Below are positions 1 to 64,000 of a stretch of DNA of 64,000 nucleotides, piece after piece. This stretch comes from an uncultured Candidatus Saccharibacteria bacterium (GTDB lineage: Bacteria; Patescibacteriota; Minisyncoccia; Phycocordibacterales; UBA2163): assembly GCA_964626705.1 (NCBI GenBank), contig CAZVGL010000001.1, positions 4,441 through 68,440 on the forward strand, given 5' to 3'. The notes under the pieces are model-generated. The model did no database searches, had not been told where the DNA came from, and saw only the letters and a program-made list of their open reading frames with translations. The position numbers and the translations under genes are program-made. Position 1 is the first letter of the stretch. Each line of letters begins with the position of its first letter.

Positions 1-345
1 AACAGAGTCTGCCACAGCTTCACCTAAGACTTTTATCTCTTTATGTAGCGGAGTGAAAAGCACAGCACGGATGTTATGCTCTCCTCTCGGTAATGGATCT
101 ATATGATGCACTTTATCAAACACCAAACTCACTAAGTTATCATTTATATACAAATGCACATGACCATCTTGCTTGCCTACTATAAAATTTTCAACTTCCA
201 TATTAATATCCCAGCCAGAGCCAGCCTCTACTGCACTTATCTTAATATCAGGTCTGCTTTTTACAACAGTGTTATAACCAAAATACCCAAGATACCCCAC
301 CACAATTATTATTAATACAAGGAAAACTAGATTTATTTTTTTCAT
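1..345 (-). CDS. hypothetical membrane-anchored protein, N-terminal part (gene runs off the window start)
   Basis: An ATG at 345 on the minus strand opens a frame reading MKKINLVFLVLIIIVVGYLGYF... (hydrophobic N-terminal helix) that stays open to position 1. It is absent from the ORF track because it is truncated. Confidence 0.4.
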   Translation of the reverse strand, partial: MKKINLVFLVLIIIVVGYLGYFGYNTVVKSRPDIKISAVEAGSGWDINMEVENFIVGKQDGHVHLYINDNLVSLVFDKVHHIDPLPRGEHNIRAVLFTPLHKEIKVLGEAVADSV

Positions 346-384
346 ATGCCTTATATTAACATGGTACAGCGTCAAACACACAAT

Positions 385-412
385 AAAACCCGCTTTTTTA
401 TAGCGGGTTTTA
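385..412. terminator. bidirectional rho-independent terminator
   Basis: Hairpin AAAACCCGC...GCGGGTTTT with an A-run on one side and a T-run on the other, between the convergent upstream gene and rpsT. Confidence 0.7.
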
Positions 413-673
413 TGCGACTTTATTTATAGATGCAACTAGGCGGGATTTCTTTCTTGCTGCTGTGTTTTTCTTTATGACACCTCTCTTTGCTGCTTTGTCT
501 ATTGCTTTATATGCTTTTGATAGAAGTGCCGTAGCTTCGTCTTTTTTCTTCTCTACAATAAGCTTTTTAATATCTTTAACTACCCCTCTCATTTCAGTGA
601 GTCGACGCACATTAAAGACACGCTTTCGCGCTGAATTTCGTATCGCCTTTTTTGCTGATGATGTTATTGCCAT
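410..673 (-). CDS. rpsT: 30S ribosomal protein S20
   Basis: The ORF-track protein contains MAITSSAKKAIRNSARKRVFNVRR...AARKKSRL, typical of S20. The likely true start is the internal Met at 673; the track ORF extends to 766. Confidence 0.85.
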   Translation of the reverse strand: MAITSSAKKAIRNSARKRVFNVRRLTEMRGVVKDIKKLIVEKKKDEATALLSKAYKAIDKAAKRGVIKKNTAARKKSRLVASINKVA

Positions 674-754
674 ATTTAATCTGCTAAAAGTAGCATAAAT
701 ACCTATAAAACGCAAGGTTTCGACACTTCCTACTTTATCCTTTATACTTAAGAT

Positions 755-1339
755 ATGATAGCTCAACTCAAAGGAGAGGTGGTTGAAATAAAGGGTGGTT
801 TTATAGTGCTTTCTGTTGGCGGAGTAGGCTACAAAGTCAGCACAACACTTGAAACTATCAAAAAAATAAACGAGGCTGATCTTGCAGAGATCGTCATAAA
901 AACATATCTTGCAGTACGTGAAACATCTTTAGATCTCTATGGGTTCTTAAGGAATGAGGAGCTTGAGTTCTTCGAAATGCTCCTATCAGTCTCTGGCATC
1001 GGTCCAAAGTCAGCAATAGGTATTTTAAATGTTGCTGATGTAGAAACACTAAAGACTGCTGTATCTACTGGAGAGAGCTCTTATCTTACAAAGGTTTCAG
1101 GTATCGGCAAAAAGAATGCGGAAAAGATTATCCTCGAACTCCGCGACAAACTCGGCGCGATAGAAACAAAAGAAGACAGTGCGACCATGAAAGAAGAGCT
1201 GGAGACTTTGGAAGCATTACAAACTCTTGGCTACTCCACACGTGACGCCCGTGAAGCAATGCAAAACATAAGCAAAGATGCAGACACACCAAGCAAAAGA
1301 ATAAAAGAAGCACTTAAAATACTCGGCGGACAAAAATAA
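755..1339 (+). CDS. ruvA: Holliday junction branch migration protein RuvA
   Basis: MIAQLKGEVVEIKGGFIVLSVGGVGYKV... N-terminal OB fold plus HhH motifs (GIGPKSA, GIGKKNAEKII); 194 aa. Confidence 0.9.
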   Translation: MIAQLKGEVVEIKGGFIVLSVGGVGYKVSTTLETIKKINEADLAEIVIKTYLAVRETSLDLYGFLRNEELEFFEMLLSVSGIGPKSAIGILNVADVETLKTAVSTGESSYLTKVSGIGKKNAEKIILELRDKLGAIETKEDSATMKEELETLEALQTLGYSTRDAREAMQNISKDADTPSKRIKEALKILGGQK

Positions 1340-1582
1340 TTAAAATTTATAAGTATCTTCTTGTTTTCGATCAATAGAAATAATATTTACTACCTTAGTT
1401 TCATCAACAGTAAAAATAATTCTAATTTCTCCTTTTCTAATGCGATACACGTTTGTATATCCTTTAAGTTTTTTATAATTTAAACCTTCAAAATCCTTAT
1501 TTATAATTTTAAAAACCAAATCGTCTATTTTTTCACGATCTTTTATAGAAATCTTTTTGAGAAATTTATCTATTTTATCCAT
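1340..1582 (-). CDS. type II toxin, RelE/ParE family
   Basis: 80 aa. C-terminal pattern KLKGYTNVYRIRKGEIRIIFTVDETKVVNIISIDRK matches the RelE/ParE fold. It overlaps the upstream antitoxin gene by 8 nt. Confidence 0.7.
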   Translation of the reverse strand: MDKIDKFLKKISIKDREKIDDLVFKIINKDFEGLNYKKLKGYTNVYRIRKGEIRIIFTVDETKVVNIISIDRKQEDTYKF

Positions 1583-1817
1583 TAAGATCTCTTAGCCGTT
1601 TTAGTAAATCCTTTGCAGGAATACCCTTTTTATTAAATTTTGTGAAGTCGGCGACTGTTTCCCACACTCCCTCATCTCCCAGATCATCAATAGGTGTAAT
1701 CTTAAAAATAGGTTTTGACCTACGAACAACAACGAAAGACTTCCCTTTTTTAACTTGAGATATATAGTTTTCAGTATTCCCTCTTAGCTCCTTTAGCCCT
1801 ATGATTGAATTTTTCAT
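1575..1817 (-). CDS. type II antitoxin, Phd/YefM family
   Basis: 80 aa. N-terminus MKNSIIGLKELRGNTENYISQVKKGKSFVVVRRSKPIFKI is the Phd/YefM signature. It sits immediately upstream of and overlaps the toxin gene. Confidence 0.7.
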   Translation of the reverse strand: MKNSIIGLKELRGNTENYISQVKKGKSFVVVRRSKPIFKITPIDDLGDEGVWETVADFTKFNKKGIPAKDLLKRLRDLNG

Positions 1818-1829
1818 AACACCCTAAGT

Positions 1830-1843
1830 TTATCTTAAGATAA
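1830..1843. promoter_or_regulatory. perfect 14-bp palindrome TTATCTTAAGATAA, candidate TA operator
   Basis: Perfect palindrome located 13-26 nt upstream of the antitoxin start codon (1817, minus strand). Confidence 0.4.
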
Positions 1844-1850
1844 CCTTTAT

Positions 1851-1887
1851 GTCAAACAAAAAGAGGCAGATAACATTACCTGCCTCT
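1851..1887 (-). terminator. rho-independent terminator for the 1904..2296 gene
   Basis: Minus strand reads AGAGGCAGGTAATGTTATCTGCCTCTTTTTGTTTG: a stem-loop followed by a T-run. Confidence 0.5.
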
Positions 1888-1903
1888 AAACATAAATACT
1901 AAA

Positions 1904-2296
1904 TTAAGTCTCTTCCAGCTTTGGTATAAAGATTTCTCTCCACCATTTTTTTTGTTCCATAGAAAAGATTAGATCCTCTAAACTTTTACTTACAAGCAAA
2001 TAAATATCGTTCATATAAATCGTTCCAGCCTTATAATCACTTATCACACCCACAGCTGTGCACGTGCCCCATCTTTGATACTGAATCCAGTACAAAGTCT
2101 GCATAATTTTGGCGCCGTCTCGCACCATTATTATGCAGGGTGACTCATTACTACTAAATGGTAATGAAAGATATGGTTTGAGATCTTGATATTCATGAAT
2201 TTTATATCTTTGCACATAACTACATAGTTTTTTTATTAGAATTGCTCTGTCAAACTCTATCCCTTCTTGGATATACACATGTATATCTTTTTTCAT
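1904..2296 (-). CDS. hypothetical protein
   Basis: 130-aa ORF with coding-like composition, forming a two-gene operon with 2315..2758. No family recognised. Confidence 0.5.
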   Translation of the reverse strand: MKKDIHVYIQEGIEFDRAILIKKLCSYVQRYKIHEYQDLKPYLSLPFSSNESPCIIMVRDGAKIMQTLYWIQYQRWGTCTAVGVISDYKAGTIYMNDIYLLVSKSLEDLIFSMEQKKWWREIFIPKLEET

Positions 2297-2314
2297 CTTC
2301 TTTTCTCCTTTCTA

Positions 2315-2758
2315 TTAATTTCTATGTTCTTTCGCAATAATCATGTATGCTAGTATTTTTTCCAATACACCATCTTCACAACTACAACAACCAGGAGTTT
2401 CTAGTAAGGCTTTGATTTCTTTATCACTCTCAAGAAAATCAGAAATATCTTCATTGAAAGATACTGAGCCAGTAAGATAATGTATTGATATTTTTTTACC
2501 AAACCTATCCAATAACAAACTTATCTTGTAATCAATAGAGCATCCGCAACTTATAAACCACACTCGCCTTCCGTTTTTATTTTTTTGCTCTAGTTCCCCT
2601 ATTATTTCTTCCAGAGGAAGAAGGTTATCTTCTGCACCAGGACGAGACTTTCTGACCTCAATCGTGTCTGCATAAACAAATACATCTTTTTTTAAGGTTT
2701 TAAAATCATAAATTTTATCCTCTTTGTGTGGATTATGTATAACTTGTATTTTGGCCAT
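2315..2758 (-). CDS. hypothetical protein with Cys motifs (SCGCS, GCCSC)
   Basis: 147-aa ORF located 18 nt upstream of the next gene. No family recognised. Confidence 0.5.
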   Translation of the reverse strand: MAKIQVIHNPHKEDKIYDFKTLKKDVFVYADTIEVRKSRPGAEDNLLPLEEIIGELEQKNKNGRRVWFISCGCSIDYKISLLLDRFGKKISIHYLTGSVSFNEDISDFLESDKEIKALLETPGCCSCEDGVLEKILAYMIIAKEHRN

Positions 2759-2820
2759 TTCTCCTTCTCCTTTATATTAATTTCAATATTCTTTATATTC
2801 TACCTATATTATACACTTGT

Positions 2821-2850
2821 TTGATAGAATGTCAAACAAAATAGTATAAT
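2821..2850 (+). promoter_or_regulatory. sigma70-like promoter (TTGATA-N18-TATAAT)
   Basis: TTGATA gaatgtcaaacaaaatag TATAAT lies about 100 nt upstream of the Lrp-like gene. Confidence 0.45.
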
Positions 2851-2949
2851 TTCTTTATGTTTTGTCTGAAAAGATACTATATTGTATAAAATATAAAAAA
2901 ATAGTAGTATTAAATTATACTTTAATACACCCTTTTAACGACATGAGAT

Positions 2950-3984
2950 ATGAAAAAAGAGCTATCAGAATTAGACAAAAAAATACTCTACGAACTTGAC
3001 CAAGAAGGTCGCGAAAGCTTTGCCAGAATTGCCAAGACAATAGGCACCACCACACAAGTGGTTAAATATCATTACGATAAACTTATTGATAGCGGGGTTA
3101 TCAAGCACTTTTGGGCATTTGTTGACTATGATAAAGCAGGATATTCATTTTTCTGGGGATATTGGCTAAAATTCAGCGGACTCACAAAAGAAGCCGAAGA
3201 AGAAATGTATGCTGACTTCAAAACAAACGGGCATATACCCATAGTCATGCGTTGTGATGGATATGCTGATGCATTGCTAGGAATAATAGGTAAAGATATA
3301 TCTCATCATAATAAAGTCTTGGAGGACGTGTTCGCTAAGTATGGAAAATATATAACAATGAGCGACATTGTCGTTGGACTTGGCTTTATTAAGTTTCCAC
3401 GCTCATACTTGATTGGAAAAGAAAATAAAGTTGGCTCTTTTGTTGTTTCAGGTAGCACAGAAAAGATAAAAAATCTTTCCGAAGTAGATAAAAAGATAAT
3501 ATCTCTCTTGCAAGAAGACGGGAGGATGGATTTTACCCAAATCGCAAAGATTTTAGGAGTATCTGTAGGATTAGTACACAAACATTATTATAATCTAGTA
3601 GAAAAAGGTGTTATCACTAAAATCACATACACTCTTGATTATGAAAAAATCGGAATGGTTTTTTATAGAGTACTTTTCAAAATAATTCAGTATAATAAAG
3701 AAGAAATAGACCGTTTATACAAATTTTGTGAACTACATCCAAATATAATAAACTATGTTAAAGTTATGGGTGATTGGCAGTTAATACTTGATGTAGAAAT
3801 AGAAAGTCGTGACAAACTAAGAGACATGCTGAGGCAGATTAAAAACGATTTTAGAAGCATTGTTTATCAAATAGAAATTAACGAGATATACAAAATAGAT
3901 AAATTTACACAAATGGCTGTGGAGTATCCCGAACTAGGAAAACCCAAGCAACATACTTATCCAATACCAAACATAGAAAAATAA
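2950..3984 (+). CDS. Lrp/AsnC-family transcriptional regulator with tandem duplicated HTH plus AsnC-type domains
   Basis: Two internal repeats: LDKKILYELDQEGRESFARIAKTIGTTTQVVKYHYDKLIDSGVIK and VDKKIISLLQEDGRMDFTQIAKILGVSVGLVHKHYYNLVEKGVITK. Confidence 0.75.
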   Translation: MKKELSELDKKILYELDQEGRESFARIAKTIGTTTQVVKYHYDKLIDSGVIKHFWAFVDYDKAGYSFFWGYWLKFSGLTKEAEEEMYADFKTNGHIPIVMRCDGYADALLGIIGKDISHHNKVLEDVFAKYGKYITMSDIVVGLGFIKFPRSYLIGKENKVGSFVVSGSTEKIKNLSEVDKKIISLLQEDGRMDFTQIAKILGVSVGLVHKHYYNLVEKGVITKITYTLDYEKIGMVFYRVLFKIIQYNKEEIDRLYKFCELHPNIINYVKVMGDWQLILDVEIESRDKLRDMLRQIKNDFRSIVYQIEINEIYKIDKFTQMAVEYPELGKPKQHTYPIPNIEK

Positions 3985-3985
3985 C

Positions 3986-5254
3986 ATGGAAACTATACTA
4001 AACATAGGGAGGAAAATAATACCAAAGAGTGTTTTTAAAACAGCACAGCCTGTGTACCATTTTTTGCTTGCTTTAGCTGGTGCAATATATTATAAATTCC
4101 CTTCTAGAAAGGTTTTTGTTATAGCTGTGACTGGCACAAAAGGAAAGACAAGCGTAACAGAAATGATAAACGAAATATTAAGAGAAGCTGGTCACAAGAC
4201 AGCACTTCTAAATACTATTCATTTCAAGATCGGGGACAAAGAAGAAAGAAATTTATTTAAGATGACAATGCCAGGGCGGTTTTTCATACAGCGTTTTATA
4301 AGAGAAGCAGTAGATGCAAAATGTAAATATGTAGTAATGGAGATGACATCAGAAGGTGTAAAACAGTTCAGACACAAGTTTATAGCACTCGATGCGCTTA
4401 TATTTACAAACATAGCACCTGAGCACATAGAGTCACACGGTTCGTTTGAAAACTATTTAAATGCAAAATTAGAGATAGCACATGCTCTTGAGAGCTCTCC
4501 AAAGAAAAACAAAACTGTAATAGCAAACAATGACGACGAATACGGTGGGAAGTTTTTAAATATTAATGTACAAAATAAAATACCATTATCTCTTAAGAAT
4601 GCGGAGCCGTATATGCTATCTGAGAAGTTTACCGAAGTAACATTTGACGGAATAAAAATGCACTTAAAGCTTGTCGGGGAATTCAATATATACAACACAC
4701 TTTCCGCCATGTCTTTTGCAAAAAGCCAAGGTATAGACATATTAACAACACGTACTGCAATTGAAAAATTTATTGGTGCCAAAGGAAGAGTTGAGAGAGT
4801 GGAAGAAGGGCAAAACTTCACAGTGATAGTAGACTACGCACATACAAAAGAATCCCTAGAGGAACTATACAAAACATTTGATAAGTCTGACAAAGTTTGT
4901 GTATTAGGGAACACTGGTGGCGGTAGAGATAAATGGAAACGTCCAGAGATGGCAAGTATTGCGGAAAAGTATTGTAAGCATATTATCCTCACAAATGAAG
5001 ACCCTTATGACGAAGACCCTATGCAAATATTAAAAGAAATGGCGATAGGAATAAAAGACAAGAAGCCAGAAATAATACTAGACAGGAGGAAAGCTATAAA
5101 AAAAGCATTCACATTAGCTAAAGAAAACGATATAGTATTAATAACAGGAAAAGGTACGGACCCTTATATAATGGAAGCAAAAAGAAAGAAGACACCTTGG
5201 AGTGACGTAGAGGTGGCGCGTGAAGAATTAAATAAATACATTTTTAAATCTTAA
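3986..5254 (+). CDS. Mur ligase family protein (MurE/MurT-like ATP-dependent amide ligase)
   Basis: P-loop VTGTKGKTS followed by a Mur ligase central and C-terminal domain pattern; 422 aa. Exact substrate is not resolvable from sequence. Confidence 0.7.
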   Translation: METILNIGRKIIPKSVFKTAQPVYHFLLALAGAIYYKFPSRKVFVIAVTGTKGKTSVTEMINEILREAGHKTALLNTIHFKIGDKEERNLFKMTMPGRFFIQRFIREAVDAKCKYVVMEMTSEGVKQFRHKFIALDALIFTNIAPEHIESHGSFENYLNAKLEIAHALESSPKKNKTVIANNDDEYGGKFLNINVQNKIPLSLKNAEPYMLSEKFTEVTFDGIKMHLKLVGEFNIYNTLSAMSFAKSQGIDILTTRTAIEKFIGAKGRVERVEEGQNFTVIVDYAHTKESLEELYKTFDKSDKVCVLGNTGGGRDKWKRPEMASIAEKYCKHIILTNEDPYDEDPMQILKEMAIGIKDKKPEIILDRRKAIKKAFTLAKENDIVLITGKGTDPYIMEAKRKKTPWSDVEVAREELNKYIFKS

Positions 5255-5267
5255 ATATAATAAAATC

Positions 5268-6215
5268 ATGGGAGCAAAATCAGACTTAATATTTGTAATA
5301 CTTGTTATCGTAGCACTCGGTTTTGTGTGGGTGTTTACTGGAGGGCCTGAGCGTGCTCGCAACCAAGGAGTTTTTATAAAACCACCTGCTCCACTTGATT
5401 CTGGAGAAACATACGGAAAAATAAACGTGGTAAGATCTTCTGTTAATGTGGATCTTGACGGAAGTGGGAATGGAGGTGTACAAGTTGGTACGTCTGACGG
5501 AAACGGAAACAGTGGTGCTGAAGTTAATCCAAGCTCTTCAGAATTTGAAAACAAGGTAAGTATTAAAAGTAGCTCGACAGGACCTAGGAAAAGCTCTCCT
5601 TTGGAAGAATATATCACTTTGTCTGCATCAAGCAGGAACAATGAAAAGATTTCAATAACAGGATGGAAACTTGAAAGTATAATCTCAAAGAAACAAGCTA
5701 CAATAGGTGGCGCAACTGAAGTATATATATCAGGATTGGTAAACTCTGAACCTACACTCAAACTAGCACCAGGTGAAACCGTAATAATATCGACAGGGCT
5801 CTCTCCTATCGGTGCATCTTTTAAAGTCAACAAATGTAGTGGTTACCAAGAACAGTTCCAAGACTTCTTCCCCAAATTATCCAAAAAGTGCCCCTACCCA
5901 GACGACGAGTTTGACGATATCGCTTTAAGTATCCCCTCAACAGACAATAAATGCGAAGATTTTGTAGACAGTATTAGCAGATGTGAGATGGAGCTTACAG
6001 CCTTCCCTGCCGGCGTATCAAGTCAGTGTACTGAATTTGTTTCAAACACTATAAACTATTCAGGTTGTGTTAAAAACCATAGAGATGACCTAAACTTTTT
6101 TACAAAAGAGTGGAGAGTCTTTCTAAAGAAAGATAGTGAACTCTGGAGAGCAAAACGCGAAACCATAAGACTTATAGATAACGACGGCAAAGTCGTTGAT
6201 ACGTATACGTATTAA
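5268..6215 (+). CDS. secreted, membrane-anchored protein with a lamin-tail-domain-like segment
   Basis: N-terminal TM helix. Segment EEYITLSASS...ISITGWKLES...LKLAPGETVIISTG resembles the LTD pattern. C-terminal half is Cys-rich. Confidence 0.5.
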   Translation: MGAKSDLIFVILVIVALGFVWVFTGGPERARNQGVFIKPPAPLDSGETYGKINVVRSSVNVDLDGSGNGGVQVGTSDGNGNSGAEVNPSSSEFENKVSIKSSSTGPRKSSPLEEYITLSASSRNNEKISITGWKLESIISKKQATIGGATEVYISGLVNSEPTLKLAPGETVIISTGLSPIGASFKVNKCSGYQEQFQDFFPKLSKKCPYPDDEFDDIALSIPSTDNKCEDFVDSISRCEMELTAFPAGVSSQCTEFVSNTINYSGCVKNHRDDLNFFTKEWRVFLKKDSELWRAKRETIRLIDNDGKVVDTYTY

Positions 6216-6685
6216 ATATTTAATACTCTAAACAAAAACACTCCTGCCGTCACAGACACGTTGAGTGATTCTTTTTTGCCTAACATTTTTATTTGTGAGA
6301 TTTGATCACTTTTTTCTAAAATAGATTTGGAAAGCCCCTTCACTTCGTTTCCAAAAATAAACGCTGTAGAAGAATTTATTTTTACTTTTTTATAATCAAC
6401 TGCATCATTAGCTTGCTCAACTGCTACGATTGCAGTTTTTTCTTTCTTCAATTTATTTATTACAGGATTAACTGTTTTAAAATGCTCCCATTCTATATTT
6501 TTCTGTGCACCAAGTGCAGTTTTTGCAATATCGCTTCGCTCTCGTCCAAACCGATCAACTGGTGTAGGAGTATAGCCAGTAAGATATATTTTAGAAATAC
6601 CAGCAGCGTCAGCAGTCCTAAAAATAGAGCCCACGTTCTGCACGCTTCTTATATTGTGGAGTATTATGTATGTTTTATTATCCAT
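6212..6685 (-). CDS. SpoU/TrmH-class RNA 2'-O-methyltransferase (SPOUT)
   Basis: Motifs NVGSIFRTADAAGI, GNEVKGLS and SLNVSVTAGVFLF; 157 aa. Confidence 0.8.
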   Translation of the reverse strand: MDNKTYIILHNIRSVQNVGSIFRTADAAGISKIYLTGYTPTPVDRFGRERSDIAKTALGAQKNIEWEHFKTVNPVINKLKKEKTAIVAVEQANDAVDYKKVKINSSTAFIFGNEVKGLSKSILEKSDQISQIKMLGKKESLNVSVTAGVFLFRVLNI

Positions 6686-6730
6686 AAACCAATATTACAC
6701 TCATAAATAAAAAATGCTACAATATTATTA

Positions 6731-7144
6731 ATGTTAAATATATTCCCAGACTTATTGTTTTTACAACTTCTCGCGCCATTCTTATTACGTGTTGCAGTAG
6801 GTGCTATGCTCTTTTGGATAGGATATTCTTATATATTTAAAGATAGAGTTGCAACAATAACACAGCTTAAAACAAAATTTCCAAGACTAGCATCTTTTGC
6901 TGTGTGGTCTGGTGGAATAATAGAGATGGTCGCTGGAATATTTCTAGTAGCAGGGCTTTTCACACAAGGTGTTGCAATAGCTGGAGCACTCATTGCAATA
7001 GACGCACTATTCGCAAAGATTTTATACAGAGACTTAGATAAAGTAGTTAAGTACAGCAAGATGTTTTATATCTTAGTACTTATAATATCTCTATCACTCA
7101 TATTCTCCGGCGCCGGAGCCTTTGCAATTGATTTACCGTTATAG
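6731..7144 (+). CDS. DoxX family membrane protein
   Basis: 137 aa with 4 TM helices and DoxX-like conservation (LLRVAVGAMLFWIGYSY...). Confidence 0.75.
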   Translation: MLNIFPDLLFLQLLAPFLLRVAVGAMLFWIGYSYIFKDRVATITQLKTKFPRLASFAVWSGGIIEMVAGIFLVAGLFTQGVAIAGALIAIDALFAKILYRDLDKVVKYSKMFYILVLIISLSLIFSGAGAFAIDLPL

Positions 7145-7206
7145 AAAAATCACCCGCAACAACGTTAGTTGTGCGAGTGATGTTGATACATATTTTTGAG
7201 TCAGAG

Positions 7207-7692
7207 TCAGATAGTCATTTCTCTTATCTTTTTAATTATAAGACTTGCAGACACCTCTTCTTTAGTATAACGAGGAAAAATATTTATATTCGTTCTATAT
7301 GAATATTTTTTTATGGTATTACTCCACCGTTCAATTTTGTCTGCAACCACACCTCCTCCAAAAACAACACTGTCGGGCTGTAATAGACTTATGGTTTCAT
7401 GCCCATTAGGATTTATACATGCTATAAATACATAATCAACAACTATCATACTTGCAAGCATTACAGCTCTCTGTTTTTCATTTATGATTGGTCGTCCTGA
7501 TTTTTTATACCCTCGTATATTCTCATCAGAAAGAACTGCCACCACTAGCAGATCTTCAAGACTACTGGCGTATTCAAGAAGGTGAACATGTCCTACATGA
7601 AGAAGGTCGAAACACCCTCCAACCAGAGTAAATGTTTTATTCTTTGGTATAATCTTTTTTAGATCACCAACATTTTCAATAATTTTTTTCAC
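7207..7692 (-). CDS. cytidylyl/adenylyltransferase-like nucleotidyltransferase (RfaE domain II / TagD-like)
   Basis: GGCFDLLHVGHVHLL is the (H/T)xGH nucleotidyltransferase motif. ...VLSDENIRGYKKSGRPII resembles RfaE-II/TagD. Confidence 0.7.
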   Translation of the reverse strand: MKKIIENVGDLKKIIPKNKTFTLVGGCFDLLHVGHVHLLEYASSLEDLLVVAVLSDENIRGYKKSGRPIINEKQRAVMLASMIVVDYVFIACINPNGHETISLLQPDSVVFGGGVVADKIERWSNTIKKYSYRTNINIFPRYTKEEVSASLIIKKIREMTI

Positions 7693-7737
7693 AACTACCT
7701 CCTAGTAAAAATTATTTTATAATACTATAATCTAACT

Positions 7738-8211
7738 ATGCTAAAAAAATATACAGACAAGGAGTATGCTAATATGCTTCCAAAGAAACAAGTAGGAACT
7801 GCTGTTTTGTTTTTTAATACAAAAGGAGAACTACTTATACTCAAACCTAACTATAAAGATGGGTGGTTGATACCCGGAGGATCAACAGATGAAAATGAAT
7901 CACCACTACACTGTGCTATCCGAGAAACCAAAGAAGAAACAGGTCTTGACATCCAAGAGTTAAAATTAGTCGGTATATATTACGCTCAAAAAAAGGGATA
8001 TTTTTCAGATTCACTAAAATTCCTTTTCAATGGCGGTGTATTAACCGATAAACAAATTTCTGAAATACAATTAGCAGCTGACGAACTAGAAGAATTTACC
8101 TTTTTTTCAAAAGAAAAAGCGATACCTATTTTGTCTAATAGCTTGCAAAAAAGTGTGCCCCAATGTATCGAAGCAATCAAAAATAAGACTACCGCGTATA
8201 TAGAAAACTAA
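7738..8211 (+). CDS. NUDIX hydrolase
   Basis: Nudix box GGSTDENESPLHCAIRETKEETGL. Confidence 0.85.
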   Translation: MLKKYTDKEYANMLPKKQVGTAVLFFNTKGELLILKPNYKDGWLIPGGSTDENESPLHCAIRETKEETGLDIQELKLVGIYYAQKKGYFSDSLKFLFNGGVLTDKQISEIQLAADELEEFTFFSKEKAIPILSNSLQKSVPQCIEAIKNKTTAYIEN

Positions 8212-8212
8212 C

Positions 8213-8782
8213 CTAATTACCTTCTTCTCTAACAAAATCCTTGGACCATGGAAAACAATAGTTTCCTGCTGGAAGTATTGAGAAATCAGACTCTACATTT
8301 GAAACAAAAGTAAGTGTTGCAACCCTAACTTCTGAAACAAAGCGTTCCTGAAAATACCTTACTGCAACAGCTAATGTTGCACCAGTATGGACCGAATCAT
8401 CAACAATAAGAATTTTCTTACCAGAAATATCAAAATCAAGATTTATTGAAACCACAGGTTTAACTGTATGAAAAAGATAGTGGTGATATACACTCATTAT
8501 CCATCTCAAAGGTATTGGATCTCTGTTGTACATACGTCCAATGTTAATATCTCTACGAATAGTGATATGTTTAACTGGAACACCTAAATCCTTAGCGACA
8601 AGATCTCCAGGCACAGAGCCTCCGGTATCAATAGCAATCACCAAATCTGGCGTATACACCTTCTCTACTTCTCTAGCTAGGCTAGTACAATAAATTACTA
8701 CCTTTTCTTCAGAGATTCTTTTCCGAGCTTTATCAGCAAACATATCTTGCAATGCATTTATTATCTTAGAGATTTTCACCAC
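8213..8782 (-). CDS. phosphoribosyltransferase (type I PRTase fold)
   Basis: PRPP-binding motif KILIVDDSVHTGATL. Confidence 0.7.
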   Translation of the reverse strand: MVKISKIINALQDMFADKARKRISEEKVVIYCTSLAREVEKVYTPDLVIAIDTGGSVPGDLVAKDLGVPVKHITIRRDINIGRMYNRDPIPLRWIMSVYHHYLFHTVKPVVSINLDFDISGKKILIVDDSVHTGATLAVAVRYFQERFVSEVRVATLTFVSNVESDFSILPAGNYCFPWSKDFVREEGN

Positions 8783-8994
8783 TTCCTCCTATTTTTTTTG
8801 AAAGAACAAGATTAATCAACTTTTAATTAACTTTTTTAATATAACACATAATTTACTTTCTGTAAACTTACTGATTGTTAACCGGTAGGAATTTTGATCC
8901 TTACAGGATCAGTACAGTTTTCGCATCGTACTCGCTAAAAGCTCCGTGCGACACACTCAAACTTTTCAAATCCTACACAAGAGCTTTGCTCTTT

Positions 8995-9056
8995 CGGGCG
9001 GACAGCATAATAAAAAACTCCCTACTTAGGGAGTTTTTTATTATGCTGTCCGCCCG
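8995..9056. terminator. 28-bp perfect inverted repeat hairpin (terminator) downstream of tRNA-Lys
   Basis: cgggcggacagcataataaaaaactccc tactta gggagttttttattatgctgtccgcccg. The right arm overlaps the last 8 nt of the tRNA (3' acceptor strand plus discriminator). Confidence 0.6.
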
Positions 9057-9121
9057 GTAGGATTTGAACCTACGACATTCTCCTTAAAAGGGAGCTGCTC
9101 TACCAACTGAGCTACGGGCGG
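9049..9121 (-). tRNA. tRNA-Lys (anticodon TTT)
   Basis: Reverse complement folds into a cloverleaf: acceptor CCGCCCG/CGGGCGG, D-arm GCTCAGTTGGTAGAGC, anticodon loop CTTTTAA, T-arm GTAGGTTCAAATCCTAC. No encoded CCA. Confidence 0.85.
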
Positions 9122-9163
9122 ATACAAATAGAACTATACAACATATAGCGATTATATTCAATT

Positions 9164-9880
9164 TTATATCCCCAAGATAAACCTCTCCATTGCACTATCC
9201 ATCTCATGTACACCACGACGAGTATCGTGATAAAGAGATATTAGAGAAAAAGAAAGCTTTCTAAGCTCACTTTCTGAATAATTTTTTACAAATCCTAGAG
9301 ACTTTCTAAATACAAACGGATTAAGCCCAGACTCTTTAGCGTCTTTTGTATTGAGCGATAGCAACATACTTTTAACCTGCCAAAACAGTATGCCGTGTAC
9401 TTCTTCATCAGAAACATTGTTCATCTTCGCTTTTTGATACAAGACCCAAAGATTTTTCTTATCTCTCTTCCCCAAGGCTTCTGTTAAAGAAAAGATATCA
9501 AACTTTTTCTTTTTTTCTATTTCAACACCGACAAATTCCTGAATCTTCTCGGCATATTTTTCAAATTTATTTAATTCTGTTTTGTTTAACTTTTCTTCTA
9601 AGAAAATAAAGATATTTTCAGACTTTGAAATCTCTTTCAAACTTTTTAACAAAACTTCTTTTACTTTTTTATCTAAAAACAGATTATCGAAAACTATTAT
9701 ATATTTATTTGTAAAAAGTCCTTGCCCTCCTACGAATTCGTCTAACCTACTCTCATCAAACTCTCCTGCCTCTACACGTACAAACGATGCGTCTGGTTTT
9801 TTTGCAAACATACTACCCAAAAGTGAGTGTAGTTTTTCCCTAGATTTTATTATATCTGTACCGTGGAGAAGATATATCAT
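9164..9880 (-). CDS. holA: DNA polymerase III subunit delta
   Basis: MIYLLHGTD... N-terminus typical of delta subunits. The start at 9880 forms an ATGA overlap with the polA stop; the track ORF extends to 9901. Confidence 0.65.
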   Translation of the reverse strand: MIYLLHGTDIIKSREKLHSLLGSMFAKKPDASFVRVEAGEFDESRLDEFVGGQGLFTNKYIIVFDNLFLDKKVKEVLLKSLKEISKSENIFIFLEEKLNKTELNKFEKYAEKIQEFVGVEIEKKKKFDIFSLTEALGKRDKKNLWVLYQKAKMNNVSDEEVHGILFWQVKSMLLSLNTKDAKESGLNPFVFRKSLGFVKNYSESELRKLSFSLISLYHDTRRGVHEMDSAMERFILGI

Positions 9881-12264
9881 ATTTTTTTCATCTCTCCCCA
9901 ATTATCCCCCACTGATACATCAACCAAAAGCTCTATGTCGTAAATATCTTTTGGATCTATCACTGATTCCATTATTTTTTTAATTTCTTTTGAGATCTCT
10001 TCTACTTTTTTATCTTTGATCTCATATACAAGTTCGTCATGTACCTGAAGTAAAAGCTGTGCGTCTTTTGAGAGTCCCTGCTTCTCAAGATAGCTATCGA
10101 TACGCGCCATAGCTATCTTTATAATATCTGACTGTGTACCCTGAATAGGCGCATTTATAGCCATCCTCTCTGCCATAGCCCTGACGAATGGTATATTAGA
10201 ATTAATCCCCTCAAAGTGCCGTTTTCGGCCAAAATACGTCTCTGTATAACCAAGACGCGCTGCATCTAGCTTTATTTCATGCATATAATGCGCAAGTCCT
10301 GAGAATATTTTGAAGTATTCGTTAAGATACTTTTGTGCCTCTGCACGTGTAGTCTTAAGATTCTCTTTAAGCGCACTTACACCCATGCCATATTGGATAC
10401 CAAAGTTGATAACTTTTGCTTCTCTTCTCATCTCATCATCTACCATATCTATAGGCACATCAAAAACCTCCGATGCAACTTTCGCATGAATATCTCCACC
10501 TGTCTTAAAGTTTTCTATAAGCTTCTCGTCACGAGATAAAAATGCAGCAACACGAAGTTCTATCTGAGAATAATCAAGTGCTACTAATTTATACCCCTTG
10601 CTCGCAACAAATGCATTACGAATATTCCTACCAAGCTCTGTGCGAACAGGTATGTTCTGCAAATTCGGATTCTGAGACGACATCCTTCCCGTTGTCGTAC
10701 CTGTCTGTATGAACTTAGCGTGCAAACGATTATCTTTGTCTAGAAGCTGTGGGATATTATCTATATAAGTAGACAAAAGTTTTTGCAACTCCCTATATGA
10801 AAAGATCTCACTGATGATAGGGTGCATATCCCTCATCTTTTCTAGCTCAGACTCACGAGTAGAACGAGCACCTGAGCCTGTTTTCTTTTGGTTTTTCGGC
10901 TTAAGCTCTAACTTATCAAAAAGCACGACACCTAATTGCTTCGGGGAGTTAATATTAAACTCTTCACCTGCATGTTTATAGATCTTATCCTCAAGTTTAG
11001 ATAAATTTTTATGATAATCTTTCGAAAGTTTTTTTAAATAAACAGCATCGACAACAATACCTCTTTCTTCCATCTTTTCTATCACAGGTATGATAGGTAG
11101 CTCTATATCATTTAAAACTTTTTCTAACTTTTGCTTTTTTATTTCTGTAAATATATACTTATGCGCTTCTTTAAAAGATTTAGTGTCTGCAAACTGCAAA
11201 ATATCCTCAAGTGTTGGGTTTGTAGTGTCAGAATGCAAAAGCCAAAGAGCTATACCAACCTTTTTAATATCGTCATCTGAAACTTCTTCTTTTTCAACCT
11301 CTTCTTCAGGCTCTGCTTCTTCTAAGATATTAGCTCCCCCACCAAATGCCTCTCGCACTCTCTGTGACAAAGTTCTAAACCCAAGTTCTTGAAACAATTT
11401 AAATATCCCATCAACCTCGAGTGCATCTCTCCACTTTTCCTCTGGTATCTTAAAATCTATAGGTACATCAAGACGTATTGTCGCAAGCATTTTAGAAAAC
11501 AATGCTTCTTCTTCATTTTCCTCTAAAATACCTACGATTCGTGGCTTTATACCAGCTTCTTCAAATTTCTCTTTGCTCTTTTTGAGAGCCTTGTACATCT
11601 CTTCAATAGTGCCAAACTTTTGTATTAAAATAGTTGCAGTTTTCTCGCCGATTCCTGCAATCCCAGGGATATTGTCAGACGGATCACCGCGAAGCCCTTT
11701 GTAATCTGTCAAAAGCTTTGGACCAAAACCAAATCTTTCTTCAACACCTTTTTCATCATATAGTACAACTTCTTTAATCCCTTTCTTCTGTGTGTAAACA
11801 CGCACGCGCTTGTTGTCCACGAGCTGGAGTGTATCCATATCGCCAGATGCGATAATCACATCAATATCTTTTTTACCTTTTACCTGATGTGCAATAGTGC
11901 CGAGTACGTCATCGGCTTCAAACCCAGCTTTTTCATAAATAGGAATATTAAAAACTTCAAAAATATCTCGCGAACGGTTAATTTGGGCAATAAGGTCATC
12001 GTGTGTTTTTGCACGCCCTGCTTTATAGTCTTCATAGACCTCATGCCTGTATGTCGGCTCCGGCAAGTCATAACACGCTACCAAATAGTCCGGCTTCAGA
12101 TCGTCAATGATTTTCATAAGCATTGCTGACACTCCATAGAGCGCGCCAGTGGGCTCACCCTTATCCGATGTAAAATCCGGCAATGCATGGTACGCCCTGT
12201 GCAATATCGCATGTGCATCAAGGAGTACTAACCTCTTTTTCTCACTTTTTCCACCTTTAGTCAT
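9877..12264 (-). CDS. polA: DNA polymerase I
   Basis: 795 aa. 5'-3' exonuclease N-terminal domain (LVLLDAHAILHRAYHAL...) and polymerase motifs (RREAKVINFGIQYGM, QVHDELV). Confidence 0.95.
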   Translation of the reverse strand: MTKGGKSEKKRLVLLDAHAILHRAYHALPDFTSDKGEPTGALYGVSAMLMKIIDDLKPDYLVACYDLPEPTYRHEVYEDYKAGRAKTHDDLIAQINRSRDIFEVFNIPIYEKAGFEADDVLGTIAHQVKGKKDIDVIIASGDMDTLQLVDNKRVRVYTQKKGIKEVVLYDEKGVEERFGFGPKLLTDYKGLRGDPSDNIPGIAGIGEKTATILIQKFGTIEEMYKALKKSKEKFEEAGIKPRIVGILEENEEEALFSKMLATIRLDVPIDFKIPEEKWRDALEVDGIFKLFQELGFRTLSQRVREAFGGGANILEEAEPEEEVEKEEVSDDDIKKVGIALWLLHSDTTNPTLEDILQFADTKSFKEAHKYIFTEIKKQKLEKVLNDIELPIIPVIEKMEERGIVVDAVYLKKLSKDYHKNLSKLEDKIYKHAGEEFNINSPKQLGVVLFDKLELKPKNQKKTGSGARSTRESELEKMRDMHPIISEIFSYRELQKLLSTYIDNIPQLLDKDNRLHAKFIQTGTTTGRMSSQNPNLQNIPVRTELGRNIRNAFVASKGYKLVALDYSQIELRVAAFLSRDEKLIENFKTGGDIHAKVASEVFDVPIDMVDDEMRREAKVINFGIQYGMGVSALKENLKTTRAEAQKYLNEYFKIFSGLAHYMHEIKLDAARLGYTETYFGRKRHFEGINSNIPFVRAMAERMAINAPIQGTQSDIIKIAMARIDSYLEKQGLSKDAQLLLQVHDELVYEIKDKKVEEISKEIKKIMESVIDPKDIYDIELLVDVSVGDNWGEMKKI

Positions 12265-12310
12265 ACTCCAATTTTACCATATATTTTAGTAAAAAATTTT
12301 ACAAAAAAAG

Positions 12311-12347
12311 AAGGAGCTGAAAACTAATAAATTAGTCCAGCTCCTTT
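12311..12347 (-). terminator. hairpin terminator downstream of the 12380..12805 gene
   Basis: AAGGAGCTG...CAGCTCCTT stem-loop in the intergenic region before the polA promoter. Confidence 0.5.
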
Positions 12348-12379
12348 GTATAAAACCCTTTTTAATTGGTTGTCATATC

Positions 12380-12805
12380 TTACTTCTTTGCATCTGCAAC
12401 CAAACCTTGAGCTTTTTTGAGAAGATCTGACATCTTCTTCTCAATTTCAGCCTGCATCTTCTCAAGCTCAGAAATACTCTCATCAACTTTTTTTATTCCA
12501 TTTTCGAGCATTACTTTTAATTTAGTGTTATCTGTTGTATCAGCGATACCTTGAAATTTTGCCTTTTGTAATTCAGTAGCCATGATTAGACCAACAACTT
12601 TCTGAAGTTCTTTTGACAGTTGATCCGATTCATTCTTAATTTCAAACAACTCCATCTTAAGCAAGATATTGTCTGTCAGTTGGATAAGCACACTTTCCAT
12701 AGTTTTTGACTTCTGCTCATCTTGCGCAAACGAATTAGCAGAGAAAGAAATAGTAACAACAATCAGTAATGCAACAAAGGTAGGTATAATTTTCGCAAAT
12801 TTCAT
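12380..12805 (-). CDS. secreted coiled-coil protein (signal peptide)
   Basis: 141 aa, MKFAKIIPTFVALLIVVTISFSANSFAQDE... It shares its start codon context, signal-peptide-like 5' end and about 220-bp upstream leader with the two duplicated genes upstream. Confidence 0.55.
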   Translation of the reverse strand: MKFAKIIPTFVALLIVVTISFSANSFAQDEQKSKTMESVLIQLTDNILLKMELFEIKNESDQLSKELQKVVGLIMATELQKAKFQGIADTTDNTKLKVMLENGIKKVDESISELEKMQAEIEKKMSDLLKKAQGLVADAKK

Positions 12806-13023
12806 TTTCGGTCTCCTTTCAAGAGATGAAAATTAAAAAGATAATATTTAATGTACAAAACAATACACTTGTATCGTACTTATATATTAGCATACTTATA
12901 TATGTTTGTCAAGGGTTAATTTTACCCTTACTCTAAGCTAGATTTGGATGCAAAAAAAAGGCCCGGCATATAAATATAACATGCTCGGACCCCGTCTTTC
13001 TTGAAACTGCGAACTTACTTTAA

Positions 13024-13467
13024 CTATTCGCACATATTTACTAAATCCCCTGAAGTAAACTCAACACCAGCAATCTTTACTTCATCCAGATTAATGACCG
13101 CATAATCACCATCTATTGTGGCTCCATTACTAACCATCGCAGACCTGCTTATTTCAGTAGTATCGCCGTATACTTTGACCCTTGCTTTAACAACAAACTT
13201 CATAAGTTCTGCATTAAGCGCTATTTTTGCAACCATTATTCCAAATTTTTCGCTACCATTATTTAATGCTGTAAATTGTGCAACTTTTGTACGAAGCAAT
13301 ATTTTACCATCATCACTTGATACAAATTCATAATTAAGGACGTATTCGTTTCTTACTCCAGGAACCGTATAAGCCAAAAGTCGCTTTTCTGCAAATGAAT
13401 CAGCAGAGAAAGAAGCGGTAACAACAAATAGCAACATAGCAATAACGACAAGATTTCGGATTTTCAT
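13024..13467 (-). CDS. secreted hypothetical protein, duplicate copy 1
   Basis: 147 aa, MKIRNLVVIAMLLFVVTASFSADSFAEKRL... with a signal peptide. An AGGAG ribosome-binding site precedes it (gaaaggagaccgaaaATG). Confidence 0.6.
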   Translation of the reverse strand: MKIRNLVVIAMLLFVVTASFSADSFAEKRLLAYTVPGVRNEYVLNYEFVSSDDGKILLRTKVAQFTALNNGSEKFGIMVAKIALNAELMKFVVKARVKVYGDTTEISRSAMVSNGATIDGDYAVINLDEVKIAGVEFTSGDLVNMCE

Positions 13468-13545
13468 TTTCGGTCTCCTTTCAAGAGATGAAAATTAAAA
13501 AGATAATATTTAATGTACAAAACAATACACTTGTATCGTACTTAT

Positions 13546-13574
13546 ATATTAGCATACTTATATATGTTTGTCAA
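13546..13574 (-). promoter_or_regulatory. sigma70-like promoter TTGACA-N17-TAATAT (minus strand)
   Basis: Equivalent copies lie at 12884-12912 (for the 12380 gene) and 14208-14236 (for copy 2). Each leader also carries the motif TCTAGCTTAGA just upstream of the -35 box, although that motif is absent from the diverged third leader. Confidence 0.5.
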
Positions 13575-13685
13575 GGGTTAATTTTACCCTTACTCTAAGC
13601 TAGATTTGGATGCAAAAAAAAGGCCCGGCATATAAATATAACATGCTCGGACCCCGTCTTTCTTGAAACTGCGAACTTACTTTAA

Positions 13686-14129
13686 CTATTCGCACATATT
13701 TACTAAATCCCCTGAAGTAAACTCAACACCAGCAATCTTTACTTCATCCAGATTAATGACCGCATAATCACCATCTATTGTGGCTCCATTACTAACCATC
13801 GCAGACCTGCTTATTTCAGTAGTATCGCCGTATACTTTGACCCTTGCTTTAACAACAAACTTCATAAGTTCTGCATTAAGCGCTATTTTTGCAACCATTA
13901 TTCCAAATTTTTCGCTACCATTATTTAATGCTGTAAATTGTGCAACTTTTGTACGAAGCAATATTTTACCATCATCACTTGATACAAATTCATAATTAAG
14001 GACGTATTCGTTTCTTACTCCAGGAACCGTATAAGCCAAAAGTCGCTTTTCTGCAAATGAATCAGCAGAGAAAGAAGCGGTAACAACAAATAGCAACATA
14101 GCAATAACGACAAGATTTCGGATTTTCAT
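13686..14129 (-). CDS. secreted hypothetical protein, duplicate copy 2 (100% identical)
   Basis: Identical 147-aa product; part of the tandem duplication. Confidence 0.6.
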   Translation of the reverse strand: MKIRNLVVIAMLLFVVTASFSADSFAEKRLLAYTVPGVRNEYVLNYEFVSSDDGKILLRTKVAQFTALNNGSEKFGIMVAKIALNAELMKFVVKARVKVYGDTTEISRSAMVSNGATIDGDYAVINLDEVKIAGVEFTSGDLVNMCE

Positions 14130-14240
14130 TTTCGGTCCCCTTTCAAGAGATGAAAATTAAAAAAGTAATATGTAATGTACAAAACAATACACTTGTATCG
14201 TGCTTATATATTAGCATATTTAGATGCGTTTGTCAAGTAC

Positions 14241-14699
14241 CTATTTGACTTCAATCTCTCTTGTGTTTTCGTCTATGAATTTGAAGTACATTTCTTGTTT
14301 ATCGTCTGGTAAGACATCTTTTACATTATCAGGCCACTCTATAAATATAATGTTTTTAGGGTTTTTAGAGACTTCTTCCCAACCTAAAGTCTTTAACTCT
14401 TCCCCGCTCTTAAGCCTATATGCGTCAATATGGATCAGATTATCAAAATCTTGATTCTCTAGTTTATAAATCTTTTCAATAACAAATGTCGGACTTGTAA
14501 CAGTGTTCTCTATACCAAACTCTTTTGCCACCATTTTTACAAAAGTTGTTTTACCAGAACCCAAGTCACCATGCATCGCCACCACAAAGGCTAAGCCTTT
14601 GTGAGGTTTGATGTTTTCTACAAACTCTTTTGCTATTTTTCCTGTTTCTTCTATGCTTTTAGATATCATACACACTACTTTATCATTTTTTAGACGCAA
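14241..14699 (-). CDS. tsaE: tRNA threonylcarbamoyladenosine biosynthesis protein TsaE
   Basis: P-loop GDLGSGKTTFVK and YjeE-like conservation. The real start is probably the Met at 14669. Confidence 0.85.
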   Translation of the reverse strand: MRLKNDKVVCMISKSIEETGKIAKEFVENIKPHKGLAFVVAMHGDLGSGKTTFVKMVAKEFGIENTVTSPTFVIEKIYKLENQDFDNLIHIDAYRLKSGEELKTLGWEEVSKNPKNIIFIEWPDNVKDVLPDDKQEMYFKFIDENTREIEVK

Positions 14700-14706
14700 A
14701 TAAAGG

Positions 14707-14745
14707 GGAAATCAAAATGACTTTCCCCTTTTTTTAATTACCGAA
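14707..14745. terminator. bidirectional hairpin terminator
   Basis: AGGGGAAA tcaaaatgac TTTCCCCT flanked by A- and T-runs, between the lipoprotein gene and tsaE. Confidence 0.5.
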
Positions 14746-15318
14746 ACCTCGATAGCCTGTAGTACCCCAATAACCAACATTGAAGTTACTCTCTCTATCG
14801 TATCTCCTAGACCTTCTACGTCTGCTATCTCCCCAACCCCAATCACCGCCAAGATATCTAATTCTTCTTCCAGAATATACATTTTGGAAGTAAATCATCC
14901 TTCTTCTCGATGGCCAGTATTGCCCTCTGTTAATGTTGACTTGAACATTAGCATTACCAAGAGAAAAGGTAGTTTTTCCACATCCACCATTGCAGCTACT
15001 TTTTCCGCAACTATCGCAAGATGGTGTGTATTCTACTACAGAAGATCTTGTTTCTGAAGCAGAACCATAGAAGTTACTGCTGTCCACTACTATTGGACTT
15101 ACAGCTCTTCTTTTACATCTACTCCCCCCATGCAGTCCACGCTCTCTATCACCATAATAAAGATTGTGAACCGGACAATGAAACTTGTCACTTGGACGCT
15201 TCATATAGCTTCCAAGACTAGGAGCGGTGACGGTGGAGCGCGTTGTTGCGCATCCACTAAATACTCCGATCAGGAGCATTATAGATATTATTGTCATTAT
15301 CAGTTTTTTAACTTTCAT
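14734..15318 (-). CDS. Cys-rich, Arg/Gly-rich lipoprotein
   Basis: Signal peptide with lipobox (IGVFSGC). Cys clusters and an RRRRSRRYDR tail. GC content is higher than the surroundings. Confidence 0.55.
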   Translation of the reverse strand: MKVKKLIMTIISIMLLIGVFSGCATTRSTVTAPSLGSYMKRPSDKFHCPVHNLYYGDRERGLHGGSRCKRRAVSPIVVDSSNFYGSASETRSSVVEYTPSCDSCGKSSCNGGCGKTTFSLGNANVQVNINRGQYWPSRRRMIYFQNVYSGRRIRYLGGDWGWGDSRRRRSRRYDRESNFNVGYWGTTGYRGFGN

Positions 15319-15391
15319 GACATCCTCACTTTCTCGATCTCCTGATCGAAATAATATTTTAAATTATAAAACAACTACTTTTCTTAGCCCT

Positions 15392-15419
15392 ATTGTAGCA
15401 TATACACCGTATTTGTCAA
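15392..15419 (-). promoter_or_regulatory. sigma70-like promoter TTGACA-N16-TACAAT for the lipoprotein gene
   Basis: Minus strand reads TTGACAaatacggtgtatatgcTACAAT. Confidence 0.45.
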
Positions 15420-15563
15420 GGGTTTATACCCCATCCACACATCTACCCAACATCCTTGATTTTTGCCAAAAACCACGTATTCTAAAAAGTGGAGAGAGGA
15501 GCGACTCTTTGACAAGTAAAAGGTAGTAGATTTCTTTTCTAATTTCTAACAATTTAATTTGGA

Positions 15564-16190
15564 TTGGAGGTAGTTATGAAAAACAGATTTATTATATTAA
15601 TCGCGTGTTTCGCAATGCTCTGCAGTATTGTGATTACACAATCGCAGGAAACGTTTGCCGAGAAAACGAAATCGGCAAGTCATGACGTACATTTCTTTAC
15701 ACAAGGCTCTGATGGAGCAAATGATCTGCAGTCGTTTAAGTACGACAAGAAAGAAAACGGTGTGTCACACAACAATTGGCCGGAATATGGTATCGAAGGT
15801 GAGAGCAAACAGCGAAACGTTGATGAGAGCAATGTAGCTTACGATAAGGCGATTGATCCTGGATATAAACAAGCCGCTATTGGAAGATGTCCGACCCGGG
15901 CTGAATACGGAACACTGGCCGCTATCGTCACACCCACATATTATAAAGCAGGGGTGTTGGCAATTACACAGGAACAGAAACCGATTAATGAAGGCGATGT
16001 GTTGAAGATAAGAGCAGCCATACTGAATGCAGAAATTATGGCCATGTCAAACTCAGGAGGTGCCGGTAAGTACCAGGATTTCCATGGACTCACACTGGAA
16101 AATGTTGAGCTATCAGCGAATGATCTGAAGATTAACAACAATGAAAAGTTTGCCGTAACAAAAAAAGTGAAAGTCTCAAGACAGGTTTAA
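15564..16190 (+). CDS. secreted hypothetical protein with atypical (high-GC) composition
   Basis: 208 aa with an N-terminal signal peptide and a GGAGG ribosome-binding site. Hand-counted GC is about 42-50% against roughly 33-38% for neighbouring genes. Codons ending in G or C (ccg, gcg, ctg) are frequent. Confidence 0.6.
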   Translation: MEVVMKNRFIILIACFAMLCSIVITQSQETFAEKTKSASHDVHFFTQGSDGANDLQSFKYDKKENGVSHNNWPEYGIEGESKQRNVDESNVAYDKAIDPGYKQAAIGRCPTRAEYGTLAAIVTPTYYKAGVLAITQEQKPINEGDVLKIRAAILNAEIMAMSNSGGAGKYQDFHGLTLENVELSANDLKINNNEKFAVTKKVKVSRQV

Positions 16191-16370
16191 TCAGCTTTAA
16201 TAAAAGCATGGCACACTTGTAATACAACTTGGAAACGCTTAATCGGACGCAAAGCGCCGGTAAAATTAGTACAAGTTTTATTTAGAAGGAGTAGTATAAA
16301 CAATGTTTTAGAGGAGTCGCTCCCTCTACTCTATTTTGTACATTTAGTAGAAGCATGAACACAGATAGCC

Positions 16371-16408
16371 CAACCTTTATCATAAAGGTTGGGCTATTTC
16401 TTTTTTAA
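16371..16408 (+). terminator. rho-independent terminator
   Basis: GCCCAACCTTT atcataaa GGTTGGGC followed by TTTCTTTTTT. Confidence 0.55.
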
Positions 16409-16412
16409 AAAT

Positions 16413-16475
16413 CTCTCCTCAAGGTCGCACCTATGAAGAAGGAGTTACGTATCTTCTTCATCGAGGAAAGACCTT
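16413..16475. repeat. dispersed palindromic intergenic repeat, copy R1
   Basis: ctcctcaaggtcgcacc...cgaggaaagacctt with an inner hairpin atgaagaag/cttcttcat. Confidence 0.75.
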
Positions 16476-16587
16476 AATTTATAGACGATAAAAAGCAATA
16501 CGATTGCTTTTTATTACCACACGGTTTTTATACAAAACAAATATTGTCACGATGTGGAAAAGACGCTAATATGGAAATAATAATGAC

Positions 16588-18255
16588 ATGGTCACTTTTG
16601 ATGAAACAAAAGTAGAGAAGAAGATTGCCCAACTCCACAGGAAAGAGGAGGAGGAATTAGCAGATATTCTATCAAACAAATATGGTTTGCAGTATATTGA
16701 CCTTTCTGGTGTTCCGATAAACACAGAAGCTCTTCAGCTCATCACAGAAGAAGTCTCTAAAGAAGCTGAAATGGCTATTTTTAAAAAAGTTGGCAAGAAG
16801 ATCTCCGTTGCCGTACGTTCACCAAACAATATAAAAACAAAAGAAGTGGTAAAAGAGCTTGAAGAAAAAAACTATCTTCCCACACTCTTCATGGCTTCTT
16901 CAAACAGTATTAACCGTGCTATTAAAAGATATGCTGACATCTCCTTTGCTGTTGAAACTAAAGCAGGGATGCTGGACATATCTGGAGAAGATATAAAAAA
17001 GATATTAACTTCACTAAACAGTGTTTCTGATATTAAAAACCTCATTGACGAAACATTGAAAATAAAAAAGGCTCACAGAATATCAAGAATACTTGAAGTT
17101 ATTATTGCTGGAGGTCTTGCAAAAAATGCATCTGACGTACATATAGAGCCAGAAGAAAATATAGTGCGTTTAAGATATCGTCTCGACGGTGTACTTATAA
17201 ACATTACAGATATTGATATAGAAACATATGACTTACTTTTATCAAGAATAAAACTTATATCCGGACTAAAGCTAAACCTAAAGAACACAGCACAAGACGG
17301 AAGGTTTAGTGTACAGATCGACGAAGATGATGTGGAAATAAGAACATCCATGCTTCCAGATGCATATGGTGAATCTATAGTTATGCGTATCCTAAACCCA
17401 AAGACGATATCTTTGTCGATGGAAGACTTGGGTATAGAAAAAAGGTTGTTTGATATCTTAGAAAGAGAAATATCTAAACCAAATGGCATGATACTAACAA
17501 CAGGACCAACTGGTTCTGGTAAAACAACCACACTATATGCATTCCTAAGAAGGATACAGACTCCCGAGAAAAAAATAATAACCATAGAAGACCCTATCGA
17601 GTACCATCTTCCAGGGATAGTGCAAACACAAGTAGACGATACAAATTATACATTTGGAAACGGCCTACGCTCAACTCTACGACAAGACCCTGACATCATA
17701 ATGGTGGGTGAGATACGAGATGAAGACGTAGCCTCAACTGCCATAAACGCATCCCTAACTGGTCATCTTGTATTCTCAACACTACACACAAACAATGCCG
17801 CTGGCTCATTCCCTCGCCTTATAGATCTTGGTATTAATCCTAAAGTTATAAGCTCTTCTATAAACGTAGTGCTAGCACAACGACTTGTAAGAAAGCTTTG
17901 TGAATCATGTAAAAAACAAATAGAAATAAGTGGCGACAAAAAGAAACAAATAGACAGGACTCTTGAAACTATTATTAATAAAGAAAATATTCAAGAGAAT
18001 ACTTCCATTATTTGGGAGGCCGGAGGATGTGACAAATGTAATAACACTGGATACAAAGGTAGGATCGGAGTTTTCGAAGCAGTTGTAATGGATGAAAAAG
18101 TAGAAGAGCTTGTAAAAGGTAGTGCGAGTGAAAGAGAGATATCTGAAGCTGCGATAAGCCAAGGAGTGCTTAGTATGCAACAAGACGGAGTACTGAAAGT
18201 CCTAAGAGGTGTCACGTCACTTGATGAGCTGGCGAGGGTGATAGAGCTGACCTAA
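16588..18255 (+). CDS. pilB: type IV pilus / type II secretion ATPase (PilB/GspE family)
   Basis: Walker A GPTGSGKTTTLYA, Asp box, His box and a C-terminal CxxC...CxxC motif; 555 aa. Confidence 0.9.
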   Translation: MVTFDETKVEKKIAQLHRKEEEELADILSNKYGLQYIDLSGVPINTEALQLITEEVSKEAEMAIFKKVGKKISVAVRSPNNIKTKEVVKELEEKNYLPTLFMASSNSINRAIKRYADISFAVETKAGMLDISGEDIKKILTSLNSVSDIKNLIDETLKIKKAHRISRILEVIIAGGLAKNASDVHIEPEENIVRLRYRLDGVLINITDIDIETYDLLLSRIKLISGLKLNLKNTAQDGRFSVQIDEDDVEIRTSMLPDAYGESIVMRILNPKTISLSMEDLGIEKRLFDILEREISKPNGMILTTGPTGSGKTTTLYAFLRRIQTPEKKIITIEDPIEYHLPGIVQTQVDDTNYTFGNGLRSTLRQDPDIIMVGEIRDEDVASTAINASLTGHLVFSTLHTNNAAGSFPRLIDLGINPKVISSSINVVLAQRLVRKLCESCKKQIEISGDKKKQIDRTLETIINKENIQENTSIIWEAGGCDKCNNTGYKGRIGVFEAVVMDEKVEELVKGSASEREISEAAISQGVLSMQQDGVLKVLRGVTSLDELARVIELT

Positions 18256-18274
18256 AGTTCTTTAAAATAAAAAG

Positions 18275-18320
18275 CTTCCAAGGGTAGCCCTTATAATTTA
18301 AAAAGGGCTACCCTTGGAAT
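18275..18320. other. long perfect hairpin (18-bp stem) after pilB
   Basis: cttccaagggtagccctt...agggctacccttggaat. There is no clear T-run on the plus strand. Confidence 0.4.
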
Positions 18321-18338
18321 CAATCAATATATCGAAAT

Positions 18339-18472
18339 CATGAATCTCTAAGCAATCTTTTAATGCAAGACTAAAAGTGAGCATCCTCCCTAAGGAGAGC
18401 CCGAGCAAGTCCAACCAGTGGTTGGAACCAAGGCATCCTCGAGAGGTGCGTCGGTTTGCTTAGAGATTCATG
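18339..18472. repeat. 134-bp GC-rich element bounded by perfect 17-bp terminal inverted repeats (MITE-like or structured RNA)
   Basis: catgaatctctaagcaa ... ttgcttagagattcatg. The interior is about 55% GC with nested palindromes (ccaaccagtggttgg; gcatcctc appears twice). Confidence 0.45.
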
Positions 18473-18500
18473 CTCTCGAAACAAAAAGCGGAGGAACTAA

Positions 18501-18577
18501 AGTGAAGTGTGCTTTTTTAAAAGTCTGGCCGAGTACAGCGAGGGTATCCGAGGACTTTTGAAAAAAGTACATTTCAC
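18501..18577. repeat. palindromic repeat family 2, copy A (upstream of ruvB)
   Basis: gtgaagtgtgcttttttaaaagtctggccgagtacagcgagggtatccgaggacttttgaaaaaagtacatttcac. Termini are inverted: gtgaaatgt/acatttcac. Confidence 0.7.
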
Positions 18578-18634
18578 TTTAAGTTCTTGTAGCTTCTATT
18601 TTCAATACATAAATACTAGCATATAAAATATATT

Positions 18635-19663
18635 ATGTCAAGCCCTAAAGAAACATTAAAAGATTCAGGCGGTAGTGGTATAAAAGCATCGCTTGATACC
18701 ACCCTTCGCCCCAAACACTGGGACGAATATGTTGGACAAGCAAATATCAAAGAAAACTTAAAGATATTGCTTACCGCAGCCAAAGAACGCTCTCATCCAC
18801 CAGAGCATCTCCTTTTTTATGGCCCACCAGGACTTGGGAAAACCACGCTAGCACACCTTATCTCGCAAGAACTCGGCGCTCAGGTGCGTGTCACTTCAGG
18901 ACCCGCTATTGAAAAGGTGGGTGACCTTGCAGCTATACTTACAAACCTCGGTGAAGGTGATATCCTTTTTATAGATGAGGTGCATAGACTTAATAAAACT
19001 ATTGAGGAAGTACTTTACCCTGCTATGGAGTCTGGGGTGATGGATATCATCATCGGTAAAGGTCCTTCTGCTCGGACTATACAGCTTGAGCTTCCGCCTT
19101 TCACACTTATAGCTGCTACGACTCGTATCGCACTTCTTTCTTCCCCTCTTCGTTCACGTTTTTCAGGTGGAACATTCCGCTTGAAGTTCTATGAGCAAAG
19201 CGAAATAGAAGAAATACTAAAACGCTCTGCTAAGATATTAGAAGTGGAGGTGGACGACCTTGCTGCAAATGAAATATCAAAAAGAAGTCGCTTCACACCG
19301 AGGATGGCAAACTACTTGTTGAAGCGTTGTCGTGATTTTGCACAAGTAAACCGAGAAACGCTTTCTAAAGACATGGTGGACAAAGCGCTAGAGCTTTTAG
19401 AGATAGACGAACTTGGACTTAACTCTTCTGATAGAAAGATCCTAGAAACTATTATAGAGAAGTTCAAAGGTGGGCCGGTAGGCCTTTCCACTATCGCTGC
19501 CGCAACATCAGAAGAGCAAGCTACAATAGAAGAAGTACATGAGCCATATCTTATACAGCTCGGGCTTCTACAACGCACACCACGTGGGCGTGTAGCAACA
19601 GAAGCAGCTTATAAACATTTGGGGTATGATGTACCCGAAGATTTACAAGGGAGATTATTATAA
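18635..19663 (+). CDS. ruvB: Holliday junction DNA helicase RuvB
   Basis: AAA+ Walker A GPPGLGKTTLA and sensor motifs; 342 aa. Confidence 0.95.
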   Translation: MSSPKETLKDSGGSGIKASLDTTLRPKHWDEYVGQANIKENLKILLTAAKERSHPPEHLLFYGPPGLGKTTLAHLISQELGAQVRVTSGPAIEKVGDLAAILTNLGEGDILFIDEVHRLNKTIEEVLYPAMESGVMDIIIGKGPSARTIQLELPPFTLIAATTRIALLSSPLRSRFSGGTFRLKFYEQSEIEEILKRSAKILEVEVDDLAANEISKRSRFTPRMANYLLKRCRDFAQVNRETLSKDMVDKALELLEIDELGLNSSDRKILETIIEKFKGGPVGLSTIAAATSEEQATIEEVHEPYLIQLGLLQRTPRGRVATEAAYKHLGYDVPEDLQGRLL

Positions 19664-19668
19664 AACAA

Positions 19669-19748
19669 GTGCAGTGAAATATGCTTTTTTAAAAGTCTGG
19701 CCGAGCATAGCGAGGGAGCCCGAGGACTTTTGAAAAAACATATTCCAC
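19669..19748. repeat. palindromic repeat family 2, copy B (downstream of ruvB)
   Basis: About 88% identical to copy A and in direct orientation. It overlaps the N-terminal extension of the track ORF for yebC. Confidence 0.7.
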
Positions 19749-19771
19749 GAAACGCTAATAATAAAAATACT

Positions 19772-20302
19772 ATGTCAGGACATAATAAATGGTCAAAAAT
19801 AAAACATAAAAAAGCACTTACAGATGCTAAGAAAAGCAAAGTGTTTTCAAAATTTGCGAAGCTTATCCAAGTAGAATCTAAGAAAGCAGGTGGCAACACT
19901 GACTCACCCGGTCTTCGCGCAGCTATCGACAAAGCAAAAGCTGAGAACATGCCATCAAGCAATATTGAAAAGGCGGTAGATAAAGGTAAAGCAGGAGAAG
20001 GTGAACACATGGAACATCTAACATTTGAAACATACGGCCCAGGTGGTTCAGCGGTGATAATAGAAGCGCTAACTGATAACAATAACCGCACATCACCAGA
20101 GATAAAACATATACTTACTAAAAGAGGTCTTGCGCTTGCAGCACAACATTCTGCAACATGGGCATTTGATAAAGTAGAAGGTGGTGGTTGGCAAGCCAAG
20201 ATGCCACATGAGGTTTCAGAAAGTGATCTAGAGAAGCTCGAAGGTCTTATAGAAGAGCTAGAAGACCACGAGGATGTACAAGGAGTATATACGAATGTTT
20301 AA
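19772..20302 (+). CDS. yebC: YebC/PmpR family DNA-binding regulatory protein
   Basis: MSGHNKWSKIKHKK...YGPGGSAVIIEALTDNNNRT. The track ORF starts at 19730, but the conserved N-terminus begins at 19772. Confidence 0.85.
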   Translation: MSGHNKWSKIKHKKALTDAKKSKVFSKFAKLIQVESKKAGGNTDSPGLRAAIDKAKAENMPSSNIEKAVDKGKAGEGEHMEHLTFETYGPGGSAVIIEALTDNNNRTSPEIKHILTKRGLALAAQHSATWAFDKVEGGGWQAKMPHEVSESDLEKLEGLIEELEDHEDVQGVYTNV

Positions 20303-20384
20303 AAACAAAAAAAGTTCACAAATGTGAACTTTAAACCTTATGGAAGAACGCACCATTGCGTTCTTCCAAAACCTTCTTACATAA

Positions 20385-20741
20385 TCAGTCAGCCTGAGAC
20401 AATGCCCATTTTAGATCGGCCTCAAACTTAGCGTCGACCTCTTTTCCAAATTCGTCAACATTAAAATTGATGATATCGTCAAGAGTCTGAATCTCAACCA
20501 AAACAGGTTGAGATTGCTGGATTACGTCGATCCTTATATTAAGATCCTTTTGTTTGACACTAATCTCCTGAAGAGCTTTGTCCAAATTAGCACGGTTTTC
20601 TTTAGAATTTTTCAGAAACCTACTGATTACTTTTTCTGTAGACTTCTCACGCTCTTTCAGCAGCTCACCTTCTACGGGACGTGCTGAAACTACTGACATC
20701 CCTACCAACAGTAAAACTATTACTATTACCAAACTTTTCAT
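20385..20741 (-). CDS. small secreted hypothetical protein
   Basis: 118 aa with a signal peptide. The leader contains the TCTAGCTTAGA motif shared with the duplicated cassette leaders. Confidence 0.5.
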   Translation of the reverse strand: MKSLVIVIVLLLVGMSVVSARPVEGELLKEREKSTEKVISRFLKNSKENRANLDKALQEISVKQKDLNIRIDVIQQSQPVLVEIQTLDDIINFNVDEFGKEVDAKFEADLKWALSQAD

Positions 20742-20895
20742 ATTTTTTCTCCTTTAGAAAAAATGTTGTGTGTTTACCCAACTTTCTAAGCTAGACAAAC
20801 ACAATATATAATTTTCAAATTCATAAACAGGATAGCATATTCTGTCCTGTTTGTCAAGAGGTTACAAGGTTTAAGCTGGGCTGTACTATATACAT

Positions 20896-21378
20896 ATGAC
20901 AATACTATCCATAGACCCAGGGTATGAACGAGTTGGTATTGCGGTACTTGAAAAAACCTCGAGTGGCTCTGGTGGTGAAGAGCTTATTTACTCTGACTGC
21001 TTCAAGACAGACAAAGGACTACCCTTTTTAGAACGCTTAGAGCTTGTAGGCAATGAAGTCGAGAGAATTATAAAACAATTCAAACCAGAAGCTTTCTCTA
21101 TAGAGAAGCTGTTTTTCAATACAAACCAGAAGACAGCGACGAATGTTTCTGAAGTACGTGGAGCATTACTCTATATAGCACTTAAAAATAAGCTAAAAGT
21201 ATTTGAATACACACCACTTCAGATCAAAGTCGCAGTAGCAGGAGACGGACATGGCGACAAGACACAGGTGATCTCGATGGTGAAAAATCTTATAAAAATA
21301 GAAAAAGATATAAAGTACGACGACGAATATGACGCCATAGCAGTAGGGCTTACATGCTTTGCTTCAGAGAGGTTTTAA
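20896..21378 (+). CDS. ruvC: crossover junction endodeoxyribonuclease RuvC
   Basis: MTILSIDPGYERVGIAVLE... RNase H-like fold; 160 aa. Confidence 0.9.
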   Translation: MTILSIDPGYERVGIAVLEKTSSGSGGEELIYSDCFKTDKGLPFLERLELVGNEVERIIKQFKPEAFSIEKLFFNTNQKTATNVSEVRGALLYIALKNKLKVFEYTPLQIKVAVAGDGHGDKTQVISMVKNLIKIEKDIKYDDEYDAIAVGLTCFASERF

Positions 21379-21384
21379 TCTTAT

Positions 21385-21439
21385 CGCTCCTCAAGGTCGC
21401 ACCTCTCCCGTCGCAAGCTCCTCCTCGAGGAACGACCTT
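21385..21439. repeat. dispersed palindromic intergenic repeat, copy R2
   Basis: cgctcctcaaggtcgcacctctcccgtcgcaagctcctcctcgaggaacgacctt. Confidence 0.75.
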
Positions 21440-21581
21440 ATAAATAAACAAGTTGTCCACAGCAAAATTAGCAAGGTATTGCAAAAAAATATAGATTTGA
21501 TAAAAATATAGAGCTAGGCCTAAATACAGTAATTCAGATAGGCTGGGTCGTTTAAAAGATAATTATATAAACACAAAATAT

Positions 21582-21695
21582 ATGCAAGAAGATACAATGC
21601 TTCACGAAGATGAAGTTATGAACATGGAAGAAGGTGAAATGGAGAACGACGAAGAAGTTTCAGCTGACGAAGAGGAAACTGAAGACGAAGAATAA
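21582..21695 (+). CDS. candidate small acidic protein (37 aa)
   Basis: MQEDTMLHEDEVMNMEEGEMENDEEVSADEEETEDEE, immediately followed by a strong terminator. No Shine-Dalgarno sequence. It falls below the ORF-track length cutoff. Confidence 0.25.
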   Translation: MQEDTMLHEDEVMNMEEGEMENDEEVSADEEETEDEE

Positions 21696-21697
21696 AT

Positions 21698-21741
21698 AAA
21701 AAAACACCCCGTCGCTTGCAAGCGACGGGGTGTTTTTTTAT
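21698..21741. terminator. strong bidirectional terminator
   Basis: CACCCCGTCGCTTGCAAGCGACGGGGTG flanked by A7 and T8 runs, between the small ORF and tyrS. Confidence 0.75.
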
Positions 21742-22958
21742 TTTACTTTTACTTTTAAGAATCTTCTTTTACCTATCTTTAGGGTAACATCTCTTGTTAT
21801 AACAAAATTCGGGTCAGTAATTTTTTCTCCATTCATTTCAGAGACAGCGCCACCTTCAACCAATCTTCTTAATTCTGATTTTGATTTAACAAACCCCCTA
21901 ACTGCATAATAAAGAGTTGCGTTTTCCTTAACACAGACTTCATCAACATCTTCTGGTACACCGCCACCACTAAAAGTATTTGTAAAGTTATCTTCAGCAC
22001 TCTTTGCTTTTTTCTCTCCGTGGTAAATAGTGACTATTTCTCTCGCCAACCTCATCTTTATATCTTTTGGATTCACACCGCTATCTAATTCTTTTTTTAC
22101 ATCCTCTATCTCACTTGTAGAAACATTCGTCGCAAGATCAAATCCAGAAAGTATCATGCCATCAGTCCAGCTCATCACTTTCCCAAACATTTCATTCTCA
22201 CTGTCCTGAAACGTAATCATATTACCTGTAGTTTTACCCATCTTCACACCAGAAGTATCTTCGAGGATTTTCATCGTTATAACAAACTTTTCTTTTTGTA
22301 ATATTTGCTTCATCAAAGTTCTTCCTGTAAGCATATTAAACGTCTGATCATTACCACCGATCTCACCATTTACTTCCATAGCAACAGAGTCATACCCTTG
22401 CATAAGTGGATACAAAAACTCATGTATGTAGATAGGCTTTTCTTGCTTTTGCCTTTCTTCAAACATATCTCTTTTTAACATCTGCTCTACTGTCATGTGC
22501 GACGCAAGCTCAAGCACTTCTTCAAAGTCCATCTTTGAAAGCCACTCTGAATTATATTTTATTTCTGCCCTATTCTCTCCATTAAATTTTAAAAACAAAG
22601 ACGCTTGCTTTTTGTACAATTCTGCATTATCAAGCACTTCTTTTTTTGTTAGCTTTTTTCTAAGTGAAGTTTTATCTGTCGGGTCACCTATCATACCTGT
22701 AAAATCTCCTACTAACAAAATCACTTTATGACCAAGTTTTTGAAACTCTTGTAGCTTTTTCAAAATAATAGCATGCCCAAGGTGAAGTGTCGGCCCAGTT
22801 GGGTCTATACCTATATACATACTCAATCTCACACCTTTCTTAAGCTGTGCTTCCAAAAACTCACGGCTCGGATAAATATTCTCAACACTTCTATCTAAAA
22901 AATCTTGAATATCTCCCTCATCTGTACTTATTTTATTTTCTTTAGTTTCCCAAAACAT
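21738..22958 (-). CDS. tyrS: tyrosine--tRNA ligase
   Basis: HIGH motif (PTGPTLHLGH), KMSKS-like KMGKT, and a C-terminal S4 domain; 406 aa. Confidence 0.95.
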   Translation of the reverse strand: MFWETKENKISTDEGDIQDFLDRSVENIYPSREFLEAQLKKGVRLSMYIGIDPTGPTLHLGHAIILKKLQEFQKLGHKVILLVGDFTGMIGDPTDKTSLRKKLTKKEVLDNAELYKKQASLFLKFNGENRAEIKYNSEWLSKMDFEEVLELASHMTVEQMLKRDMFEERQKQEKPIYIHEFLYPLMQGYDSVAMEVNGEIGGNDQTFNMLTGRTLMKQILQKEKFVITMKILEDTSGVKMGKTTGNMITFQDSENEMFGKVMSWTDGMILSGFDLATNVSTSEIEDVKKELDSGVNPKDIKMRLAREIVTIYHGEKKAKSAEDNFTNTFSGGGVPEDVDEVCVKENATLYYAVRGFVKSKSELRRLVEGGAVSEMNGEKITDPNFVITRDVTLKIGKRRFLKVKVK

Positions 22959-22989
22959 ATATGTATACTAGCACAAATATTATGTTATT

Positions 22990-25536
22990 ATGAAACTCAT
23001 AATGTCGGGAAAGAAGCGTCGAAAAAGAGATAGCCTATTTGGCAAAACACTTCAACTGGTGATAATTATCGGGCTTTTTGGTTCTGGGATAATCTTCCTT
23101 TGGGTATCCTCACTTTCTATACCCGAGCTTGATTCGTTCGAGAAACGAAAAGTTAGACAGTCTACCAAGATCTACGACAGGACAGGAGAAATACTTCTAT
23201 ACGACGTCCATGAAAACATACAGAGGACAGTTATCCCTCTTACTGAAGTTTCACGTAATGTTAAGAACGCGGCAGTTGCTATCGAAGATGCAGAGTTTTA
23301 TGAACACAACGGCATACGACCAAGGGCAATCTTACGAGCTATACTTGTAAACCTTGGACTAAAAAGCGGTTACTCAGGACAAGGTGGTTCTACTATCACA
23401 CAGCAAGTTGTAAAGAACTCCATACTTACTTCTGATAAAAAGATATCAAGGAAGCTTAAAGAGTGGATCTTGGCACTTAAGCTTGAGAAAGAACTTACGA
23501 AAGAAGAAATACTCGAACTTTATCTTAACGAATCTCCATACGGTGGAAATATTTATGGAATAGAAGAAGCTAGCCAGCTATTTTTTGGCAAAAGTGCAAC
23601 TGACATAACTCTCGCAGAGTCAGCATACTTAGCAGCACTACCTCAAGCTCCGACTTTTTACTCACCATATGGCAATAACAGAGATGAGCTAGACGAAAGA
23701 CAAGACCTTGTACTACAAAAGATGTTTGAGAACGGCTTCATAACCAAAGAAGAGCACGAAGGTGCGAAAGAAGAAATTATCGCATTTCAACCACGGCACG
23801 ACACAGGTATAAATGCCCCACACTTTGTATTTTATGTAATAGAATATTTGGAAAACAAATACGGCAAACGTGCAGTGGAAGAAAAAGGCTTTAAAGTTAT
23901 AACCACACTAGACTTTAATCTCCAACAAAAAGCAGAGGAGATAATAAACAAGTTTGCACTTGAAAACGAAGAAAAGTTTAATGCTAAAAACGCAGGACTT
24001 GTAGCAACAGACCCAAAGACTGGTCAGATACTTGTGATGGTCGGCTCTCGTGACTACTTCGACGAAGATATAGATGGCAACTTCAACGTAGCAATAAACC
24101 CAAACAGGCAACCTGGGTCTGCATTTAAACCATTTGTATATGCAACAGCTTTTAATAAAGGGTACACACCAGACACGACTGTGTTTAACTTGAAAACACA
24201 ATTCCAAACCACATGTGAGCCAGAGGACCTACATGTTGATGAGAACGACGAAAGTAAAGCGGAATGTTATTCACCCGTTAACTACGACGGAGTATTTAAT
24301 GGACCGATGACATTTAGAGATGCTCTAGCTCAGTCTGTGAACGTACCTGCAGTAAAAGCTCTTTACCTTTCAGGACTTCGAGACTCACTTCGCACAGCAA
24401 AAGATATGGGTCTTAAAGGTCTGACAGATGTAAGCAGATACGGACTTACTCTCGTACTTGGTGGTGGAGAGGTATCACTGTTAAACATGACAAGTGCTTA
24501 TGGTGTGTTTGCAAATGAGGGTGTGCGTAACGAGCCAGTGAGTATTTTACAAGTGGAAGACGGTGCCGGGAATGTCATAGAAGAGTTCACGCAGAGAAGT
24601 GAGACCGTACTTCCCACAAACACCGCATTGCAGATATCAGACATACTCTCTGACGAAGAAGCACGAGCTCCTGCATTTGGACGACATTCATATTTATACT
24701 TTGACGGCAGAGACGTAGCTGTAAAGACAGGAACTACGAACGACTACCGTGACGCGTGGATCATAGGCTACACACCCAACATCTCAGTAGGTACATGGGC
24801 AGGAAACAACGACAATAGCTCCATGGAAAAGAAAGTGGCGGGCTTTATAGTCGCACCTATGTGGAATGCATTTATGCAAGAAGTATTACTAGCAACAGAC
24901 GACGAGAAGTTCAAGAAACCAAATGAAGTAGATAAAAACACTTTAAAGCCAGCACTAAAAGATGTATGGAAAGGTGGTGTGGAATACACTGTCGACAGTA
25001 TCTCTGGTAAGTTTGCAACACAATACACACCAGAAGAAACAAAGATCAAAAAAGTTCTTACAGACATCCACTCTATTCTCTACTGGGTAGACAAGACTGA
25101 TCCGAACGGCCCTAACCCAAAAAAGCCTGAGGAAGATTCGCAGTTTAAGTTCTGGGAATACCCTGTAGAAAAGTGGCGTACTGAACAAGGTTTTGCATCT
25201 ACCACAACAAGTGGGCTTCCTACAGCAAATGACGATGTACACAAGCCAGAGTTTGCACCTAGGATCACTATCACAAACCCAAGGACAGATGTTACTTATT
25301 CAAAAGACAATAAAATAACTATAAGCACTATTCAGAGCAGTCGCTTCCCTATGTCTAAGATAGACATCTTTATAAATGACATATTTGTCGGCTCATCTAA
25401 AAAAGCTCCGTTTAGTTTTTCATTCTTACCAAGCGATCTGGATAATATAAAAAGTAAAAACCGATTAAAGATAATCGGTTACGACAATGTATTCAACCGC
25501 GGTGAGGTTGAGATAACTTTTGATGTAAATATTTAG
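22990..25536 (+). CDS. class A penicillin-binding protein (transglycosylase/transpeptidase)
   Basis: Glycosyltransferase motif EDAEFYEHNGI, transpeptidase motifs SAFKP and KTGTT, and an N-terminal TM helix; 848 aa. Confidence 0.9.
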   Translation: MKLIMSGKKRRKRDSLFGKTLQLVIIIGLFGSGIIFLWVSSLSIPELDSFEKRKVRQSTKIYDRTGEILLYDVHENIQRTVIPLTEVSRNVKNAAVAIEDAEFYEHNGIRPRAILRAILVNLGLKSGYSGQGGSTITQQVVKNSILTSDKKISRKLKEWILALKLEKELTKEEILELYLNESPYGGNIYGIEEASQLFFGKSATDITLAESAYLAALPQAPTFYSPYGNNRDELDERQDLVLQKMFENGFITKEEHEGAKEEIIAFQPRHDTGINAPHFVFYVIEYLENKYGKRAVEEKGFKVITTLDFNLQQKAEEIINKFALENEEKFNAKNAGLVATDPKTGQILVMVGSRDYFDEDIDGNFNVAINPNRQPGSAFKPFVYATAFNKGYTPDTTVFNLKTQFQTTCEPEDLHVDENDESKAECYSPVNYDGVFNGPMTFRDALAQSVNVPAVKALYLSGLRDSLRTAKDMGLKGLTDVSRYGLTLVLGGGEVSLLNMTSAYGVFANEGVRNEPVSILQVEDGAGNVIEEFTQRSETVLPTNTALQISDILSDEEARAPAFGRHSYLYFDGRDVAVKTGTTNDYRDAWIIGYTPNISVGTWAGNNDNSSMEKKVAGFIVAPMWNAFMQEVLLATDDEKFKKPNEVDKNTLKPALKDVWKGGVEYTVDSISGKFATQYTPEETKIKKVLTDIHSILYWVDKTDPNGPNPKKPEEDSQFKFWEYPVEKWRTEQGFASTTTSGLPTANDDVHKPEFAPRITITNPRTDVTYSKDNKITISTIQSSRFPMSKIDIFINDIFVGSSKKAPFSFSFLPSDLDNIKSKNRLKIIGYDNVFNRGEVEITFDVNI

Positions 25537-25560
25537 AAGCGAAGTGAAATAACGCGGGAA

Positions 25561-25626
25561 AAGGTCGTTCCTCGAGGAGGAGTGCAGCGAAGCGGAATGA
25601 CGGGAGAGGTGTGACCTTGAGGAGTG
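25561..25626. repeat. dispersed palindromic intergenic repeat, copy R3 (opposite orientation)
   Basis: aaggtcgttcctcgaggaggagtgcagcgaagcggaatgacgggagaggtgtgaccttgaggag. Confidence 0.75.
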
Positions 25627-25890
25627 TTAGTGTATATCTCTAATAGTCTTCTTATAAGTTTTGAGTTTTTCTTTTAGGTTTTCCATAACCTGTTTTTTTC
25701 GTAAAAAGATTTCGTTTTTTATTATTGGATCAGTAGATATAAAAACAGTGCCATTGCGTACATCTATATCCCCTTTTTCTATATCAACCCCAACCACATC
25801 TTTCACAACAGAAACCAGCTCATCTTTCACAAACTTATCTGGAGGAGTAATGTTTTTAAACTTTGATAAATAGTCGCTGATGTTGAACAT
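25627..25890 (-). CDS. DUF721 (RemB/DciA-like) small protein
   Basis: 87 aa. The pattern ...VSVVKDVVGVDIEKGDIDVRNGTVFISTDPIIKNEIFLRKKQVMENL resembles DUF721, which is typically encoded near dnaN. Confidence 0.45.
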   Translation of the reverse strand: MFNISDYLSKFKNITPPDKFVKDELVSVVKDVVGVDIEKGDIDVRNGTVFISTDPIIKNEIFLRKKQVMENLKEKLKTYKKTIRDIH

Positions 25891-25967
25891 AGGTACAGAA
25901 TACTATAACTTTATAAATAATAAAGAGGCACCAAATTGTGCCTCTATCCTCTTTTATATCTATTCTT

Positions 25968-26174
25968 CTAAATTAACGCATCGTTCCCAGACCCCTTACA
26001 TATAGTTTTTCTTGTTTTAGATAGATGTTCGAACATCTTTGCTGTTTCTGAGTCATCGCTTACTATTGCATACTTATCAACCCGACAAACCGGACAAGGT
26101 ATTTCTATCTCATCTCCTGCTGAAAATTCTATTTTCTTAGTTCCCTGCTCCATATTCCACCTCTTTATATACAA
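25968..26174 (-). CDS. small Cys-motif protein, paralogous to the C-terminus of 26297..26743
   Basis: IEIPCPVCRVDKYAIVSDDSETAKMFEHL...CKGSGNDALI aligns with VDVECVVCQSMQSAIVNSDLNTAEIPEHP...CGGVGKNAVIK. Confidence 0.45.
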   Translation of the reverse strand: MYIKRWNMEQGTKKIEFSAGDEIEIPCPVCRVDKYAIVSDDSETAKMFEHLSKTRKTICKGSGNDALI

Positions 26175-26296
26175 GATTAAACTTCAATGTAGGTTCTTCT
26201 GCCACCAATATATACAAATATGAGATGAAACGCAAATTAAATTAAAATAGAAAAAACCCGTCGAAGCAGAAAACGGTTTTTTCTACTATAACGAGC

Positions 26297-26743
26297 TTAT
26301 TTTATTACTGCATTTTTCCCAACCCCTCCGCAATTTGTTTTACCTGTCGGAAATGGATGTTCAGGTATCTCTGCCGTATTTAAATCACTATTTACTATAG
26401 CAGATTGCATACTCTGACAAACTACACATTCTACATCTACCGCATCCCCTTCCTTGTACTTCGCTACCTTCTTCACCCCTCTAAAAAGAGCTTTCAGAAC
26501 AAGGGAAACAACTTCCGGCTCAAGTCCACTATAGCTCAAAGCTTGCCCTATATTACCTTCAAGCTCTGGAGCCAATGCAACAAGTGCTGGGTGTTTACAA
26601 TTACAGGTTAGTGCTCCCAAGACATGGCTCGGCCACCAAGGCGGCCTAGCTCTATCACCTGAAGAAATTGAAAATTTCACACCCTTACAAACAGAACATA
26701 TGTTACCAATCGGTAATATTACAACTTTGCCGACCTTATCCAC
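26297..26743 (-). CDS. Cys-rich hypothetical protein (shared CxxC...C domain)
   Basis: 148 aa with multiple Cys motifs (CSVCKG, CNCKH, CVVCQS, CGGVG). Confidence 0.5.
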   Translation of the reverse strand: MDKVGKVVILPIGNICSVCKGVKFSISSGDRARPPWWPSHVLGALTCNCKHPALVALAPELEGNIGQALSYSGLEPEVVSLVLKALFRGVKKVAKYKEGDAVDVECVVCQSMQSAIVNSDLNTAEIPEHPFPTGKTNCGGVGKNAVIK

Positions 26744-26780
26744 CTTTCACCTCTTTCTATAATAAAATTAAAAACCGAGA

Positions 26781-27017
26781 TTATCGATCCCAACTACCAT
26801 ACCTTGAACTATATACATTGGCTAGTCTAGCGCGATACTTGCGCCATGTTGCAACATTTTTACGAGTGATTCTGGGCCTAAAGTTAGTAATTTTATCTTT
26901 GCACAAAGTATTTATGTCAGTTGGATTGTCCTTATGCATGCCGCTTAGCCATTTGATCATCTCTTCTTCCGTCACAGACTCCATTATATCCTCCACTTTT
27001 ATTACTCCCTTTTTCAA
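26781..27017 (-). CDS. hypothetical protein
   Basis: 78-aa ORF in the same-strand small-gene cluster. Confidence 0.4.
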   Translation of the reverse strand: MKKGVIKVEDIMESVTEEEMIKWLSGMHKDNPTDINTLCKDKITNFRPRITRKNVATWRKYRARLANVYSSRYGSWDR

Positions 27018-27035
27018 AATCCAAAATATTTGTTT

Positions 27036-27284
27036 TTAAGATCTTACGGATACTTCTTGACACGCCTCTAAGACCATCTGTCCAACTTTTTCTGCCACAT
27101 TTTCCCTATACTCCAACAAAAGCTTAAATGCTTCAACTGTTTTTTTAGGCTCTCTGTCTACAACCAACCAAAAGAACGTTTCTATGTTCTCATCTGATAG
27201 AGCTGCACGATTCGGAACCAACGCTTGGAAATTTTCAAACATTTTTTTCCTTTCAAAAAACTCATTTGAATTAAAAACCCACAT
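27036..27284 (-). CDS. hypothetical protein
   Basis: 82-aa ORF (possibly 68 aa from an internal Met). Confidence 0.4.
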   Translation of the reverse strand: MWVFNSNEFFERKKMFENFQALVPNRAALSDENIETFFWLVVDREPKKTVEAFKLLLEYRENVAEKVGQMVLEACQEVSVRS

Positions 27285-27353
27285 AATTCACTTTGCATAC
27301 CATATCAAATATAACCATTTTGTCAAGTCTATCGATGGGGTGGGTGAAATAGA

Positions 27354-27402
27354 AAAACCCGTGTTGGTAGCTGGGTTTCTCCATCTACCAACACGGGTTT
27401 TT
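27354..27402. terminator. strong bidirectional terminator downstream of dnaN
   Basis: AAAACCCGTGTTGGTAG...CTACCAACACGGGTTTTTT. Confidence 0.7.
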
Positions 27403-27589
27403 TGTTTTCACACCTAATAATAAGTGCGACATCTTGCACAAACGAAAGCTTTTAAAAATCTAAAAAGTATGAGTACCGGCTTTCTAGGCCTAAAAGATTC
27501 TAGTTCACAAATATTATGAACTCCAGTAGAAACTCTTTTAGAATTACTCCAGAACATCATCCGATAAATCCAATATGTGTGTAATCCAT

Positions 27590-27628
27590 CTTCGCATCTT
27601 TTTCATCGAGGAAAGACCTTTTCCCGCT
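27590..27628. repeat. truncated half-copy of the dispersed repeat (R4)
   Basis: ...atcttcgcatctttttcatcgaggaaagacctt matches the right half of R1. Confidence 0.5.
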
Positions 27629-27641
27629 ATTTAACGAATTC

Positions 27642-28745
27642 TTACTTATTCATCGGCATGACTAAATAAAAGAAGCTATTATCCCCCACCCCTCTTACAA
27701 TAACAGGTTTACTTAACCCTGCGAATGATAGCGATACACTATCTTGGTTTATGGACTGGAAGCAATCTGATATGTATTTGTGGTTAAAATTTATATTAAG
27801 AGCATCGCCTGTTATAGCAGAGTCTACTGCGTCTGTAACCTCCCCTACGTTTTCATTTCTAGAGCTTACTGTGAACGACTTTTCTTCTTGATTAATAGAA
27901 AAACTAACCTGATTAAACTTATCTGAGAAAACATTGGTGTTTTTAAGCGTATTTATAATATCCTGCTTTAAAACTATCACTTCTGTAGTATGACTTTTAG
28001 GAACTATTTGTTTATAGTCAGGAAATGAGCCATTTATAAGCCTTGAGGTTAGATAAATCTTGTCAGAAACAAAAGAAATCTGATTATTACTGATATTTAT
28101 CTGTATATCACCACCAATATACTCTAAAACCCTTATAATCTCTGCTATATTTGAAAGTGGGATCAAAATAGGCTCAAAATCCTCTATTTTATCCTTAATT
28201 ATCAATGTTTTTTCTGCAAGTCTAAATGAATCCGTGGCTACAAATATAAGTTTTCCGTCATTATGGTAGATATAAACACTTGAAAGCTCTTGTTTTATAG
28301 ACGAAACAGAAGCACTAAACCATACTGATTTTAAGCCGTTTACTAAGTCTTTAGCCTTAATATGTATAGGATTATCTGATTTTACCTGAGGTAATGTAGG
28401 AAAATCATCATTTGGGACTGTATTTACAAGAGCATTAGTGCTTTTTGTGGATACTGTTAGGTTATTAGACACAACTTCCAAAACAATCTTATCAGAGCCA
28501 TAAATGGTTGAAATAAGACCATGTAAGACCTGTCCAGACACTGCGACTATCCCCTCTTTTTCCACTTTACATGCAACCTCTATTTCTATACCCAAGTCCA
28601 AGTTTGTAGACCGTACTGTAAACTTATTATCTTTTGCTATAAGTAGTAAATTATTTAAAACAGGAAGCGTTAAGTTCTTACCGCTTATCTTTTCAGCTAC
28701 TCCAATACTTTCCACCAAATTTTCTTTTATACATTCTATTTTCAT
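27642..28745 (-). CDS. dnaN: DNA polymerase III beta subunit (sliding clamp)
   Basis: 367 aa, MKIECIKENLVESIGVAEKISGKNLTLPVLNNLLL..., with a three-domain beta-clamp layout. Confidence 0.9.
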   Translation of the reverse strand: MKIECIKENLVESIGVAEKISGKNLTLPVLNNLLLIAKDNKFTVRSTNLDLGIEIEVACKVEKEGIVAVSGQVLHGLISTIYGSDKIVLEVVSNNLTVSTKSTNALVNTVPNDDFPTLPQVKSDNPIHIKAKDLVNGLKSVWFSASVSSIKQELSSVYIYHNDGKLIFVATDSFRLAEKTLIIKDKIEDFEPILIPLSNIAEIIRVLEYIGGDIQINISNNQISFVSDKIYLTSRLINGSFPDYKQIVPKSHTTEVIVLKQDIINTLKNTNVFSDKFNQVSFSINQEEKSFTVSSRNENVGEVTDAVDSAITGDALNINFNHKYISDCFQSINQDSVSLSFAGLSKPVIVRGVGDNSFFYLVMPMNK

Positions 28746-29011
28746 ATTGTATTAGTTATAGTTTAGTTTCTCTTAATTTATTTTATTACTACTATTACTT
28801 AGTGTGTGGATATGTGTATAACTTTCTCTTTTGTATATTCTTAAACATACTTTTTGTATTTATAATCCACATTTTCTTGTTGATAAGTTATGTATAAGTT
28901 GTTTTTAAAAACTGTATAACTTTCTTTTTTAAATAAACCTAAATCTATGTGAAACTTATGCAATAGTTGTTAACGTTTTTATACATAAGTTATCAACAGG
29001 CTTATCAACAG
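28746..29011. other. candidate oriC: DnaA-box cluster in the dnaA-dnaN intergenic region
   Basis: AT-rich 266-bp spacer with at least 5 DnaA-box-like 9-mers (TTATCCACA within 1-2 mismatches): 28805-13, 28863-71, 28878-86, 28990-98, 29002-10. Confidence 0.6.
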
Positions 29012-30388
29012 CTAACTTAGCATCATTCTTATCTGCTCCACCTCTTTTATAAGTAGGCTATCAACTTTCAGATCGTTTTTTATCTTTTCACATGAGTGAA
29101 TAACTGTAGTATGGTCTCGACCACCAAGCTTCTGACCTATAGTAGGGTATGAAACATTAAAATCTTCTCTCAGTATGTACATAATAAGTTGCCTTGGCTT
29201 CACAACTTCTTTAACACGTGTTTTTTTGTAAATAATATCTTCTTCAAGGTTATAAAAGTCTGCAACTTGTTTAATAACATCCTTTACAGAAACAGATTTC
29301 TTAGGTTTTACATTATTTTTTATAAGATTCTTCACATCACTTAAAGACAAGACTTTGTCTTTAAGTTGTGACTGACAGATGATGGAGTTTAGTATTCCTT
29401 CAAGCTCGCGTATGTTTCCATGAACGTTTGAAGCAAGGTAGTTTGTAACTTCATCGTCTATTATCAGCTTACTTTGTTGAGCTTTCGATTTTATAATAGC
29501 GATGCGAGATTCACTATCAGGAGACGGTATGTCTATTATCATACCTGAAGAAAACCTAGACTTTAAGCGGTCTTCTAGGTTTGGTATGAAGTTTGGGTGC
29601 TTGTCAGATGAAAATATAATCTGTTTATTGTTGTCATAAAGTGCATTAAAAAGATGGAATAGCTCTTCACGAGTTTTGTCCATTGTAGAGAGGAACTGGA
29701 TGTCATCTAGTATAAGCACATCGTATTTTCTATACTTTTCTTTAAAGAGTGTGTTGATCTTATTACTACGAAGAGCGCTTACGTAGTCCATAGCGAACTT
29801 TTCTGACGTAGTGTAAAACACTTTTGTGTCAGGGTTTCTTTTTTTAAGCTGATTCCCTATTGATTGGATAAGGTGTGTCTTACCGTGCCCAGTTCCACCA
29901 TAAATAAAAAGTGGATTGTAGACTATTCCCGGCTTTTCTACTACGGCTTGTGACGCAGCATGTGCAAGTTCGTTAAATGAACCTACGACAAATGTATCAA
30001 ATATGTATCTTGGGTTTAGATTGTCTTCTTTATTTATATAAAAATCATTCAAAGGTAGTTCTCTGTTTACACTTTGTTTTTCTTTTACGTCATCCCCCTT
30101 TTTTTCATCTTTTTTAACTATATATTCAAGTCCTCGTATACTTGGGACAAAATTTCTTAATATTTTTAGTATTGTTTTATGATATTTGTCAAAAAGCCAA
30201 CCTCTCGCGAACTCACTTTCTACACTTAAGTAGACTACATTGTCCTCTATTTTTATTATGTGTGTGTTTTTAAACCAAGTACTGAAATTTGCTTTAGATA
30301 TCTCAAGCTCTACATCAACGAGAGTGTTTTCCCAAAGTTCTTTTACATTAACTTCTTCTATTACATTATCGTTTATAGTTTCATTCAT
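29012..30388 (-). CDS. dnaA: chromosomal replication initiator DnaA
   Basis: AAA+ Walker A GGTGHGKTHL and the C-terminal DNA-binding domain (ILREDFNVSYPTIGQKLGGRDHTTVIH). Confidence 0.95.
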   Translation of the reverse strand: MNETINDNVIEEVNVKELWENTLVDVELEISKANFSTWFKNTHIIKIEDNVVYLSVESEFARGWLFDKYHKTILKILRNFVPSIRGLEYIVKKDEKKGDDVKEKQSVNRELPLNDFYINKEDNLNPRYIFDTFVVGSFNELAHAASQAVVEKPGIVYNPLFIYGGTGHGKTHLIQSIGNQLKKRNPDTKVFYTTSEKFAMDYVSALRSNKINTLFKEKYRKYDVLILDDIQFLSTMDKTREELFHLFNALYDNNKQIIFSSDKHPNFIPNLEDRLKSRFSSGMIIDIPSPDSESRIAIIKSKAQQSKLIIDDEVTNYLASNVHGNIRELEGILNSIICQSQLKDKVLSLSDVKNLIKNNVKPKKSVSVKDVIKQVADFYNLEEDIIYKKTRVKEVVKPRQLIMYILREDFNVSYPTIGQKLGGRDHTTVIHSCEKIKNDLKVDSLLIKEVEQIRMMLS

Positions 30389-30513
30389 AAATTTTTGAGA
30401 AAATTAAATATATTACACTTATTATATAGTTATAAGAAAATAATGTAACTTGATATTAAACGGAATATATGTTAATAAAGTGTTAACAACCTGTTAATAA
30501 CTTTAATAAAAAC

Positions 30514-30648
30514 ATGTCAAAAACATATCAACCAAAAGTAAGAAAGCGAGCAAAGACTCATGGGTTCTTAGTAAGAAAAAGAACTACAGGAGGTAGGAAT
30601 GTAGTTGCAAGAAGAAGAGCTAAGGGTAGGACTAAGCTTGCAGTATAA
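30514..30648 (+). CDS. rpmH: 50S ribosomal protein L34
   Basis: Translated by hand: [44 protein letters not shown] (44 aa). Below the ORF-track cutoff. Confidence 0.85.
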
Positions 30649-30653
30649 ATAGT

Positions 30654-30980
30654 GTGAAAATCAACATCAAACAATTATTTGGAGAGGTGTTGAAGAAAGG
30701 TAGAGGTTCTCACTCTCCACATATGTCAATAAAAGTGCTTTCAATGCCAGAAATAGGTAAAAGCGCCTTCTATTTCGTCGTTTCTGGGAAAATCATCAAA
30801 AAAGCAGTAAAACGTAACCTTTTTAAGCGCCGCGGGCGCCATATAACACGGTCTGAAAAAACAAAAGACGGCTACATAGCTATATTCTTCGCCAAAAAAG
30901 GCGCCGGAAACCTAGAACATTCTGATTATAAGGCAGAAATACTTGATTTAATGCAAAAAGCAAATATCTTAGCAAATTAA
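30654..30980 (+). CDS. rnpA: ribonuclease P protein component
   Basis: Directly follows rpm[16 protein letters not shown] is the RnpA basic motif. Confidence 0.8.
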
Positions 30981-31095
30981 ACTTGTGAGGGGTAAACCCT
31001 CACATATTATGTATTCATCGTATGGTATTTTATTGCCAGATTTGGTGATTTGTGTTATATTTAGGGTATATTTAAGCTTAATTTATATAAAAACT

Positions 31096-31674
31096 ATGTT
31101 AATTCCAACAGTTATAGAAAAATCACAATTTGGGGAAAGAGCTTTTGATATCTACTCTCGCCTACTTAAAGACAGAATAATCTTCCTTGCAGGCCCAATA
31201 GACGATAATGTCGCTAATATTATAATTGCCCAACTACTTTTTCTTGAGTCAGAAGACCCAAAGAAAGATATTCACCTATATATAAACTCACCTGGAGGCT
31301 ATATTCACTCAGGACTAGCTATTATGGACGCTATGAATCATGTAAAGCCAGATGTTTCTACTACATGTGTAGGTATAGCGGCTTCTATGGGTTCTGTACT
31401 ACTCTCAGCTGGTAAAAAAGGAAAGAGGTTTATACTTCCTCATGCTGAAGTGATGATACATCAACCTCTCGGTGGTGTGGAAGGTCAGGCATCTGATATC
31501 GAAATATCAGCAAAGCATATTCTTAAGCAAAAAGAGCTTATGAATAAGATTCTAGCTAAAAACACAGGTCATCCGTTAAAAGATATAGAAAAAGACGTGG
31601 ACCGAGACTATTATCTAGATGCTGAAGCAGCTAAGAAGTACGGTTTAGTAGATAAAATCTTAAAAACTAAATAA
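31096..31674 (+). CDS. clpP: ATP-dependent Clp protease proteolytic subunit
   Basis: Catalytic Ser (GIAASMGS) and His (MIHQPLGG). The likely start is the Met at 31096; the track ORF begins at 30985. Confidence 0.9.
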
Positions 31675-31689
31675 ATTTATATATAAACA

Positions 31690-31728
31690 AAAAATACCCA
31701 GTTGTTCGTAAGCAACTGGGTATTTTTT
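31690..31728 (+). terminator. rho-independent terminator
   Basis: ATACCCAGTTG ttcgtaa GCAACTGGGTAT plus a T7 run. Confidence 0.7.
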
Positions 31729-31933
31729 TGCCTTTTTGCGAAAAATATGGTAAAGTGTTTATGTACAATTGATTAAAAATTTAAATTTGAAGTTTCGTTT
31801 CTTAATATCTAATCACCTTATGAAAGGTTTTGAAAGTCTAGTTTTACCTAAAAAATCTAATAATAGTAATAACTTAAGTTGTTTGAACACTTAAGGTGTT
31901 TATCTTATTAAGTGGTGAAGTTTCCACTTATAT

Positions 31934-33463
31934 ATGTCATTAAAAATAGTTTTAGTACTGCTATCTTTTGCAGGAGTGATCGGAATAGCTTTCGGTTATT
32001 TTTTGCGTTGGATCATTTCTCTCGGTAAGAAAGGTTCTATGGAGCTGGAGATCAAGCAAATGATGCTTGAAGCAAAAGAAGATGCAAAAAGGATAACAGC
32101 AGGTGCAGAACAAAAAGCAAAAGAGACACTACAAGAGCTTAAAGTTGAACTGAAAGAAAAAGGAGAGCAAACAAAGAAGAATGAAGACAGGCTTATTAAA
32201 AAAGAAGAGTTCTTAGACAAAAGACAGGTTGATATAGATAAAGAAGTAGAAGATGTTAAAAAGAAAATAGAAGAGATCAGGGGTATAAAAGAACGTGTCG
32301 ATGAGATGGATGCAAAAAAGAATATAGAACTTGAAAAGATTTCAAAACTTTCAACAGAACAAGCAAAAGAAGAAATATTGAAAGTTGCAGAAAAAGAATA
32401 CGAGGAAGATATCCTTACAAGAATACAGAAGATAGAAAACACAGGTAAAGAAAGACTTGAAAAGAAAGCAAGAGACATACTTACCTCTGCAATACATAGG
32501 TTTGGAAATGCAGTTCCTGCTGATGTAATGTCTACAAACATTACACTTCCGTCAGATGAGATAAAAGGAAAGATTATCGGTAAAGAAGGAAGAAACATTA
32601 AAGCGTTTGAAAAAGCAACAGGTGTGGATGTAATAATAGACGACACTCCTGGGGCTATAACTATATCTTCTTTTGACCCTGTAAGGCGTCAGATAGCTCG
32701 TGTAGCACTGGAAACACTTATAGTGGACGGACGAATACAACCAGCGAAGATAGAAGAGGTTGTGGAGAAGTCAAAAGAAGAAGTAAATAAAATAATAAAA
32801 GAAAAAGGAGAGCAAGCTGTGTTTGAAGTGGGTGTGTTTGGGCTTGACCCACGCGTCGTTTCTATCTTAGGGCGACTGTTCTTCCGTACAAGTTATGGGC
32901 AGAATGTTTTACAGCATTCTATAGAGATGGCACACATTGCAGGAATGCTCGCAGAAGAACTTGGGGCGGATGTAGCTGTTGCAAAAGCTGGTGCACTTTT
33001 ACACGACCTTGGAAAAGCTGTTGATCATGAAGTGCAAGGTACTCATGTTGAAATAGGAAGAAGGATTTTGCAGAAGTTTGGTTCGAATGAAAAAATAATA
33101 GAAGCTATGCAGTCTCACCACGAAGAGTATCCGTATGAAACAGTAGAGTCTATTATAGTGCAGGTCGCTGACAGTATTTCGGGTGGAAGGCCTGGTGCGC
33201 GTCGCGACTCTGTTGAAAACTATTTGAAACGACTTGAAGAGCTTGAAGCTATTGCAAACACACATAAGGGAGTTGAAAAATCTTATGCTATTCAAGCAGG
33301 ACGAGAGGTTCGTGTATTTGTAACGCCAGAAAAAGTAACAGACTTGGAAGCAAAAAACATGGCGAAAGATATTGCACATAAAATAGAAGAGGATTTGAAG
33401 TATCCGGGTGAAATAAAGGTTAATGTTATACGAGAATCTAGAAGTATTGAATACGCTAGATAA
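31934..33463 (+). CDS. rny: ribonuclease Y
   Basis: N-terminal TM helix, coiled coil, KH domain (GKEGRNIKAFEKATGVDVIID) and HD domain (LLHDLGK); 509 aa. Confidence 0.9.
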   Translation: MSLKIVLVLLSFAGVIGIAFGYFLRWIISLGKKGSMELEIKQMMLEAKEDAKRITAGAEQKAKETLQELKVELKEKGEQTKKNEDRLIKKEEFLDKRQVDIDKEVEDVKKKIEEIRGIKERVDEMDAKKNIELEKISKLSTEQAKEEILKVAEKEYEEDILTRIQKIENTGKERLEKKARDILTSAIHRFGNAVPADVMSTNITLPSDEIKGKIIGKEGRNIKAFEKATGVDVIIDDTPGAITISSFDPVRRQIARVALETLIVDGRIQPAKIEEVVEKSKEEVNKIIKEKGEQAVFEVGVFGLDPRVVSILGRLFFRTSYGQNVLQHSIEMAHIAGMLAEELGADVAVAKAGALLHDLGKAVDHEVQGTHVEIGRRILQKFGSNEKIIEAMQSHHEEYPYETVESIIVQVADSISGGRPGARRDSVENYLKRLEELEAIANTHKGVEKSYAIQAGREVRVFVTPEKVTDLEAKNMAKDIAHKIEEDLKYPGEIKVNVIRESRSIEYAR

Positions 33464-33465
33464 AA

Positions 33466-33530
33466 CCTTCGCTCCTCAAGGTCTCACCTTCGCTTGAATG
33501 AAGTGGAGCGGAGGTGAGTCCTTGTGGAGC
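33466..33530. repeat. dispersed palindromic intergenic repeat, copy R5 (variant)
   Basis: ccttcgctcctcaaggtctcaccttcgcttgaatgaagtggagcggaggtgagtccttgtggag. Confidence 0.65.
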
Positions 33531-33653
33531 ATAAACAAGTTTTCCACACCTATTTCTAAGGGTATTGCTTAAATGGTGGCTTAATATATAATTATCCTAT
33601 AGTAATAAATCGGTCGAGTTTAGTAAGTACATAAATTCATACCATTACATATT

Positions 33654-33926
33654 ATGAACAAAGCAATAATTGCAGAAAAAGTTCACGAAATGCTTGGAGG
33701 TACAAAAGTTCAAGCAGAAAAAGCAGTTGATATGGTTGTAGATTCTATCGTAGAAGGCCTAAAAGGAGGAGATGAAGTATCTCTAGCAGGTCTTGGAATC
33801 TTCTCAACAAAGATGCGAGCAGCTCGTCAGGGACGAAACCCTCGTACAGGAGAGAGCATCCAGATCCAAGCTATGCGAATTCCTAAATTTAGAGCAGCAA
33901 AAGCTCTTAAGGACGCAGTAAAATAG
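33654..33926 (+). CDS. hup: DNA-binding protein HU
   Basis: MNKAIIAEKV...GFGTF-like arm RNPRTGESIQIQAMRIPKFRAAKALKD. Confidence 0.9.
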   Translation: MNKAIIAEKVHEMLGGTKVQAEKAVDMVVDSIVEGLKGGDEVSLAGLGIFSTKMRAARQGRNPRTGESIQIQAMRIPKFRAAKALKDAVK

Positions 33927-33945
33927 TATTTTTCTCTAGAGGAAA

Positions 33946-33979
33946 CAAAAAAACCCGCCATATGGCGGGTTTTTTTTGT
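33946..33979. terminator. bidirectional terminator
   Basis: AAAAAAACCCGCCATATGGCGGGTTTTTTTT. Confidence 0.75.
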
Positions 33980-33985
33980 TTGATG

Positions 33986-34056
33986 TGCGGGTAGGGGGAA
34001 TCGGACTCCCGTCTACTGCTTGGAAGGCAGTCGTTCTACCACTAAACTATACCCGC
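33986..34056 (-). tRNA. tRNA-Gly (anticodon TCC)
   Basis: Reverse complement reads GCGGGTATAGTTTAGTGGTAGAACGACTGCCTTCCAAGCAGT.... Anticodon loop CTTCCAA. One A·C mismatch in the T-stem. No encoded CCA. Confidence 0.75.
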
Positions 34057-34093
34057 AATAGAATGAATAGTATCAAAAAATAAACAAAAAACA

Positions 34094-34124
34094 AACCCCA
34101 TCGCAAAGCGATGGGGTTTGTTTC
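34094..34124. terminator. bidirectional terminator
   Basis: AAACCCCATCGCAAAGCGATGGGGTTTGTTT. Confidence 0.6.
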
Positions 34125-34127
34125 TGA

Positions 34128-34226
34128 CTATGCTTCTGCTTCGTCAGTTGCTGGAGCTTCCTCTGCAGGAGCTTCAGTTGCTGCAGGAGTTTCTTCTACT
34201 CCTTCTGGTGTTGTATTCTCTTCCAT
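34128..34226 (-). CDS. candidate small acidic protein (32 aa)
   Basis: MEENTTPEGVEETPAATEAPAEEAPATDEAEA. GC-rich relative to the background. A terminator follows it and a TTGACA-N16-TATACT promoter lies upstream. No Shine-Dalgarno sequence. Confidence 0.2.
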   Translation of the reverse strand: MEENTTPEGVEETPAATEAPAEEAPATDEAEA

Positions 34227-34362
34227 AAAACTATTTTATTAAAGCTCAAATGTGCCTCTTGGACGTATTTAAACTTGCTTATAAACAAACAAAAACTCAG
34301 GAAAACCCAAGCTTCTATACTCAACAGTATACACGAATGGAAACATTTGTCAATACCCTGCA

Positions 34363-35568
34363 ATGGTTATATGCCTTAGTCAATCTCTTGTGTATAATAT
34401 TAATATTGTTATGAAATCAACTATCTATACTATTTTTATAGGTGTCATTGTCATGTTTTTTGCCCTGTTGCTTTATGTGCCAGACGAAACAGTTCTTGAT
34501 ACAGCTCAAGTGCAAGATTTAGGTGCGTCTGAGGTGGTAGTGGTAGAAGATGTTGAGGTTTCTGAGCTAGAACCTACCGAAGAAGAACCCGAAATACTTA
34601 TTGTCGAAGAGGAGGTGGAGGTAGTAGTGGATCTTCCAGCAGAAGTAGTTGTCGAACAGCCTATCGCACCAGAAGTTGAAGAGGTTGAAGAGAAAATAGA
34701 AGAATTACCGCAAGTGTCGTTCACAAAAATAAATGAAGTTACAAGAAAAGCTATTGTTAATATTTTTTGTACTACAAAAAGTGGTGGGTCTTTTAAACCA
34801 ACAACAGGAAGCGGGGTTATTATAGATGAGCGAGGTGTGATACTTACAAATGCACATGTTGCACAATATTTTTTATTGGAAAATTATTTAACTGAAGGTT
34901 TTATTAATTGTGTTATACGAACAGGCTCCCCTGCTATACCACTTTATAAAGCAAAACTTATTTTTATATCGCCGTCGTGGGTCAATGCAAATGCAAACAA
35001 TATTATACAGCAGTCTCCAAAAGGTACAGGTGAAGACGACTACGCATTGCTTCTGATAACAGAACGTACTGACCCCACTGCAGACCTTCCAGAAAGTTTT
35101 TCTTTTATTGAACCGCTTTATAATAGTGGAAGTATTGAAACCGGAGACGGTGTTCTACTTGCTGGTTATCCAGCAGGGTTTTTAAGTGGTATTACTATTG
35201 CTAAAAATCTTTATATAAGCTCGGCTATTACAAGCGTGATGGAGCTATTTACTTTTAGAGATGGTACATTAGACCTGTTTTCAATAGGCGGTTCTGTGGT
35301 GGCTCAACAGGGTTCTTCTGGGGGTGCTGTCGTAGATACAAACAACAGACTACTTGGCGTTATAGTTACAAGTTCTGTAGCAGATGCAACAGATGAACGT
35401 GATTTGCGCGCCATAACCATAGCTCATATAAACAGAAGTTTTGTGAAAGATACAGGTTTTGATCTGCAAACACTCTTTAGTGGTAATATGGAGGCCGAAG
35501 TAAATGCCTTTGAAGAAAACCTAGCACCTGCTCTTACACAGTTGTTAGCAGATGAGCTGGATAAATAA
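34363..35568 (+). CDS. membrane-anchored trypsin-like (S1 family) serine peptidase
   Basis: Catalytic triad contexts TNAHV, DYALL and GSSGGAV. TM helix, then an acidic low-complexity linker. The likely start is the Met at 34411. Confidence 0.75.
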   Translation: MVICLSQSLVYNINIVMKSTIYTIFIGVIVMFFALLLYVPDETVLDTAQVQDLGASEVVVVEDVEVSELEPTEEEPEILIVEEEVEVVVDLPAEVVVEQPIAPEVEEVEEKIEELPQVSFTKINEVTRKAIVNIFCTTKSGGSFKPTTGSGVIIDERGVILTNAHVAQYFLLENYLTEGFINCVIRTGSPAIPLYKAKLIFISPSWVNANANNIIQQSPKGTGEDDYALLLITERTDPTADLPESFSFIEPLYNSGSIETGDGVLLAGYPAGFLSGITIAKNLYISSAITSVMELFTFRDGTLDLFSIGGSVVAQQGSSGGAVVDTNNRLLGVIVTSSVADATDERDLRAITIAHINRSFVKDTGFDLQTLFSGNMEAEVNAFEENLAPALTQLLADELDK

Positions 35569-36627
35569 TTATTTAGCTACAAAAACTTTCTGAGTTGGGT
35601 AAGCAAACTCTATCCCCTCTTTTTCAAACATCTCTAGAAGTGCAAAGTTAAATCCTTCTTGCGCATCCATATAAATATTGTAATCATCTGTTGTTATAAG
35701 ATACACTACTTCAAAGTTTAGAGAAAAATCTCCAAGTTGTTTGAAATGAACTCTACTAAACTCTGTATTTTCTAAGTTATTAAAAATATTTTCTACTATT
35801 TGTTTAATCTTTTTTATTTTCTCTACTGGAGTCTCATAAAGTATTCCAAAAGAAGATACAACCCTTCTTTTTTCAAGTTTTTTGAAGTTTTGTACACGCG
35901 CACTTGTGAGCTCACTGTTTGAGATCACAATCTCTTCTCCTTGTAGTGCTCGTAGACGTGTTGTTTTAATACCGATCTTTTCTACAACTCCTGAATGAGC
36001 TCCTGCAACTATGAAATCCCCTATTTTGAATGGTTTATCAAAATAAATAGAGAATGAACTAAATACATCACCTAGAATATTCTGAAGTGCAAATGCTATA
36101 GCAACACCACCAATACCAAGTCCAGCTATTAATGATGTGATATCAATACCAAGATTTGAGAAAATAAGAAGAAGTCCAACTGCCCAAAGTATTATCTTTG
36201 ATATAAGTCCTATGTAGTTTATCGCTGACTTTGCACCAGCATCGTCTTCTTTTGCAAACTTTTTCTTAAGTATGTAATTAATAAGTATCTGAACCCCTGT
36301 TATGATTTGATACACCACCCACACAACTAACACACCTCCTATAATCTTCATTGTAAGCGCTCCTAGTGCAAGAAACTTCACTGCGAAGAAGAATGCTAAG
36401 AAATAGTAAAAAGCAGGCTTCAGGCTCTTTGTGATAGCTATTAGAGTGTCATCTAGGTCTGTCTTGGTGCTTTCCGCAAGTTTCCCTAGTCTTTTCAGGA
36501 TAAAATACTGAACAAGTTTGAAAACTATGAGTAATACTATGAATAGTCCGACAGCTTTAGCGTATTCAAGTAGTGAATTACCGAAATATACTGCGCTGAA
36601 ATTGATATTTGATATGAAATTAGTCAT
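35569..36627 (-). CDS. mechanosensitive ion channel, MscS family
   Basis: TM helices plus the MscS beta domain (FKIGDFIVAGAHSGVVEKIGIKTTRLRALQGEEIVISNS). Confidence 0.85.
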   Translation of the reverse strand: MTNFISNINFSAVYFGNSLLEYAKAVGLFIVLLIVFKLVQYFILKRLGKLAESTKTDLDDTLIAITKSLKPAFYYFLAFFFAVKFLALGALTMKIIGGVLVVWVVYQIITGVQILINYILKKKFAKEDDAGAKSAINYIGLISKIILWAVGLLLIFSNLGIDITSLIAGLGIGGVAIAFALQNILGDVFSSFSIYFDKPFKIGDFIVAGAHSGVVEKIGIKTTRLRALQGEEIVISNSELTSARVQNFKKLEKRRVVSSFGILYETPVEKIKKIKQIVENIFNNLENTEFSRVHFKQLGDFSLNFEVVYLITTDDYNIYMDAQEGFNFALLEMFEKEGIEFAYPTQKVFVAK

Positions 36628-36846
36628 TTTTTGTATGGTTATTATTATGTATTATTGACATATCTTATAATATATTGCTTTATTATGCAAATCCCCTACT
36701 CATCATTTATCTGTAAAGCTATTGACATGGTATAAGGGTATGTGATATGGTGTTAGCTTCGTAGTACATTACAGTTGAATATTACATAAGCCCGCCACGA
36801 CCACAATTCTATATTTTCTTATAATTGTTAAAAAGGAGTTGGTTTT

Positions 36847-37383
36847 ATGGAAACAGGTTTAAAAAAAGGATTATTGACACATGGTTTTAATAATGATTTG
36901 GAAGAAAGTCTTAAAACAATTCTGAGTGAATATGGCATACCTATTACATCTAACAACTCTTTTGGCGAAACCCTAAAGGCAATAGACACGAATTCGTTAA
37001 GCTTTAACGGTTTAATAATTAATGCCAAAGACCTTCCGATCGATGCTATAGGTACAGAACTTCACAAATCTATTTCTGGAATGACTGGGTTAATCCAGGA
37101 AGCTTTGAGTAAGAAGTTGCCGGTGATCATAGTTAGTCGTACGGGTGATAATTATTTTATCACTTTGAACGGCACTCTTATGACGGTTTCCGATGATCTC
37201 AGGAAAAATGTTACCATGGGTCTTACCAAAGAAATCCTTACAAAAGAAGATCTTGCAGACCTGTTCATCAGGAGTGCAGAAAAGACTTCTTTTGTAGATA
37301 AAGCTTGGGATTTCGAACCTATCAGTGCTTCCGACACCTTAGAAAAGATTGAGGATAAGAAGACAGAAAAGTCACTGGCTTAA
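36847..37383 (+). CDS. hypothetical protein
   Basis: 178-aa ORF preceded by an AGGAG ribosome-binding site. No family recognised. Confidence 0.5.
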   Translation: METGLKKGLLTHGFNNDLEESLKTILSEYGIPITSNNSFGETLKAIDTNSLSFNGLIINAKDLPIDAIGTELHKSISGMTGLIQEALSKKLPVIIVSRTGDNYFITLNGTLMTVSDDLRKNVTMGLTKEILTKEDLADLFIRSAEKTSFVDKAWDFEPISASDTLEKIEDKKTEKSLA

Positions 37384-37542
37384 CTCAGTTTCTGTTGTAG
37401 ATTGTAAATTAGTAGATGGTTAAATTTAATTCGTTTATAATTTATTGTTTCATCTTTAAAAATGGCTGTGGCGGCTTATGTAATTGTAGTTATTGTCCTG
37501 GGGATTCCGTATGAATTCCTAGGGCTTTTGTTTTGTAAAAAT

Positions 37543-37613
37543 TCGGGGAGCCGAGAATCGAACTCGGGCCGCTCGGTCCCAAACCGAGTACACTACCACT
37601 ATGCTACACCCCG
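37543..37613 (-). tRNA. tRNA-Pro (anticodon TGG)
   Basis: Reverse complement reads CGGGGTGTAGCATAGTGGTAGTGTACTCGGTTTGGGACCGAG...CCGAGTTCGATTCTCGG. Anticodon loop TTTGGGA. One acceptor-stem mismatch. Confidence 0.75.
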
Positions 37614-37664
37614 TATAATGTTTCTTAGTATAAGTTATTTACGTAATAAACTCAACATTTTGTC

Positions 37665-38063
37665 CTATATAACTATATCTTCTAAAAACTGAACCTTTGC
37701 TTTTTTATTAGACATATCAAGATATATCGCTATTACATCAAACTGCCAATCCGTATCGTCACTTCCCTTTTCTAATAAATACGTTTGAATAGTCCTAGAT
37801 AAACGCTTTAGTTTCCATGGATGTATATTATCTTCTGGTCTGTAGGAGTCTGTTTCATATGGAACGTTATCTAATGTTACACATGAAACAGTTTTAACTT
37901 CTATAAACCGTAAAATCCCCTCTTTCTTTGCAATTATGTCTATTTCTCCCCATTTTTTCCAGTAATTCCTCTCAACTATCTCAAATCCATGTTTCATAAG
38001 AAACCTACAAGACACATTTTCACCAATTTCCCCCACTTTTTGCTTATCTGTTTTGGTTCCCAT
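37665..38063 (-). CDS. YraN (UPF0102) family endonuclease-like protein
   Basis: GEIGENVSCRFLMKHGFEIVERNYWKKWGEIDIIAKK...IEVKT is the YraN signature. Confidence 0.7.
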   Translation of the reverse strand: MGTKTDKQKVGEIGENVSCRFLMKHGFEIVERNYWKKWGEIDIIAKKEGILRFIEVKTVSCVTLDNVPYETDSYRPEDNIHPWKLKRLSRTIQTYLLEKGSDDTDWQFDVIAIYLDMSNKKAKVQFLEDIVI

Positions 38064-38346
38064 AGATTTATTCTATCAGATGTTACATATGAAACATAAA
38101 TTATTTATTTAATAATGTTTCACGTGAAACGTTATTAAATACAGTAATAATGTCTATTAAATGACCTTTTAGTTCAATATAGCCTTGGTATAAGCCATAT
38201 TTTGTAAAAAGACATGAAAATTGTTTAATAGCCACTTTTGTCCGTTATGCACATGTCCCCAGTTTTATCCACAGTTATACACATAAATGTGTATATTCTT
38301 ACTTAAATTTAAAAGACTTAAAGTACAGACTGTTAAGGACTTTTAT

Positions 38347-38420
38347 TGGTGCGGATAGAGAGAATCGAACTCTCGTTTCATCCTTGGCAAGGACGTGTTC
38401 TACCACTAAACTATACCCGC
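38347..38420 (-). tRNA. tRNA-Gly (anticodon GCC)
   Basis: GCGGGTATAGTTTAGTGGTAGAACACGTCCTTGCCAAGGATG...GAGAGTTCGATTCTCTC...CCA. The CCA is encoded. Confidence 0.85.
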
Positions 38421-38464
38421 AATATGTTCATTATATATTTTTTATTGTCTTATTCCAAATATTG

Positions 38465-38536
38465 TGCACCCGCCAGGATTCGAACCTGGAACAGCCGCTT
38501 CGAAGGCGGATATGATATCCGTTTCACTACGGGTGC
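38465..38536 (-). tRNA. tRNA-Arg (anticodon TCG)
   Basis: GCACCCGTAGTGAAACGGATATCAT...CTTCGAA...CCAGGTTCGAATCCTGGCGGGTGCA. Perfect acceptor and T stems. Confidence 0.8.
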
Positions 38537-38598
38537 ATATCAAGATATTATATAGTATTTAATAGCAAAAACATAGAATCTATAATAAAATAGAACTA

Positions 38599-40077
38599 AT
38601 GCCAAAGACTGACAAATTTAACATACCAAAAGAGGTTTCACATGTAACAGGGAAGCTTGAAAACGCTGGTTTTGAGGCGTATATTGTTGGCGGTTGTGTC
38701 AGAGACTTGCTTATAGGTAGGGCGCCTAAGGATTGGGATGTAACAACAAGTGCGAAACCGGAAGACATAGAGAAGCTGTTTGAAAATACTTATTATAACA
38801 ACGACTACGGTACAGTTGGTGTAGTTAATGAAGACGTTTCAGATGAAACACTTAAAGTTGTAGAAGTTACGCCATACAGACTAGAGTCAGAATACTCAGA
38901 TGCCAGAAGACCAGACTCTGTAGAGTTTAGTGATTCTATCGAAGATGACCTTAAGAGACGTGACTTTACTATAAATGCGATCGCATACAGTGAAGGTAAG
39001 GGACAAATTATTGATTTGTATGAAGGTCAAAAGGACATAGAAAAGAAGATAGTCCGAGCAGTGGGGGACCCAAACGTGCGTTTTAATGAAGACGCTCTTA
39101 GAATATTACGTGCAATACGTATTTCAGCAGAATTAGGCTTTGAAATAGAAGAAAAAACTAAAGAAGCTATAAAAAAAGACGCTAAAATGCTTGAAAAGAT
39201 AGCAAAAGAGCGTATTAAAGATGAGTTTGTAAGGATTATTATGTCAGACAGACCTATGGAAAGTCTAGAATTAGCTCATGAAATGGCGGTTCTACAGTTT
39301 GTTGTGCCTGAGCTTGAGGAGGGAATTGGTGTTAATCAGAACCAAGCACATTCTTTTACTGTGTGGGAGCATAATCTAAGGGCGGTTAAGCATTCTGCAG
39401 AAAAAAAATATCCATTTGAGATAAGGTTGTCAGCACTTTTTCATGATATAGCAAAACCAGCAACAGCAAGGTGGTCTGACGAAAAGAAAGACTGGACGTT
39501 TCATGGACATGATGTAGTTGGTGGTAGGATGACAAAAAAAATATTAGAAAGATTGAAGTTTCCAAAGAAACAGATAGATAAAATAACAAAATTAGTACGT
39601 TGGCATTTGTTTTTCTCTGATACTGATCAGATAACACTCTCTGCTGTACGTAGAATGGTGAGAAACGTAGGGGAAGAGAATATATGGCACCTTATGGATG
39701 TAAGAGAGAGCGACAGGATAGGTATGGGTAGACCAAAGGCAAATCCATATAGACTTAGAAAGTATAAATCTATGATAGAAGAAGCTTTGAGAGCTCCAGT
39801 ATCTGTAAAGATGCTTAAGATTGACGGCGCTAGGATTATGGAGGTTACACATGAAACACCAGGACCTAAAATAGGCTTCATACTACATGCTTTATTGGAA
39901 GAAGTGCTTGATGATCCAAAGTTAAATACAGAGGAATATCTCGAAGAAACAGCTAAAAGCCTTATTAAATTAAGTGAAACAGAGCTTAAAAAGCTTGGTG
40001 AAAAGGGGAGAGACAAGAAGGAGGAGGTAGAAGAGAAAGAGATAGAGGGATTAAGAGGAAAACACTGGGTCAAATAA
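38599..40077 (+). CDS. cca: CCA-adding tRNA nucleotidyltransferase / poly(A) polymerase family with HD domain
   Basis: GGCVRDLLIG...DWDV...RRDFTINA head motifs plus a C-terminal HD domain (FHDIAKP...HDVVGG). Confidence 0.85.
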   Translation: MPKTDKFNIPKEVSHVTGKLENAGFEAYIVGGCVRDLLIGRAPKDWDVTTSAKPEDIEKLFENTYYNNDYGTVGVVNEDVSDETLKVVEVTPYRLESEYSDARRPDSVEFSDSIEDDLKRRDFTINAIAYSEGKGQIIDLYEGQKDIEKKIVRAVGDPNVRFNEDALRILRAIRISAELGFEIEEKTKEAIKKDAKMLEKIAKERIKDEFVRIIMSDRPMESLELAHEMAVLQFVVPELEEGIGVNQNQAHSFTVWEHNLRAVKHSAEKKYPFEIRLSALFHDIAKPATARWSDEKKDWTFHGHDVVGGRMTKKILERLKFPKKQIDKITKLVRWHLFFSDTDQITLSAVRRMVRNVGEENIWHLMDVRESDRIGMGRPKANPYRLRKYKSMIEEALRAPVSVKMLKIDGARIMEVTHETPGPKIGFILHALLEEVLDDPKLNTEEYLEETAKSLIKLSETELKKLGEKGRDKKEEVEEKEIEGLRGKHWVK

Positions 40078-40440
40078 AAAAAACACCTACATAGTGCCAT
40101 TAAACGTTAATGATACTGTGCAGATGTTTGATGTGGAGTATGACTTAAGAGAAGCCATAATGGATGTGTTGTGACTCTCGGGGAAAAGTCACGGATGTGG
40201 AAAGGAAAGTCGGTTTGTAATTCGTATTTACTATGTATGTATACATATCTTTTTTTACAAGAAAAGTTAAAAGATTGTGGATATATATACCACATACTTA
40301 AATGAATCCAAACTATTTAATTACGTGAAGGTACTGTAGGTCTGATTTAAGAATACCATCCCTAAGAGACATGTAAAGGACATACCTGTGGATAACTTCT
40401 AGAACAGTCTTTTAGGAAACATTTTTAATACAAAATATGT

Positions 40441-41208
40441 CTAAGAGAGTCTTATACCAGTGGGTGCATGGTCAGAGCCAAATATGTCCGTAAGGATAAA
40501 AGCGTCTTTTAGGTTTTTCTGTAGGTCAGAGCTTATGAAAAAGTAGTCGAGTCTCCAACCTACATTTCTGTCTCTTGACCTTGTTTTCATATCCCAATAG
40601 CTATATGCATCTTTCTTGTTTGGGTTAAGGTGTCTAAAGGTGTCTATATATCCGTGACGCACCACCTCGTCTATCCATTCGCGCTCTATAGGTAGAAAGC
40701 CAGTATTATCTCTATTTGCTTTTGGGCGTGCAAGATCTATTTCTGCATGTGCAGTATTTATATCACCGCAGAAGATAACTTTATGTCCGCTCTTATTTAT
40801 CTTCTCTATATATTCAAGAAAAGCATCATAAAACTCTAGTTTATACTTTAGTCTTTCATGTCCTTGGCCACCGTTAGGGAAGTAACCAGTCATAAGTACA
40901 AAATCTTTGAAGTATAAAGTTAAAAGTCTCCCTTCTTGATCAAGTTCTTCAATACCCATGCCGTACCGCACCTTTTCTGGTTTTACTTTGCTGTATATAG
41001 CCACACCACTGTATCCTTTTCTGGTTTTAGAGTAATCAAAGTATGAGAAATAACCTTTAATTTCACGAAGTTCGTCTGAGAGTTGGTCTGGATGAGCTTT
41101 TGTTTCTTGTAAGCAAAAAATATTCGGATTCTCTTTTAGGAAATCCTGCCAACCGTCTTTTTTAGACATTGCGCGTATTCCATTCACATTCCAAGATAGT
41201 ATTTTCAT
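40441..41208 (-). CDS. xth: exodeoxyribonuclease III
   Basis: MKILSWNVNGIRA... EEP nuclease motifs; 255 aa. Confidence 0.9.
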   Translation of the reverse strand: MKILSWNVNGIRAMSKKDGWQDFLKENPNIFCLQETKAHPDQLSDELREIKGYFSYFDYSKTRKGYSGVAIYSKVKPEKVRYGMGIEELDQEGRLLTLYFKDFVLMTGYFPNGGQGHERLKYKLEFYDAFLEYIEKINKSGHKVIFCGDINTAHAEIDLARPKANRDNTGFLPIEREWIDEVVRHGYIDTFRHLNPNKKDAYSYWDMKTRSRDRNVGWRLDYFFISSDLQKNLKDAFILTDIFGSDHAPTGIRLS

Positions 41209-41223
41209 GTTTTTATTGTAGCA

Positions 41224-42153
41224 TTATTTCTTACGGCCTTTTCCGTGGAAGGTTTTGTGTATATCACGTAAATGTTTGTCGGTAACGTGTGTATAGACTT
41301 GTGTGGTTGCTATGTTGGCATGTCCTAAAAGAGCTTGCACAGAGCGCAGATCTGCGCCGTTTTGTAGAAGGTCAGTTGCAAAGCTATGACGTACTATATG
41401 CGGTGTAACTTTCTTAGAGATACCAGCTTTTATAGCATAGTGTTTTACTATCCTTTCTACTGAGCGGGGAGAGAGACGTAAAGATTTAGAATTTGCTGTG
41501 TTTTTGCCAAGCTGTGCGAACATTGCATCATCCATGTCTTTTCTTTCTTTTAAATATGTTTTTATTGCACCTTTTGCATCGTCAGAAAGAAACACTACAC
41601 GCACTTTTTCGCCTTTACCACGTACTGAGAATTCATCCCTCTTTAGGTCGATGTCATTATTAAGTGAACAAAGCTCTGATACACGAAGTCCTGTAGAAAA
41701 TAGAAGTTCAAGCATGGCTTTGTCTCTGAGGCTCTTTAAATCACTGCCATTTGGTGCGGATAACAGTCTTTCAAGATCATCTGCAGATATAAGGTCAAGG
41801 TCACGCTCTGCAACTTTGGCTAATTCTATACGCTCGGGGGATAGGGAGTCTATTTCGCGTCGGCGTAAGAATTTAAGAAAGGCACGTAAGGCTATAAGAT
41901 AGTAGTTTTGAGTCTTCTTTTTTAAAGTATCTGCTATACCCTCTGTTATAACGCCACTTTCTTGGCGATTAAGCCAAAGACGGAACTTGCGCACTACTTC
42001 ATCTGTAATACCAGAAGGTTTCTTTATTTTAGTGAAATCAATAAAACGAGAGAGGTATCTGTCATAGTTGCTTATAGTCTTTAAGCTCCTACCTTTCTCT
42101 ATCTCAAGGTATTCAAGAAACTCTCGCTTTAATTGTTCCATATTTTGCGACAT
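41224..42153 (-). CDS. tyrosine recombinase XerC/XerD
   Basis: Catalytic region HIVRHSFATDLLQNGADLRSVQALLGHANIATTQVYTHV with an N-terminal SAM-like domain. Confidence 0.85.
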   Translation of the reverse strand: MSQNMEQLKREFLEYLEIEKGRSLKTISNYDRYLSRFIDFTKIKKPSGITDEVVRKFRLWLNRQESGVITEGIADTLKKKTQNYYLIALRAFLKFLRRREIDSLSPERIELAKVAERDLDLISADDLERLLSAPNGSDLKSLRDKAMLELLFSTGLRVSELCSLNNDIDLKRDEFSVRGKGEKVRVVFLSDDAKGAIKTYLKERKDMDDAMFAQLGKNTANSKSLRLSPRSVERIVKHYAIKAGISKKVTPHIVRHSFATDLLQNGADLRSVQALLGHANIATTQVYTHVTDKHLRDIHKTFHGKGRKK

Positions 42154-42297
42154 TAACTATATTGTAGCAGGGGAGTGAGTTTGGGAAAGGCTTGACAAGT
42201 GGTATTTAATATGGTAGACTGTTTGTAGTAATTCAATACATATTTATAGACGTATAAAGTCTTTTACTTCGTTTTTTAAAAAGAAAGAGGGGTTGTC

Positions 42298-42591
42298 ATG
42301 GATAAAGGTTTTCAGAACGCTTTAACAAGAATAAAAGAGGATGATATAAAGATTGAAGCAGTATATGAGCTTTTTTCTAAAATCACTTCAATGGAATTTG
42401 AAGAGATTGTAGCTGCTAAAAACACCATGGATTTGTTTCTAAAAGTCTCCAAAAATATCGGTGATGAAGAGAAGCAGATAATAAAGTCTGTTTTAGGGGC
42501 GCTTCAAGGTAGGTGCAGAGTCTTATTAAAGACTAATCTAGTTACTAAAGATGTTGTAACTGCTGCATGTGGTTGTTTCTGGGGTATGTAA
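42298..42591 (+). CDS. hypothetical protein
   Basis: 97-aa ORF with a GGGG ribosome-binding site. No family recognised. Confidence 0.45.
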   Translation: MDKGFQNALTRIKEDDIKIEAVYELFSKITSMEFEEIVAAKNTMDLFLKVSKNIGDEEKQIIKSVLGALQGRCRVLLKTNLVTKDVVTAACGCFWGM

Positions 42592-42617
42592 GTATGAGTA
42601 AATTAATCTAATATAAA

Positions 42618-42672
42618 CCAGTCTAGTAGTGTTATTTACACGAACGGCTGGTTTTTCTTTTTTGAAACTTTA
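42618..42672 (+). terminator. rho-independent terminator
   Basis: AACCAG...CTGGTT stem followed by TTTCTTTTTT. Confidence 0.55.
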
Positions 42673-42761
42673 TTTTTTTGTTAGCTCTGCTTCGTAGTCT
42701 TTTTCTGCATAAAATCAAATTTTCGCTTTGTAGCCGCTCACACTTGTGAGGGATGCAGACA

Positions 42762-42890
42762 AAGGTCTTTCTTCGGCGAAACGAAGTGGAGCGGAGGAGA
42801 GTCCTTGTGTCAAATTCCGTATTTACTCCACCAAGGTCTCACCTTTCCCGTCGCTGTCACTCCTCCTCAAGGAAAGACCTTTTTCCGCGA
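42762..42890. repeat. composite copy (two adjacent units) of the dispersed palindromic repeat (R6)
   Basis: aaggtctttcttcggcgaaacgaagtggagcggaggagagtccttgtg plus ccaaggtctcacctttcccgtcgctgtcactcctcctcaaggaaagacctt. Confidence 0.7.
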
Positions 42891-42932
42891 ATACTTGCAA
42901 AAAGTGTAGTTTTCTGCTATTATATACAGGTT

Positions 42933-43199
42933 ATGCTTACGAAGAAAAAGAAAGAAAAAACAATAAAAGAGACGCAAGTTCATGATAAAGACACAGGATC
43001 TCCTGAAGTGCAGGTTTCTATCCTTACAAAACGGATCACTGAACTTACAAAACACCTCAAAAAAAACAACAAAGACAAGCACCCACGCCGAGGGCTTTTA
43101 GGTATGGTTGCTGCTCGTAGGACACATCTAAAGTATTTAGAGAAAAAGGATAAAAAGCGATACAGTGCTGTTATCAAAAAACTTGGTTTGAAGAAATAG
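42933..43199 (+). CDS. rpsO: 30S ribosomal protein S15
   Basis: [63 protein letters not shown]... The track ORF (42753) is a spurious upstream extension across the repeat. Confidence 0.9.
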
Positions 43200-43267
43200 T
43201 CGCTCCTTTCTCGCGACTTGCTCTTTGGCTATTTTTCAATAATAATTAAGTATGACGGTGAGTATTT

Positions 43268-43327
43268 TTCGCTCCTTAAGGTCTCACCTCTCTCTACGAG
43301 GCGAGGAAAGACCTTTTCCTGCGAAAC
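43268..43327. repeat. dispersed palindromic intergenic repeat, copy R7
   Basis: ttcgctccttaaggtctcacctctctctacgaggcgaggaaagacctt. Confidence 0.7.
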
Positions 43328-43360
43328 TACATTTATTTATTTTAATTAAACATTTTTAAT

Positions 43361-43879
43361 ATGTCAGTTATAAAACACAAAAACCAACGCGTTGGGATTT
43401 TCATAGATACACAAAACCTATATCACAGCGCTAAGAATTTATATAAATCAAAAGTAAACTTCGGCAACGTCATTAAGGACGCGCTCGCAGGTCGCGATCT
43501 TATACGTGCAAGTGCATATGTGGTTACTACAGAGTCTGGAGAAGAGTCTAGTTTTTTTGAAGCTATGGGAAAACTCGGTATTGAGATAAAAAGTAAAGAA
43601 CTGCAAGTGTTCTTTGGTGGTGCTAAGAAAGCAGACTGGGATGTAGGTATAGCTATAGATGCAGTTTCTATGGCTGCAAAGCTAGACGCTGTAATACTTG
43701 CAACGGGAGACGGCGACTTCATACCACTTGTTGAATACCTAAAAATGAAAGAAGGTTGTCAGGTAGAAGTTATCTCTTTTGGTAAATCATCTTCAAGTAA
43801 ACTTCGTGAAGCATCAGATGATTTTATAGATATGTGCGACAATCCAAAAAGATACTTAATGGGATATAGAGGACGATAG
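43361..43879 (+). CDS. NYN-domain (LabA/PIN-like) putative RNase
   Basis: VGIFIDTQNLYHSA...ILATGDGDF matches NYN/LabA motifs. Confidence 0.7.
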   Translation: MSVIKHKNQRVGIFIDTQNLYHSAKNLYKSKVNFGNVIKDALAGRDLIRASAYVVTTESGEESSFFEAMGKLGIEIKSKELQVFFGGAKKADWDVGIAIDAVSMAAKLDAVILATGDGDFIPLVEYLKMKEGCQVEVISFGKSSSSKLREASDDFIDMCDNPKRYLMGYRGR

Positions 43880-43931
43880 ATATCAAGTCGATTAAATTGA
43901 AAAATGGTGCGCGTCTGTTAGAATTAGAATA

Positions 43932-45326
43932 ATGGATGAAAAAAATATAAACTCAGAAGAATCTAAAGTTCAATATCAGACACCAGAAGATAATGCACCT
44001 GAGAATCTACCAGGTGTTGAGGTTACTAATGTTGATGAAACAACACAGCTTATCTCTCCGCAGGCTCCTACACCAACACCACCTACGTCCGAGCCAAAAA
44101 TAGAGGCAGAGATAAAAACAGAAACTCCTTCAGATAAAAAAGCTCCAAACTTTTATGAACTATACGAAGATAAAAATGCTTTAGACGCAAAACTTCAAGA
44201 GGATCTACAGAAAGAGATAAATAGTGAAGTAGAAGAGGCCTTTAAGCCAGAAGTAGATCTCGAATCAGATAAAGAGGGCATAGTTACACCACAAAAAGAT
44301 CTCGAAGAAGATGTATATAAAATAGAAGAAAAACCAGAGCCATCTGTAAGTGAGATAAAACCACAAGAAATAAAACCTCTTCCAGATGAAGATAAACAGC
44401 AGAGTAAGGTAGAAGAAACCAAGCTAAAGTCATTGCGTACATATAAAGGAGACCTTGAGAAAGTTATGGGTACAAAATCTGGGTCTTTGGTTGGTATTGC
44501 ATCTGCAGAAAGCAAGAGGCGTTATAGTGGTAAAAAAGCTGCATCGACACCTTATGGTAAAGCAAAAAAGTCTAAAAAAGGATTTGGAAAAAAAGTTGGT
44601 ATCATTATTTTAATAACAATCCTTGTTGTCTTGGGCATAGGGTCAATGTTTTATTTTTATGGAAAAAGTAATCCAGGTATAGTAGAGTCTGGTTTTAAAA
44701 TACAATCAATTATATTTGCAGACGACAATTCAGAATTCAATATAACAGATTTATCAAGAAGGCAGATCTTAAACGAATTAGCTTCGGCCAAAGTTAGTAC
44801 ACAGCTATCTATAGGACGTATTAATAATGTTGTTATAACAAAATCTTTTCTAAATGAGATAGGTGAAGAAAAGAAAACCTTAGCTGGTACGAAGGATTTT
44901 TTAAATGCAATCGACGCACAAGTACCCACGTCGTTTTTGCGCTCTCTTCAAACAAGCTTTATGGTAGGTGTCCACGTGTTTGATGGGAATCAGCCGTTTA
45001 TCATACTCAATACAAGTTTTTACGAGAATGCTTTTGTAGGGATGCTCGAATGGGAGAGGTCTATAAAAGAAGATCTGTCTCCATTTTTTGCAGAAAAAGA
45101 GATTGCTGTAAACACACTTGCACAAGTAGCTACAACAACAGAAATAAAAGTACTTACATTTAATGATTTGGTCTTAAAAAATAAAGACACTAGGGTTTTG
45201 AAAAATAAAAATGGAGATATTGTGCTTATCTATTCATTTATAGATAAGAATACTATCGTTATAACGACAAACGAACACACATTTAGTGAAGTTCTTACAA
45301 GGTATTCTTCTAGATCTGTTCGGTAA
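43932..45326 (+). CDS. hypothetical single-pass membrane protein with an acidic, Pro/Thr-rich N-terminal region
   Basis: 464 aa. TM segment VGIIILITILVVLGIGSMFYFY in the middle. Confidence 0.5.
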   Translation: MDEKNINSEESKVQYQTPEDNAPENLPGVEVTNVDETTQLISPQAPTPTPPTSEPKIEAEIKTETPSDKKAPNFYELYEDKNALDAKLQEDLQKEINSEVEEAFKPEVDLESDKEGIVTPQKDLEEDVYKIEEKPEPSVSEIKPQEIKPLPDEDKQQSKVEETKLKSLRTYKGDLEKVMGTKSGSLVGIASAESKRRYSGKKAASTPYGKAKKSKKGFGKKVGIIILITILVVLGIGSMFYFYGKSNPGIVESGFKIQSIIFADDNSEFNITDLSRRQILNELASAKVSTQLSIGRINNVVITKSFLNEIGEEKKTLAGTKDFLNAIDAQVPTSFLRSLQTSFMVGVHVFDGNQPFIILNTSFYENAFVGMLEWERSIKEDLSPFFAEKEIAVNTLAQVATTTEIKVLTFNDLVLKNKDTRVLKNKNGDIVLIYSFIDKNTIVITTNEHTFSEVLTRYSSRSVR

Positions 45327-45391
45327 AAAACAGGCTGTGCATCGATCGCTCCACTATTGAGTTAGCCAGAATTTGTTGGTATTATGTATAT

Positions 45392-45763
45392 ATGGAAACA
45401 ATAAATACACAACATTTTAAAGAAAAATTAGAAGAAGAATTAAAAGCCATTACAGAAGATCTGGAAAAAATAGCTAGGATTAACCCTTCAAATCACAATG
45501 ATTGGGAGCCTATTCCTGCAAATCTTGATATACAAGAAGCAGATAAGAATGAGGTTGCAGATAGGATAGAGGCATTTGAGAAAAACACAGCACAGGTTAA
45601 AGATCTTGAAATTAGATACAATGATATTAAGTATGCTCTGAAGAAGGTAGAAGATGACAAATACGGTATTTGTGAGGATACAGGAGAGCAAATACCTGTT
45701 GCGCGTCTTGAAGCAAACCCTGCTGCAAAAACTTGCGCAGAACATTTAGGACCAGAAGAATAA
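45392..45763 (+). CDS. DksA/TraR-family protein with a degenerate zinc finger
   Basis: N-terminal coiled coil plus a C-terminal YGICEDTGEQIPVARLEANPAAKTCAEH (DksA C4 finger with two Cys replaced). Confidence 0.65.
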   Translation: METINTQHFKEKLEEELKAITEDLEKIARINPSNHNDWEPIPANLDIQEADKNEVADRIEAFEKNTAQVKDLEIRYNDIKYALKKVEDDKYGICEDTGEQIPVARLEANPAAKTCAEHLGPEE

Positions 45764-45773
45764 TTTAAAAAAA

Positions 45774-45826
45774 CAAAACACCACCGAATTTGTAGAAACG
45801 AATTCGGTGGTGTTTTGTTTTTGCGC
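45774..45826 (+). terminator. rho-independent terminator
   Basis: AACACCACCGAATT...AATTCGGTGGTGTT plus a T-run. Confidence 0.7.
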
Positions 45827-45838
45827 TATACTTAATTA

Positions 45839-47386
45839 ATGAGTACAAAAAACTTTGCAAAAGTTTATAGTGCACAGACGACACTTTTGTCTGCGCGGAT
45901 TATAGATATAGAAGTAGATCTTTCAAAAGGGTTACATTCTTTTGCAGTTGTGGGACTCCCTGATAAAGCTGTGGAAGAATCTCGAGACAGGGTTTCTGCT
46001 GCTATAAAAAACTCAGATTTCAAATCGCCGAAAGCTAAGAATCAAAAAGTGGTTATCTCACTTGCTCCAGCTGATCTTAAAAAAGAAGGACCTGTGTTTG
46101 ATTTAGGGATAGCTCTCGCATATCTACTTTCTTGTGATGATATTAAATTTGATCCAGAGGGGAAACTTTTCTTGGGAGAGTTATCTCTCGATGGATATTT
46201 AAGAAAAATAAAAGGTGTGCTGCCGATAGTACTTGAGGCTAAAAAACAAGGTTTCGAAGAAGTTTTTTTGCCAAAAGAAAATGCCGAAGAAGGCGCACTG
46301 ATAGATGGTATTAAGATATATGGTGTTAATAGTCTAAAAGAAGTAATAGAGCACTTAGATGAAAAACAGATAGAAAACAAACTTATAGAACAAGAAAAGA
46401 AAACGGAAGTTAGGGTAGAAAAAGCAGACCATCTTATTGATTTTGGAGATATAAAAGGGCAGGAGAGAGCAAAACGCGGATTAGAAATAGCTGCAGCCGG
46501 TGGGCATAATATAGCCATGTACGGACCACCAGGGACAGGAAAGACAATGCTCGCAAAGGCTTTTTGTCATATACTTCCACCGCTTTGTTTTGACGACGCA
46601 CTTGAGACTACATCTATACATTCTATTGCAGGTACTTTAAATGAGACGCTTATGACTAAGCCTCCATTTAGGACTCCTCACCATACGTCATCACACGTGG
46701 CGATAGTTGGAGGTGGTGCTATACCAAAGCCAGGGGAGATAACACTAGCACATAGGGGCGTACTTTTCTTAGATGAATTCCCAGAGTTTGAACGAAGGGT
46801 TGTAGAAGCGCTTCGTCAGCCACTTGAAGACAGAGTGATAAGTATCTCACGTGCGAAAGGCACAGCACTTTTCCCTGCGAGTTTTATATTAGTAGCAGCG
46901 ATGAATCCGTGCCCATGTGGTAACCACGGAAGTCAGAGAAGGTGCATATGTTCAGCTGTAGCACTTGAGAGATATAAAAGAAAAATATCAGGTCCTATAA
47001 TAGATCGTATAGATATGTGGATCGAAGTTGCAAATATTTCTCACGAAAAGCTTTCAGAAAAGGGAAGTGGGTATAAAGAAAGTGAAGTGAAAAGAAAAAA
47101 CATCTCTCGTGCAAGAGAAATACAGAAACAGAGATTTGATGGAGTAAAAAGAAATATAAAAACAAATAGCGAGATGAATAGTAAAGACTTGTCACAGCTT
47201 GTTGAATTAAAAGAAGATGCACAAAAGAGTTTGAATACTGCTGCACACAATATGGACTTATCTCCACGTGCATATCACAGAGTCATCAAGCTCGCTCGTA
47301 CTATCGCAGACTTAGATGAAAGCGAAGATGTAAAAGAAGGTCATGTATTAGAAGCACTTCAGTATAGACCAAAGCAGGTAGAATAA
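45839..47386 (+). CDS. comM: YifB/ComM family Mg-chelatase-like AAA+ ATPase
   Basis: Lon-like N-terminal domain, Walker A YGPPGTGKTML, and a C-terminal ChlI domain; 515 aa. Confidence 0.85.
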   Translation: MSTKNFAKVYSAQTTLLSARIIDIEVDLSKGLHSFAVVGLPDKAVEESRDRVSAAIKNSDFKSPKAKNQKVVISLAPADLKKEGPVFDLGIALAYLLSCDDIKFDPEGKLFLGELSLDGYLRKIKGVLPIVLEAKKQGFEEVFLPKENAEEGALIDGIKIYGVNSLKEVIEHLDEKQIENKLIEQEKKTEVRVEKADHLIDFGDIKGQERAKRGLEIAAAGGHNIAMYGPPGTGKTMLAKAFCHILPPLCFDDALETTSIHSIAGTLNETLMTKPPFRTPHHTSSHVAIVGGGAIPKPGEITLAHRGVLFLDEFPEFERRVVEALRQPLEDRVISISRAKGTALFPASFILVAAMNPCPCGNHGSQRRCICSAVALERYKRKISGPIIDRIDMWIEVANISHEKLSEKGSGYKESEVKRKNISRAREIQKQRFDGVKRNIKTNSEMNSKDLSQLVELKEDAQKSLNTAAHNMDLSPRAYHRVIKLARTIADLDESEDVKEGHVLEALQYRPKQVE

Positions 47387-47461
47387 ATAGAATTTTAAAT
47401 AAAGTTTAAGCCGCATCAAAATGTTAATGATGCGGCTTCTGGTTGGTACTATCAAGGTGTT

Positions 47462-47992
47462 TTAATTAGCTACCGCCATGGACTCAGAAGTAATATTAGA
47501 GTTAGAATAAATACTTGAACTCTCACCACTTTCGTCAACAGAAGTAATGGCAAATTCTTCTTCTATACATATAGAAAATGAGCATTTGTGGCCATCAATG
47601 AGTCCACCAGTTTGCGTGCTAAACCCAATATTGCGCTCAGAAAGTTTTTTCTGTAAGGTGTATGTCTCTTCAAGCTTTTCTACATAAAACTCTTTTCTTG
47701 CACAGCCATTGTCAACTTCAAAATTAGTGCCGATGTTAGATGATGCGAGAATCTCTTGCATCAGTAAGATGTTAGAGGTCGGATGTATAGTAAACACCAC
47801 TCCAACGCCTCCATCTACAATAACTTCGAATGAAGTATCAATCCCAAGTTCTCCAAGAGCTTGGGTAGCCTTTTGTAATTGCCCATAAACCCAAGGGTTT
47901 ATCGTACGATTTTCTGTCTGAGCATATGCTTTAGATCCAAAAACTAAAACAACAATAATTAAAAAACTAAAAAGAACTTTTTTCGTATTCAT
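47462..47992 (-). CDS. secreted hypothetical protein
   Basis: 176 aa with a signal peptide (MNTKKVLFSFLIIVVLVFGSKAYAQ). Confidence 0.5.
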   Translation of the reverse strand: MNTKKVLFSFLIIVVLVFGSKAYAQTENRTINPWVYGQLQKATQALGELGIDTSFEVIVDGGVGVVFTIHPTSNILLMQEILASSNIGTNFEVDNGCARKEFYVEKLEETYTLQKKLSERNIGFSTQTGGLIDGHKCSFSICIEEEFAITSVDESGESSSIYSNSNITSESMAVAN

Positions 47993-48078
47993 AACAACCT
48001 CCTATAAATGTTGGTATAAAAATAAACTTACACTAGTAAGTATAACATAAGAACTACTATATTGTCAAGTATTAAATA

Positions 48079-49080
48079 TTAAAACGGGTTTTTAGCACCA
48101 CGTATCTCGAAGTGGACATGAGGGCCTGTAGATCGGCCTGTTGAACCGACGTAGCCGATAACCTGACCTTGGACTACATGCTGTCCTGAGTAAACAATGT
48201 TACTTGAGTTGTGAGAATAAAGAGTTTGTGTGCCGTTGCTGTGTTTTATAACAACATACTTTCCGTAACCTCCATTCCATCCAGAACCTCTACTTATTAT
48301 CACATTACCTGAAGCTGATGCGAGAATAGGTGTTCCAACAGGTGCTGCATAGTCGACGGCATTGTATCCATGAAGTCCTTGTGAACGACGTCCGGCAGTG
48401 ATGGGTTTAATATAGTATCCGCTATATGATGGAGCAACTGATCCTTTTACTACATGACCAGCACTTGTGTATGAAGGCGTTGCTATTTCTCCGTCTGGTA
48501 CTACTATTATGTCACCAACAGCAATGGTTGATTCTAAAGTAAGGTCGTTGTATTGAAGTATTTCTTCATAGTCACCGCCGTATTTCTTAGTAATACTTTT
48601 AACAGTCTCACCTTTTACCACAGCGTGTCGTACTCCAGTAATAGGTAGTATCACAAGTGTTTGTCCGGGGGTTATAAATGAACCTCTTTTGATGTCATTT
48701 GCCCAGATAATGGTATTTGTAGATACGTTAAACATCTTTGCGATCTGTGACAGAGAATCTCCTTCGCGTACTACATAGATACTGATCTCGTCAGATGAAG
48801 CTGGTCTTTCTTCTATCTCTGCTAGTGTTCCTGACGGTCCTATTTCAGAAAGTAGAGCCTCATCGTCAACGATAATTATCGCACCACCTCCTTTTGAAGG
48901 GTTGGGGTCTATATTAAGAGCCGCTCTTAGAACGGGTATTGTTTGTGAGTTATATGCGCTAGTGGTAGCTATTTCCACCTTTTTTGATGACGAAAACAGT
49001 CCTGAAACAAAAGAAAATACTCCAGCATGAGCAAGTCCTGGAGTAGACAGAGTTCCTACAATAAGTGCAGAAAATACCAC
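48079..49080 (-). CDS. LysM-domain M23 family metallo-endopeptidase (peptidoglycan hydrolase)
   Basis: LysM (YVVREGDSLSQIAKMFNVSTNTIIWAN) and M23 motifs (HNGTQTLYSH...GSTGRSTGPHVHFE). Confidence 0.85.
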   Translation of the reverse strand: MVFSALIVGTLSTPGLAHAGVFSFVSGLFSSSKKVEIATTSAYNSQTIPVLRAALNIDPNPSKGGGAIIIVDDEALLSEIGPSGTLAEIEERPASSDEISIYVVREGDSLSQIAKMFNVSTNTIIWANDIKRGSFITPGQTLVILPITGVRHAVVKGETVKSITKKYGGDYEEILQYNDLTLESTIAVGDIIVVPDGEIATPSYTSAGHVVKGSVAPSYSGYYIKPITAGRRSQGLHGYNAVDYAAPVGTPILASASGNVIISRGSGWNGGYGKYVVIKHSNGTQTLYSHNSSNIVYSGQHVVQGQVIGYVGSTGRSTGPHVHFEIRGAKNPF

Positions 49081-49317
49081 TTTTGTGGCAAAAAGTGTCC
49101 AAAATGCTGTATTTGTCGCCTGATTCTTGGTAGGTCTATGAGGAAGATCAGGGTCTTGATTAGTGGGTATGATATGTCTTGTTTTATTGCGACAATGCTA
49201 GTCTTTCTAGAATATCTGGCTTTGTTAAGCCATAAAGAAAACTGCTACCGTTCAGTATTTCACTACTATACCCCCGTCAGATATAAAGTCAATAGAGTTA
49301 TCCACCATGCCATAAAA

Positions 49318-50079
49318 CTATTTTTCAATCAATTTTGTTGCTTTTTCAAGTCTAGTTTTCCACACTATTTCAAAAATTTGTTTCATAGTATCAGCTATGT
49401 CTTTATTTTCTATACGAGTAATTTGTAAATCTCTAAAAGAAAAGAAAGAAATAAAATCATCCCCCACAGTCACAGAAATATTGGCAGAATATTCATCAAG
49501 TGGAATAGTTTTTAGTTGACGATTATATTTCCCATCAGTCTTTCTAGCCCAATCAAGATTGGGGTGGTCTGGCACGATCCCTCGCATTCTATTATTATTT
49601 TTCTTAAAATCCTCCATATTTTCTATAAAAAATTCAACAAGTTCTTTTGAGGCATCACCAGAATGTGCATAGAAACCAAGCGTTTCTTTATCTTTCATCT
49701 TTCTGTTTTCCCATCTGAAGTTTTCTTTCACACCTTTCATCCCCTCAAAAAATAAAGTTCTTGGTTTTGGTTTTTCTCCTTCTTTCATTGCTTTAAGTTG
49801 TGGCAATATAGTTTTTGCTAAAGATATTCGCTCTTCAGCCATAGCAAATAGTTCTTCAGGAGGCTTTGCCACGAAGAGCTGTTTTCTTACTCTAGGTATA
49901 CGACTTGCAAGGCCTTTTTCTATGAGGTCGTCTAAGATTACATAAGTAGTAGGTTTTTTAAGACCAGATTCTTCCGCAATACCATATGCAGAAGTCCTTC
50001 CGCGCTTGAGTAAGGCGGTATACACGCGAGCTTCTTTGTCTGTTAGTCCTAGGTTTTGTAAGGCTTCTATTATAGTCAT
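49318..50079 (-). CDS. TrmB-family HTH transcriptional regulator
   Basis: LGLTDKEARVYTALLKRGRTSAYGIAEESGLKKPTTYVILDDLIEKGLA, an N-terminal TrmB-type wHTH. Confidence 0.65.
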   Translation of the reverse strand: MTIIEALQNLGLTDKEARVYTALLKRGRTSAYGIAEESGLKKPTTYVILDDLIEKGLASRIPRVRKQLFVAKPPEELFAMAEERISLAKTILPQLKAMKEGEKPKPRTLFFEGMKGVKENFRWENRKMKDKETLGFYAHSGDASKELVEFFIENMEDFKKNNNRMRGIVPDHPNLDWARKTDGKYNRQLKTIPLDEYSANISVTVGDDFISFFSFRDLQITRIENKDIADTMKQIFEIVWKTRLEKATKLIEK

Positions 50080-50300
50080 ATTTTTAGTATATATTATATA
50101 AATAAATAGTCAATAATTTTGATGATAAGTCATATAAAAGTGTAAATAATGGCTTATTTAAAGGGGGTACTAGGTACTTTTTAGTCATTAAATTAGACAC
50201 TAGACTTGACTTTTTAAACTCATCATGTATAATGTAGGCAGAATCATAAATTAAATAATTATCATTTCTTTTACACTTTTCTCTTGAAAGGAGAATTATT

Positions 50301-50777
50301 ATGAAAAAGATTTTATTGATCGAAGATAGCCAGCACCATGTAGACTCTGCAAAGAAATTTTTTGCAGACAAAGATGTGGAACTAAAAATAGTTTGTAATT
50401 TTGATGGGTTTCTTGGAGAACTTAGAAACTTACGTGCAAACTATGACGGCATCTTGTCAGACATCTTCATACCATATGATGATGAGCAGTTCACAGAGGA
50501 AGTTCCTGCAGGGGTTGGGATTTTCTCAATATGTTCTGCTAGAGCGATTCCCTGCATTCTTGTTACAGCAGGACATCATCACGGTCAGAAATACCATTGG
50601 ATAGGATCTATGGTAACCCGTCTTGTTGGAGATGGTCGGCATGTACTTGTTGACACTAAAAAGAGTGGACATTATCTGGGCGACAAGGAGCTGGATGAAG
50701 ATTCTCCAGAGAAAAACTGGAGTCGCGCATACGAGAGTCTTTTGAAAGAGATCTCTCGAATCCCAGTCACAGGATGA
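50301..50777 (+). CDS. stand-alone CheY-like receiver (REC) domain protein, possibly atypical
   Basis: MKKILLIEDS..., GILSDIFIPY (phospho-acceptor Asp context) and ILVTAGHHH (T/A position). No output domain. Confidence 0.4.
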   Translation: MKKILLIEDSQHHVDSAKKFFADKDVELKIVCNFDGFLGELRNLRANYDGILSDIFIPYDDEQFTEEVPAGVGIFSICSARAIPCILVTAGHHHGQKYHWIGSMVTRLVGDGRHVLVDTKKSGHYLGDKELDEDSPEKNWSRAYESLLKEISRIPVTG

Positions 50778-51103
50778 TGAGATATCTTATATTTTATAAT
50801 AATTTTCTAAGGAGAAAAAAGTGAAGTAGACCAGAAAAAAAGTCCCCCTGGGCGAAGGCGTACAAACGTCTCGGCAACATAAAGCACACGCTATTTGTAG
50901 AGATAAGGTCTCTTAAAAAACCTTTCTGTATTGAGATGTGTATCTCAACTGATGATTCCGAAAGGATGAAACAGAATGCTCCCTGTTTGCTCAAGAGCAT
51001 AGCGATTGATTTGCAAACAGCAGTCCTGTTAAAGGTTCCCGATAGTTCTTTAAATTTAAAATTAAATATTTCTTTTAACTTTTCTCTTGAAAGGAGAATT
51101 GGA

Positions 51104-51409
51104 ATGAACTTGTTAAGTGTATATTTAGAAAATGATATTAAAGAAGCAATTAAAAACAAAAGGATGAACGAAAACCAGGTAAAGCAAACGATGAATGATG
51201 CCGCAAAGGAATACATAGATCAGTTTAGCGACAAGTCGCACAAATCAAATGCCATAGCGATAAAGTTGTTTTTATCAGGAGACTTTATAACTTGTGACTT
51301 TGAGAGATTTACGAAAGAGGCAGTAGAGATAGCTAGAAAAAAAGGTATTGAGGCAAAAAACTATTTTGAAATTCTTTTAGAAAAAGTTAGAGAGGGGAAT
51401 AAAAAATGA
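51104..51409 (+). CDS. small hypothetical protein (101 aa)
   Basis: Start at the Met preceded by ttttctcttgaaaggagaatt, the same 5' context as 50301. Its stop overlaps the next start (ATGA). Confidence 0.4.
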   Translation: MNLLSVYLENDIKEAIKNKRMNENQVKQTMNDAAKEYIDQFSDKSHKSNAIAIKLFLSGDFITCDFERFTKEAVEIARKKGIEAKNYFEILLEKVREGNKK

Positions 51410-51801
51410 AAACTGAAAAAACTGTTAAGAAGGCCTTAAGAGTAAAATGTCATCTTTGTGGAAAAAGAATGGCGGTTCAGCAAGGAACCTTAGATGTTGG
51501 TCCATATACGTGCGAAAACTGTTTTGACGAGATTAATAAAGGATCAAGAAAATTTAAAGTGCATTGGGGAAGCGAAGTAGATAAGGAAATTGAGATATTG
51601 AAGTTTAAAGCTGTTGCTCAAGAGAAATCAATGAAACTCTGTTGTAGTAATAAGAGTAAATGCGGTATGGATACACATGACGTTGGCGATGTACTTGTAT
51701 TCTTTGATGTAAATGTACGATTTTCTGACGGAAAAGAATTTCATTACGATGGATGTTGCCACATAATTCCACCTATTGAGTACTGGTGTGTTGCGTCTTA
51801 G
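51406..51801 (+). CDS. Cys-rich (zinc-ribbon-like) hypothetical protein
   Basis: CHLCGK...CENC N-terminal ribbon plus CCSNKSKC and GCCH motifs. Translationally coupled to the upstream small gene. Confidence 0.45.
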   Translation: MKTEKTVKKALRVKCHLCGKRMAVQQGTLDVGPYTCENCFDEINKGSRKFKVHWGSEVDKEIEILKFKAVAQEKSMKLCCSNKSKCGMDTHDVGDVLVFFDVNVRFSDGKEFHYDGCCHIIPPIEYWCVAS

Positions 51802-51880
51802 AAAGGGGGCGGATAGATTTTACAATAAAAGGTAAAATTTATTCGCCTTTTGTTGTTTTTATTATGTTATTATTTTACAT

Positions 51881-52831
51881 ATGTCTAAGTTAGAACAAGA
51901 CAAACAAATAAAAGTAAATAATGAAAATATTACTACAATATTAAGATTTTACGATATTACAAAATTTACTTACCGTGAAATAAAACAAGGTATTGAAAAT
52001 ACATCTCTATATATTGAAGAAGACAATAAAAAATATGTATTAAGAATTTATCGCGCTGACAGTAAGACTGACAAAGAGATTTGTTTTGAGCTTGAATTCC
52101 AAGATTATTTACGCAAACACAAGATTCCTATTCCTATCATATATAAAAATATAGATGGAAATGAATTAAGTATTATAGAGTTAGGTAGCACAAAATGGCA
52201 AGTAATCTTAATGGAATTTTGTAAAGGTGATATAGGAATCTCAAACATTACCTATAGTAATCAGTTAATACATGAACTTGCCACGATTCAGTCAAAGATG
52301 CATAAGCTTGGAGTGGTTTTTTCTAAAAAATATCCGTGTGAAAATAAATGGAAAAATCTAAAAGATTCTTACGTAATAAAAATCGATGTAAATAAATATT
52401 CCGATAGAATAAAAAGTTTTCTTCAAAGATCTAATTCATTTTCATATATATTACCTACAGAAATTACATATGGATACAATCATTTAGATATTGATTTTGA
52501 TGGCAATGTTATTGTTAATAATGACACTATTTCTGGAATTATAGACTTTGATGATCTTAAGTATTCACCAAATATCGTGTGTTTGGGGTATACACTTTGG
52601 GGTATCCTATTTGATTATGGAATAGATGAAATGAATACGTATTTAAAAAAATATCAAGAATTACATCCATTAAATCAATTTGAAATGGAAGCACTTCCAC
52701 AGTGCATATTGTTTAGAAATTATACGATCGGAGTACTTAATCGTTTATTTGAAGGTAGCGACGAAAAAATAGAGAAAATTATTAAACTTGAATCAGAGAT
52801 TCCTAGGTTGTTTAATTCATACAATCTTTAA
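51881..52831 (+). CDS. aminoglycoside/choline-kinase-like phosphotransferase (APH family)
   Basis: Brenner-like HLDIDFDGN and DFDD motifs with N-lobe K (YVLRIY). Very low GC, about 27%. Confidence 0.55.
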   Translation: MSKLEQDKQIKVNNENITTILRFYDITKFTYREIKQGIENTSLYIEEDNKKYVLRIYRADSKTDKEICFELEFQDYLRKHKIPIPIIYKNIDGNELSIIELGSTKWQVILMEFCKGDIGISNITYSNQLIHELATIQSKMHKLGVVFSKKYPCENKWKNLKDSYVIKIDVNKYSDRIKSFLQRSNSFSYILPTEITYGYNHLDIDFDGNVIVNNDTISGIIDFDDLKYSPNIVCLGYTLWGILFDYGIDEMNTYLKKYQELHPLNQFEMEALPQCILFRNYTIGVLNRLFEGSDEKIEKIIKLESEIPRLFNSYNL

Positions 52832-52992
52832 AGACAATATAAAAAATGTGAAAATCTGTATTTTTTAGTAGTTTTTCACGATTTTGTTACGTGATTTGTT
52901 GAAAAATACTGCCGCTAGGTCAAACCTAGCGGATTTATTCTTTCTAGGTCTTTTTTGATTGACAATGTCATTACATTGAATATAATATAAAT

Positions 52993-53271
52993 ATGGACTC
53001 AACATTACAAATAAGAATAAACAAAAGAACTAAAGAAAAGGCTAAAAAGGTATTTAATGACCTCGGTATAGACATGTCTTCTGGTGTGAAGTTATACCTT
53101 TCGCAGGTAATCAATACTGGCTCCATATTATTTTATCCCACTACTAAGAATGGTTTTTCTATGGCTAAAGAGCAAGAGATGATAGAAGAAGTAAATCAGG
53201 TTATTGATAATAAAAGAGGTAAATTATACAAAACCGCTGAAGAAGCTCATGTAGATATATTAAAGACATAG
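52993..53271 (+). CDS. type II antitoxin, RelB/DinJ family
   Basis: LQIRINKRTKEKAKKVFNDLGIDMSSGVKLYLSQVINTGSI is the DinJ pattern. Confidence 0.65.
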   Translation: MDSTLQIRINKRTKEKAKKVFNDLGIDMSSGVKLYLSQVINTGSILFYPTTKNGFSMAKEQEMIEEVNQVIDNKRGKLYKTAEEAHVDILKT

Positions 53272-53274
53272 TTT

Positions 53275-53556
53275 ATGTTTAAGATAAAAATTGCTCCCAC
53301 CTATAAGAGAGCTTTTAAAAGGTTGGTCAAATCAGGCAGAGCAAAAGACGTTAAAAAATTAGAAGGGGTTATAGGGCTCATCGCTTCTGGGCAGAAATTA
53401 GATAAAAAACATAAGAATCATTTTTTAACAGGTAAAATGTCGGAATTTCAAGAATGTCATATAAAAGATGATCTATTACTTATTTACTTTAAAAATAAAC
53501 AAAATTTAGTTCTAGTACTAATTAATACAGGTAATCATTCAGAATTATTTAGTTAA
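53275..53556 (+). CDS. type II toxin, YafQ/RelE family mRNA interferase
   Basis: ...HKNHFLTGKMSEFQECHIKDDLLLIYFKNKQNLVLVLINTGNHSELF is the YafQ signature. Lies 3 nt after the antitoxin. Confidence 0.65.
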   Translation: MFKIKIAPTYKRAFKRLVKSGRAKDVKKLEGVIGLIASGQKLDKKHKNHFLTGKMSEFQECHIKDDLLLIYFKNKQNLVLVLINTGNHSELFS

Positions 53557-53571
53557 AATATGCATTACAAA

Positions 53572-53652
53572 ACCTCTCCTCAATGTCCCACCTACGAAGG
53601 AGGAGTTTCGTATCTCCTTCGTCGTCTATCTGCGAGGAACAACCTTTTCCCT
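53572..53652. repeat. dispersed palindromic intergenic repeat, copy R8 (diverged)
   Basis: cctctcctcaatgtcccacctacgaaggaggagtttcgtatctccttcgtcgtctatctgcgaggaacaacctt. Confidence 0.6.
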
Positions 53653-53688
53653 AGATTTTTGAAATTTAATTTATGGTATATTACTTAA

Positions 53689-55644
53689 ATGCATTTAAAA
53701 GGACTTAATCCACAACAAAAAGAGGCGGTACTCCATAAAGATGGACCACTTTTAATAATCGCCGGTGCCGGAGCAGGGAAGACCAAGACTATCACGCACA
53801 GAATACTTAATCTTATAAAATCAGGTATAGCACCTGAGAATATTCTCGCTGTGACATTCACAAACAAAGCAGCAAAAGAAATGAAGGGTCGGGTGAAGGA
53901 TTTGATAGATAAAGATGAAGAAATTAATTTCCCTATCTCTACTAATGCATATCCGTATGTTGCAACATTCCATGCACTTGGAGTAAAGATGCTAAAAGAG
54001 AATGCACGGCTTTTAAATACAACAAGACATTTTAAAATTTTTGACAGAAATGATTCCCTACGTGCTATTAAAGATGCTATCAAGAAGGTTGACCTTGATC
54101 CCAAACAATATCCACCAAAAGTAATGTTAAGTGTAATCTCAAAACAAAAAGGTAATGCAGTAACTTTGCAAATGTATGAAGAAAATGTTGGCAATTCATA
54201 TTTCCCAAAAATAGTTGCACAAGTATGGCGCGAATATGAAAAAACTTTACAAAGTGAAAAAGCATATGACTTTGACGACTTGCTTTTGAAGGTTGTAATT
54301 TTGCTAGAACAAAACAGCCAAGTACTAGATAGATATCAAAACACTTGGAAGTATATTCATATAGACGAGTATCAAGACACAAACAAAGTTCAATACAAAT
54401 TTGCAAGACTTCTGTCTAAAAAACATAATAATATTTGTGTTGTGGGAGATGGAGATCAGAATGTCTATAGTTGGAGAGGAGCAGATATGCAAAACATGTT
54501 GGATTTTGAAAAACATTACTCAGGTGCTGAGACAATGCTTCTTGAAGAGAATTATCGTTCCACCAAAACAATAATAGAAGTTTCAAATAAAATAATACAG
54601 AAAAATAAAAACCGCAAAGAGAAAAATTTATTTACAAACAATCAAGACGGAGAAAATATCTCACTTTTTTCAGCTTACAATGAAATGCAAGAGGCGCAGT
54701 TTATCGCAGTGAAGGCTAAAGAGCTTATAGAGGCAGGTGTAGAACCCAAGGATATAGCTGTACTTTATAGGGCTAACTTTCAATCTAGAATACTAGAAGA
54801 GGTATTTTTAGCAACAGATATTCCGTATCAAGTGCTTGGTGTGCGCTTCTTTGAGCGTAAGGAGGTAAAGGATATCTTGGCATTTTTGAGTGCAGCACTT
54901 AATCCGGAAAGTATTTCTGACATGAAAAGGATTATAAACGTACCGGCACGTGGAATCGGCAAAGTAACACTTTTAAAAATCGTAGAAGGTAGGGAAGATG
55001 AGCTAAGTTTGAAAGTTGCACAGAAGGTAGATGATTTTAAACTACTTCTTAAGAAGATCGCACACACGGCAATGAATGCAAAACCAAGTGAGACTATTAA
55101 ATTTATACTCAAAGAGTCTGGACTCGAAAGTCTTTTAAAGAACGGAAGTGAAGAAGATTTGGAAAGACTTGAAAACATAAAAGAGCTTACAACGCTTGCT
55201 ATGCGTTACGATGTTATGTCACCAAGTGACGGAATAGAAAAACTTCTAGAAGACGCTGCACTTGCATCAGACCAAGACGAGCTTAAAGAAGACAAGAATG
55301 CAGTACGACTGATGACAGTGCATGCGTCCAAAGGTTTGGAGTTTAGCGTCGTGTTTATAACAGGGCTTGAGGACGGACTCTTCCCGCATAGTTCGATGGG
55401 AGATGAGAAGCGGGACGACGAAGAGGAGCGTAGACTTTTCTATGTTGCTCTCACAAGAGCGAAGAAAAAAGTATTTCTTACACATACATCGGTTAGAACT
55501 ATCTTTGGCTCACAGAAAGTAAACTTGCCGTCGGAGTTTATTATGGATATAGATGAGAGTTTTATAGATGAGGTTATGCTCGACGGTGCGGAAGCTACTA
55601 ATAGCCCTGCTCCCACAAAAGAGTATTTAATAGATTTTGATTAA
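53689..55644 (+). CDS. UvrD/PcrA/Rep-family SF1 DNA helicase
   Basis: Walker A AGAGAGKTKT, DEYQDTN, and motifs IV-VI (VHASKGLEFSVVFI, ALTRAKK). Confidence 0.9.
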   Translation: MHLKGLNPQQKEAVLHKDGPLLIIAGAGAGKTKTITHRILNLIKSGIAPENILAVTFTNKAAKEMKGRVKDLIDKDEEINFPISTNAYPYVATFHALGVKMLKENARLLNTTRHFKIFDRNDSLRAIKDAIKKVDLDPKQYPPKVMLSVISKQKGNAVTLQMYEENVGNSYFPKIVAQVWREYEKTLQSEKAYDFDDLLLKVVILLEQNSQVLDRYQNTWKYIHIDEYQDTNKVQYKFARLLSKKHNNICVVGDGDQNVYSWRGADMQNMLDFEKHYSGAETMLLEENYRSTKTIIEVSNKIIQKNKNRKEKNLFTNNQDGENISLFSAYNEMQEAQFIAVKAKELIEAGVEPKDIAVLYRANFQSRILEEVFLATDIPYQVLGVRFFERKEVKDILAFLSAALNPESISDMKRIINVPARGIGKVTLLKIVEGREDELSLKVAQKVDDFKLLLKKIAHTAMNAKPSETIKFILKESGLESLLKNGSEEDLERLENIKELTTLAMRYDVMSPSDGIEKLLEDAALASDQDELKEDKNAVRLMTVHASKGLEFSVVFITGLEDGLFPHSSMGDEKRDDEEERRLFYVALTRAKKKVFLTHTSVRTIFGSQKVNLPSEFIMDIDESFIDEVMLDGAEATNSPAPTKEYLIDFD

Positions 55645-55649
55645 ACATT

Positions 55650-56486
55650 ATGAGAGCTAAAAAATCATTAGGACAAAACTTTCTTACATCACAGTCTGTG
55701 GTAGATAAAATAGTCGCAACAGCAAATCTCAGTAATGATGATGTTGTTCTGGAAGTGGGTCCAGGTAAAGGTATTTTGACCCAAACTTTACTTAGGTCAG
55801 CGGGGAAGGTTATAGCTGTTGAAAAGGATGACGCTTTGATTTATCTACTGAAAGAAAAATTTGCACAAGAAATTAAAGAAGAGAGATTAACCTTTGTACG
55901 TGGTGATATATTGAAATTTGATTTTGAAAGTCTTGAGGAGAAATTTAAAATAGTCGCCAATATCCCTTACTACATAACTGGGGAGTTCTTGCGCAAAGTA
56001 CTTTCATCAAATACACAACCTACTCAGATGGTACTTCTTGTGCAAAAAGAAGTCGCAGAAAGGATAGCAAAAAGTAAAAAAGAAAGCATTTTGTCGTTAA
56101 GTGTAAAGGTATATGGCGAACCGAAGTATATTCAAACAGTAAAAGCTGGAAGTTTTAGTCCAGCGCCAAAAGTTGATTCAGCTATTTTGTCTATAGAAAA
56201 CATATCCAAGCAATTTTTTAGCAACAGCGAGGTTGAACCTCTATGTTCAGCAGAAAAGAGATTTTTTGAGGTGGTTAAAACAGGCTTTGCTCATAAAAGA
56301 AAGCTTTTAATAAATAATTTGGGCAGTTTTATAGACCCCGAACGACAAGCTAACGGGGCAGGTAAAGAAATACTTAAAAAAGCCTTTAAACAAGTCAAAA
56401 TAGATGAAAAAACCCGCGCAGAAGATATCAGTTTAGAGCAGTGGAAACAGCTTCTAAGTGTTCTAAGCTCGGTTTCAAGCACTTGA
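55650..56486 (+). CDS. rsmA: 16S rRNA (adenine1518/1519-N6)-dimethyltransferase
   Basis: KSLGQNFL, SAM motif VLEVGPGKGILT, and NIPYYIT. Confidence 0.9.
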   Translation: MRAKKSLGQNFLTSQSVVDKIVATANLSNDDVVLEVGPGKGILTQTLLRSAGKVIAVEKDDALIYLLKEKFAQEIKEERLTFVRGDILKFDFESLEEKFKIVANIPYYITGEFLRKVLSSNTQPTQMVLLVQKEVAERIAKSKKESILSLSVKVYGEPKYIQTVKAGSFSPAPKVDSAILSIENISKQFFSNSEVEPLCSAEKRFFEVVKTGFAHKRKLLINNLGSFIDPERQANGAGKEILKKAFKQVKIDEKTRAEDISLEQWKQLLSVLSSVSST

Positions 56487-56502
56487 ACAATTATTTGAGG
56501 AA

Positions 56503-57120
56503 TTAAAAACTTGTTCCAACCATCTGGATTACATGAGGGTGTCCCAAAGTATCAAGCTTTTTTCCAAAACCAAACTTGCTTGCAAAACCAGCTATTCCTA
56601 ATGCTTGTCCAATTTGCGCAGAAGACACCTTTAATATGGTGTCACCTATTGCTTGTTGAAATATAATATTAGTACCAAACGTAGAGTATAAAGATATTGC
56701 AGTACCCGCAATTATTAATGCTGTTCCAAAACCTGGTGAGAAAAGTCCGCTTTTTCCCTTACATGTTACAGTACCAGTGTCCGCATTACCAAGTGTCCAT
56801 GTACCATTTCGAAATACACCGTGTTTGAATACACGACTACTATCTGTCAGGAGAAATTGTCCGCCTCTTGGACCTCCTATGGTTAACATCATTCCAGCTG
56901 GTGTCTTGCATGGCTGTATGCTTATAATCCTACCTCCAAATGGCTTAATGCCAGCATATGAATAAGAATATAAAGATGATATCTGTGCAGATACTGAAAC
57001 TGGATAAACTGTTGTTATGGAAAACAGAACAATTAATAAGATTAAGATTATTTTTTTTGAATAAAACATATACTGTAACGATAACATAAAAATTAAAACT
57101 TTGATTGTTATTATCCACAT
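56503..57120 (-). CDS. secreted hypothetical protein
   Basis: Hydrophobic N-terminus and a Gly-rich body. The start is probably an internal Met (MFYSKKIILILL...). Confidence 0.5.
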   Translation of the reverse strand: MWIITIKVLIFMLSLQYMFYSKKIILILLIVLFSITTVYPVSVSAQISSLYSYSYAGIKPFGGRIISIQPCKTPAGMMLTIGGPRGGQFLLTDSSRVFKHGVFRNGTWTLGNADTGTVTCKGKSGLFSPGFGTALIIAGTAISLYSTFGTNIIFQQAIGDTILKVSSAQIGQALGIAGFASKFGFGKKLDTLGHPHVIQMVGTSF

Positions 57121-57190
57121 TAAAATAACTATTTAAGTATTTAAAATGGCTATTTCTGATATAATTAAAATATAGATAAGTAATAATAAA

Positions 57191-58195
57191 TTGAATTTAT
57201 TATCGAAGAAAAAGCTTAAGTTTGTAATTTTTGGATTATTTCTAGTAGTAATAATCGGTTTTTTGGCGTCACAGCCTAATCATCTGAAATATGGCGGTAA
57301 TGAAATATTGTTAGCTGGTACTTTAGATAGAGGTGCACAGATAAAGATATTAGAAAATATAAATAAGAAAGATACCGATAATGATGGACTTAAAGATTGG
57401 GAAGAAGAGCTGTGGGGAACTGACCTCAGAAATCCTGATACTGATGGTGATGGGACAAAAGATAGTGATGAAATACAAATAGGACGAGACCCTCTTAATG
57501 GAGGACTTAATGATGAAGTTAATAATAAACCTTTTGCACAGAATAAAGAAAATAAAAGTGAAAGCACATTTAAAAGTCTTACTGATACAGATATTTTTGC
57601 ACAGAATTTATTTACAGAATACTTATCCTTACGAAGATCAAACGAATCGCTTAATGATATAGATAAAAATTTTTTAGTTAATTCTGCTGTAGCCGATGCT
57701 TTAAATACTGAATCTAACAAACAGTATGAAATCGCTAATTTGAATATTACAAATGACAATAGTGTAACAGCGTTTAAGAGATATGGAAATGATTTTGCTC
57801 AGATAATACAGTTTTATTCAAATAATTTGCCACAAGATGAATTAACTGTTTTTGAAAGGATATTAAGGACAGAAGATAAAAAAGACATTGTATATCTTAG
57901 TGAATCTGCAGGTGTATACCGCTCAGCAGTAGATGAGTTAAAATATATTAGTGTACCAAGTGATCTTACTTTTGTTCATTTGGATATTTTAAATAGTTAT
58001 ATGGCTATCAGCGGTGCATTGGAGGATATGAGTTTGGTATTAGATGATCCTATCCGCGGATTAAGCGGGTTTAGTATTTATACCAATACAAAGGATTTAC
58101 AAGTTGGACTTTTCAAAAAGATTATAGATTCTCTCATAGAAAATAGGGTTGTTTTTAGTGTAAGTGAAGTAGGATATATGTGGCATACGATTTAA
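57191..58195 (+). CDS. membrane-anchored protein with thrombospondin-type-3-like Ca-binding repeats
   Basis: Signal-anchor helix, then DTDNDGLKDWEE and DTDGDGTKDSDE (DxDxDG) motifs. Confidence 0.5.
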   Translation: MNLLSKKKLKFVIFGLFLVVIIGFLASQPNHLKYGGNEILLAGTLDRGAQIKILENINKKDTDNDGLKDWEEELWGTDLRNPDTDGDGTKDSDEIQIGRDPLNGGLNDEVNNKPFAQNKENKSESTFKSLTDTDIFAQNLFTEYLSLRRSNESLNDIDKNFLVNSAVADALNTESNKQYEIANLNITNDNSVTAFKRYGNDFAQIIQFYSNNLPQDELTVFERILRTEDKKDIVYLSESAGVYRSAVDELKYISVPSDLTFVHLDILNSYMAISGALEDMSLVLDDPIRGLSGFSIYTNTKDLQVGLFKKIIDSLIENRVVFSVSEVGYMWHTI

Positions 58196-58205
58196 TTTTT
58201 AAAAG

Positions 58206-59969
58206 ATGAGTAAAAATATTTTTAAAAAAATAATATCCAGTATTCTAACAATCGCAATTTTTGCAATAAGTATTTTTGGTACTTTTAATATTAGTATTAC
58301 AGTTGCCGCAACAAAACCACCAAGGACTCAAGGATTGCCAGGATCAGGGACAAGTGGTAATCGTAATGAAATCATGACAGGGGCTGAAGGGGTAAATGCT
58401 GTTGGGGTAAATACAGCAACTGTGGTAGTTGATCAAGATGTTGTAGGTATGTTGTCACCAGTTGATAAATTAATTGATCAAGATGTTGTAGGTATGTTGT
58501 CACCAGTTGATAAATTAATTGATCAAGATGCTATAGGTATGTTGTCAGCAAATGATGCACAGATAAGTCAAGTAAAAAACAAAACAGCAGGGATTTTAAG
58601 TTCAAACCCTTTTGGAAACAGTATGGTTCCTACAGATGATGTAAAAGATAATTACAAAGAAAGGGTACAAGATTCTATTTGGTCACTTATGGCAAAAAGA
58701 GCTATAAGGATGATCACTACAAGTACTGTAAACTGGATAAATAATGGTTTTCAGGGTGGTCCAGCATATGTAACAGATCTTAACGGTTTTCTTCTTGATG
58801 TTGCAGATGATCAGACTAGTATCTTCATAGAGCGTCTAGGGCTTACAGATCTATGTAGTCCTTGGAAGTTAGACATACGAATTGCATTAGCAATGAGACA
58901 GGCAGCACCGTTTGACAGAGAAATCGCATGTACCCTCTCTGACATTGTGGCAAATATGGATGATTTTATAAATGGAGATTTCTCTCAAGGTGGATGGGCA
59001 GGGTGGTTTGAACTTACTACAAAACCACAAAATAACCCTTATGGACTTTATCTTATGACAGCATCTGAGCTTGACCAAAGGATAGCGGGTACACAACAGC
59101 GACAGACACAAATCCTTGATTGGGGTGATGGATTTCTTTCGTATGAAGAATGTGAAGACTTACCCGAAGGGTTTGGGGGACCACCGCGTTGTGAAATAGT
59201 AACACCGGGGACTGTTATTGAAAATCAATTAGACCATGTTTTGGGTACTGGTGTAAGGCAGTTAGAGCTTGCGGATGAATTTAATGAAGTAATAAATGCT
59301 TTAATGCAACAGCTTGTGGTACAAGTATTTACTGGAGTAGATGGATTGAGGGGTGTAAGTAGAAGTTATGGAGGTAACCCATCGTATACAAACCGTCTTT
59401 CAGCTACTGAAGATAATACTACGATAGGAAATGTCATAGCAAGTTCAGAGCTTGAGTTTGGAAGGGTGTTAAATGAAGAGTTAGTTTACCTGACAGCCAA
59501 AGACGGCTCACTTAAGAGTATTGAGGCGGCAGAAAACAGACTTTCTAGCTTGGTCGCATGTTACGACAATAAACTCGCGGATATCAGTTTGAATTTAACT
59601 ATTAGTGAAAAAACAATAGCTCTTGAGAGGAGAAACAGTGCCTCTTCTACTATAGATACACTCATCACACCGCGTAAGAATATTCTTATCACAGAAATAG
59701 ATTTTTCAAGTAGGGTTATATTGAAATTAGATTCATTGTTAACTAATATGCAAAACGCAACAAATCCAATTCAGCTTCAAGTACCTACAAGTGAGTTAGA
59801 AAGTATGCGCAGACAGGATATTCTAAGAGGTCCATATATATTTTCTGCAGAGCAGGAAAGGGTGGGATTGTTGAGCGAGATGAATGCACTTAACCAAGAT
59901 ACTGAGAATAAAATTACAGAATGTCAGGTATTCCCGCTGCTACCGCAGGGGCAACAGCAGAATCCATAA
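58206..59969 (+). CDS. large secreted hypothetical protein with internal 15-aa tandem repeats
   Basis: N-terminal TM/signal helix. DQDVVGMLSPVDKLI repeated. Q-rich C-terminus. Confidence 0.5.
   Translation: MSKNIFKKIISSILTIAIFAISIFGTFNISITVAATKPPRTQGLPGSGTSGNRNEIMTGAEGVNAVGVNTATVVVDQDVVGMLSPVDKLIDQDVVGMLSPVDKLIDQDAIGMLSANDAQISQVKNKTAGILSSNPFGNSMVPTDDVKDNYKERVQDSIWSLMAKRAIRMITTSTVNWINNGFQGGPAYVTDLNGFLLDVADDQTSIFIERLGLTDLCSPWKLDIRIALAMRQAAPFDREIACTLSDIVANMDDFINGDFSQGGWAGWFELTTKPQNNPYGLYLMTASELDQRIAGTQQRQTQILDWGDGFLSYEECEDLPEGFGGPPRCEIVTPGTVIENQLDHVLGTGVRQLELADEFNEVINALMQQLVVQVFTGVDGLRGVSRSYGGNPSYTNRLSATEDNTTIGNVIASSELEFGRVLNEELVYLTAKDGSLKSIEAAENRLSSLVACYDNKLADISLNLTISEKTIALERRNSASSTIDTLITPRKNILITEIDFSSRVILKLDSLLTNMQNATNPIQLQVPTSELESMRRQDILRGPYIFSAEQERVGLLSEMNALNQDTENKITECQVFPLLPQGQQQNP
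58431..58556 (+). repeat. 45-bp in-frame tandem repeat, about 2.8 copies
   Basis: gatcaagatgttgtaggtatgttgtcaccagttgataaattaatt appears twice, followed by a diverged partial copy. Confidence 0.85.
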
Positions 59970-60007
59970 AATCTGAATAAAAACAAAATGAAAAAACAAA
60001 AAACAAA

Positions 60008-60538
60008 ATGAAAAAAGCTAAAACAAAAACAAAAATAATCCCAAGTATAGAAATAGAGAGTAAGATTCTATTTATTAGAAACAAAAAAGTAATGCTTGAT
60101 AAAGATTTGGCGGTGCTTTATGGTGTAAAGCCTATTCGTCTAAGAGAGCAGGTAAAAAGAAATAAAGAACGGTTTCCAGAAGATTTTATGTTTCAGATTA
60201 CTAAAGATGAAGCAACTCTCTTGGTATCGCAAAATGCGATACCATCAAAAAAGAGTTTGGGAGGACATTTGCCCTATGTATTTACAGAACATGGTGCGTT
60301 AATGGCAGCAAATGTTATAAAAAGTAAAGCAGCCATAGAGGCAAGTATCGCAATAGTGAGAACCTTTGTAAAGTTAAGAGAAATGATGATGTCATACAAA
60401 GAATTACAAAAGAAGATAGAAGATATGGAGAGAAAATATAGTAAGCATGACAAACATTTTCAGATTATCTTTCAGACAATACAGAAAATGTTGAATCCGA
60501 CAGAACAACCAAAAACCAAAATTGGTTTTGGAACATAG
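60008..60538 (+). CDS. ORF6N-domain protein (phage/mobile-element-associated DNA-binding)
   Basis: KKVMLDKDLAVLYGVKPIRLREQVKRNKERFPEDFMFQITKDE matches the ORF6N signature. Confidence 0.55.
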   Translation: MKKAKTKTKIIPSIEIESKILFIRNKKVMLDKDLAVLYGVKPIRLREQVKRNKERFPEDFMFQITKDEATLLVSQNAIPSKKSLGGHLPYVFTEHGALMAANVIKSKAAIEASIAIVRTFVKLREMMMSYKELQKKIEDMERKYSKHDKHFQIIFQTIQKMLNPTEQPKTKIGFGT

Positions 60539-60549
60539 TATTTACGAAA

Positions 60550-60605
60550 AAGGTCGTTCCTCATCGTGTAGCGAAGCGGAACAGGGAGGTGCGACCTTGA
60601 GGAGC
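60550..60605. repeat. dispersed palindromic intergenic repeat, copy R9 (same subtype as R3)
   Basis: aaggtcgttcctcatcgtgtagcgaagcggaacagggaggtgcgaccttgaggagc. Confidence 0.75.
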
Positions 60606-60622
60606 AAATACAAAAAACAAAA

Positions 60623-63022
60623 ATGTTAAAACAAAAACTTTTCAAAAAAATAATCCCGACATTGCTCATAATGGCGGTTTTGCTAACCGGATTTTTTGGT
60701 GTTATTGGTGCAAACGTGGCGCATGCGCAAGGTCCGGATGATTTGTTCAAGAAAGCAGATGAAGTAAAAGCAACTGAAGATGGTGCTGCTAAACCCACTA
60801 ATTCTAATAGTTCTGGAAACTTACGTACAGAATTATTTAAAGAAAAAAATGTTAATACTGTTGGTACTAGTAAAAGTTTACCATTTGACTCAGTATCAAC
60901 AGACGACGACATAGTACAAGACGACATAGTACAAGACAGGGCTGGATGTAAGATATTACGTCTCGATCGATGTGTGATTTCTGTATTTGCTATAATTGGA
61001 AACGCGATGCTAAATATTTTCGCACTATTTACTGGTATTGCTGGATATATATTAGATAGAGCTGTTGATTATACGATCGTTGGTATGGGTAAGCATACAA
61101 GAGATATAGGTGCAATAGAGACAGGTTGGAAGGTGTTTAGAGATCTTTCAAATATAGTGATTATATTCGTCTTGCTTGTCATAGGTATTGCTACAATTCT
61201 TCAGCCCTATCAAGGCTTGGAAAATTATGGCGCAAAGGCGCTCCTCGCTAAGCTCATAGTAGTGGCACTTCTTATAAATTTTAGTTTGTTCTTTACGCAA
61301 GTTATTATTGATTCTAGTAATCTCATATCGCTGCAGTTTTATAATAAAATAACAGAAAAAAGTGTTGTTGTAGGAGGAGAGGATATTGTGATAATAGAAA
61401 CTGTAGGGGAAAAGTATATGCAAGCATTTGGGCTTACTACTTTATATGATGGTAAAGAAATTTTTAAACCAGAAAGATTATCAGGAAAAAATACTTTTTT
61501 GGAGATATTCCTGACATCTGTTTTAGGATCAGTTGTATTCTTAGTTTCTGCTTTTGCATTTCTTGCGGGGGCATTTTTACTCATCAGTAGGTTTGTGGTA
61601 CTTATTTTCCTTATGATACTCGCTCCGCTTGCTTTTGTAGGGATGATATTGCCGTCACTTTCGAAACATGCAAGTAAGTGGTGGGGTGCGCTTATGCGTT
61701 ATGCATTTTTTGCGCCAGCATATATGATACTTACTTGGTTTGTTATAGAGGTTATTAACTCCGATTCTTTTGGGTTAAGTATTGGATTAAATGAAACATC
61801 ATCATTTGCATCAGCTATAACGGGTGGTAATATGGCGATCATATTTAACTTTATAATAGTTATTGCTTTTATAATCGCTTCGGTTTTGATATCAAACTAT
61901 TTTGGGATCATTGGTTCAAATGCAGTTATAAAATGGGGACATGCTGCACGTAAGTTCGGACAAGGTGTTGTCGGGCGAAGCACTATTGGTCTTGGAAGCA
62001 AATACGGAGGGAAAGCGTATGACAGAGGTGCTGCCAAATTTGCAGGCTCAAATCTTGGTAAGATATTGCGTAAAATACCTGGCCTCAAGCAGTTAGGTGC
62101 TATAGGTGATCTGACAGCCAGAAATGTTATAAGTGCGGGAGAGGGTGCAAAGTTTGGAAGTGGTGCATCATATGCTGATATGGACAAAAAATATGAAGCA
62201 AGAAGGAAGGAGATTGCTGAAGTACAGGAAAACCTAAAAGAAAAAGATGCAATTGATGTGATGAGCGACGAGGCTAAGTTTGAAAAGATGTCACCAAAAG
62301 AACAACGAGAGTTTGCGGCAATAGTCGGTAAGATGAGTATTAAAGAGCTTGAGAAGCGTGGTATTAGAGAAAATCTAGCATATCCTGAGATTGCAAAAAA
62401 TCTGTCTACAGATATGTACAGTGCTCTGGACAAGAGTGAGGTGTTTACAAAGCAGCAAGTTGAAGCTATAAAAGACGCAAGATTTGAAGATATTATGACT
62501 CTGTTGAACAGCAAAGATCCTATAAAGCAAGAGAAAGGTAAGAAGATGTTACGGGCGCTTGGCGACAAAGAAATGGAGATATTTGGAAGCAGGCTATATG
62601 AGGCAGGTATGATCGAGATGATTTCACAGTCGCAAGTTGAAGGTATTAAGAAGAGTGCAAAGATAAATAGTAGCCTGAAAAAGCGTGTTCTAGATACAAA
62701 AGAAATGTACTTCAAGGCATTGGTCAGAATGGAAGATGGTAGTCTCGAGAAAGAATTAGATGGTATGAAAATACCTCAAATAGCAAAACTTGATCCAGAT
62801 GTTCTTACTTCAAAAGAAGGTATAAATTTTGTATCAAGAAATGTTTTGGCAGAAATTATAAAAGAATCAACAGCTGAGGACAAGAAAAAGGTAATCGACG
62901 GTGTTGTTAAAGCTTATGACGAAGCCACAGCTCCTGGATCTTCAACTAAAATTTCAAAAGACCTAGAAGATGCATACGAAGCTCTTACTGATAAGACTTT
63001 ACCAATGGCGTTATTTACTTAA
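60623..63022 (+). CDS. large polytopic membrane protein, TrbL/VirB6-like (conjugation/T4SS inner-membrane component candidate)
   Basis: Signal peptide, at least 7 predicted TM helices in the first 450 aa, and a long soluble C-terminal domain. It lies adjacent to the PrgI-like gene. The short tandem repeat DDIVQDDIVQD falls at 60904-60933. Confidence 0.4.
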   Translation: MLKQKLFKKIIPTLLIMAVLLTGFFGVIGANVAHAQGPDDLFKKADEVKATEDGAAKPTNSNSSGNLRTELFKEKNVNTVGTSKSLPFDSVSTDDDIVQDDIVQDRAGCKILRLDRCVISVFAIIGNAMLNIFALFTGIAGYILDRAVDYTIVGMGKHTRDIGAIETGWKVFRDLSNIVIIFVLLVIGIATILQPYQGLENYGAKALLAKLIVVALLINFSLFFTQVIIDSSNLISLQFYNKITEKSVVVGGEDIVIIETVGEKYMQAFGLTTLYDGKEIFKPERLSGKNTFLEIFLTSVLGSVVFLVSAFAFLAGAFLLISRFVVLIFLMILAPLAFVGMILPSLSKHASKWWGALMRYAFFAPAYMILTWFVIEVINSDSFGLSIGLNETSSFASAITGGNMAIIFNFIIVIAFIIASVLISNYFGIIGSNAVIKWGHAARKFGQGVVGRSTIGLGSKYGGKAYDRGAAKFAGSNLGKILRKIPGLKQLGAIGDLTARNVISAGEGAKFGSGASYADMDKKYEARRKEIAEVQENLKEKDAIDVMSDEAKFEKMSPKEQREFAAIVGKMSIKELEKRGIRENLAYPEIAKNLSTDMYSALDKSEVFTKQQVEAIKDARFEDIMTLLNSKDPIKQEKGKKMLRALGDKEMEIFGSRLYEAGMIEMISQSQVEGIKKSAKINSSLKKRVLDTKEMYFKALVRMEDGSLEKELDGMKIPQIAKLDPDVLTSKEGINFVSRNVLAEIIKESTAEDKKKVIDGVVKAYDEATAPGSSTKISKDLEDAYEALTDKTLPMALFT

Positions 63023-63029
63023 TAAAAAC

Positions 63030-63608
63030 ATGAGATATACAAAAGAACAAATAAATGAGAGATTCCAAATGCTACCGTCTTCCGTACAAGACGTGGTGTT
63101 GTCTGCAGAAGTTGCAGACGCGATAAAGACTATTGCGGACAAAAATGATCTGTACATAGATACAGCTGGGCTTTTAAACGAGGAGATCACTTACGTCATG
63201 GTCGGTGCAGAAAAGTCTGTTAACTTTATAAGTAATCTAAAGACAAAGGTACATTTGCCAGAAGATAAGGTTAACGCTGTTGCGGGAGATGTAAACGATA
63301 AAATATTTTTACCAATCAGAGAGGCTTTGAAAAATGCAGCAAACAAACCAGCTCAAGATATAGGGCCGGAAACACCAGCCCCGAGCGACTTACAAGAAAA
63401 GGCGATAAGTTTAGAGAATAAGGATAGTCGCCCGCCGTTAACCGAGTCAGAAGAGATAAGAGAGCAGGTCAAAAGAAGTCAAGAAGTGAAACAGACCCCT
63501 GCGCCACCTGCGAACCTTCCTATTGGTGAAGAAAATAAGATAAAAGAAAAGCATATACAGAAGCAAAGTCCATATGCCAAAGACCCGTATCGTGAACCAC
63601 TTAAATAA
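63030..63608 (+). CDS. hypothetical protein (192 aa)
   Basis: Start taken at the internal Met at 63030, because the track ORF (62970) overlaps the upstream gene. Acidic, Pro-rich tail. Confidence 0.4.
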   Translation: MRYTKEQINERFQMLPSSVQDVVLSAEVADAIKTIADKNDLYIDTAGLLNEEITYVMVGAEKSVNFISNLKTKVHLPEDKVNAVAGDVNDKIFLPIREALKNAANKPAQDIGPETPAPSDLQEKAISLENKDSRPPLTESEEIREQVKRSQEVKQTPAPPANLPIGEENKIKEKHIQKQSPYAKDPYREPLK

Positions 63609-63614
63609 AAAAAT

Positions 63615-64000
63615 ATGCGATTTCAAGTACCACAATTCATCGAAGTAGAAGATAAGATTTTCGGGCCACTAACCTTGAGGCAATTTATTTATCTTGCGGG
63701 AGCAGGTGGTGTGGTGTTTGTGCTCTGGAGAGTCTTTCCTATATTTATCGCTGTACTCATCGCCGCTCCTATTATAGTTCTTGCTCTAGCTCTAGCCTTT
63801 TATAAGATAAACAAAAGACCATTTGTGTTTGTTTTGGAATCAGCATTTAAATATATAATTAGTAATAGGTTATATATATGGAAGAGTAAGGATCTAAGGC
63901 AAATAAAGAAAGAGAAAAAGAAAGACCCAGCACTACAAGGATCACAAGTACAAGTACCCAAACTTTCAGGAAGCAAGCTCAAGGATATTGCATGGAGTCT
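63615..64000 (+). CDS. PrgI-family (T4SS) small membrane protein, partial (runs off the window end)
   Basis: MRFQVPQFIEVEDKIFGPLTLRQFIYLAGAGGVVFVLW... matches the PrgI family N-terminus, with two TM helices. The frame is still open at 64000. Confidence 0.45.
   Translation, partial: MRFQVPQFIEVEDKIFGPLTLRQFIYLAGAGGVVFVLWRVFPIFIAVLIAAPIIVLALALAFYKINKRPFVFVLESAFKYIISNRLYIWKSKDLRQIKKEKKKDPALQGSQVQVPKLSGSKLKDIAWS

Follow-up and report, generated by a model that had tools for sequence, protein, structure and literature searches.

How did two identical genes for a small, predicted secreted protein come to stand head to tail between tsaE and polA of an uncultivated, Paceibacteria-like bacterium of the candidate phyla radiation (CPR), and is the arrangement a duplication, a switch or a fault of the assembly? 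The window, i.e. the whole 64-kb stretch of DNA that was analysed, carries the pair on its minus strand. A preliminary description had reported a perfect tandem duplication of 662 bp. This was confirmed at the place given for it by base-by-base comparison at an offset of 662, in which positions 12800-13475 equalled positions 13462-14137 over 676 bp with 0 mismatches and 0 indels. The 662-bp unit consists of 218 bp of intergenic DNA and a 444-bp ORF; it thus holds one small secreted-protein gene (predicted), its terminator and the next promoter. TRF was silent on the repeat because the longest period that it considers is 500, compared with a period of 662 bp here. The order on the minus strand is tsaE, leader L3, 147-aa gene, leader L2, an identical 147-aa gene, leader L1, a 141-aa coiled-coil gene and polA. 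Each 147-aa copy is followed by a 218-bp spacer of terminator plus leader (L2 after copy B, L1 after copy A). The features are, in this order:

14241-14699, minus strand: tsaE, the upstream housekeeping flank (Pfam TsaE, E = 6e-34)
12800-14137: perfect tandem repeat in its full extent, two 662-bp units plus a 14-bp overlap, GACCGAAAATGAAA
14130-14237, minus strand: leader L3, with promoter TTGACA-17-TAATAT at 14236-14208, 5' UTR and ribosome-binding site GGGGACC
13686-14129, minus strand: 147-aa gene copy B (upstream), an ORF identical to copy A, with a Sec-type signal peptide by eye
13614-13654, minus strand: intrinsic terminator after copy B, a G+C-rich stem plus U8, same sequence as 12952-12992 (an A8 run on the plus strand)
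13468-13582, minus strand: leader L2, with promoter at 13574-13546, 5' UTR and ribosome-binding site GGAGACC, 100% identical to L1
13024-13467, minus strand: 147-aa gene copy A (downstream), an ORF identical to copy B
12952-12992, minus strand: intrinsic terminator after copy A, folded as RNA into a 13-pair stem, GGGGUCCG.GCAUAU, then U8
12806-12920, minus strand: leader L1, with promoter at 12912-12884, a predicted 5'-terminal hairpin at 12853-12879 and a hairpin at the ribosome-binding site at 12804-12833
12380-12805, minus strand: 141-aa gene, a signal peptide then a predicted coiled coil, with homologues at the same position in contigs L023 (142 aa) and L018 (126 aa)
12303-12346, minus strand: intrinsic terminator after the 141-aa gene, an RNA fold with U-tract, z = -2.8
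9877-12264, minus strand: polA, the downstream housekeeping flank (Pfam domains)

Most of what had been described for the repeat itself held on inspection. There is no difference between the 147-aa ORFs at 13024-13467 and 13686-14129 of the minus strand, a diverged third leader lies upstream (L3, 14130-14237, with 92% identity to L1/L2 over 108 nt), and the 141-aa gene shares the leader (L1 is 100% identical to L2) and, where the signal-peptide coding region ends, a stretch of 44 nt with 82% identity. The promoter, ribosome-binding site and hairpin terminator assigned to every cassette were all found as well: TTGACA-N17-TAATAT three times, gaaaggagaccgaaaATG and three terminators. Only the single-A homopolymer difference claimed between the full copies is absent, with 0 mismatches and indels over 676 bp. 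The A/G differences in the A-run separate L3 from L1/L2 only, and they are two substitutions and no indel.

The similarity of L3 to L1/L2 begins exactly at the -35 hexamer. TTGACA-N17-TAATAT with its TG extension occurs once in each of the three leaders, and the ribosome-binding site is gaaaggagaccgaaaATG, where L3 has GGGG and the others have GGAG. The predicted 5' UTR comprises about 72-75 nt, counted between the predicted -10 box and the ATG, and the predicted transcript starts lie near 12877, 13539 and 14201. The fold of the whole UTR of L1 has a z-score of -2.05, with hairpins predicted. One of them (12804-12833) pairs AGGAGA of the ribosome-binding site with UCUCUU at -7.5 kcal/mol on its own, which is weak with z = -0.8. 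In the divergent leader of the 126-aa gene of L018, this hairpin is out of register with the others, and the seven sequences vary too little for covariation. With Rfam at a permissive threshold, the region gave chance matches below threshold only and none within the leader; over the whole 64-kb window, only tRNAs were matched. The terminators had been missed by a simple pattern scanner because of a bulge in their stems. Judged by these predicted elements, each gene appears to be a self-contained unit with near-consensus sigma-70 promoter, 5' UTR, strong ribosome-binding site, signal peptide and intrinsic terminator, and each would be transcribed independently.

The signal peptide of the 147-aa protein reads by eye as MKIR / NLVVIAMLLFVVTA / SFSADSFA, where S occupies -3 and A occupies -1; the same pattern was seen in the 141-aa protein and in the orthologues. 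The signal peptides end with ...SFSADSFA|EK and ...SFSANSFA|QD, carry no cysteine and are thus without lipobox. With a basic start, a hydrophobic core and small residues at -3/-1, both would be of the signal-peptidase-I type as judged by eye, and both proteins are predicted to be exported. Beyond LL.VVT.SFSA.SFA, they have little in common. BLASTP of the mature parts returned one gapped alignment with 26% identity, 28.5 bits and a pairwise E of 1e-5, which includes the common signal-peptide end.

The family of the 147-aa protein is very narrow: among 15 billion proteins, it comprises three clusters at the 50% identity level. In a word-indexed search of 5.8 billion proteins, the 147-aa and 141-aa queries recovered only themselves. 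When 1.84 billion cluster representatives were scanned exhaustively with HMMER, the 147-aa query yielded only a 146-aa protein (55%), a 141-aa protein (42%) and one fragment. The 147-aa protein had no Pfam or NCBIfam match at the curated cut-off and no sequence or fold match in the PDB. AF2 reached a pLDDT of 36 from the single sequence and of 73 overall from a four-sequence alignment, with approx. 80-90 over the mature part. Because of its orthologues and this confident core, the 147-aa ORF can be taken as a real gene. The model is of the alpha/beta type and weakly resembles the GyrI-like / SOUL haem-binding fold in structure; fold searches with it assigned no fold. The 141-aa protein bears the name ATP synthase subunit b in JGI, which was rejected: no such Pfam family was matched at E <= 1, and the neighbours are tsaE and polA. 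Every Pfam match listed for this protein was below its cut-off. Proteins nearly without relatives are common in the CPR group. The islet proteins, which are nearly without relatives themselves and are predicted to be exported, might act at the cell surface or in contact with a host in these organisms with reduced genomes.

The repeat itself contains a trace of its origin. The first mismatch at its end is the difference between L3 and L1 that lies 9 nt upstream of the ATG, which places the breakpoint within the 14 shared bp GACCGAAAATGAAA. These 14 bp are common to all three leaders. L2 has the base of L1 at nine of the nine sites at which L3 and L1 differ, and it continues with 147-aa-specific sequence past GACCGAAAATGAAA. 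Being of L1 type upstream and of 147-aa type downstream, L2 indicates that the exchange was resolved in those 14 bp. Longer identical runs of 25 and 29 nt exist in the leaders, and a RecA-type crossover would be resolved there more often. A crossover in one of these would have left a hybrid L2; since L2 is purely L1-type, slippage or a later conversion is favoured. On the pattern of these sites, slippage at short homology, or exchange plus conversion, is somewhat more likely than a simple RecA crossover.

The following course would account for the locus. In the parental state, one 147-aa gene and one 141-aa gene, both lineage-restricted and monocistronic and both for predicted exported proteins, would have stood between tsaE and polA. 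Their paralogous leaders (92% identical), kept alike by gene conversion, would have acted as direct repeats. An unequal exchange between sister chromosomes, or a slip of replication, may then have joined the leaders within the 14 bp GACCGAAAATGAAA, and the product would be the 662-bp tandem duplication of 147-aa gene, terminator and L1-type leader. Two independently transcribed 147-aa copies would roughly double the output, and the same homology could reverse or extend the change. A recent duplication of the 147-aa gene by way of paralogous leaders in a variable tsaE-polA islet is the best explanation of the locus, and we regard it as probable. Two earlier proposals on its history agree with the evidence. 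The duplication is very recent, as the repeat is perfect and the assemblies with a single copy match the window at 100% once one unit is taken out; gene conversion, the other, is supported by leaders that resemble each other within a genome more than they resemble their counterparts in a related species.

In bacterial duplication-amplification, unequal recombination between flanking direct repeats gives tandem units. The locus resembles the classical process in its identical head-to-tail units, in a breakpoint within pre-existing homology, in a one-copy form that is one unit shorter and in a change from which reversibility and an effect on dosage are expected. It was found to combine near-identical head-to-tail units with a breakpoint in shared sequence, a form shorter by one unit and a junction that recurs in other assemblies. 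It differs from the classical cases in that the flanking repeats are the promoter, UTR and signal-peptide modules of the genes themselves and not IS elements or rRNA operons. The homology at which it was resolved is only 14 bp, and the unit is a single small gene (662 bp). The mechanism of the duplication is ordinary and no new mechanism is involved. The value of the case is mostly local: it is a duplication caught at time zero in an uncultivated CPR bacterium, with parental and duplicated forms in public assemblies and a breakpoint defined within 14 bp.

Related genomes place this event at a site that varies. The closest named relatives by polA have 81% and 79% identity and belong to Candidatus Pacebacteria/Paceibacteria; unnamed metagenome matches reach 87%. 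Between tsaE and polA, the related contigs contain the following:

L018-L021 (polA 81% in L018): 146-aa orthologue, then a 126-aa coiled-coil gene; polA incomplete in L019 and L021
L023 (polA 85%): only a 142-aa coiled-coil homologue between tsaE and polA
L015, L016 and L025 (polA 86-87%): tsaE abuts polA, with no gene between
L017 (polA 84%): a 100-N gap right after tsaE-TTGACAAA
L024 (polA 85%): the tsaE-polA spacer is occupied by an unrelated insert, approx. 190 nt long, whose ends are inverted

In L018, the order is tsaE, 146-aa orthologue (55% identity), 126-aa coiled-coil gene and polA. Given that L018 has the same gene pair at the same site, the pair would be older than the species of the window, and the site gains and loses genes. 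The spacer is best described as a small variable islet of predicted exported proteins. The gene pair of L018 has a common promoter (27/29) and a common signal-peptide end (93%), while its UTRs differ. The 5' modules of the two gene types are more alike within a genome than between genomes, which is a signature of gene conversion: the paralogous leaders evolve in concert.

Contigs with the exact 147-aa protein sequence were looked up and found in ten samples. Two copies were present in the samples JGI 3300037809 and ENA ERZ4231636 and ERZ4201049, and one copy in JGI 3300037838, 3300037876 and 3300072015 and ENA ERZ4199535. Three contigs (L001, L003 and L004) contain two full copies and match the window at 100% over 10-12 kb. 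L009 extends from tsaE through copy B and L2 into the second 147-aa gene and thereby crosses the junction. L006 starts within an L1-type leader that leads into the 147-aa gene; L002 is a scaffold with 100 N inside the repeat, whose right-hand piece starts in the same manner. Three further contigs (L005, L007 and L008) have one copy and equal the window minus exactly one unit (13462-14123), with 0 mismatches over 1.8-7.8 kb. The fourth one-copy contig, from JGI 3300072015, is known from the gene table only. The coverage stated in the contig names is 2-6x, and the one-copy contig for which it is recorded has the lowest value named, 2.3x. The copy number of the two-copy samples may exceed two, and the one-copy contigs are explained equally well as a true second form or as collapsed repeats. 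Contigs of this population differ in 147-aa copy number for reasons that are possibly technical.

Could the locus be built to vary? It might be a phase- or copy-number-variable surface-protein locus for antigenic or adhesive switching, like mycoplasma Vlp/Vsp or the UHB genes of Borrelia. In accordance with this, a conserved promoter, UTR and signal peptide precede unrelated mature proteins, contigs with one copy and with two are otherwise identical, the site carries 0, 1 or 2 genes across related species, and the organism is, judged from CPR biology, a likely episymbiont for which surface proteins matter. However, the elements of a switch were absent. No unit of 2-7 nt is repeated four or more times, and neither the promoter spacer nor the UTR nor the 5' coding region contains a homopolymer or short repeat. 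Runs of at least 7 are confined to the U8 tracts of the terminators and to a T7 (12488-12494), which lies well within the coding region of the 141-aa gene. Inverted repeats that would bracket a promoter are missing, only chance-level ones of 10-19 nt being present, and there is no recombinase gene near the islet, the neighbours being tsaE, polA and holA. A lipobox is lacking, too. The number of genes is likewise small: the 64 kb hold only two gene types and no further full leader, just a partial 3' module. Moreover, the one-copy contigs may be mere collapsed repeats. We therefore consider programmed variation improbable. The preliminary description had likened the arrangement to a phase- or dose-variable surface-protein family. 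Phase variation is not supported, as simple-sequence repeats and promoter-bracketing inverted repeats are missing, nor is a family in the sense of many paralogues, given two gene types in the window and proteins almost without relatives. Variation of dose by copy number is possible, as one- and two-copy contigs both exist; a collapse at 2-6x coverage explains the former equally well.

The comparison with known systems is instructive. The Mycoplasma Vlp/Vsp genes are characterised by a conserved 5' region together with a promoter homopolymer. Clustered genes with near-identical promoter, UTR and signal peptide and with divergent mature regions are common to them and the islet. A poly-A or inversion switch at the promoter and a lipoprotein signal were looked for in the islet and are absent, in which it differs from them. 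The islet also shows leaders with 92-100% identity and a signal-peptide end with 82%, followed by unrelated mature parts. A shared 5' module of this kind is likewise at issue in the 'upstream homology box' genes ospE/ospF/elp (Erp) of Borrelia burgdorferi (Marconi et al. 1996, J Bacteriol 178:5615, a reference of PMC10016077). Otherwise unrelated exported proteins have a conserved promoter region and leader peptide in Borrelia as well, and recombination between the shared 5' modules is a source of variation. Unlike the islet genes, which are chromosomal, of two types and without lipobox, the Borrelia genes encode lipoproteins and exist in many copies on cp32 prophage plasmids.

The next alternative is that the genome has a single copy and that an assembler looped falsely through the similar leaders. 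Perfect repeats that exceed the read length are hard to assemble, one copy was found in four assemblies, a 100-N gap interrupts one scaffold at this place, and the coverage is only 2-6x. Still, assemblers usually collapse such repeats and do not expand them. The junction that is specific to the duplication joins the L1-type A in GGAGACC to the 147-aa-specific ATGAAAATCC, which is impossible in a one-copy genome. Its sequence is GGAGACCGAAAATGAAAATCC, compared with GGGGACCGAAAATGAAAATCC for L3 and the 147-aa gene and GGAGACCGAAAATGAAATTTG for L1 and the 141-aa gene. As L3 and L1 share just 14 identical bases at the junction, a de Bruijn graph with k above about 15 cannot create it; the junction is missing from the one-copy form. 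The L1-type leader followed by the 147-aa gene was present in six or more contigs of JGI and ENA that had been assembled separately; these are independent as assemblies and not as populations, since the samples may all stem from the same site, covered by one or two studies. The duplication is real, and its invention by an assembler is unlikely; a single-copy genome behind all of these contigs is very hard to credit. The earlier caution that perfect repeats may have been collapsed or mis-assembled was reasonable. As for mis-assembly as the origin of the duplication, the junction in at least six assemblies makes it unlikely.

It is just as hard to credit that the islet is a mobile cassette inserted into the tsaE-polA spacer in integron-like or site-specific fashion: its patchy presence among relatives with polA 80-87% identical would fit, and so would the other insert, about 190 nt long and with inverted ends, that L024 has in this spacer. 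On the other hand, neither the islet nor its immediate surroundings contain an integrase, a transposase or an attC-like site, every gene is preceded by a predicted promoter unlike integron cassettes, the G+C content is the same as in the flanks, viral contigs were scanned with a negative outcome, and the order and position conserved between the window and L018 fit vertical descent with losses. An integron gene cassette as such was rejected for the separate promoter and terminator of each gene and the missing integrase gene, and a viral origin for the negative scans of viral contigs.

A search of the genome for further copies of the leader had been suggested in the preliminary description. L1, L2 and L3 are the only full leaders in the 64-kb window, so no additional full copy was found; a partial 3' module does stand at two other genes. 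The module sequence named beside the leader is TCTCTTGAAAGGRGA. A scan for a leader 20-mer in collections of genome and metagenome contigs that lack this genome gave chance matches in unrelated DNA only. The last 43 nt of L3, which include the first three codons of the 147-aa gene, are identical at 43 of 43 positions to the leader of the coiled-coil gene in L023, while the genes flanking the islet have only about 75% identity between the window and L023. This points to a strong constraint on the translation-start region and to an exchange of 5' modules between the gene types. As this leader end is identical across species with flanks at about 75%, and a related module precedes two unrelated genes of the window, the leader could be a lineage-specific translational control element, and the leader repeats could be recombination sites that tune the copy number of exported proteins within the population; we hold this reading to be a speculative one and rather doubtful. 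In the conserved 43-nt end, a U-rich tract and the first codons accompany the UCUCUU-GAA-AGGRGA hairpin that is predicted at the ribosome-binding site.

The translation-start region of the 147-aa gene (window 14127-14169, minus strand) is identical in 43 of 43 nucleotides to that of the coiled-coil gene at the tsaE-polA locus of a related species, L023 (3444-3486), while the flanking genes of the two share approx. 75% identity. This suggests either strong constraint or a recent exchange.

Approx. 45 nt of the 3' part of the leader, the shared promoter, 5' UTR and ribosome-binding-site module, with TTTTCTCTTGAAAGGAGA at its end, were found again in the window before two unrelated small genes without a Pfam match. 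With up to one mismatch, CTCTTGAAAGGAG occurs six times in the window, compared to 0.1 expected occurrences; the site at 59620 is not followed by a usable start codon.

50247-50300, plus strand: recurrence of the leader 3' part, upstream of the 158-aa gene at 50301
51061-51103, plus strand: recurrence of the leader 3' part, upstream of the 101-aa gene at 51104
59620-59632: motif site

Each of the three leaders of the window carries a predicted 5'-terminal hairpin, GUACGAUACAA...UUGUUUUGUAC.

12853-12879, minus strand: predicted 5'-terminal hairpin
13515-13541, minus strand: predicted 5'-terminal hairpin
14177-14203, minus strand: predicted 5'-terminal hairpin

Of the relatives, neither L018 nor L023 has the hairpin in its leaders, and its absence there marks this predicted structure as a species-specific insertion in the UTR.

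The 141-aa protein (12380-12805) is labelled "F0F1-type ATP synthase membrane subunit b/b'" in one public source. No ATP synthase subunit b family was among the Pfam matches of the protein, and the label probably arose artefactually, from a long helix that follows a hydrophobic N-terminus.

Two small genes on opposite strands lie between pilB and tsaE, and no family match was obtained for either product.

14734-16190, opposite strands: a Cys-, Arg- and Gly-rich protein of 194 aa (minus strand) in which FSGC resembles a lipobox, and a 208-aa protein (plus strand) with a signal peptide

In relatives, the small genes of this interval differ from those of the window, and therefore the variable islet of small genes with predicted export reaches beyond the duplication between tsaE and polA.

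The tsaE-polA spacer of the related locus L024 contains an insert of approx. 190 nt (∼3796-4000). Its 22-nt ends form inverted repeats (TTAAGGAGCATAGTGACTATAA / TTATAGTCACAAAGCTCCTTAA) and it has G+C-rich palindromes inside, which gives it the appearance of either a miniature mobile element or a structured RNA. In another relative, L017, a scaffold gap of 100 N (∼5820-5920) starts directly after tsaE-TTGACAAA, which suggests that the same repeated-leader arrangement defeated the assembly there as well.

What the first reader, a model, noticed from the sequence alone, without database searches (positions are those of the whole stretch)
14734..16340. GC-rich two-gene cassette (Cys/Arg-rich lipoprotein and secreted protein), probably horizontally acquired
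The divergent pair 14734..15318 (minus) and 15564..16190 (plus) has hand-counted GC of about 42-50% against roughly 33-38% for flanking genes. It also uses G/C-ending codons (ccg, gcg, ctg) that are rare elsewhere in the window. Both products are exported: one has a lipobox and the other a Gram-positive-style signal peptide. A 13/14-bp inverted repeat (core ggagcgactc / gagtcgctcc) lies at about 15495-15512 and 16308-16325, bracketing the plus-strand gene. A copy of the dispersed repeat (R1) follows. This could be a foreign effector or antigen cassette.
Basis: seen in the sequence. Interest (0 to 1): 0.6.

Follow-up and report, generated by a model that had tools for sequence, protein, structure and literature searches.

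The report
Variable secreted-protein slot, paired mRNA ends
The two genes are not a foreign insert but the fast-changing core of a conserved locus in a small group of ultra-small (CPR) bacteria, and the inverted repeat around the secreted-protein gene probably ties the two ends of its messenger RNA together.

Summary
The sequence features are real, but the reading as a horizontally acquired two-gene cassette does not hold.

- **Lipoprotein gene (14734-15318, minus).** It is 41% GC because of its amino acids (GC2 0.53). Its synonymous codon use is typical (GC3 0.31). Homologues sit directly upstream of tsaE in every related lineage found.
- **Secreted-protein gene (15576-16190, plus).** It has the most atypical codon use of 58 window genes (GC3 0.42 against 0.29 expected).
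- **The slot.** This gene sits between the lipoprotein gene and pilB. In relatives whose PolA, RuvB and PilB are 75-94% identical, the same slot holds exported proteins of 114-311 aa. These are barely or not detectably related to each other. One relative has an empty slot.
- **What stays constant.** A promoter-like block, a 5' arm at the predicted transcript start, a 3' arm before the intrinsic terminator, and the terminator.
- **The arms.** They pair over 27-29 bp in the window (10-bp perfect core). Pairing is predicted in all seven filled-slot loci. Two lineages have different arm sequences that remain complementary.

I read the repeat as a 5'-UTR/3'-UTR panhandle of the mRNA, a variant of the icaR and hbs type. 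The slot content was probably replaced by recombination. The functions of both proteins remain unknown.

The parts
14734..15318 (-). Gene for a 194-aa membrane-anchored (lipobox) protein. It has a CPVH..HGG..C knuckle, a variable middle, and a conserved tail YWPSRRRxIYFxNVYSGRxIRYLGGxWGW followed by an Arg/Tyr/Gly-rich end.
   Evidence: ORF. Homologues are 37-60% identical with conserved motifs. They always lie upstream of tsaE. Codon use is typical. Composition.
14698..14735 (-). Terminator-like hairpin (GGGGAAA..TTTCCCC followed by a T run on the minus strand) between the lipoprotein gene and tsaE.
   Evidence: Inverted repeat I4; sequence.
15392..15419 (-). Promoter-like site for the lipoprotein gene: TTGACA, 16 nt, TG-TACAAT (11 of 12 matches).
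   Evidence: The block is conserved in relatives.
15456..15483 (+). Promoter-like block for the secreted-protein gene: TTGATT, 16 nt, TATTCT (8 of 12 matches, so below the scan threshold).
   Evidence: Read. It is nearly invariant as TTGATT-16/17-TATTGT in L012, L016, L011 and L027. It resembles the pilB promoter block. Inferred, not mapped.
15486..15514 (+). 5' arm of the long-range helix.
15576..16190 (+). Gene for a 204-aa exported protein with a signal peptide ending TFA|EK. SD GGAGG lies at 15566-15570. It has the most atypical codon use in the window.
   Evidence: The only database match is the same protein. There is a weak positional homologue in L012/L016.
16304..16337 (+). 3' arm of the long-range helix.
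   Evidence: It is conserved in L012, L016 and L027 while the sequence between stop codon and arm is not.
16363..16408 (+). Intrinsic terminator: 17-pair stem, 3-nt loop, T run.
   Evidence: (I2).
16411..16482 (+). Copy of the dispersed intergenic repeat R1 (CTCCTCAAGGTCGCACCT .. TCGAGGAAAGACCTT). It is not part of the helix. It is present at the same place in L027, and only its first 14 nt are present in L012/L016.
16544..16572 (+). Promoter-like site for pilB (TTGTCA, 17 nt, TAATAT). It marks the conserved right border of the variable region.
15435..16522 (.). Segment missing from the relative L008, where the lipoprotein promoter directly abuts the pilB promoter block. It is bounded in the window by CCACAC at 15435-15440 and 16517-16522.
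   Evidence: Read. The boundaries are approximate.

Best explanation
**What the locus is.** The pair is the variable core of a conserved chromosomal locus: polA .. tsaE - membrane-anchored Cys-knuckle/Arg-Tyr-Gly-rich protein, then divergently an exported-protein slot - pilB - ruvB. A small clade of Patescibacteria (CPR) shares it.

**Minus-strand gene.** It is a resident, vertically inherited, fast-evolving gene. Its raised GC is a consequence of its amino-acid composition.

**Plus-strand gene.** It fills a slot whose mature-protein part differs beyond or nearly beyond recognition between close relatives. The promoter block, 5' leader, 3' element and terminator persist. In the window the slot's ORF has the most atypical codon use of all 58 genes tested. 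This fits replacement by recombination from a somewhat GC-richer relative.

**The inverted repeat.** It marks the two ends of this gene's transcript. About 25-29 nt at the predicted 5' end pair with about 30 nt just upstream of the intrinsic terminator, closing the mRNA into a panhandle. I propose it acts in RNA to control mRNA stability or processing. It could shield the 5' and 3' ends from ribonucleases. Alternatively, as a duplex of more than 20 bp, it could offer a site for a double-strand-specific RNase such as RNase III.

**Shown.** Synteny; divergence pattern; codon statistics; complementarity, its position and its persistence with changed sequence.

**Inferred.** The transcription start; that both arms lie on one RNA; the direction of the effect; recombination as the cause of the codon anomaly.
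For: **Synteny.**
- The same gene order is present in L012-L015, L016/L020, L011, L027 and L029.
- Lipoprotein homologues are always next to tsaE.

**Divergence.** Against relatives, PolA is 84-88% identical, RuvB 90-94%, PilB 75-83% and TsaE 79-87%. The lipoprotein is 27-60% and the slot protein 23-31% in global alignment.

**Slot proteins.**
- All-against-all BLASTP detects only window~L012/L016 (E about 1e-3) and L012~L016.
- hhalign of the window family against the L011 protein matches only the signal peptide.
- L008 has no slot gene and no arms.
- L016/L020 are 100% identical to L012 from mid-ORF through pilB but 23-88% identical upstream. Two independent assemblies show this mosaic.

**Codon use.** The slot genes of relatives have GC3 0.36-0.39, like their own pilB and ruvB.

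**Helix.**
- MFE and centroid folds of the predicted transcript close with the 5'/3' helix. Pair probabilities are about 1.0 in the window, L012, L016, L011, L027, L029 and L030.
- 5'-UTR against 3'-UTR complementarity versus dinucleotide shuffles: window z 6.7, L012 7.3, L016 8.2, L027 5.7 (each 0 of 300); L011 z 2.3 (10 of 300); L029 z 2.1 (16 of 300); L030 z 1.8 (19 of 300).

**Changed arms that still pair.**
- Window AGCGAC/GUCGCU against L011 UGGUGC/GCACCA, at the same offset from the -10 hexamer. That is four pairs changed on both sides and none broken.
- L012 has GGGGCGAC opposite GUCGCUCC, a G-U pair.
- L029/L030 use UAGAGUGCUCU/AGAGCGCUCUA.

**Other support.**
- The sense-strand duplex is more stable than the antisense duplex in the window (-37.7 against -28.1 kcal/mol), L012, L016 and L011.
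- Local hairpins of single arms are weak, -1.4 to -8.7 kcal/mol.

**Precedents.** 5'/3'-UTR pairing in icaR gives an RNase III substrate (PMC3868564). In hbs a 14-bp pairing limits RNase Y cleavage (PMC5737220).
Against: - No transcript data exist. The promoter block matches the sigma-70 consensus at only 8 of 12 positions and was missed by the scan. If transcription starts downstream of 15514, the RNA model fails.
- Independent lineages are few. Window, L027, L012 and L016 share homologous arms. The two lineages with different arms are individually weak (p about 0.03-0.06).
- There is no sense-strand advantage in L027, L029 or L030.
- MAFFT did not put the arms in register. Covariation was therefore tabulated by hand, not tested formally.
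- GC3 of the slot gene is only 2.4 SD above the gene-to-gene spread. No donor or close homologue exists in 5.8 billion proteins. Import therefore remains an inference.
- Both structure models are unusable (pLDDT 35.6 and 33.9). The protein functions are unknown.
Confidence: 0.55

Rival explanations
1. One reading: both genes form one GC-rich cassette recently acquired from a foreign donor, with the inverted repeat as its boundary.
For: Both genes are above the window's mean GC. The plus-strand gene has atypical codon use. A repeat brackets it.
Against: - The lipoprotein gene has typical synonymous codon use and conserved synteny with tsaE in every relative.
- The repeat brackets only one gene.
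- No integrase, transposase, tRNA or target duplication lies within 10 kb.
- The core motif occurs nowhere else in the window.
- No homologue exists outside this clade.
Confidence: 0.04
2. The arms act in DNA. They would be sites of a site-specific recombinase that inverts the gene (an on/off switch, since the promoter lies outside the arms), or the anchors at which slot contents are exchanged.
For: - The arms sit exactly at the borders between conserved and variable sequence.
- The slot content differs between close relatives.
- A mosaic recombinant exists.
- L027, L029 and L030 show no sense-strand bias.
- Complementary changes in both arms are also expected if recombination homogenises them.
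Against: - The arms are imperfect as DNA. The longest perfect run is 10 bp in the window and 7 bp in L012, with bulges and transition mismatches that are G-U in the sense RNA.
- All contigs of the window species fetched here (13 loci, L001-L007 and L021-L026, some from the same contig) and all relatives have the same orientation.
- No recombinase family was recorded within 10 kb.
- The breakpoints seen (L016 against L012; shared 5' UTR of L027 and L016) lie inside the ORF, not in the arms.
Confidence: 0.15
3. The complementarity has no joint function. Each arm would be an independent local element of the AGAG..CTCT type that happens to match the other: a 5' stem-loop or operator, and a small hairpin before the terminator.
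For: - Both arms have partly palindromic frames: AGAG..CUCU on the left, AGAGG..CCUCU on the right.
- The L029/L030 right arm AGAGCGCTCT is a perfect palindrome.
- The terminator scan lists 16309-16328 as a weak hairpin.
- A 10-bp repeat alone is not significant.
Against: - The centres of the arms are reverse complements, not direct copies: AGCGAC/GTCGCT in the window and GTGGTGCT/AGCACCAC in L011.
- The L011 right arm has almost no local structure (-1.4 kcal/mol).
- Local hairpins are 4-6 times weaker than the duplex.
- Cognate complementarity exceeds shuffles in every filled locus.
- The arms are absent where the gene is absent.
Confidence: 0.15
4. The atypical codon use of 15576-16190 is not a sign of import. 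It would reflect gene-to-gene scatter, expression level, or selection on mRNA structure in a rapidly evolving resident gene.
For: - GC3 is 2.4 SD from the mean of about 70 ORFs. Other genes reach 0.37-0.39.
- A weak positional homologue in L012/L016 argues for descent at the same site.
- The transcript folds better than shuffles (z -5.5).
Against: - It has the largest per-codon departure of 58 genes, uniform along the ORF.
- Neighbouring pilB has GC3 0.30.
- Slot genes in relatives are not outliers in their own genomes.
- Slot contents are demonstrably non-homologous between close relatives.
- The panhandle and terminator alone can account for the folding z-score.
Confidence: 0.35

Closest known systems
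icaR mRNA 5'-UTR/3'-UTR pairing in Staphylococcus aureus (PMC3868564)
   Same: [quoted passage not shown] The duplex is a candidate substrate for RNase III.
   Different: In icaR a short UCCCCUG motif pairs with the Shine-Dalgarno region and blocks initiation. Here the duplex is 27-33 bp and involves the extreme 5' end, about 50 nt upstream of the SD. Only in L011 does the predicted pairing reach the SD. Nothing has been tested experimentally.
hbs mRNA 5'/3'-UTR interaction in Bacillus subtilis (PMC5737220)
   Same: A long-range helix between leader and trailer modulates ribonuclease access and so mRNA stability.
   Different: The hbs helix is 14 bp and overlaps a mapped RNase Y site. Here no cleavage sites are known and the helix is about twice as long.
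hok mRNA fold-back (fbi/tac) of hok/sok type I toxin-antitoxin systems (from my own knowledge, not checked here)
   Same: Pairing of the 5' end with the 3' end of a full-length mRNA would keep it in a closed form.
   Different: hok encodes a membrane toxin of about 50 aa and has an antisense RNA partner. Here the product is a 114-311-aa exported protein, and no antisense gene was seen.
Invertible DNA segments (invertons) controlling surface proteins (from my own knowledge)
   Same: Inverted repeats flank a segment next to or containing a surface-protein gene.
   Different: Inverton repeats are near-perfect, and a recombinase and both orientations are found. Here the repeats are bulged and mismatched, no recombinase lies nearby, and only one orientation was seen.
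Hypervariable gene slots between conserved core genes
   Same: Conserved flanks and regulatory ends, with non-homologous contents in close relatives and a mosaic recombinant.
   Different: This slot holds one small orphan exported protein. It carries no mobility genes, and the contents have no homologues outside the clade.

Membership tests
Horizontally acquired island or cassette | Atypical composition or codon use of all member genes | tested here: not met
   The plus-strand gene is atypical (GC3 z 4.2). The lipoprotein gene is typical (z 0.1).
Horizontally acquired island or cassette | Absent from the orthologous locus of close relatives | tested here: not met
   The lipoprotein gene is present in all relatives. 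The slot is filled in six of the seven related locus types (L012-L015, L016/L020, L011, L027, L029, L030) and empty only in L008.
Horizontally acquired island or cassette | Mobility genes, a tRNA or target-site duplications at the borders | tested here: not met
   None within 10 kb. The only border repeat is a 6-bp CCACAC.
Bacterial lipoprotein (Lgt/Lsp substrate) | N-terminal signal peptide ending in a lipobox [LVI][ASTVI][GAS]C | tested here: inconclusive
   The window has VFSG|C, with F at position -3. L008 and L009 have LSGC and P0009 has LGGC. L011, L016 and L027 have ECFA/DCFG, which looks like a signal-peptidase-I site instead. No predictor was available.
5'-UTR/3'-UTR pairing element (icaR or hbs type) | Both arms lie on one transcript | not testable with these tools
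   The arms lie between a conserved promoter-like block and an intrinsic terminator. No transcript data are available.
5'-UTR/3'-UTR pairing element (icaR or hbs type) | Complementarity above chance and conserved in relatives | tested here: met
   z is 5.7-8.2 in four loci and 1.8-2.3 in three. The helix is predicted in all seven filled loci.
5'-UTR/3'-UTR pairing element (icaR or hbs type) | Compensatory changes that keep the pairing | tested here: inconclusive
   L011 has four pairs changed on both sides, L012 has a G-U pair, and L029/L030 have a new arm pair. There are only three or four independent arm types, and they were tabulated by hand because MAFFT misaligned the arms.
5'-UTR/3'-UTR pairing element (icaR or hbs type) | An effect on translation or mRNA decay | not testable with these tools
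   This needs experiments.
Inverton (phase-variable DNA inversion) | Near-perfect inverted repeats | tested here: not met
   The longest perfect run is 10 bp in the window and 7 bp in L012, with bulges.
Inverton (phase-variable DNA inversion) | Both orientations present in the population; an invertase gene | tested here: inconclusive
   Only one orientation is seen in all assembled contigs, and no recombinase lies within 10 kb. Assemblies show only the majority state, and reads were not available.
TIR-bounded mobile cassette (MITE or mobile insertion cassette) | Multiple copies of the terminal repeats in the genome, and a precise empty site | tested here: not met
   The core motif occurs only at these two places in 64 kb. 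The empty locus L008 also lacks the promoter block and terminator, so it is not a precise excision.
Diversity-generating retroelement target | A template/variable repeat pair and a reverse transcriptase nearby | tested here: not met
   No long direct repeat was found in 14000-17000. No reverse-transcriptase family was recorded within 10 kb.

The most novel reading that the evidence does not exclude
The tsaE-pilB interval of this CPR clade is a dedicated 'expression socket' for exported proteins. A fixed promoter, 5' arm, leader and signal peptide lie on one side, and a fixed 3' arm and terminator on the other. Unrelated mature-protein sequences are swapped in between by recombination among lineages. 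The conserved mRNA panhandle is the required processing or stability signal that makes any inserted ORF expressible. This would be a new way of organising surface-protein diversification in ultra-small episymbiotic bacteria.
Probability: 0.25. Interest if true: 0.7.

Novelty: new variant of a known kind. Interest (0 to 1): 0.5.

Why it matters
CPR/Patescibacteria are thought to live attached to host cells, yet little is known about their surface proteins or gene regulation. This locus offers two things.

- **A variability hot spot.** A pair of exported orphan proteins next to the type IV pilus ATPase gene evolve or are exchanged far faster than the rest of the genome. They are natural candidates for host-contact or immune-evasion functions.
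- **A testable cis-acting RNA element.** The end-to-end mRNA helix persists while the coding sequence between its arms changes. If confirmed, it would extend the few known bacterial 5'/3'-UTR interactions to a distant phylum. It would also show that such a helix can be the conserved part of a gene whose product is not.

For annotation:
- A raised GC signal here is partly an amino-acid effect.
- Standard gene callers miss the lipoprotein gene in several assemblies.

Tried and rejected
**Protein family and structure searches.**
- Pfam and NCBIfam gave no family for either protein or for the positional counterparts.
- AlphaFold2 models of both proteins, with the shallow alignments available, were unusable (pLDDT 35.6 and 33.9). 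No fold search was run.
- An exhaustive profile search with the lipoprotein family found only 6 representatives among 1.84 billion. The family is confined to this clade.

**Rejected leads.**
- The 204-aa protein might be a paralogue of the tandem 147-aa secreted proteins, given similar signal peptides and an LNAEIM/LNAELM match. BLASTP gave E 0.3-0.6, and no paralogue of either protein exists in the window.
- A diversity-generating retroelement was considered. There is no template/variable repeat pair and no reverse transcriptase.

**RNA searches.** Rfam gave only tRNAs at gathering score and nothing credible in 15300-16600 at E up to 1.

**Tests that were uninformative or could not be run.**
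- An ungapped DNA inverted-repeat scan was not informative. The 10-bp core is within chance.
- A formal pair-count test was not run because MAFFT did not align the arms in register.
- The first duplex-shuffle script timed out. Whole-UTR duplexfold energies are inflated by long loops and were not used as statistics.

**Searches for more lineages.**
- The genome and metagenome scans with the lipoprotein profile returned few lineages.
- More came from 90% clusters of RuvB and RuvC.
- Exact-protein look-ups with TsaE showed no strain of the window species with a different slot content.
Full report
**1. What is in the window**

The region lies in a 36% GC genome between polA (9877-12264, minus) and tsaE (14241-14669, minus) on one side, and a pilB-type ATPase gene (16588-18255, plus) and ruvB (18635-19663, plus) on the other.

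- The minus-strand ORF 14734-15318 encodes a 194-aa protein with an N-terminal signal and the sequence VFSG|C.
- The plus-strand ORF is best read from ATG 15576, 5 nt after GGAGG. It encodes 204 aa with a signal peptide ending TFA|EK.
- The two genes are transcribed divergently.
- The lipoprotein gene has a near-consensus promoter, TTGACA-16-TGcTACAAT at 15419-15392 on the minus strand.
- The plus-strand gene is followed by a strong intrinsic terminator at 16363-16408, and then by a copy of a dispersed repeat at 16411-16482.

**2. Checking the composition claim**

The two genes are 41.4% and 42.4% GC. This is above the window mean of 36.3% but no higher than ruvB (44.0%) or two other genes. 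The two genes differ in why.

- **Lipoprotein gene.** GC sits at codon position 2 (0.533) because the protein is rich in Arg, Gly, Ser and Cys. GC3 is 0.306 against 0.302 expected from its amino acids. Its codon choice fits the window model (z -0.2), and 15 of 23 Arg codons are AGA.
- **Plus-strand gene.** GC3 is 0.419 against 0.290 expected (z 4.2). It has the largest per-codon departure from window codon usage of 58 genes (-0.18 nats per codon, z -5.6). The excess is uniform along the ORF, with CCG, GCG, CTG, TCG and GCC 2-8 times over-used.
- Against the empirical spread of ORFs (SD 0.053), the plus-strand gene is 2.4 SD out. It is the top gene but not far outside the tail.

**3. Relatives**

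*Homologue searches.*
- The 204-aa protein has no database match other than itself.
- The lipoprotein has a handful of homologues. An exhaustive profile search found only six representatives among 1.84 billion proteins.

*Loci recovered.* I fetched the loci of these homologues, and of RuvB and RuvC cluster mates. This gave seven related locus types:

- L012-L015, with L009, L010 and L017-L019
- L016/L020
- L011, a MAG labelled Candidatus Saccharibacteria
- L027
- L029
- L030
- L008

*Conserved order.* All keep the order polA .. tsaE - lipoprotein homologue, then divergently an exported-protein gene - pilB - ruvB. L008 is the exception: the lipoprotein promoter abuts the pilB promoter block, and there is no intervening gene.

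*Divergence*.

| Protein | Identity to the window |
|---|---|
| PolA | 84-88% |
| RuvB | 90-94% |
| PilB | 75-83% |
| TsaE | 79-87% |
| Lipoprotein homologues | 27-60% |
| Slot proteins (global alignment) | 23-31% |

*Slot proteins.* They are 114, 162, 204, 229, 267 and 311 aa long, and all have signal peptides.
- BLASTP links only window to L012/L016 (24-29% over 76-112 aa, E about 1e-3; 8e-6 in a single comparison) and L012 to L016.
- A profile comparison with the L011 protein matches only the signal peptide.

*Evidence of recombination.* L016 and L020 come from different samples. Both are 100% identical to L012 from the middle of the slot ORF through pilB, but only 23-88% identical upstream. 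Recombination therefore does occur inside this locus.

*Codon use in relatives.* The slot genes of relatives are not codon outliers in their own genomes. Their GC3 of 0.36-0.39 equals that of their pilB and ruvB.

**4. Consequence for the horizontal-transfer reading**

- The lipoprotein gene is a resident gene. It has typical codons, conserved position and conserved motifs: CPVH..HGG..C, and YWPSRRRxIYFxNVYSGRxIRYLGGxWGW.
- There are no mobility genes, tRNA genes or target duplications.
- What does change is the content of the plus-strand slot. Together with the codon anomaly, this makes replacement of the mature-protein part by recombination plausible in the window lineage. No donor is known.
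- L008 is best read as a deletion. The segment it lacks, about 15435-16522, is bounded by CCACAC.
- The promoter region of the slot gene looks like a diverged copy of the pilB promoter region. This is an inference from reading the alignments.

**5. The inverted repeat**

*Significance in the window.*
- The exact core is 10 bp, at 15498-15507 and 16314-16323.
- With G-U pairs and two single-base bulges, it extends to 27-29 pairs between 15486-15514 and 16304-16337, with a duplex energy of -37.7 kcal/mol.
- This exceeds all 300 dinucleotide shuffles of the 3' UTR (z 6.7). It also exceeds all but 3 of 700 non-cognate pairings of 5' and 3' flanks in the window.

*Position.*
- The left arm begins 3 nt after a -10-like hexamer. 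That hexamer belongs to a block, TTGATT-16/17-TATTGT (TATTCT in the window), that is nearly invariant across lineages.
- The right arm lies 0-30 nt before the terminator stem.
- Between window, L027, L012 and L016 the arms, the promoter block and the terminator region are conserved. The ORF and the proximal 3' UTR between them are not.

*Arm sequences in the other lineages.*
- L011: the arm centres read UGGUGC/GCACCA instead of AGCGAC/GUCGCU at the same offset. That is four pairs changed on both sides with none broken.
- L012: one position is a G-U pair.
- L029/L030: the arms are UAGAGUGCUCU/AGAGCGCUCUA.
- L008: with no gene in the slot, there are no arms.

*Predicted folds.* MFE and centroid folds of each predicted transcript close with this helix, at pair probabilities near 1.

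*Shuffle statistics*.

| Locus | z | Shuffles reaching the observed score |
|---|---|---|
| L012 | 7.3 | 0 of 300 |
| L016 | 8.2 | 0 of 300 |
| L027 | 5.7 | 0 of 300 |
| L011 | 2.3 | 10 of 300 |
| L029 | 2.1 | 16 of 300 |
| L030 | 1.8 | 19 of 300 |

**6. RNA or DNA?**

*For an RNA role.*
- The arms lie between a promoter block and a terminator.
- As DNA repeats they are poor. The longest perfect run in L012 is 7 bp.
- The mismatches are transitions that give G-U in the sense transcript. The sense duplex is 4-10 kcal/mol more stable than the antisense one in the window, L012, L016 and L011.
- Single arms form only weak local hairpins, -1.4 to -8.7 kcal/mol.

*Against, or neutral.*
- L027, L029 and L030 show no strand bias.
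- The promoter is a weak consensus match and is unmapped.
- Only three or four arm types are independent.

*DNA-level alternatives.* An inversion switch or a recombination anchor cannot be excluded.
- Every assembled contig has the same orientation, and no recombinase lies within 10 kb.
- The recombination breakpoints I could see lie inside the ORF, not in the arms.

**7. How it most likely works**

I propose that the mRNA of the slot gene is closed by a panhandle between its first about 25 nt and the 3' UTR.

- **Known precedents.** In S. aureus icaR, 3'-UTR/5'-UTR pairing blocks initiation and creates an RNase III substrate (PMC3868564). In B. subtilis hbs, a 14-bp 5'/3' interaction limits RNase Y cleavage in the leader (PMC5737220).
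- **Differences here.** The helix is about twice as long. It involves the extreme 5' end rather than the Shine-Dalgarno sequence, except possibly in L011. It is the conserved part of a gene whose coding sequence is not conserved.
- **Open question.** Whether it stabilises the mRNA by shielding its ends, or destabilises it by double-strand cleavage, cannot be decided from sequence.

**8. The proteins**

Neither has a known family or a usable model.

- **Lipoprotein.** The mature part is basic (pI 10.1). Near the anchor it has a short Cys/His knuckle, duplicated in L011. The middle is variable, and the tail is conserved and aromatic/Arg-rich. A metal-binding, envelope-associated role is a guess only.
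- **Slot proteins.** They share nothing but export signals.
- **Interpretation.** Their position next to pilB and their rate of change suit a role at the cell surface, for example in host contact. This is inference.

**9. Verdict**

- **Observation:** partly confirmed.
- **'Foreign two-gene cassette' reading:** not supported for the pair; partly supported for the content of one slot.
- **Most interesting result:** the conserved end-to-end mRNA helix around a replaceable ORF. This is a new variant of a known kind of element, resting on computation and few lineages.

Noticed in passing
window 12800-14237 (genes 13024-13467 and 13686-14129): A 147-aa secreted-protein gene is tandemly duplicated with 100% identity (662-bp unit; a third copy of the 114-nt upstream block lies at 14124-14237). 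Other samples of the same species carry a single copy (L002, L003, L023), so copy number is polymorphic.
   Followed up: partly
window 16411-16482, 21383-21439, 33468-33526, 43268-43322, 53572-53653, partial 27593-27627 and 42864-42888; minus strand 25554-25629 and 60587-60622: A dispersed intergenic repeat of 70-90 nt (CTCCTCAAGGTCGCACCT, variable middle, TCGAGGAAAGACCTTTTCC), usually just after terminators. One inverted pair flanks the 4.1-kb tyrS/trpS-type synthetase plus PBP segment. It has no Rfam match. L027 has a copy at the same place as the window, and L012/L016 have only its first 14 nt.
   Followed up: partly
window 36781-36803 and 37463-37484, around gene 36847-37383: A second gene (178 aa, no signal peptide, mildly atypical codon use) is flanked by a 22-of-23 complementary pair in its 5' and 3' flanks. 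End-to-end pairing may therefore recur in this genome.
   Followed up: partly
window 18501-18566 and 19673-19738: Two 66-nt direct repeats (89% identical), each containing a hairpin, flank ruvB. They produce a high 5'/3' complementarity score for that gene.
   Followed up: no
window 14712-14882 (minus) within 14734-15318: JGI and NCBI gene calls on several assemblies omit the conserved 194-aa lipoprotein ORF. They call a 56-aa out-of-frame ORF instead (L001, L015, L021-L023, L026). Other assemblies-194 aa.
   Followed up: partly
L016 1-4010 and L020 against L012 6631-10700: L016 and L020 are 100% identical to L012 from mid-ORF of the slot gene through pilB (more than 2 kb), but only 23-88% identical in tsaE, the lipoprotein gene and the 5' half of the slot gene. 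Two independent assemblies show this recombinant mosaic.
   Followed up: yes
window 15430-15483 against 16513-16572: The promoter region of the slot gene resembles the pilB promoter region (CCACAC .. TTGnnn-TTTGCCAAAAA-like spacer .. TAnTnT), as if duplicated. L008 has a single copy and no slot gene.
   Followed up: partly
L029 5130-5427 (minus): An extra small lipobox protein gene (LIGVFTGGC, Tyr/Gly/Pro-rich, about 90 aa) lies between the lipoprotein homologue and the slot gene in this lineage only.
   Followed up: no
window 8995-9056: A perfect 30-nt palindrome with a 2-nt spacer abuts a tRNA gene (9049-9121, minus).
   Followed up: no
window 58426-58560: Three tandem 45-nt (15-codon) repeats, 80-98% identical, lie inside the gene 58206-59969.
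   Followed up: no

Follow-up and report, generated by a model that had tools for sequence, protein, structure and literature searches.

A hairpin-forming repeat family of Patescibacteria that behaves like small mobile DNA

The window (the whole 64-kb stretch analysed; its contig is no shorter than 297 kb) holds about 58 open reading frames, between which a palindromic repeat is dispersed in both orientations. Each copy listed in the preliminary description was found again: a covariance model (CM) trained on 42 copies (37 from other genomes) recovered, in an unfiltered scan of the whole window, ten copies that make up the same list (the half copy c4 only weakly), with all else at E≥0.3. The copies are real: the L-core pattern CTCCTCAAGGTCNCACCT matched 9 times in the window at ≤3 mismatches where 0.07 were expected from shuffles, and the R-core pattern GAGGAANGACCTT matched 18 times where 5.2 were expected. 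Most window copies sit 0–70 nt past a stop codon, in agreement with the earlier placement just 3' of genes. No two were identical, so that a very recent jump is undocumented.

The repeat unit is a long imperfect hairpin of 55–90 bp, with helices P1, P2 and P3 and a variable tip. Its 5' half runs through the variable stem P1, C-TCCTC, AAGGTC[G/T], CA and CCT[C/T] into the tip; the 3' half after the tip reads [G/A]AGG, AA, [C/A]GACCTT, TTCCC-G and then P1'. The consensus first proposed was real but too short, the conserved unit extending to (CG)CTCCTC...GACCTTTTCCCG(CG). P2 is flanked by two conserved unpaired pyrimidine loops, TCCTC opposite TTCCC. A small imperfect palindrome (AAGGT-CGC-ACCTT) makes up each arm; the flanks of the arms (CTCCTC vs TTCCCG) do not mirror one another as inverted copies. 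Instead of the two subtypes originally seen, the inner segment came in at least four kinds; further hairpins were nested in the tip (L016, L032, L022, L065), and some units were circularly permuted or perfectly symmetric (L025, L027, L048, L028, L044).

Four of the window copies are full units. Copy c3 (25548–25631, minus strand; 69.6 bits; P1 TAACAC/GCGTTA) lies between PBP1A (plus strand) and a convergent 87-aa ORF (minus strand). Copy c6b (42819–42894, plus; 60.6 bits) ends against the promoter-like TTGCAA of rpsO and stands head to head with the degenerate unit c6a (42749–42819, minus; 16.7 bits, E=0.037; outside the training set), so that the two units noted at 42762 are in opposite orientation. 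The rpsO ORF (42753–43199) was, as suspected, spuriously extended through c6, the gene call of the identical contig placing S15 at 42933–43199; the repeat upstream of yebC (19673–19738), for which the same had been said, belongs to a different family. Copy c7 (43265–43328, plus; 70.6 bits), in the gap from rpsO to a NYN-domain gene, is the shortest full unit, with a 13-nt tip and P1 TTTCGC/GCGAAA, and its minimum-free-energy DNA fold gives P1-P2-P3 (-12.8 kcal/mol, z -3.8). Copy c9 (60538–60611, minus; 59.9 bits) occupies the gap after the ORF6N gene, antisense to that gene and its neighbour; its P1 has 8 bp (GTATTTGC/GTAAATAC, one G.T pair included), and the DNA fold gives P1 and P2 (z -3.2).

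The other copies are altered. Copy c1 (16408–16483, plus; 24.9 bits, E=2e-4; outside the training set) is flanked by two terminator-like hairpins upstream of a pilB-like T2SSE gene; it retains the L core (16415–16432) and the R core (16463–16475) but has lost the 3' TTCCCG, and has a 9-bp inner hairpin (ATGAAGAAG/CTTCTTCAT) and a DNA fold of -12 kcal/mol (z -3.6). The inner hairpin of c8 (53569–53659, plus; 28.9 bits; outside the training set), 16 nt past the yafQ stop codon, is of the c1 type with two compensatory changes (ACGAAGGAG/CTCCTTCGT), and its P2 is degenerate. Copy c2 (21380–21448, plus; 53 bits), beginning 8 nt past the ruvC stop codon, is of the type whose inner part has a second loop module and has likewise lost the 3' TTCCCG. 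Copy c4 (27590–27626, plus; CM span 27595–27633) scored only 10 bits (E=2.4) and is indeed a half copy, 5'-truncated to an inner-hairpin remnant and the R core GAGGAAAGACCTTTTCCCG, 16 nt past the stop codon of dnaN. The copy listed at 33466 exists in another form than supposed: c5 (33465–33536; 23 bits on the plus and 16.7 bits on the minus strand), directly after the RNase Y stop codon, is a symmetric palindrome of the L core (33472–33489) and its reverse complement (33512–33529), with a DNA fold of -21.7 kcal/mol (z -6.9).

Covariation was seen in all three helices of the 42 aligned copies. Paired cells amounted to 91.3%; shuffling gave 79.4%, with none of 500 shuffles reaching the observed value, and pairing fell to 31–54% when the partner was slid by 1–3 columns. 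Among the copies, 21 had U-A and 19 had G-C at the P2 pair 21/66, while the P3 pair 27/60 was C-G in 34 and U-A in 7. In P1, six of the seven pairs varied on both sides, and 206 Watson-Crick pairs were counted vs 119±8.5 with flanks re-paired at random.

The complementary P1 arms bear features that would fit a copying of one flank onto the other. The region upstream of rpsO in JADHUX01 reads GAATACTTGCAAAA and has no element; by comparison with it, c6b has an ancestral 3' P1 arm (AATAC) and a new 5' arm (GTATT). Three copies (L008, L071, L032) show, in this order, a copy of the target, a spacer, the inverted arm, the element and another copy of the target. Element-anchored direct repeats scoring ≥9 numbered 4 on the right and 2 on the left, vs 0.45 expected on either side. 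Retention of P1 could also mean a host function, with most target duplications (if ever present) being gone.

The family was found in about 17 Patescibacteria (CPR) genomes, at 0–1 up to dozens of copies per genome (exact L cores: about 17 in JADHUX01, about 13 in JBHHYD01). The first account of a dispersed intergenic palindrome stands as to the palindrome; it had overlooked this phylum-wide distribution, as well as the P1 flanks, the covariation and the circular permutations. None of c1–c5 was present in the syntenic regions of four relatives about 80% identical (L081–L084), and a CM search of the syntenic 20 kb in these gave no match; in such empty-site comparisons the nearest relative has 87% PBP1A protein identity. 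Copy c1 was missing at the orthologous site of L082 and L084, c2 in L081 and L084 (where ATATCCACA directly follows the ruvC stop), c5 in L083, and c3 in all four and in the contig of P0002, where PBP1A and the 87-aa ORF overlap by 17 nt. Gain and loss of copies thus take place among genomes about 80% identical. Diverged genomes can also share an element site: JADHUX01 carries one at the PBP1A/87-aa ORF junction, same as c3, and this site, the rpsO 3' side, Tgt and LeuRS site 2 could represent function, hot spots or alleles that spread through recombination. One inner segment was found with unrelated flanks (L050 and L051), and one site with its flanks held different cores (L035/L051 and L037/L045). 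A CM search over 476 kb of other CPR loci gave seven matches, of which six were Tgt inserts and the seventh L145 (29.5 bits).

Copies were also found in frame, in both orientations, within essential genes, namely LeuRS (two sites, opposite to each other in orientation), Tgt, KsgA and RNase HII; in the last three a Pfam domain spans the insert. The motif is thus literally part of coding regions in homologues, a finding that had been named as counting against the family, but it is present there as insertions and not as conserved coding sequence. Tgt alleles with and without the insert interleave in the tree; the site holds the element in either orientation between common flanks (GAAAGC...GCTTTC), and among these L089 is chimeric. 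The net gain at coding sites was +42, +48 and +57 nt, i.e., 3–13 nt less than the core, and simple cut-and-insert is therefore not established.

We examined whether a structured RNA element selected for its fold (a 3'-UTR stabiliser, terminator, processing site or ribozyme-like motif), with copies functional in transcripts, could account for the family, and consider this unlikely. The covarying helices, the conserved internal loops, the variability of closing stem and tip and the circularly permuted forms resemble RNA families such as hammerhead and twister, and the window copies are mostly just 3' of genes. A canonical terminator (45769–45822) lies in the window between the dksA-like gene and comM; in JADHUX01 and JBHHYD01 its exact place is taken by an element, followed by a T run. 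However, orientation relative to co-directional genes was unbiased (11:10), one site bears both orientations, P1 mismatches were 12:12 for G.T vs A.C (no excess of G.U over A.C on either strand), Rfam held no match, and presence was patchy among close relatives. Type-B stems were weak or missing in the DNA fold (z -0.1 to -1.9), with no GC stem next to a U tract. Within the four enzymes, termination or cleavage would do harm; with in-frame copies both ways and some copies inside very short operon junctions, the terminator or processing role once suggested is unlikely as the raison d'être. From the 12:12 mismatches, the 11:10 orientation and the lack of an Rfam match, the repeat probably acts at the DNA level rather than the RNA level.

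That the repeats are true REP/REPIN sequences, substrates of a RAYT (Y1 HUH transposase) or IS200/IS605 TnpA whose gene lies in another part of the genome, also seems improbable. As in the REP/BIME/REPIN elements of gamma-proteobacteria, short imperfect palindromes are present in many copies and both orientations, frequently at gene 3' ends; two palindromic arms build a longer hairpin with compensatory changes, conserved single-stranded motifs adjoin the hairpins, and there is no fixed target duplication. The 64 kb is only part of the contig. In contrast to REPs, the CPR repeat has no GTAG-type head, its arm flanks are asymmetric, it has variable complementary flanks and circular permutations, it is often genic and in frame where REPs avoid genes, and it belongs to another phylum and an AT-rich reduced genome. 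No transposase or other dedicated enzyme was detected among the window ORFs; this includes Y1/RAYT (Y1_Tnp), whose absence had been reported, and tblastn, as a weak test, found no match in 1.1 Mb around 58 elements. Membership in REP/BIME was rejected on the missing head, the lack of a RAYT and the occurrence outside intergenic DNA, and the classical MITE on the lack of a fixed target-site duplication and of a parent IS; the earlier likening to REPs and MITEs holds for behaviour only.

Bacterial MITEs (Correia/NEMIS, ERIC, RUP, BOX) are similarly small, non-coding and multicopy with an inverted-repeat architecture, and can occupy operon junctions and fuse with ORFs, whereas the CPR repeat lacks IS-matching terminal inverted repeats and a constant target-site duplication (e.g., TA), its conserved parts being internal (the helices and two loops). 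The palindrome-associated elements (PATEs) derived from IS200/IS605 share two similar small one-strand hairpins, each beside conserved single-stranded nucleotides, and the lack of a target duplication; a single-strand intermediate, as in "peel and paste" transposition, is plausible for the CPR repeat. Unlike in PATEs, its left flank shows no conserved tetra- or penta-nucleotide target, its two hairpin modules pair together, and no TnpA was found. Rickettsia palindromic elements (RPEs) occur in frame in unrelated housekeeping genes as well as between genes, and the stretch of peptide that they contribute does not destroy the protein (PMC10969869). Compared by description, RPEs resemble the CPR repeat as palindromic selfish repeats of a reduced genome, with intergenic and in-frame genic copies and no known transposase, but they are about 100–150 bp and confined to Rickettsia, whereas the 55–90 bp CPR repeat of Patescibacteria has both orientations at one protein site and complementary flanks. 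In agreement with the first assessment of the consensus, neither Rfam nor a literature search provided a description of the family.

A retro-mobile SINE-like hairpin, whose transcript would be copied by target-primed reverse transcription while snap-back of the cDNA makes the inverted flank, is very unlikely: variable-length direct repeats (7–19 nt), one junction with additional nucleotides plus an inverted arm, and the 5'-truncated c4 and JADHUX01 copy after rpsO would fit, but the repeats occur at only about 12% of copies in modest excess, the flank-copy geometry lies on either side of the element (c3 vs L008, L071) and so gives no single priming end, there is neither promoter nor 3' tail, and the window ORFs yielded no reverse transcriptase. 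Selected binding sites or cruciforms for host proteins (nucleoid organisation, Xer-type recombination, replication), homogenised by gene conversion and not by transposition, hardly come into question despite loop sequences strictly conserved across CPR classes (which could also mean host function), fixed sites with swapped cores (L035, L051), a Xer-like recombinase gene (41224–42153) 0.6 kb from c6 and a dnaA/dnaN origin region close to several copies, since close relatives with all neighbouring genes lack the element, copy number is very uneven across genomes, coding sequences contain copies, and the repeat is unlike dif or attC core sites.

We favour, at a probability of roughly 0.7, that the family consists of small non-coding, non-autonomous mobile DNA elements defined by their folded hairpin, specific to and widespread in Patescibacteria. 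On the best reading they are like REP/REPINs, MITEs and RPEs in behaviour and belong to none of these. The hairpin is probably moved as a folded single strand: it would be recognised and moved in trans in that form or as a cruciform, and the conserved loops may be recognition or cleavage sites. Movement of this kind would account for circularly permuted units that still work and for the use of either strand. During or after integration, the strong hairpin may nucleate intrastrand template switching (snap-back or quasi-palindrome correction), which would copy one flank onto the other to give the variable stem P1, sometimes make the core symmetric (c5, L044) and sometimes flip it in place (the Tgt site). 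Such template switching, reportedly described by Ripley and by the Lovett laboratory in E. coli, improves imperfect inverted repeats by intrastrand copying; it fits P1 growth, the symmetric variants and the in-place flips, but is a mutational process and not an element family, and its action in the CPR repeat is suggested by these forms. Copies would survive only at near-neutral places: just past stop codons, now and then where a terminator hairpin would otherwise stand, or in proteins as additional loops of 14–30 residues. The family behaves like selfish DNA without earlier description, and not like a regulatory signal.

The left core of the element (18 nt, CTCCTCAAGGTCNCACCT) gave 9 matches within the window at no more than 3 mismatches, compared with 0.07 expected from shuffled sequence, and the right core, GAGGAANGACCTT, gave 18 compared with 5.2 expected, a total raised by the likeness between the right core and the left core's reverse complement; the copies thus stand apart from shuffled sequence. 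A covariance model, with 37 of its 42 training copies taken from other genomes, was run unfiltered over the entire window. Ten places came back and nothing more at E<0.3; these coincide with the dispersed repeat claimed in the preliminary description, and the same composite unit was read directly in the sequence at each position. Copies c1, c5, c6a and c8 scored 16.7–28.9 bits though they lay outside the training set. About 1% of the 64-kb stretch, a Patescibacteria (CPR) chromosome segment of 36% G+C carrying dnaA and dnaN, consists of this one hairpin family. A further copy had been placed upstream of yebC; the repeat there, at 19673–19738, belongs instead to a second hairpin family, whose two 66-nt window members (18501–18566 and 19673–19738, upstream of ruvB and yebC) are 89% identical and share the core TTTTTTAAAAGTCTGGCCGAG...CCGAGGACTTTTGAAAAAA, with outer flanks that differ between the two copies and are mutually complementary, as in the main family. 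Two other repeats were seen: a tandem triplication with a 662-bp period at 12800–14237 (100% and 92% identical stretches), encoding three paralogous 141–147-aa ORFs, and three tandem 45-nt (15-codon) repeats at 58426–58560 within a 587-aa ORF; none of these ORFs has a Pfam family.

Read along the pyrimidine-rich strand, the 5' half of the unit consists of a variable flank, (CG) C-TCCTC, AAGGTC[G/T], CA and CCT[C/T]; a variable tip of 8–90 nt follows, and the 3' half runs [G/A]AGG, AA, [C/A]GACCTT, TTCCC-G (CG) and a second variable flank. Three helices are formed: P1 from the closing C-G pair and the flanks, P2 from AAGGTCN with N'GACCTT, and P3 from CCTY with RAGG. Paired cells amounted to 91.3% across the 42 copies compared with 79.4% in column shuffles, none of 500 shuffles reaching the observed value, and they fell to 31–54% when the partners were slid. 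At the seventh P2 pair 21 copies had U-A and 19 had G-C, at the last P3 pair 34 had C-G and 7 had U-A, and changes on both sides were present in six of the seven P1 pairs. The P1 flanks are copy-specific in sequence yet mutually complementary; their first seven positions made 206 Watson-Crick pairs, compared with 119±8.5 when the 3' flanks were re-dealt among the copies. Two pyrimidine loops of 5 nt each (TCCTC and TTCCC) are never paired and are nearly invariant. For the class including c2, c3 and c6b the loop module is present a second time within the hairpin, so that an alternative view of the unit is a direct repeat of the 25-nt module CTCCTC-RAGG-N5-CCTY-TYCCCG. DNA folding energies were -8 to -22 kcal/mol (z of -3 to -7 for c1, c5, c7 and c9), the double-module copies folding weakly. 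Variants of the plan include perfectly symmetric units (c5 in the window and one at locus L044), an X2-X1 order variant at locus L028, other hairpins nested within the tips of some copies, and, with flanks that are likewise complementary, circularly permuted units (right core, small hairpin, left core) from two MAGs, one of Kaiserbacteria and one carrying the label Saccharibacteria.

One scan of 185,579 species-representative genomes for the exact left core yielded 73 stretches, about 40 of which were full elements in about 17 Patescibacteria genomes, with labels including Paceibacteria, Parcubacteria, Kaiser-, Taylor- and Nealsonbacteria, Microgenomates and some MAGs labelled Saccharibacteria. 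Copy number was very uneven between genomes, JADHUX01 and JBHHYD01 holding about 17 and about 13 exact left cores. The other left-core matches (single ones in Dehalococcoidales and others) had no right core and were taken as chance or as another conserved sequence. No element was found in viral contigs, the two matches there both lying in 60%-GC sequence with no right core after the match. In 476 kb made up of relatives of the window and of CPR loci found by searching for Tgt, the covariance model returned seven matches, six of them within tgt and the seventh at locus L145 (29.5 bits).

Four related loci (L081–L084), about 78–84% identical to the window in nucleotides and with conserved gene order around PBP1A, contained no element in the 13–22 kb corresponding to the c1–c5 segment. 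At the c3 site of these relatives (window region 22990–25890) a 17-nt overlap joins PBP1A to a conserved, convergent 87-aa ORF of unknown function, the two C-termini being encoded there on opposite strands of the same bases; the same overlap was seen, from gene coordinates only, for the PBP1A protein P0002 of an 87%-identical relative. Within the window c3 lies between PBP1A and the 87-aa ORF with a copy of the overlap region on either side, and JADHUX01, as distant from the window as L081–L084, carries an element at this junction in the same arrangement. Same-strain contigs (seven loci, 99.97–100% identical to the window, no indels) revealed no insertion polymorphism. Two locus pairs, L035/L051 and L037/L045, share site and flanks across two genomes and have different cores, and L050/L051 have one inner segment between unrelated flanks within a single genome. 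Just past the element insertion points we observed a DnaA-box-like motif, conserved across genomes and about 15–25 nt upstream of a promoter-like TTGCAA...TATAAT: TTATCCACA in the relatives, on the 3' side of ruvC (L081, L082, L084) or of rny (L083), and TTGTCCACA and TTTTCCACA in the window at about 21453–21461 and about 33540–33550. It could be a transcription-factor site. The stretch at about 49300–53650 (TrmB-like regulator, three small unknown ORFs, APH-family kinase, RelB/YafQ pair) is absent from the otherwise syntenic JADHUX01 contig L037, where the M23 peptidase gene adjoins uvrD. Copy c8 sits at the edge of this stretch, which is possibly a small variable island.

The family had been described as intergenic, which does not hold beyond the window, as copies also lie in-frame in LeuRS, Tgt, KsgA and RNase HII. 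LeuRS of JADHUX01 has two in-frame copies in opposite orientations: the first (...DFAI[APQGRTSFVASSSPRNDLFPQ]SIKVF...) is absent in nine close homologues, and the second (...DVE[KGLSSGNEVDGDETLGS]ILH...) is absent in seven homologues and present in two more distant ones. Pfam domains span the in-frame copies in Tgt, KsgA/RsmA, RNase HII and a second LeuRS. A metagenome scan for Tgt alleles gave 80 loci. 'Empty' alleles have a 5-residue loop between EHxKL and ALFGIVQGG; in 'filled' alleles the element occupies this loop in either orientation with identical flanks (GAAAGC...GCTTTC), and the allele at L089 is a chimera of both orientations. Filled and empty alleles are interleaved in the Tgt tree, and the flanking DNA of one filled/empty pair is about 94% identical (estimated from the alignment) with divergence locally raised at the site, which is compatible with spread of alleles by recombination. 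The net gain at coding sites was +42, +48 and +57 nt, 3–13 nt short of the core; either the coding events were not simple insertions, or loop lengths differed beforehand. The pyrimidine-rich strand is open in 86–92% of copies in each forward frame. A concatenated element-encoded peptide, used as query for in-frame copies, found no match; the 35-aa peptide encoded by c3 gave five weak and uninformative matches among 1.84 billion representative proteins, four of which, judged solely by their several matched stretches, are taken as low-complexity repeats. The tgt loop also receives another palindromic element, TCTGTCATTCCCGCGCAGGCGGGAATCCAGG (peptide SVIPAQAGIQ), in-frame at L019 (about 1130–1215), L014, L092 and L104, where it adjoins or replaces the main element. 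Across the 80 CPR Tgt genes the RTHxW-to-FGIVQGG stretch ranged from 22 to 84 residues, which marks the site as a hot spot for several unrelated insertions.

In behaviour the element appears closest, by analogy, to REP/REPINs, MITEs and above all the Rickettsia palindromic elements (RPE), and it probably falls outside the definition of each. Like RPE, which in a reduced genome also lie in-frame within genes (PMC10969869), it is inserted in-frame in unrelated protein genes as well as between genes; RPE, however, are about 100–150 bp and belong to Rickettsia, whereas the present element is 55–90 bp and belongs to Patescibacteria. The preliminary likening to REP/BIME or MITE sequences stands in part. 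As in the REP/BIME/REPIN-RAYT system, there is a short imperfect palindrome in many copies, with a two-arm hairpin evolving by compensatory change; but the GTAG-type 5' foot is missing, the flanks CTCCTC (5') and TTCCCG (3') are not reverse complements, and REPs are extragenic. The cognate Y1_Tnp gene, usually REP-flanked, was not seen by Pfam among the approximately 58 window ORFs, which bears out the earlier statement that the window has no REP-associated tyrosine transposase, nor by tblastn of 1.1 Mb with IS608 TnpA and E. coli RAYT, a weak test. The element is small, non-coding and multicopy like a MITE, but the IS-derived type has a fixed-length target-site duplication at every copy, and direct repeats here are not constant. 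As to the terminal inverted repeats that such a MITE shares with a parent IS, the termini here agree only in CGC/GCG, the 7-bp inverted arms are internal, and no IS was seen in the window ORFs or the loci examined. IS200/IS605 PATEs have a conserved short target 5' of the insertion and a TnpA (for which the same Pfam and tblastn searches were negative), whereas the left flanks here vary and complement the right flanks. Integron attC sites carry R''/R' boxes (RYYYAAC/GTTRRRY) and lie in a cassette array beside intI; the element consensus has no such boxes, its copies are scattered, and the sole tyrosine recombinase seen is Xer-like. TIGR arrays, considered for their CPR link and variable hairpin stems, are tandem alternating 8–12-nt repeats with 9-nt spacers beside a Nop-domain tas gene (PMC12045711), and element copies are dispersed singletons. 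The defining motifs of attC, dif, k-turn, hammerhead and twister were absent from the consensus on comparison by eye. The consensus had not been recognised among described CPR elements, and we likewise found no description in the searchable literature. We place the element among the small palindromic mobile repeats; as far as could be checked, its new features are flanks that vary yet complement each other, circular permutation, and switching of orientation in place.

We considered whether the family exists for a strand-specific RNA function. A weak terminator-like role may apply in some places. Between the dksA-like gene and comM, JADHUX01 and JBHHYD01 have an element in exactly the slot that a canonical terminator (45769–45822) occupies in the window. 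An intrinsic terminator is a GC-rich stem directly before a U tract, oriented with the upstream gene; the element does not have this form, given the internal loops at the stem base, weak type B folds, lack of orientation bias and copies within ORFs. Orientation relative to co-directional genes was 11:10, many copies fill operon junctions to within 3–17 nt of both ORFs, G.T and A.C mismatches in P1 were 12:12, and Rfam 15 at gathering score returned only 5 tRNAs, with nothing at E<2 around three copies. Together with the occurrence of both orientations at one site and the copies in essential ORFs, these results speak against the idea that the family owes its existence to a strand-specific RNA function. 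Long inverted repeats, perfect or nearly so and bounded by A and T runs, at 8995–9056, 21694–21743, 27344–27411 and 45769–45822, look like canonical bidirectional intrinsic terminators, which suggests that this genome uses ordinary terminators beside the element.

The complementary flanks could have come from insertion into a palindrome already present. The P1 palindrome is absent from the empty alleles of the c2, c3, c5, Tgt and LeuRS sites, and we do not favor this explanation, to which the 5–20% divergence of those alleles leaves some room. The alternative we favor is intrastrand template switching at the strong hairpin, by snap-back extension at integration, by later quasi-palindrome correction, or by both; this would copy one flank onto the other, and could also flip the core or render it symmetric. 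At c6b only the 5' arm is new; JADHUX01 shares the 3' arm AATAC, which is ancestral sequence from upstream of the promoter. Three loci (L008, L071 and L032) have the layout target copy, spacer, inverted arm, element, target copy, and c3 is the mirror image of this. Element-anchored direct repeats with score >=9 numbered 4 compared with 0.45 expected on one side and 2 compared with 0.45 on the other; they are variable (7–19 nt), occur in only about 12% of copies, and provide no constant target duplication. The window ORFs, about 18 of which have no Pfam family, gave no match in Pfam to a DDE or serine transposase or a reverse transcriptase, and the only recombinase is the Xer-like gene at 41224–42153; the element-rich MAG loci contain 142 ORFs without a homologue in the comparison set. 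The boldest reading, to which we give roughly one chance in four, is that these hairpins form a class of structure-defined mobile DNA without a transposase of their own. They would spread at replication forks or repair gaps in the form of folded single strands, through host enzymes or an unrecognised CPR enzyme, snap-back integration would leave an inverted flank duplication instead of a direct target duplication, and the element might flip or become symmetric in place. On the same reading the element would be a major source of lineage-specific peptide insertions in essential CPR enzymes (LeuRS, Tgt, KsgA, RNase HII), because its pyrimidine-rich strand is almost free of stop codons.

Tiny, tightly packed genomes are typical of CPR/Patescibacteria, and little mobile DNA is commonly ascribed to them. 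The one hairpin family studied here breaks up MAG assemblies and turns up in several CPR classes, and the covariance model could serve to mask or annotate its copies. The finding matters for gene calling, in which ORFs are spuriously extended, tRNA-synthetase domains missed and protein novelty inflated, and for the origin of 'CPR-specific insertions' in conserved proteins. The complementary variable flanks, circular permutations and in-place flips point to propagation or mutation based upon the hairpin. Essential CPR enzymes tolerate and keep 14–30-residue insertions of selfish-DNA origin, which places the phenomenon known from Rickettsia palindromic elements in a second, unrelated group of bacteria with reduced genomes.
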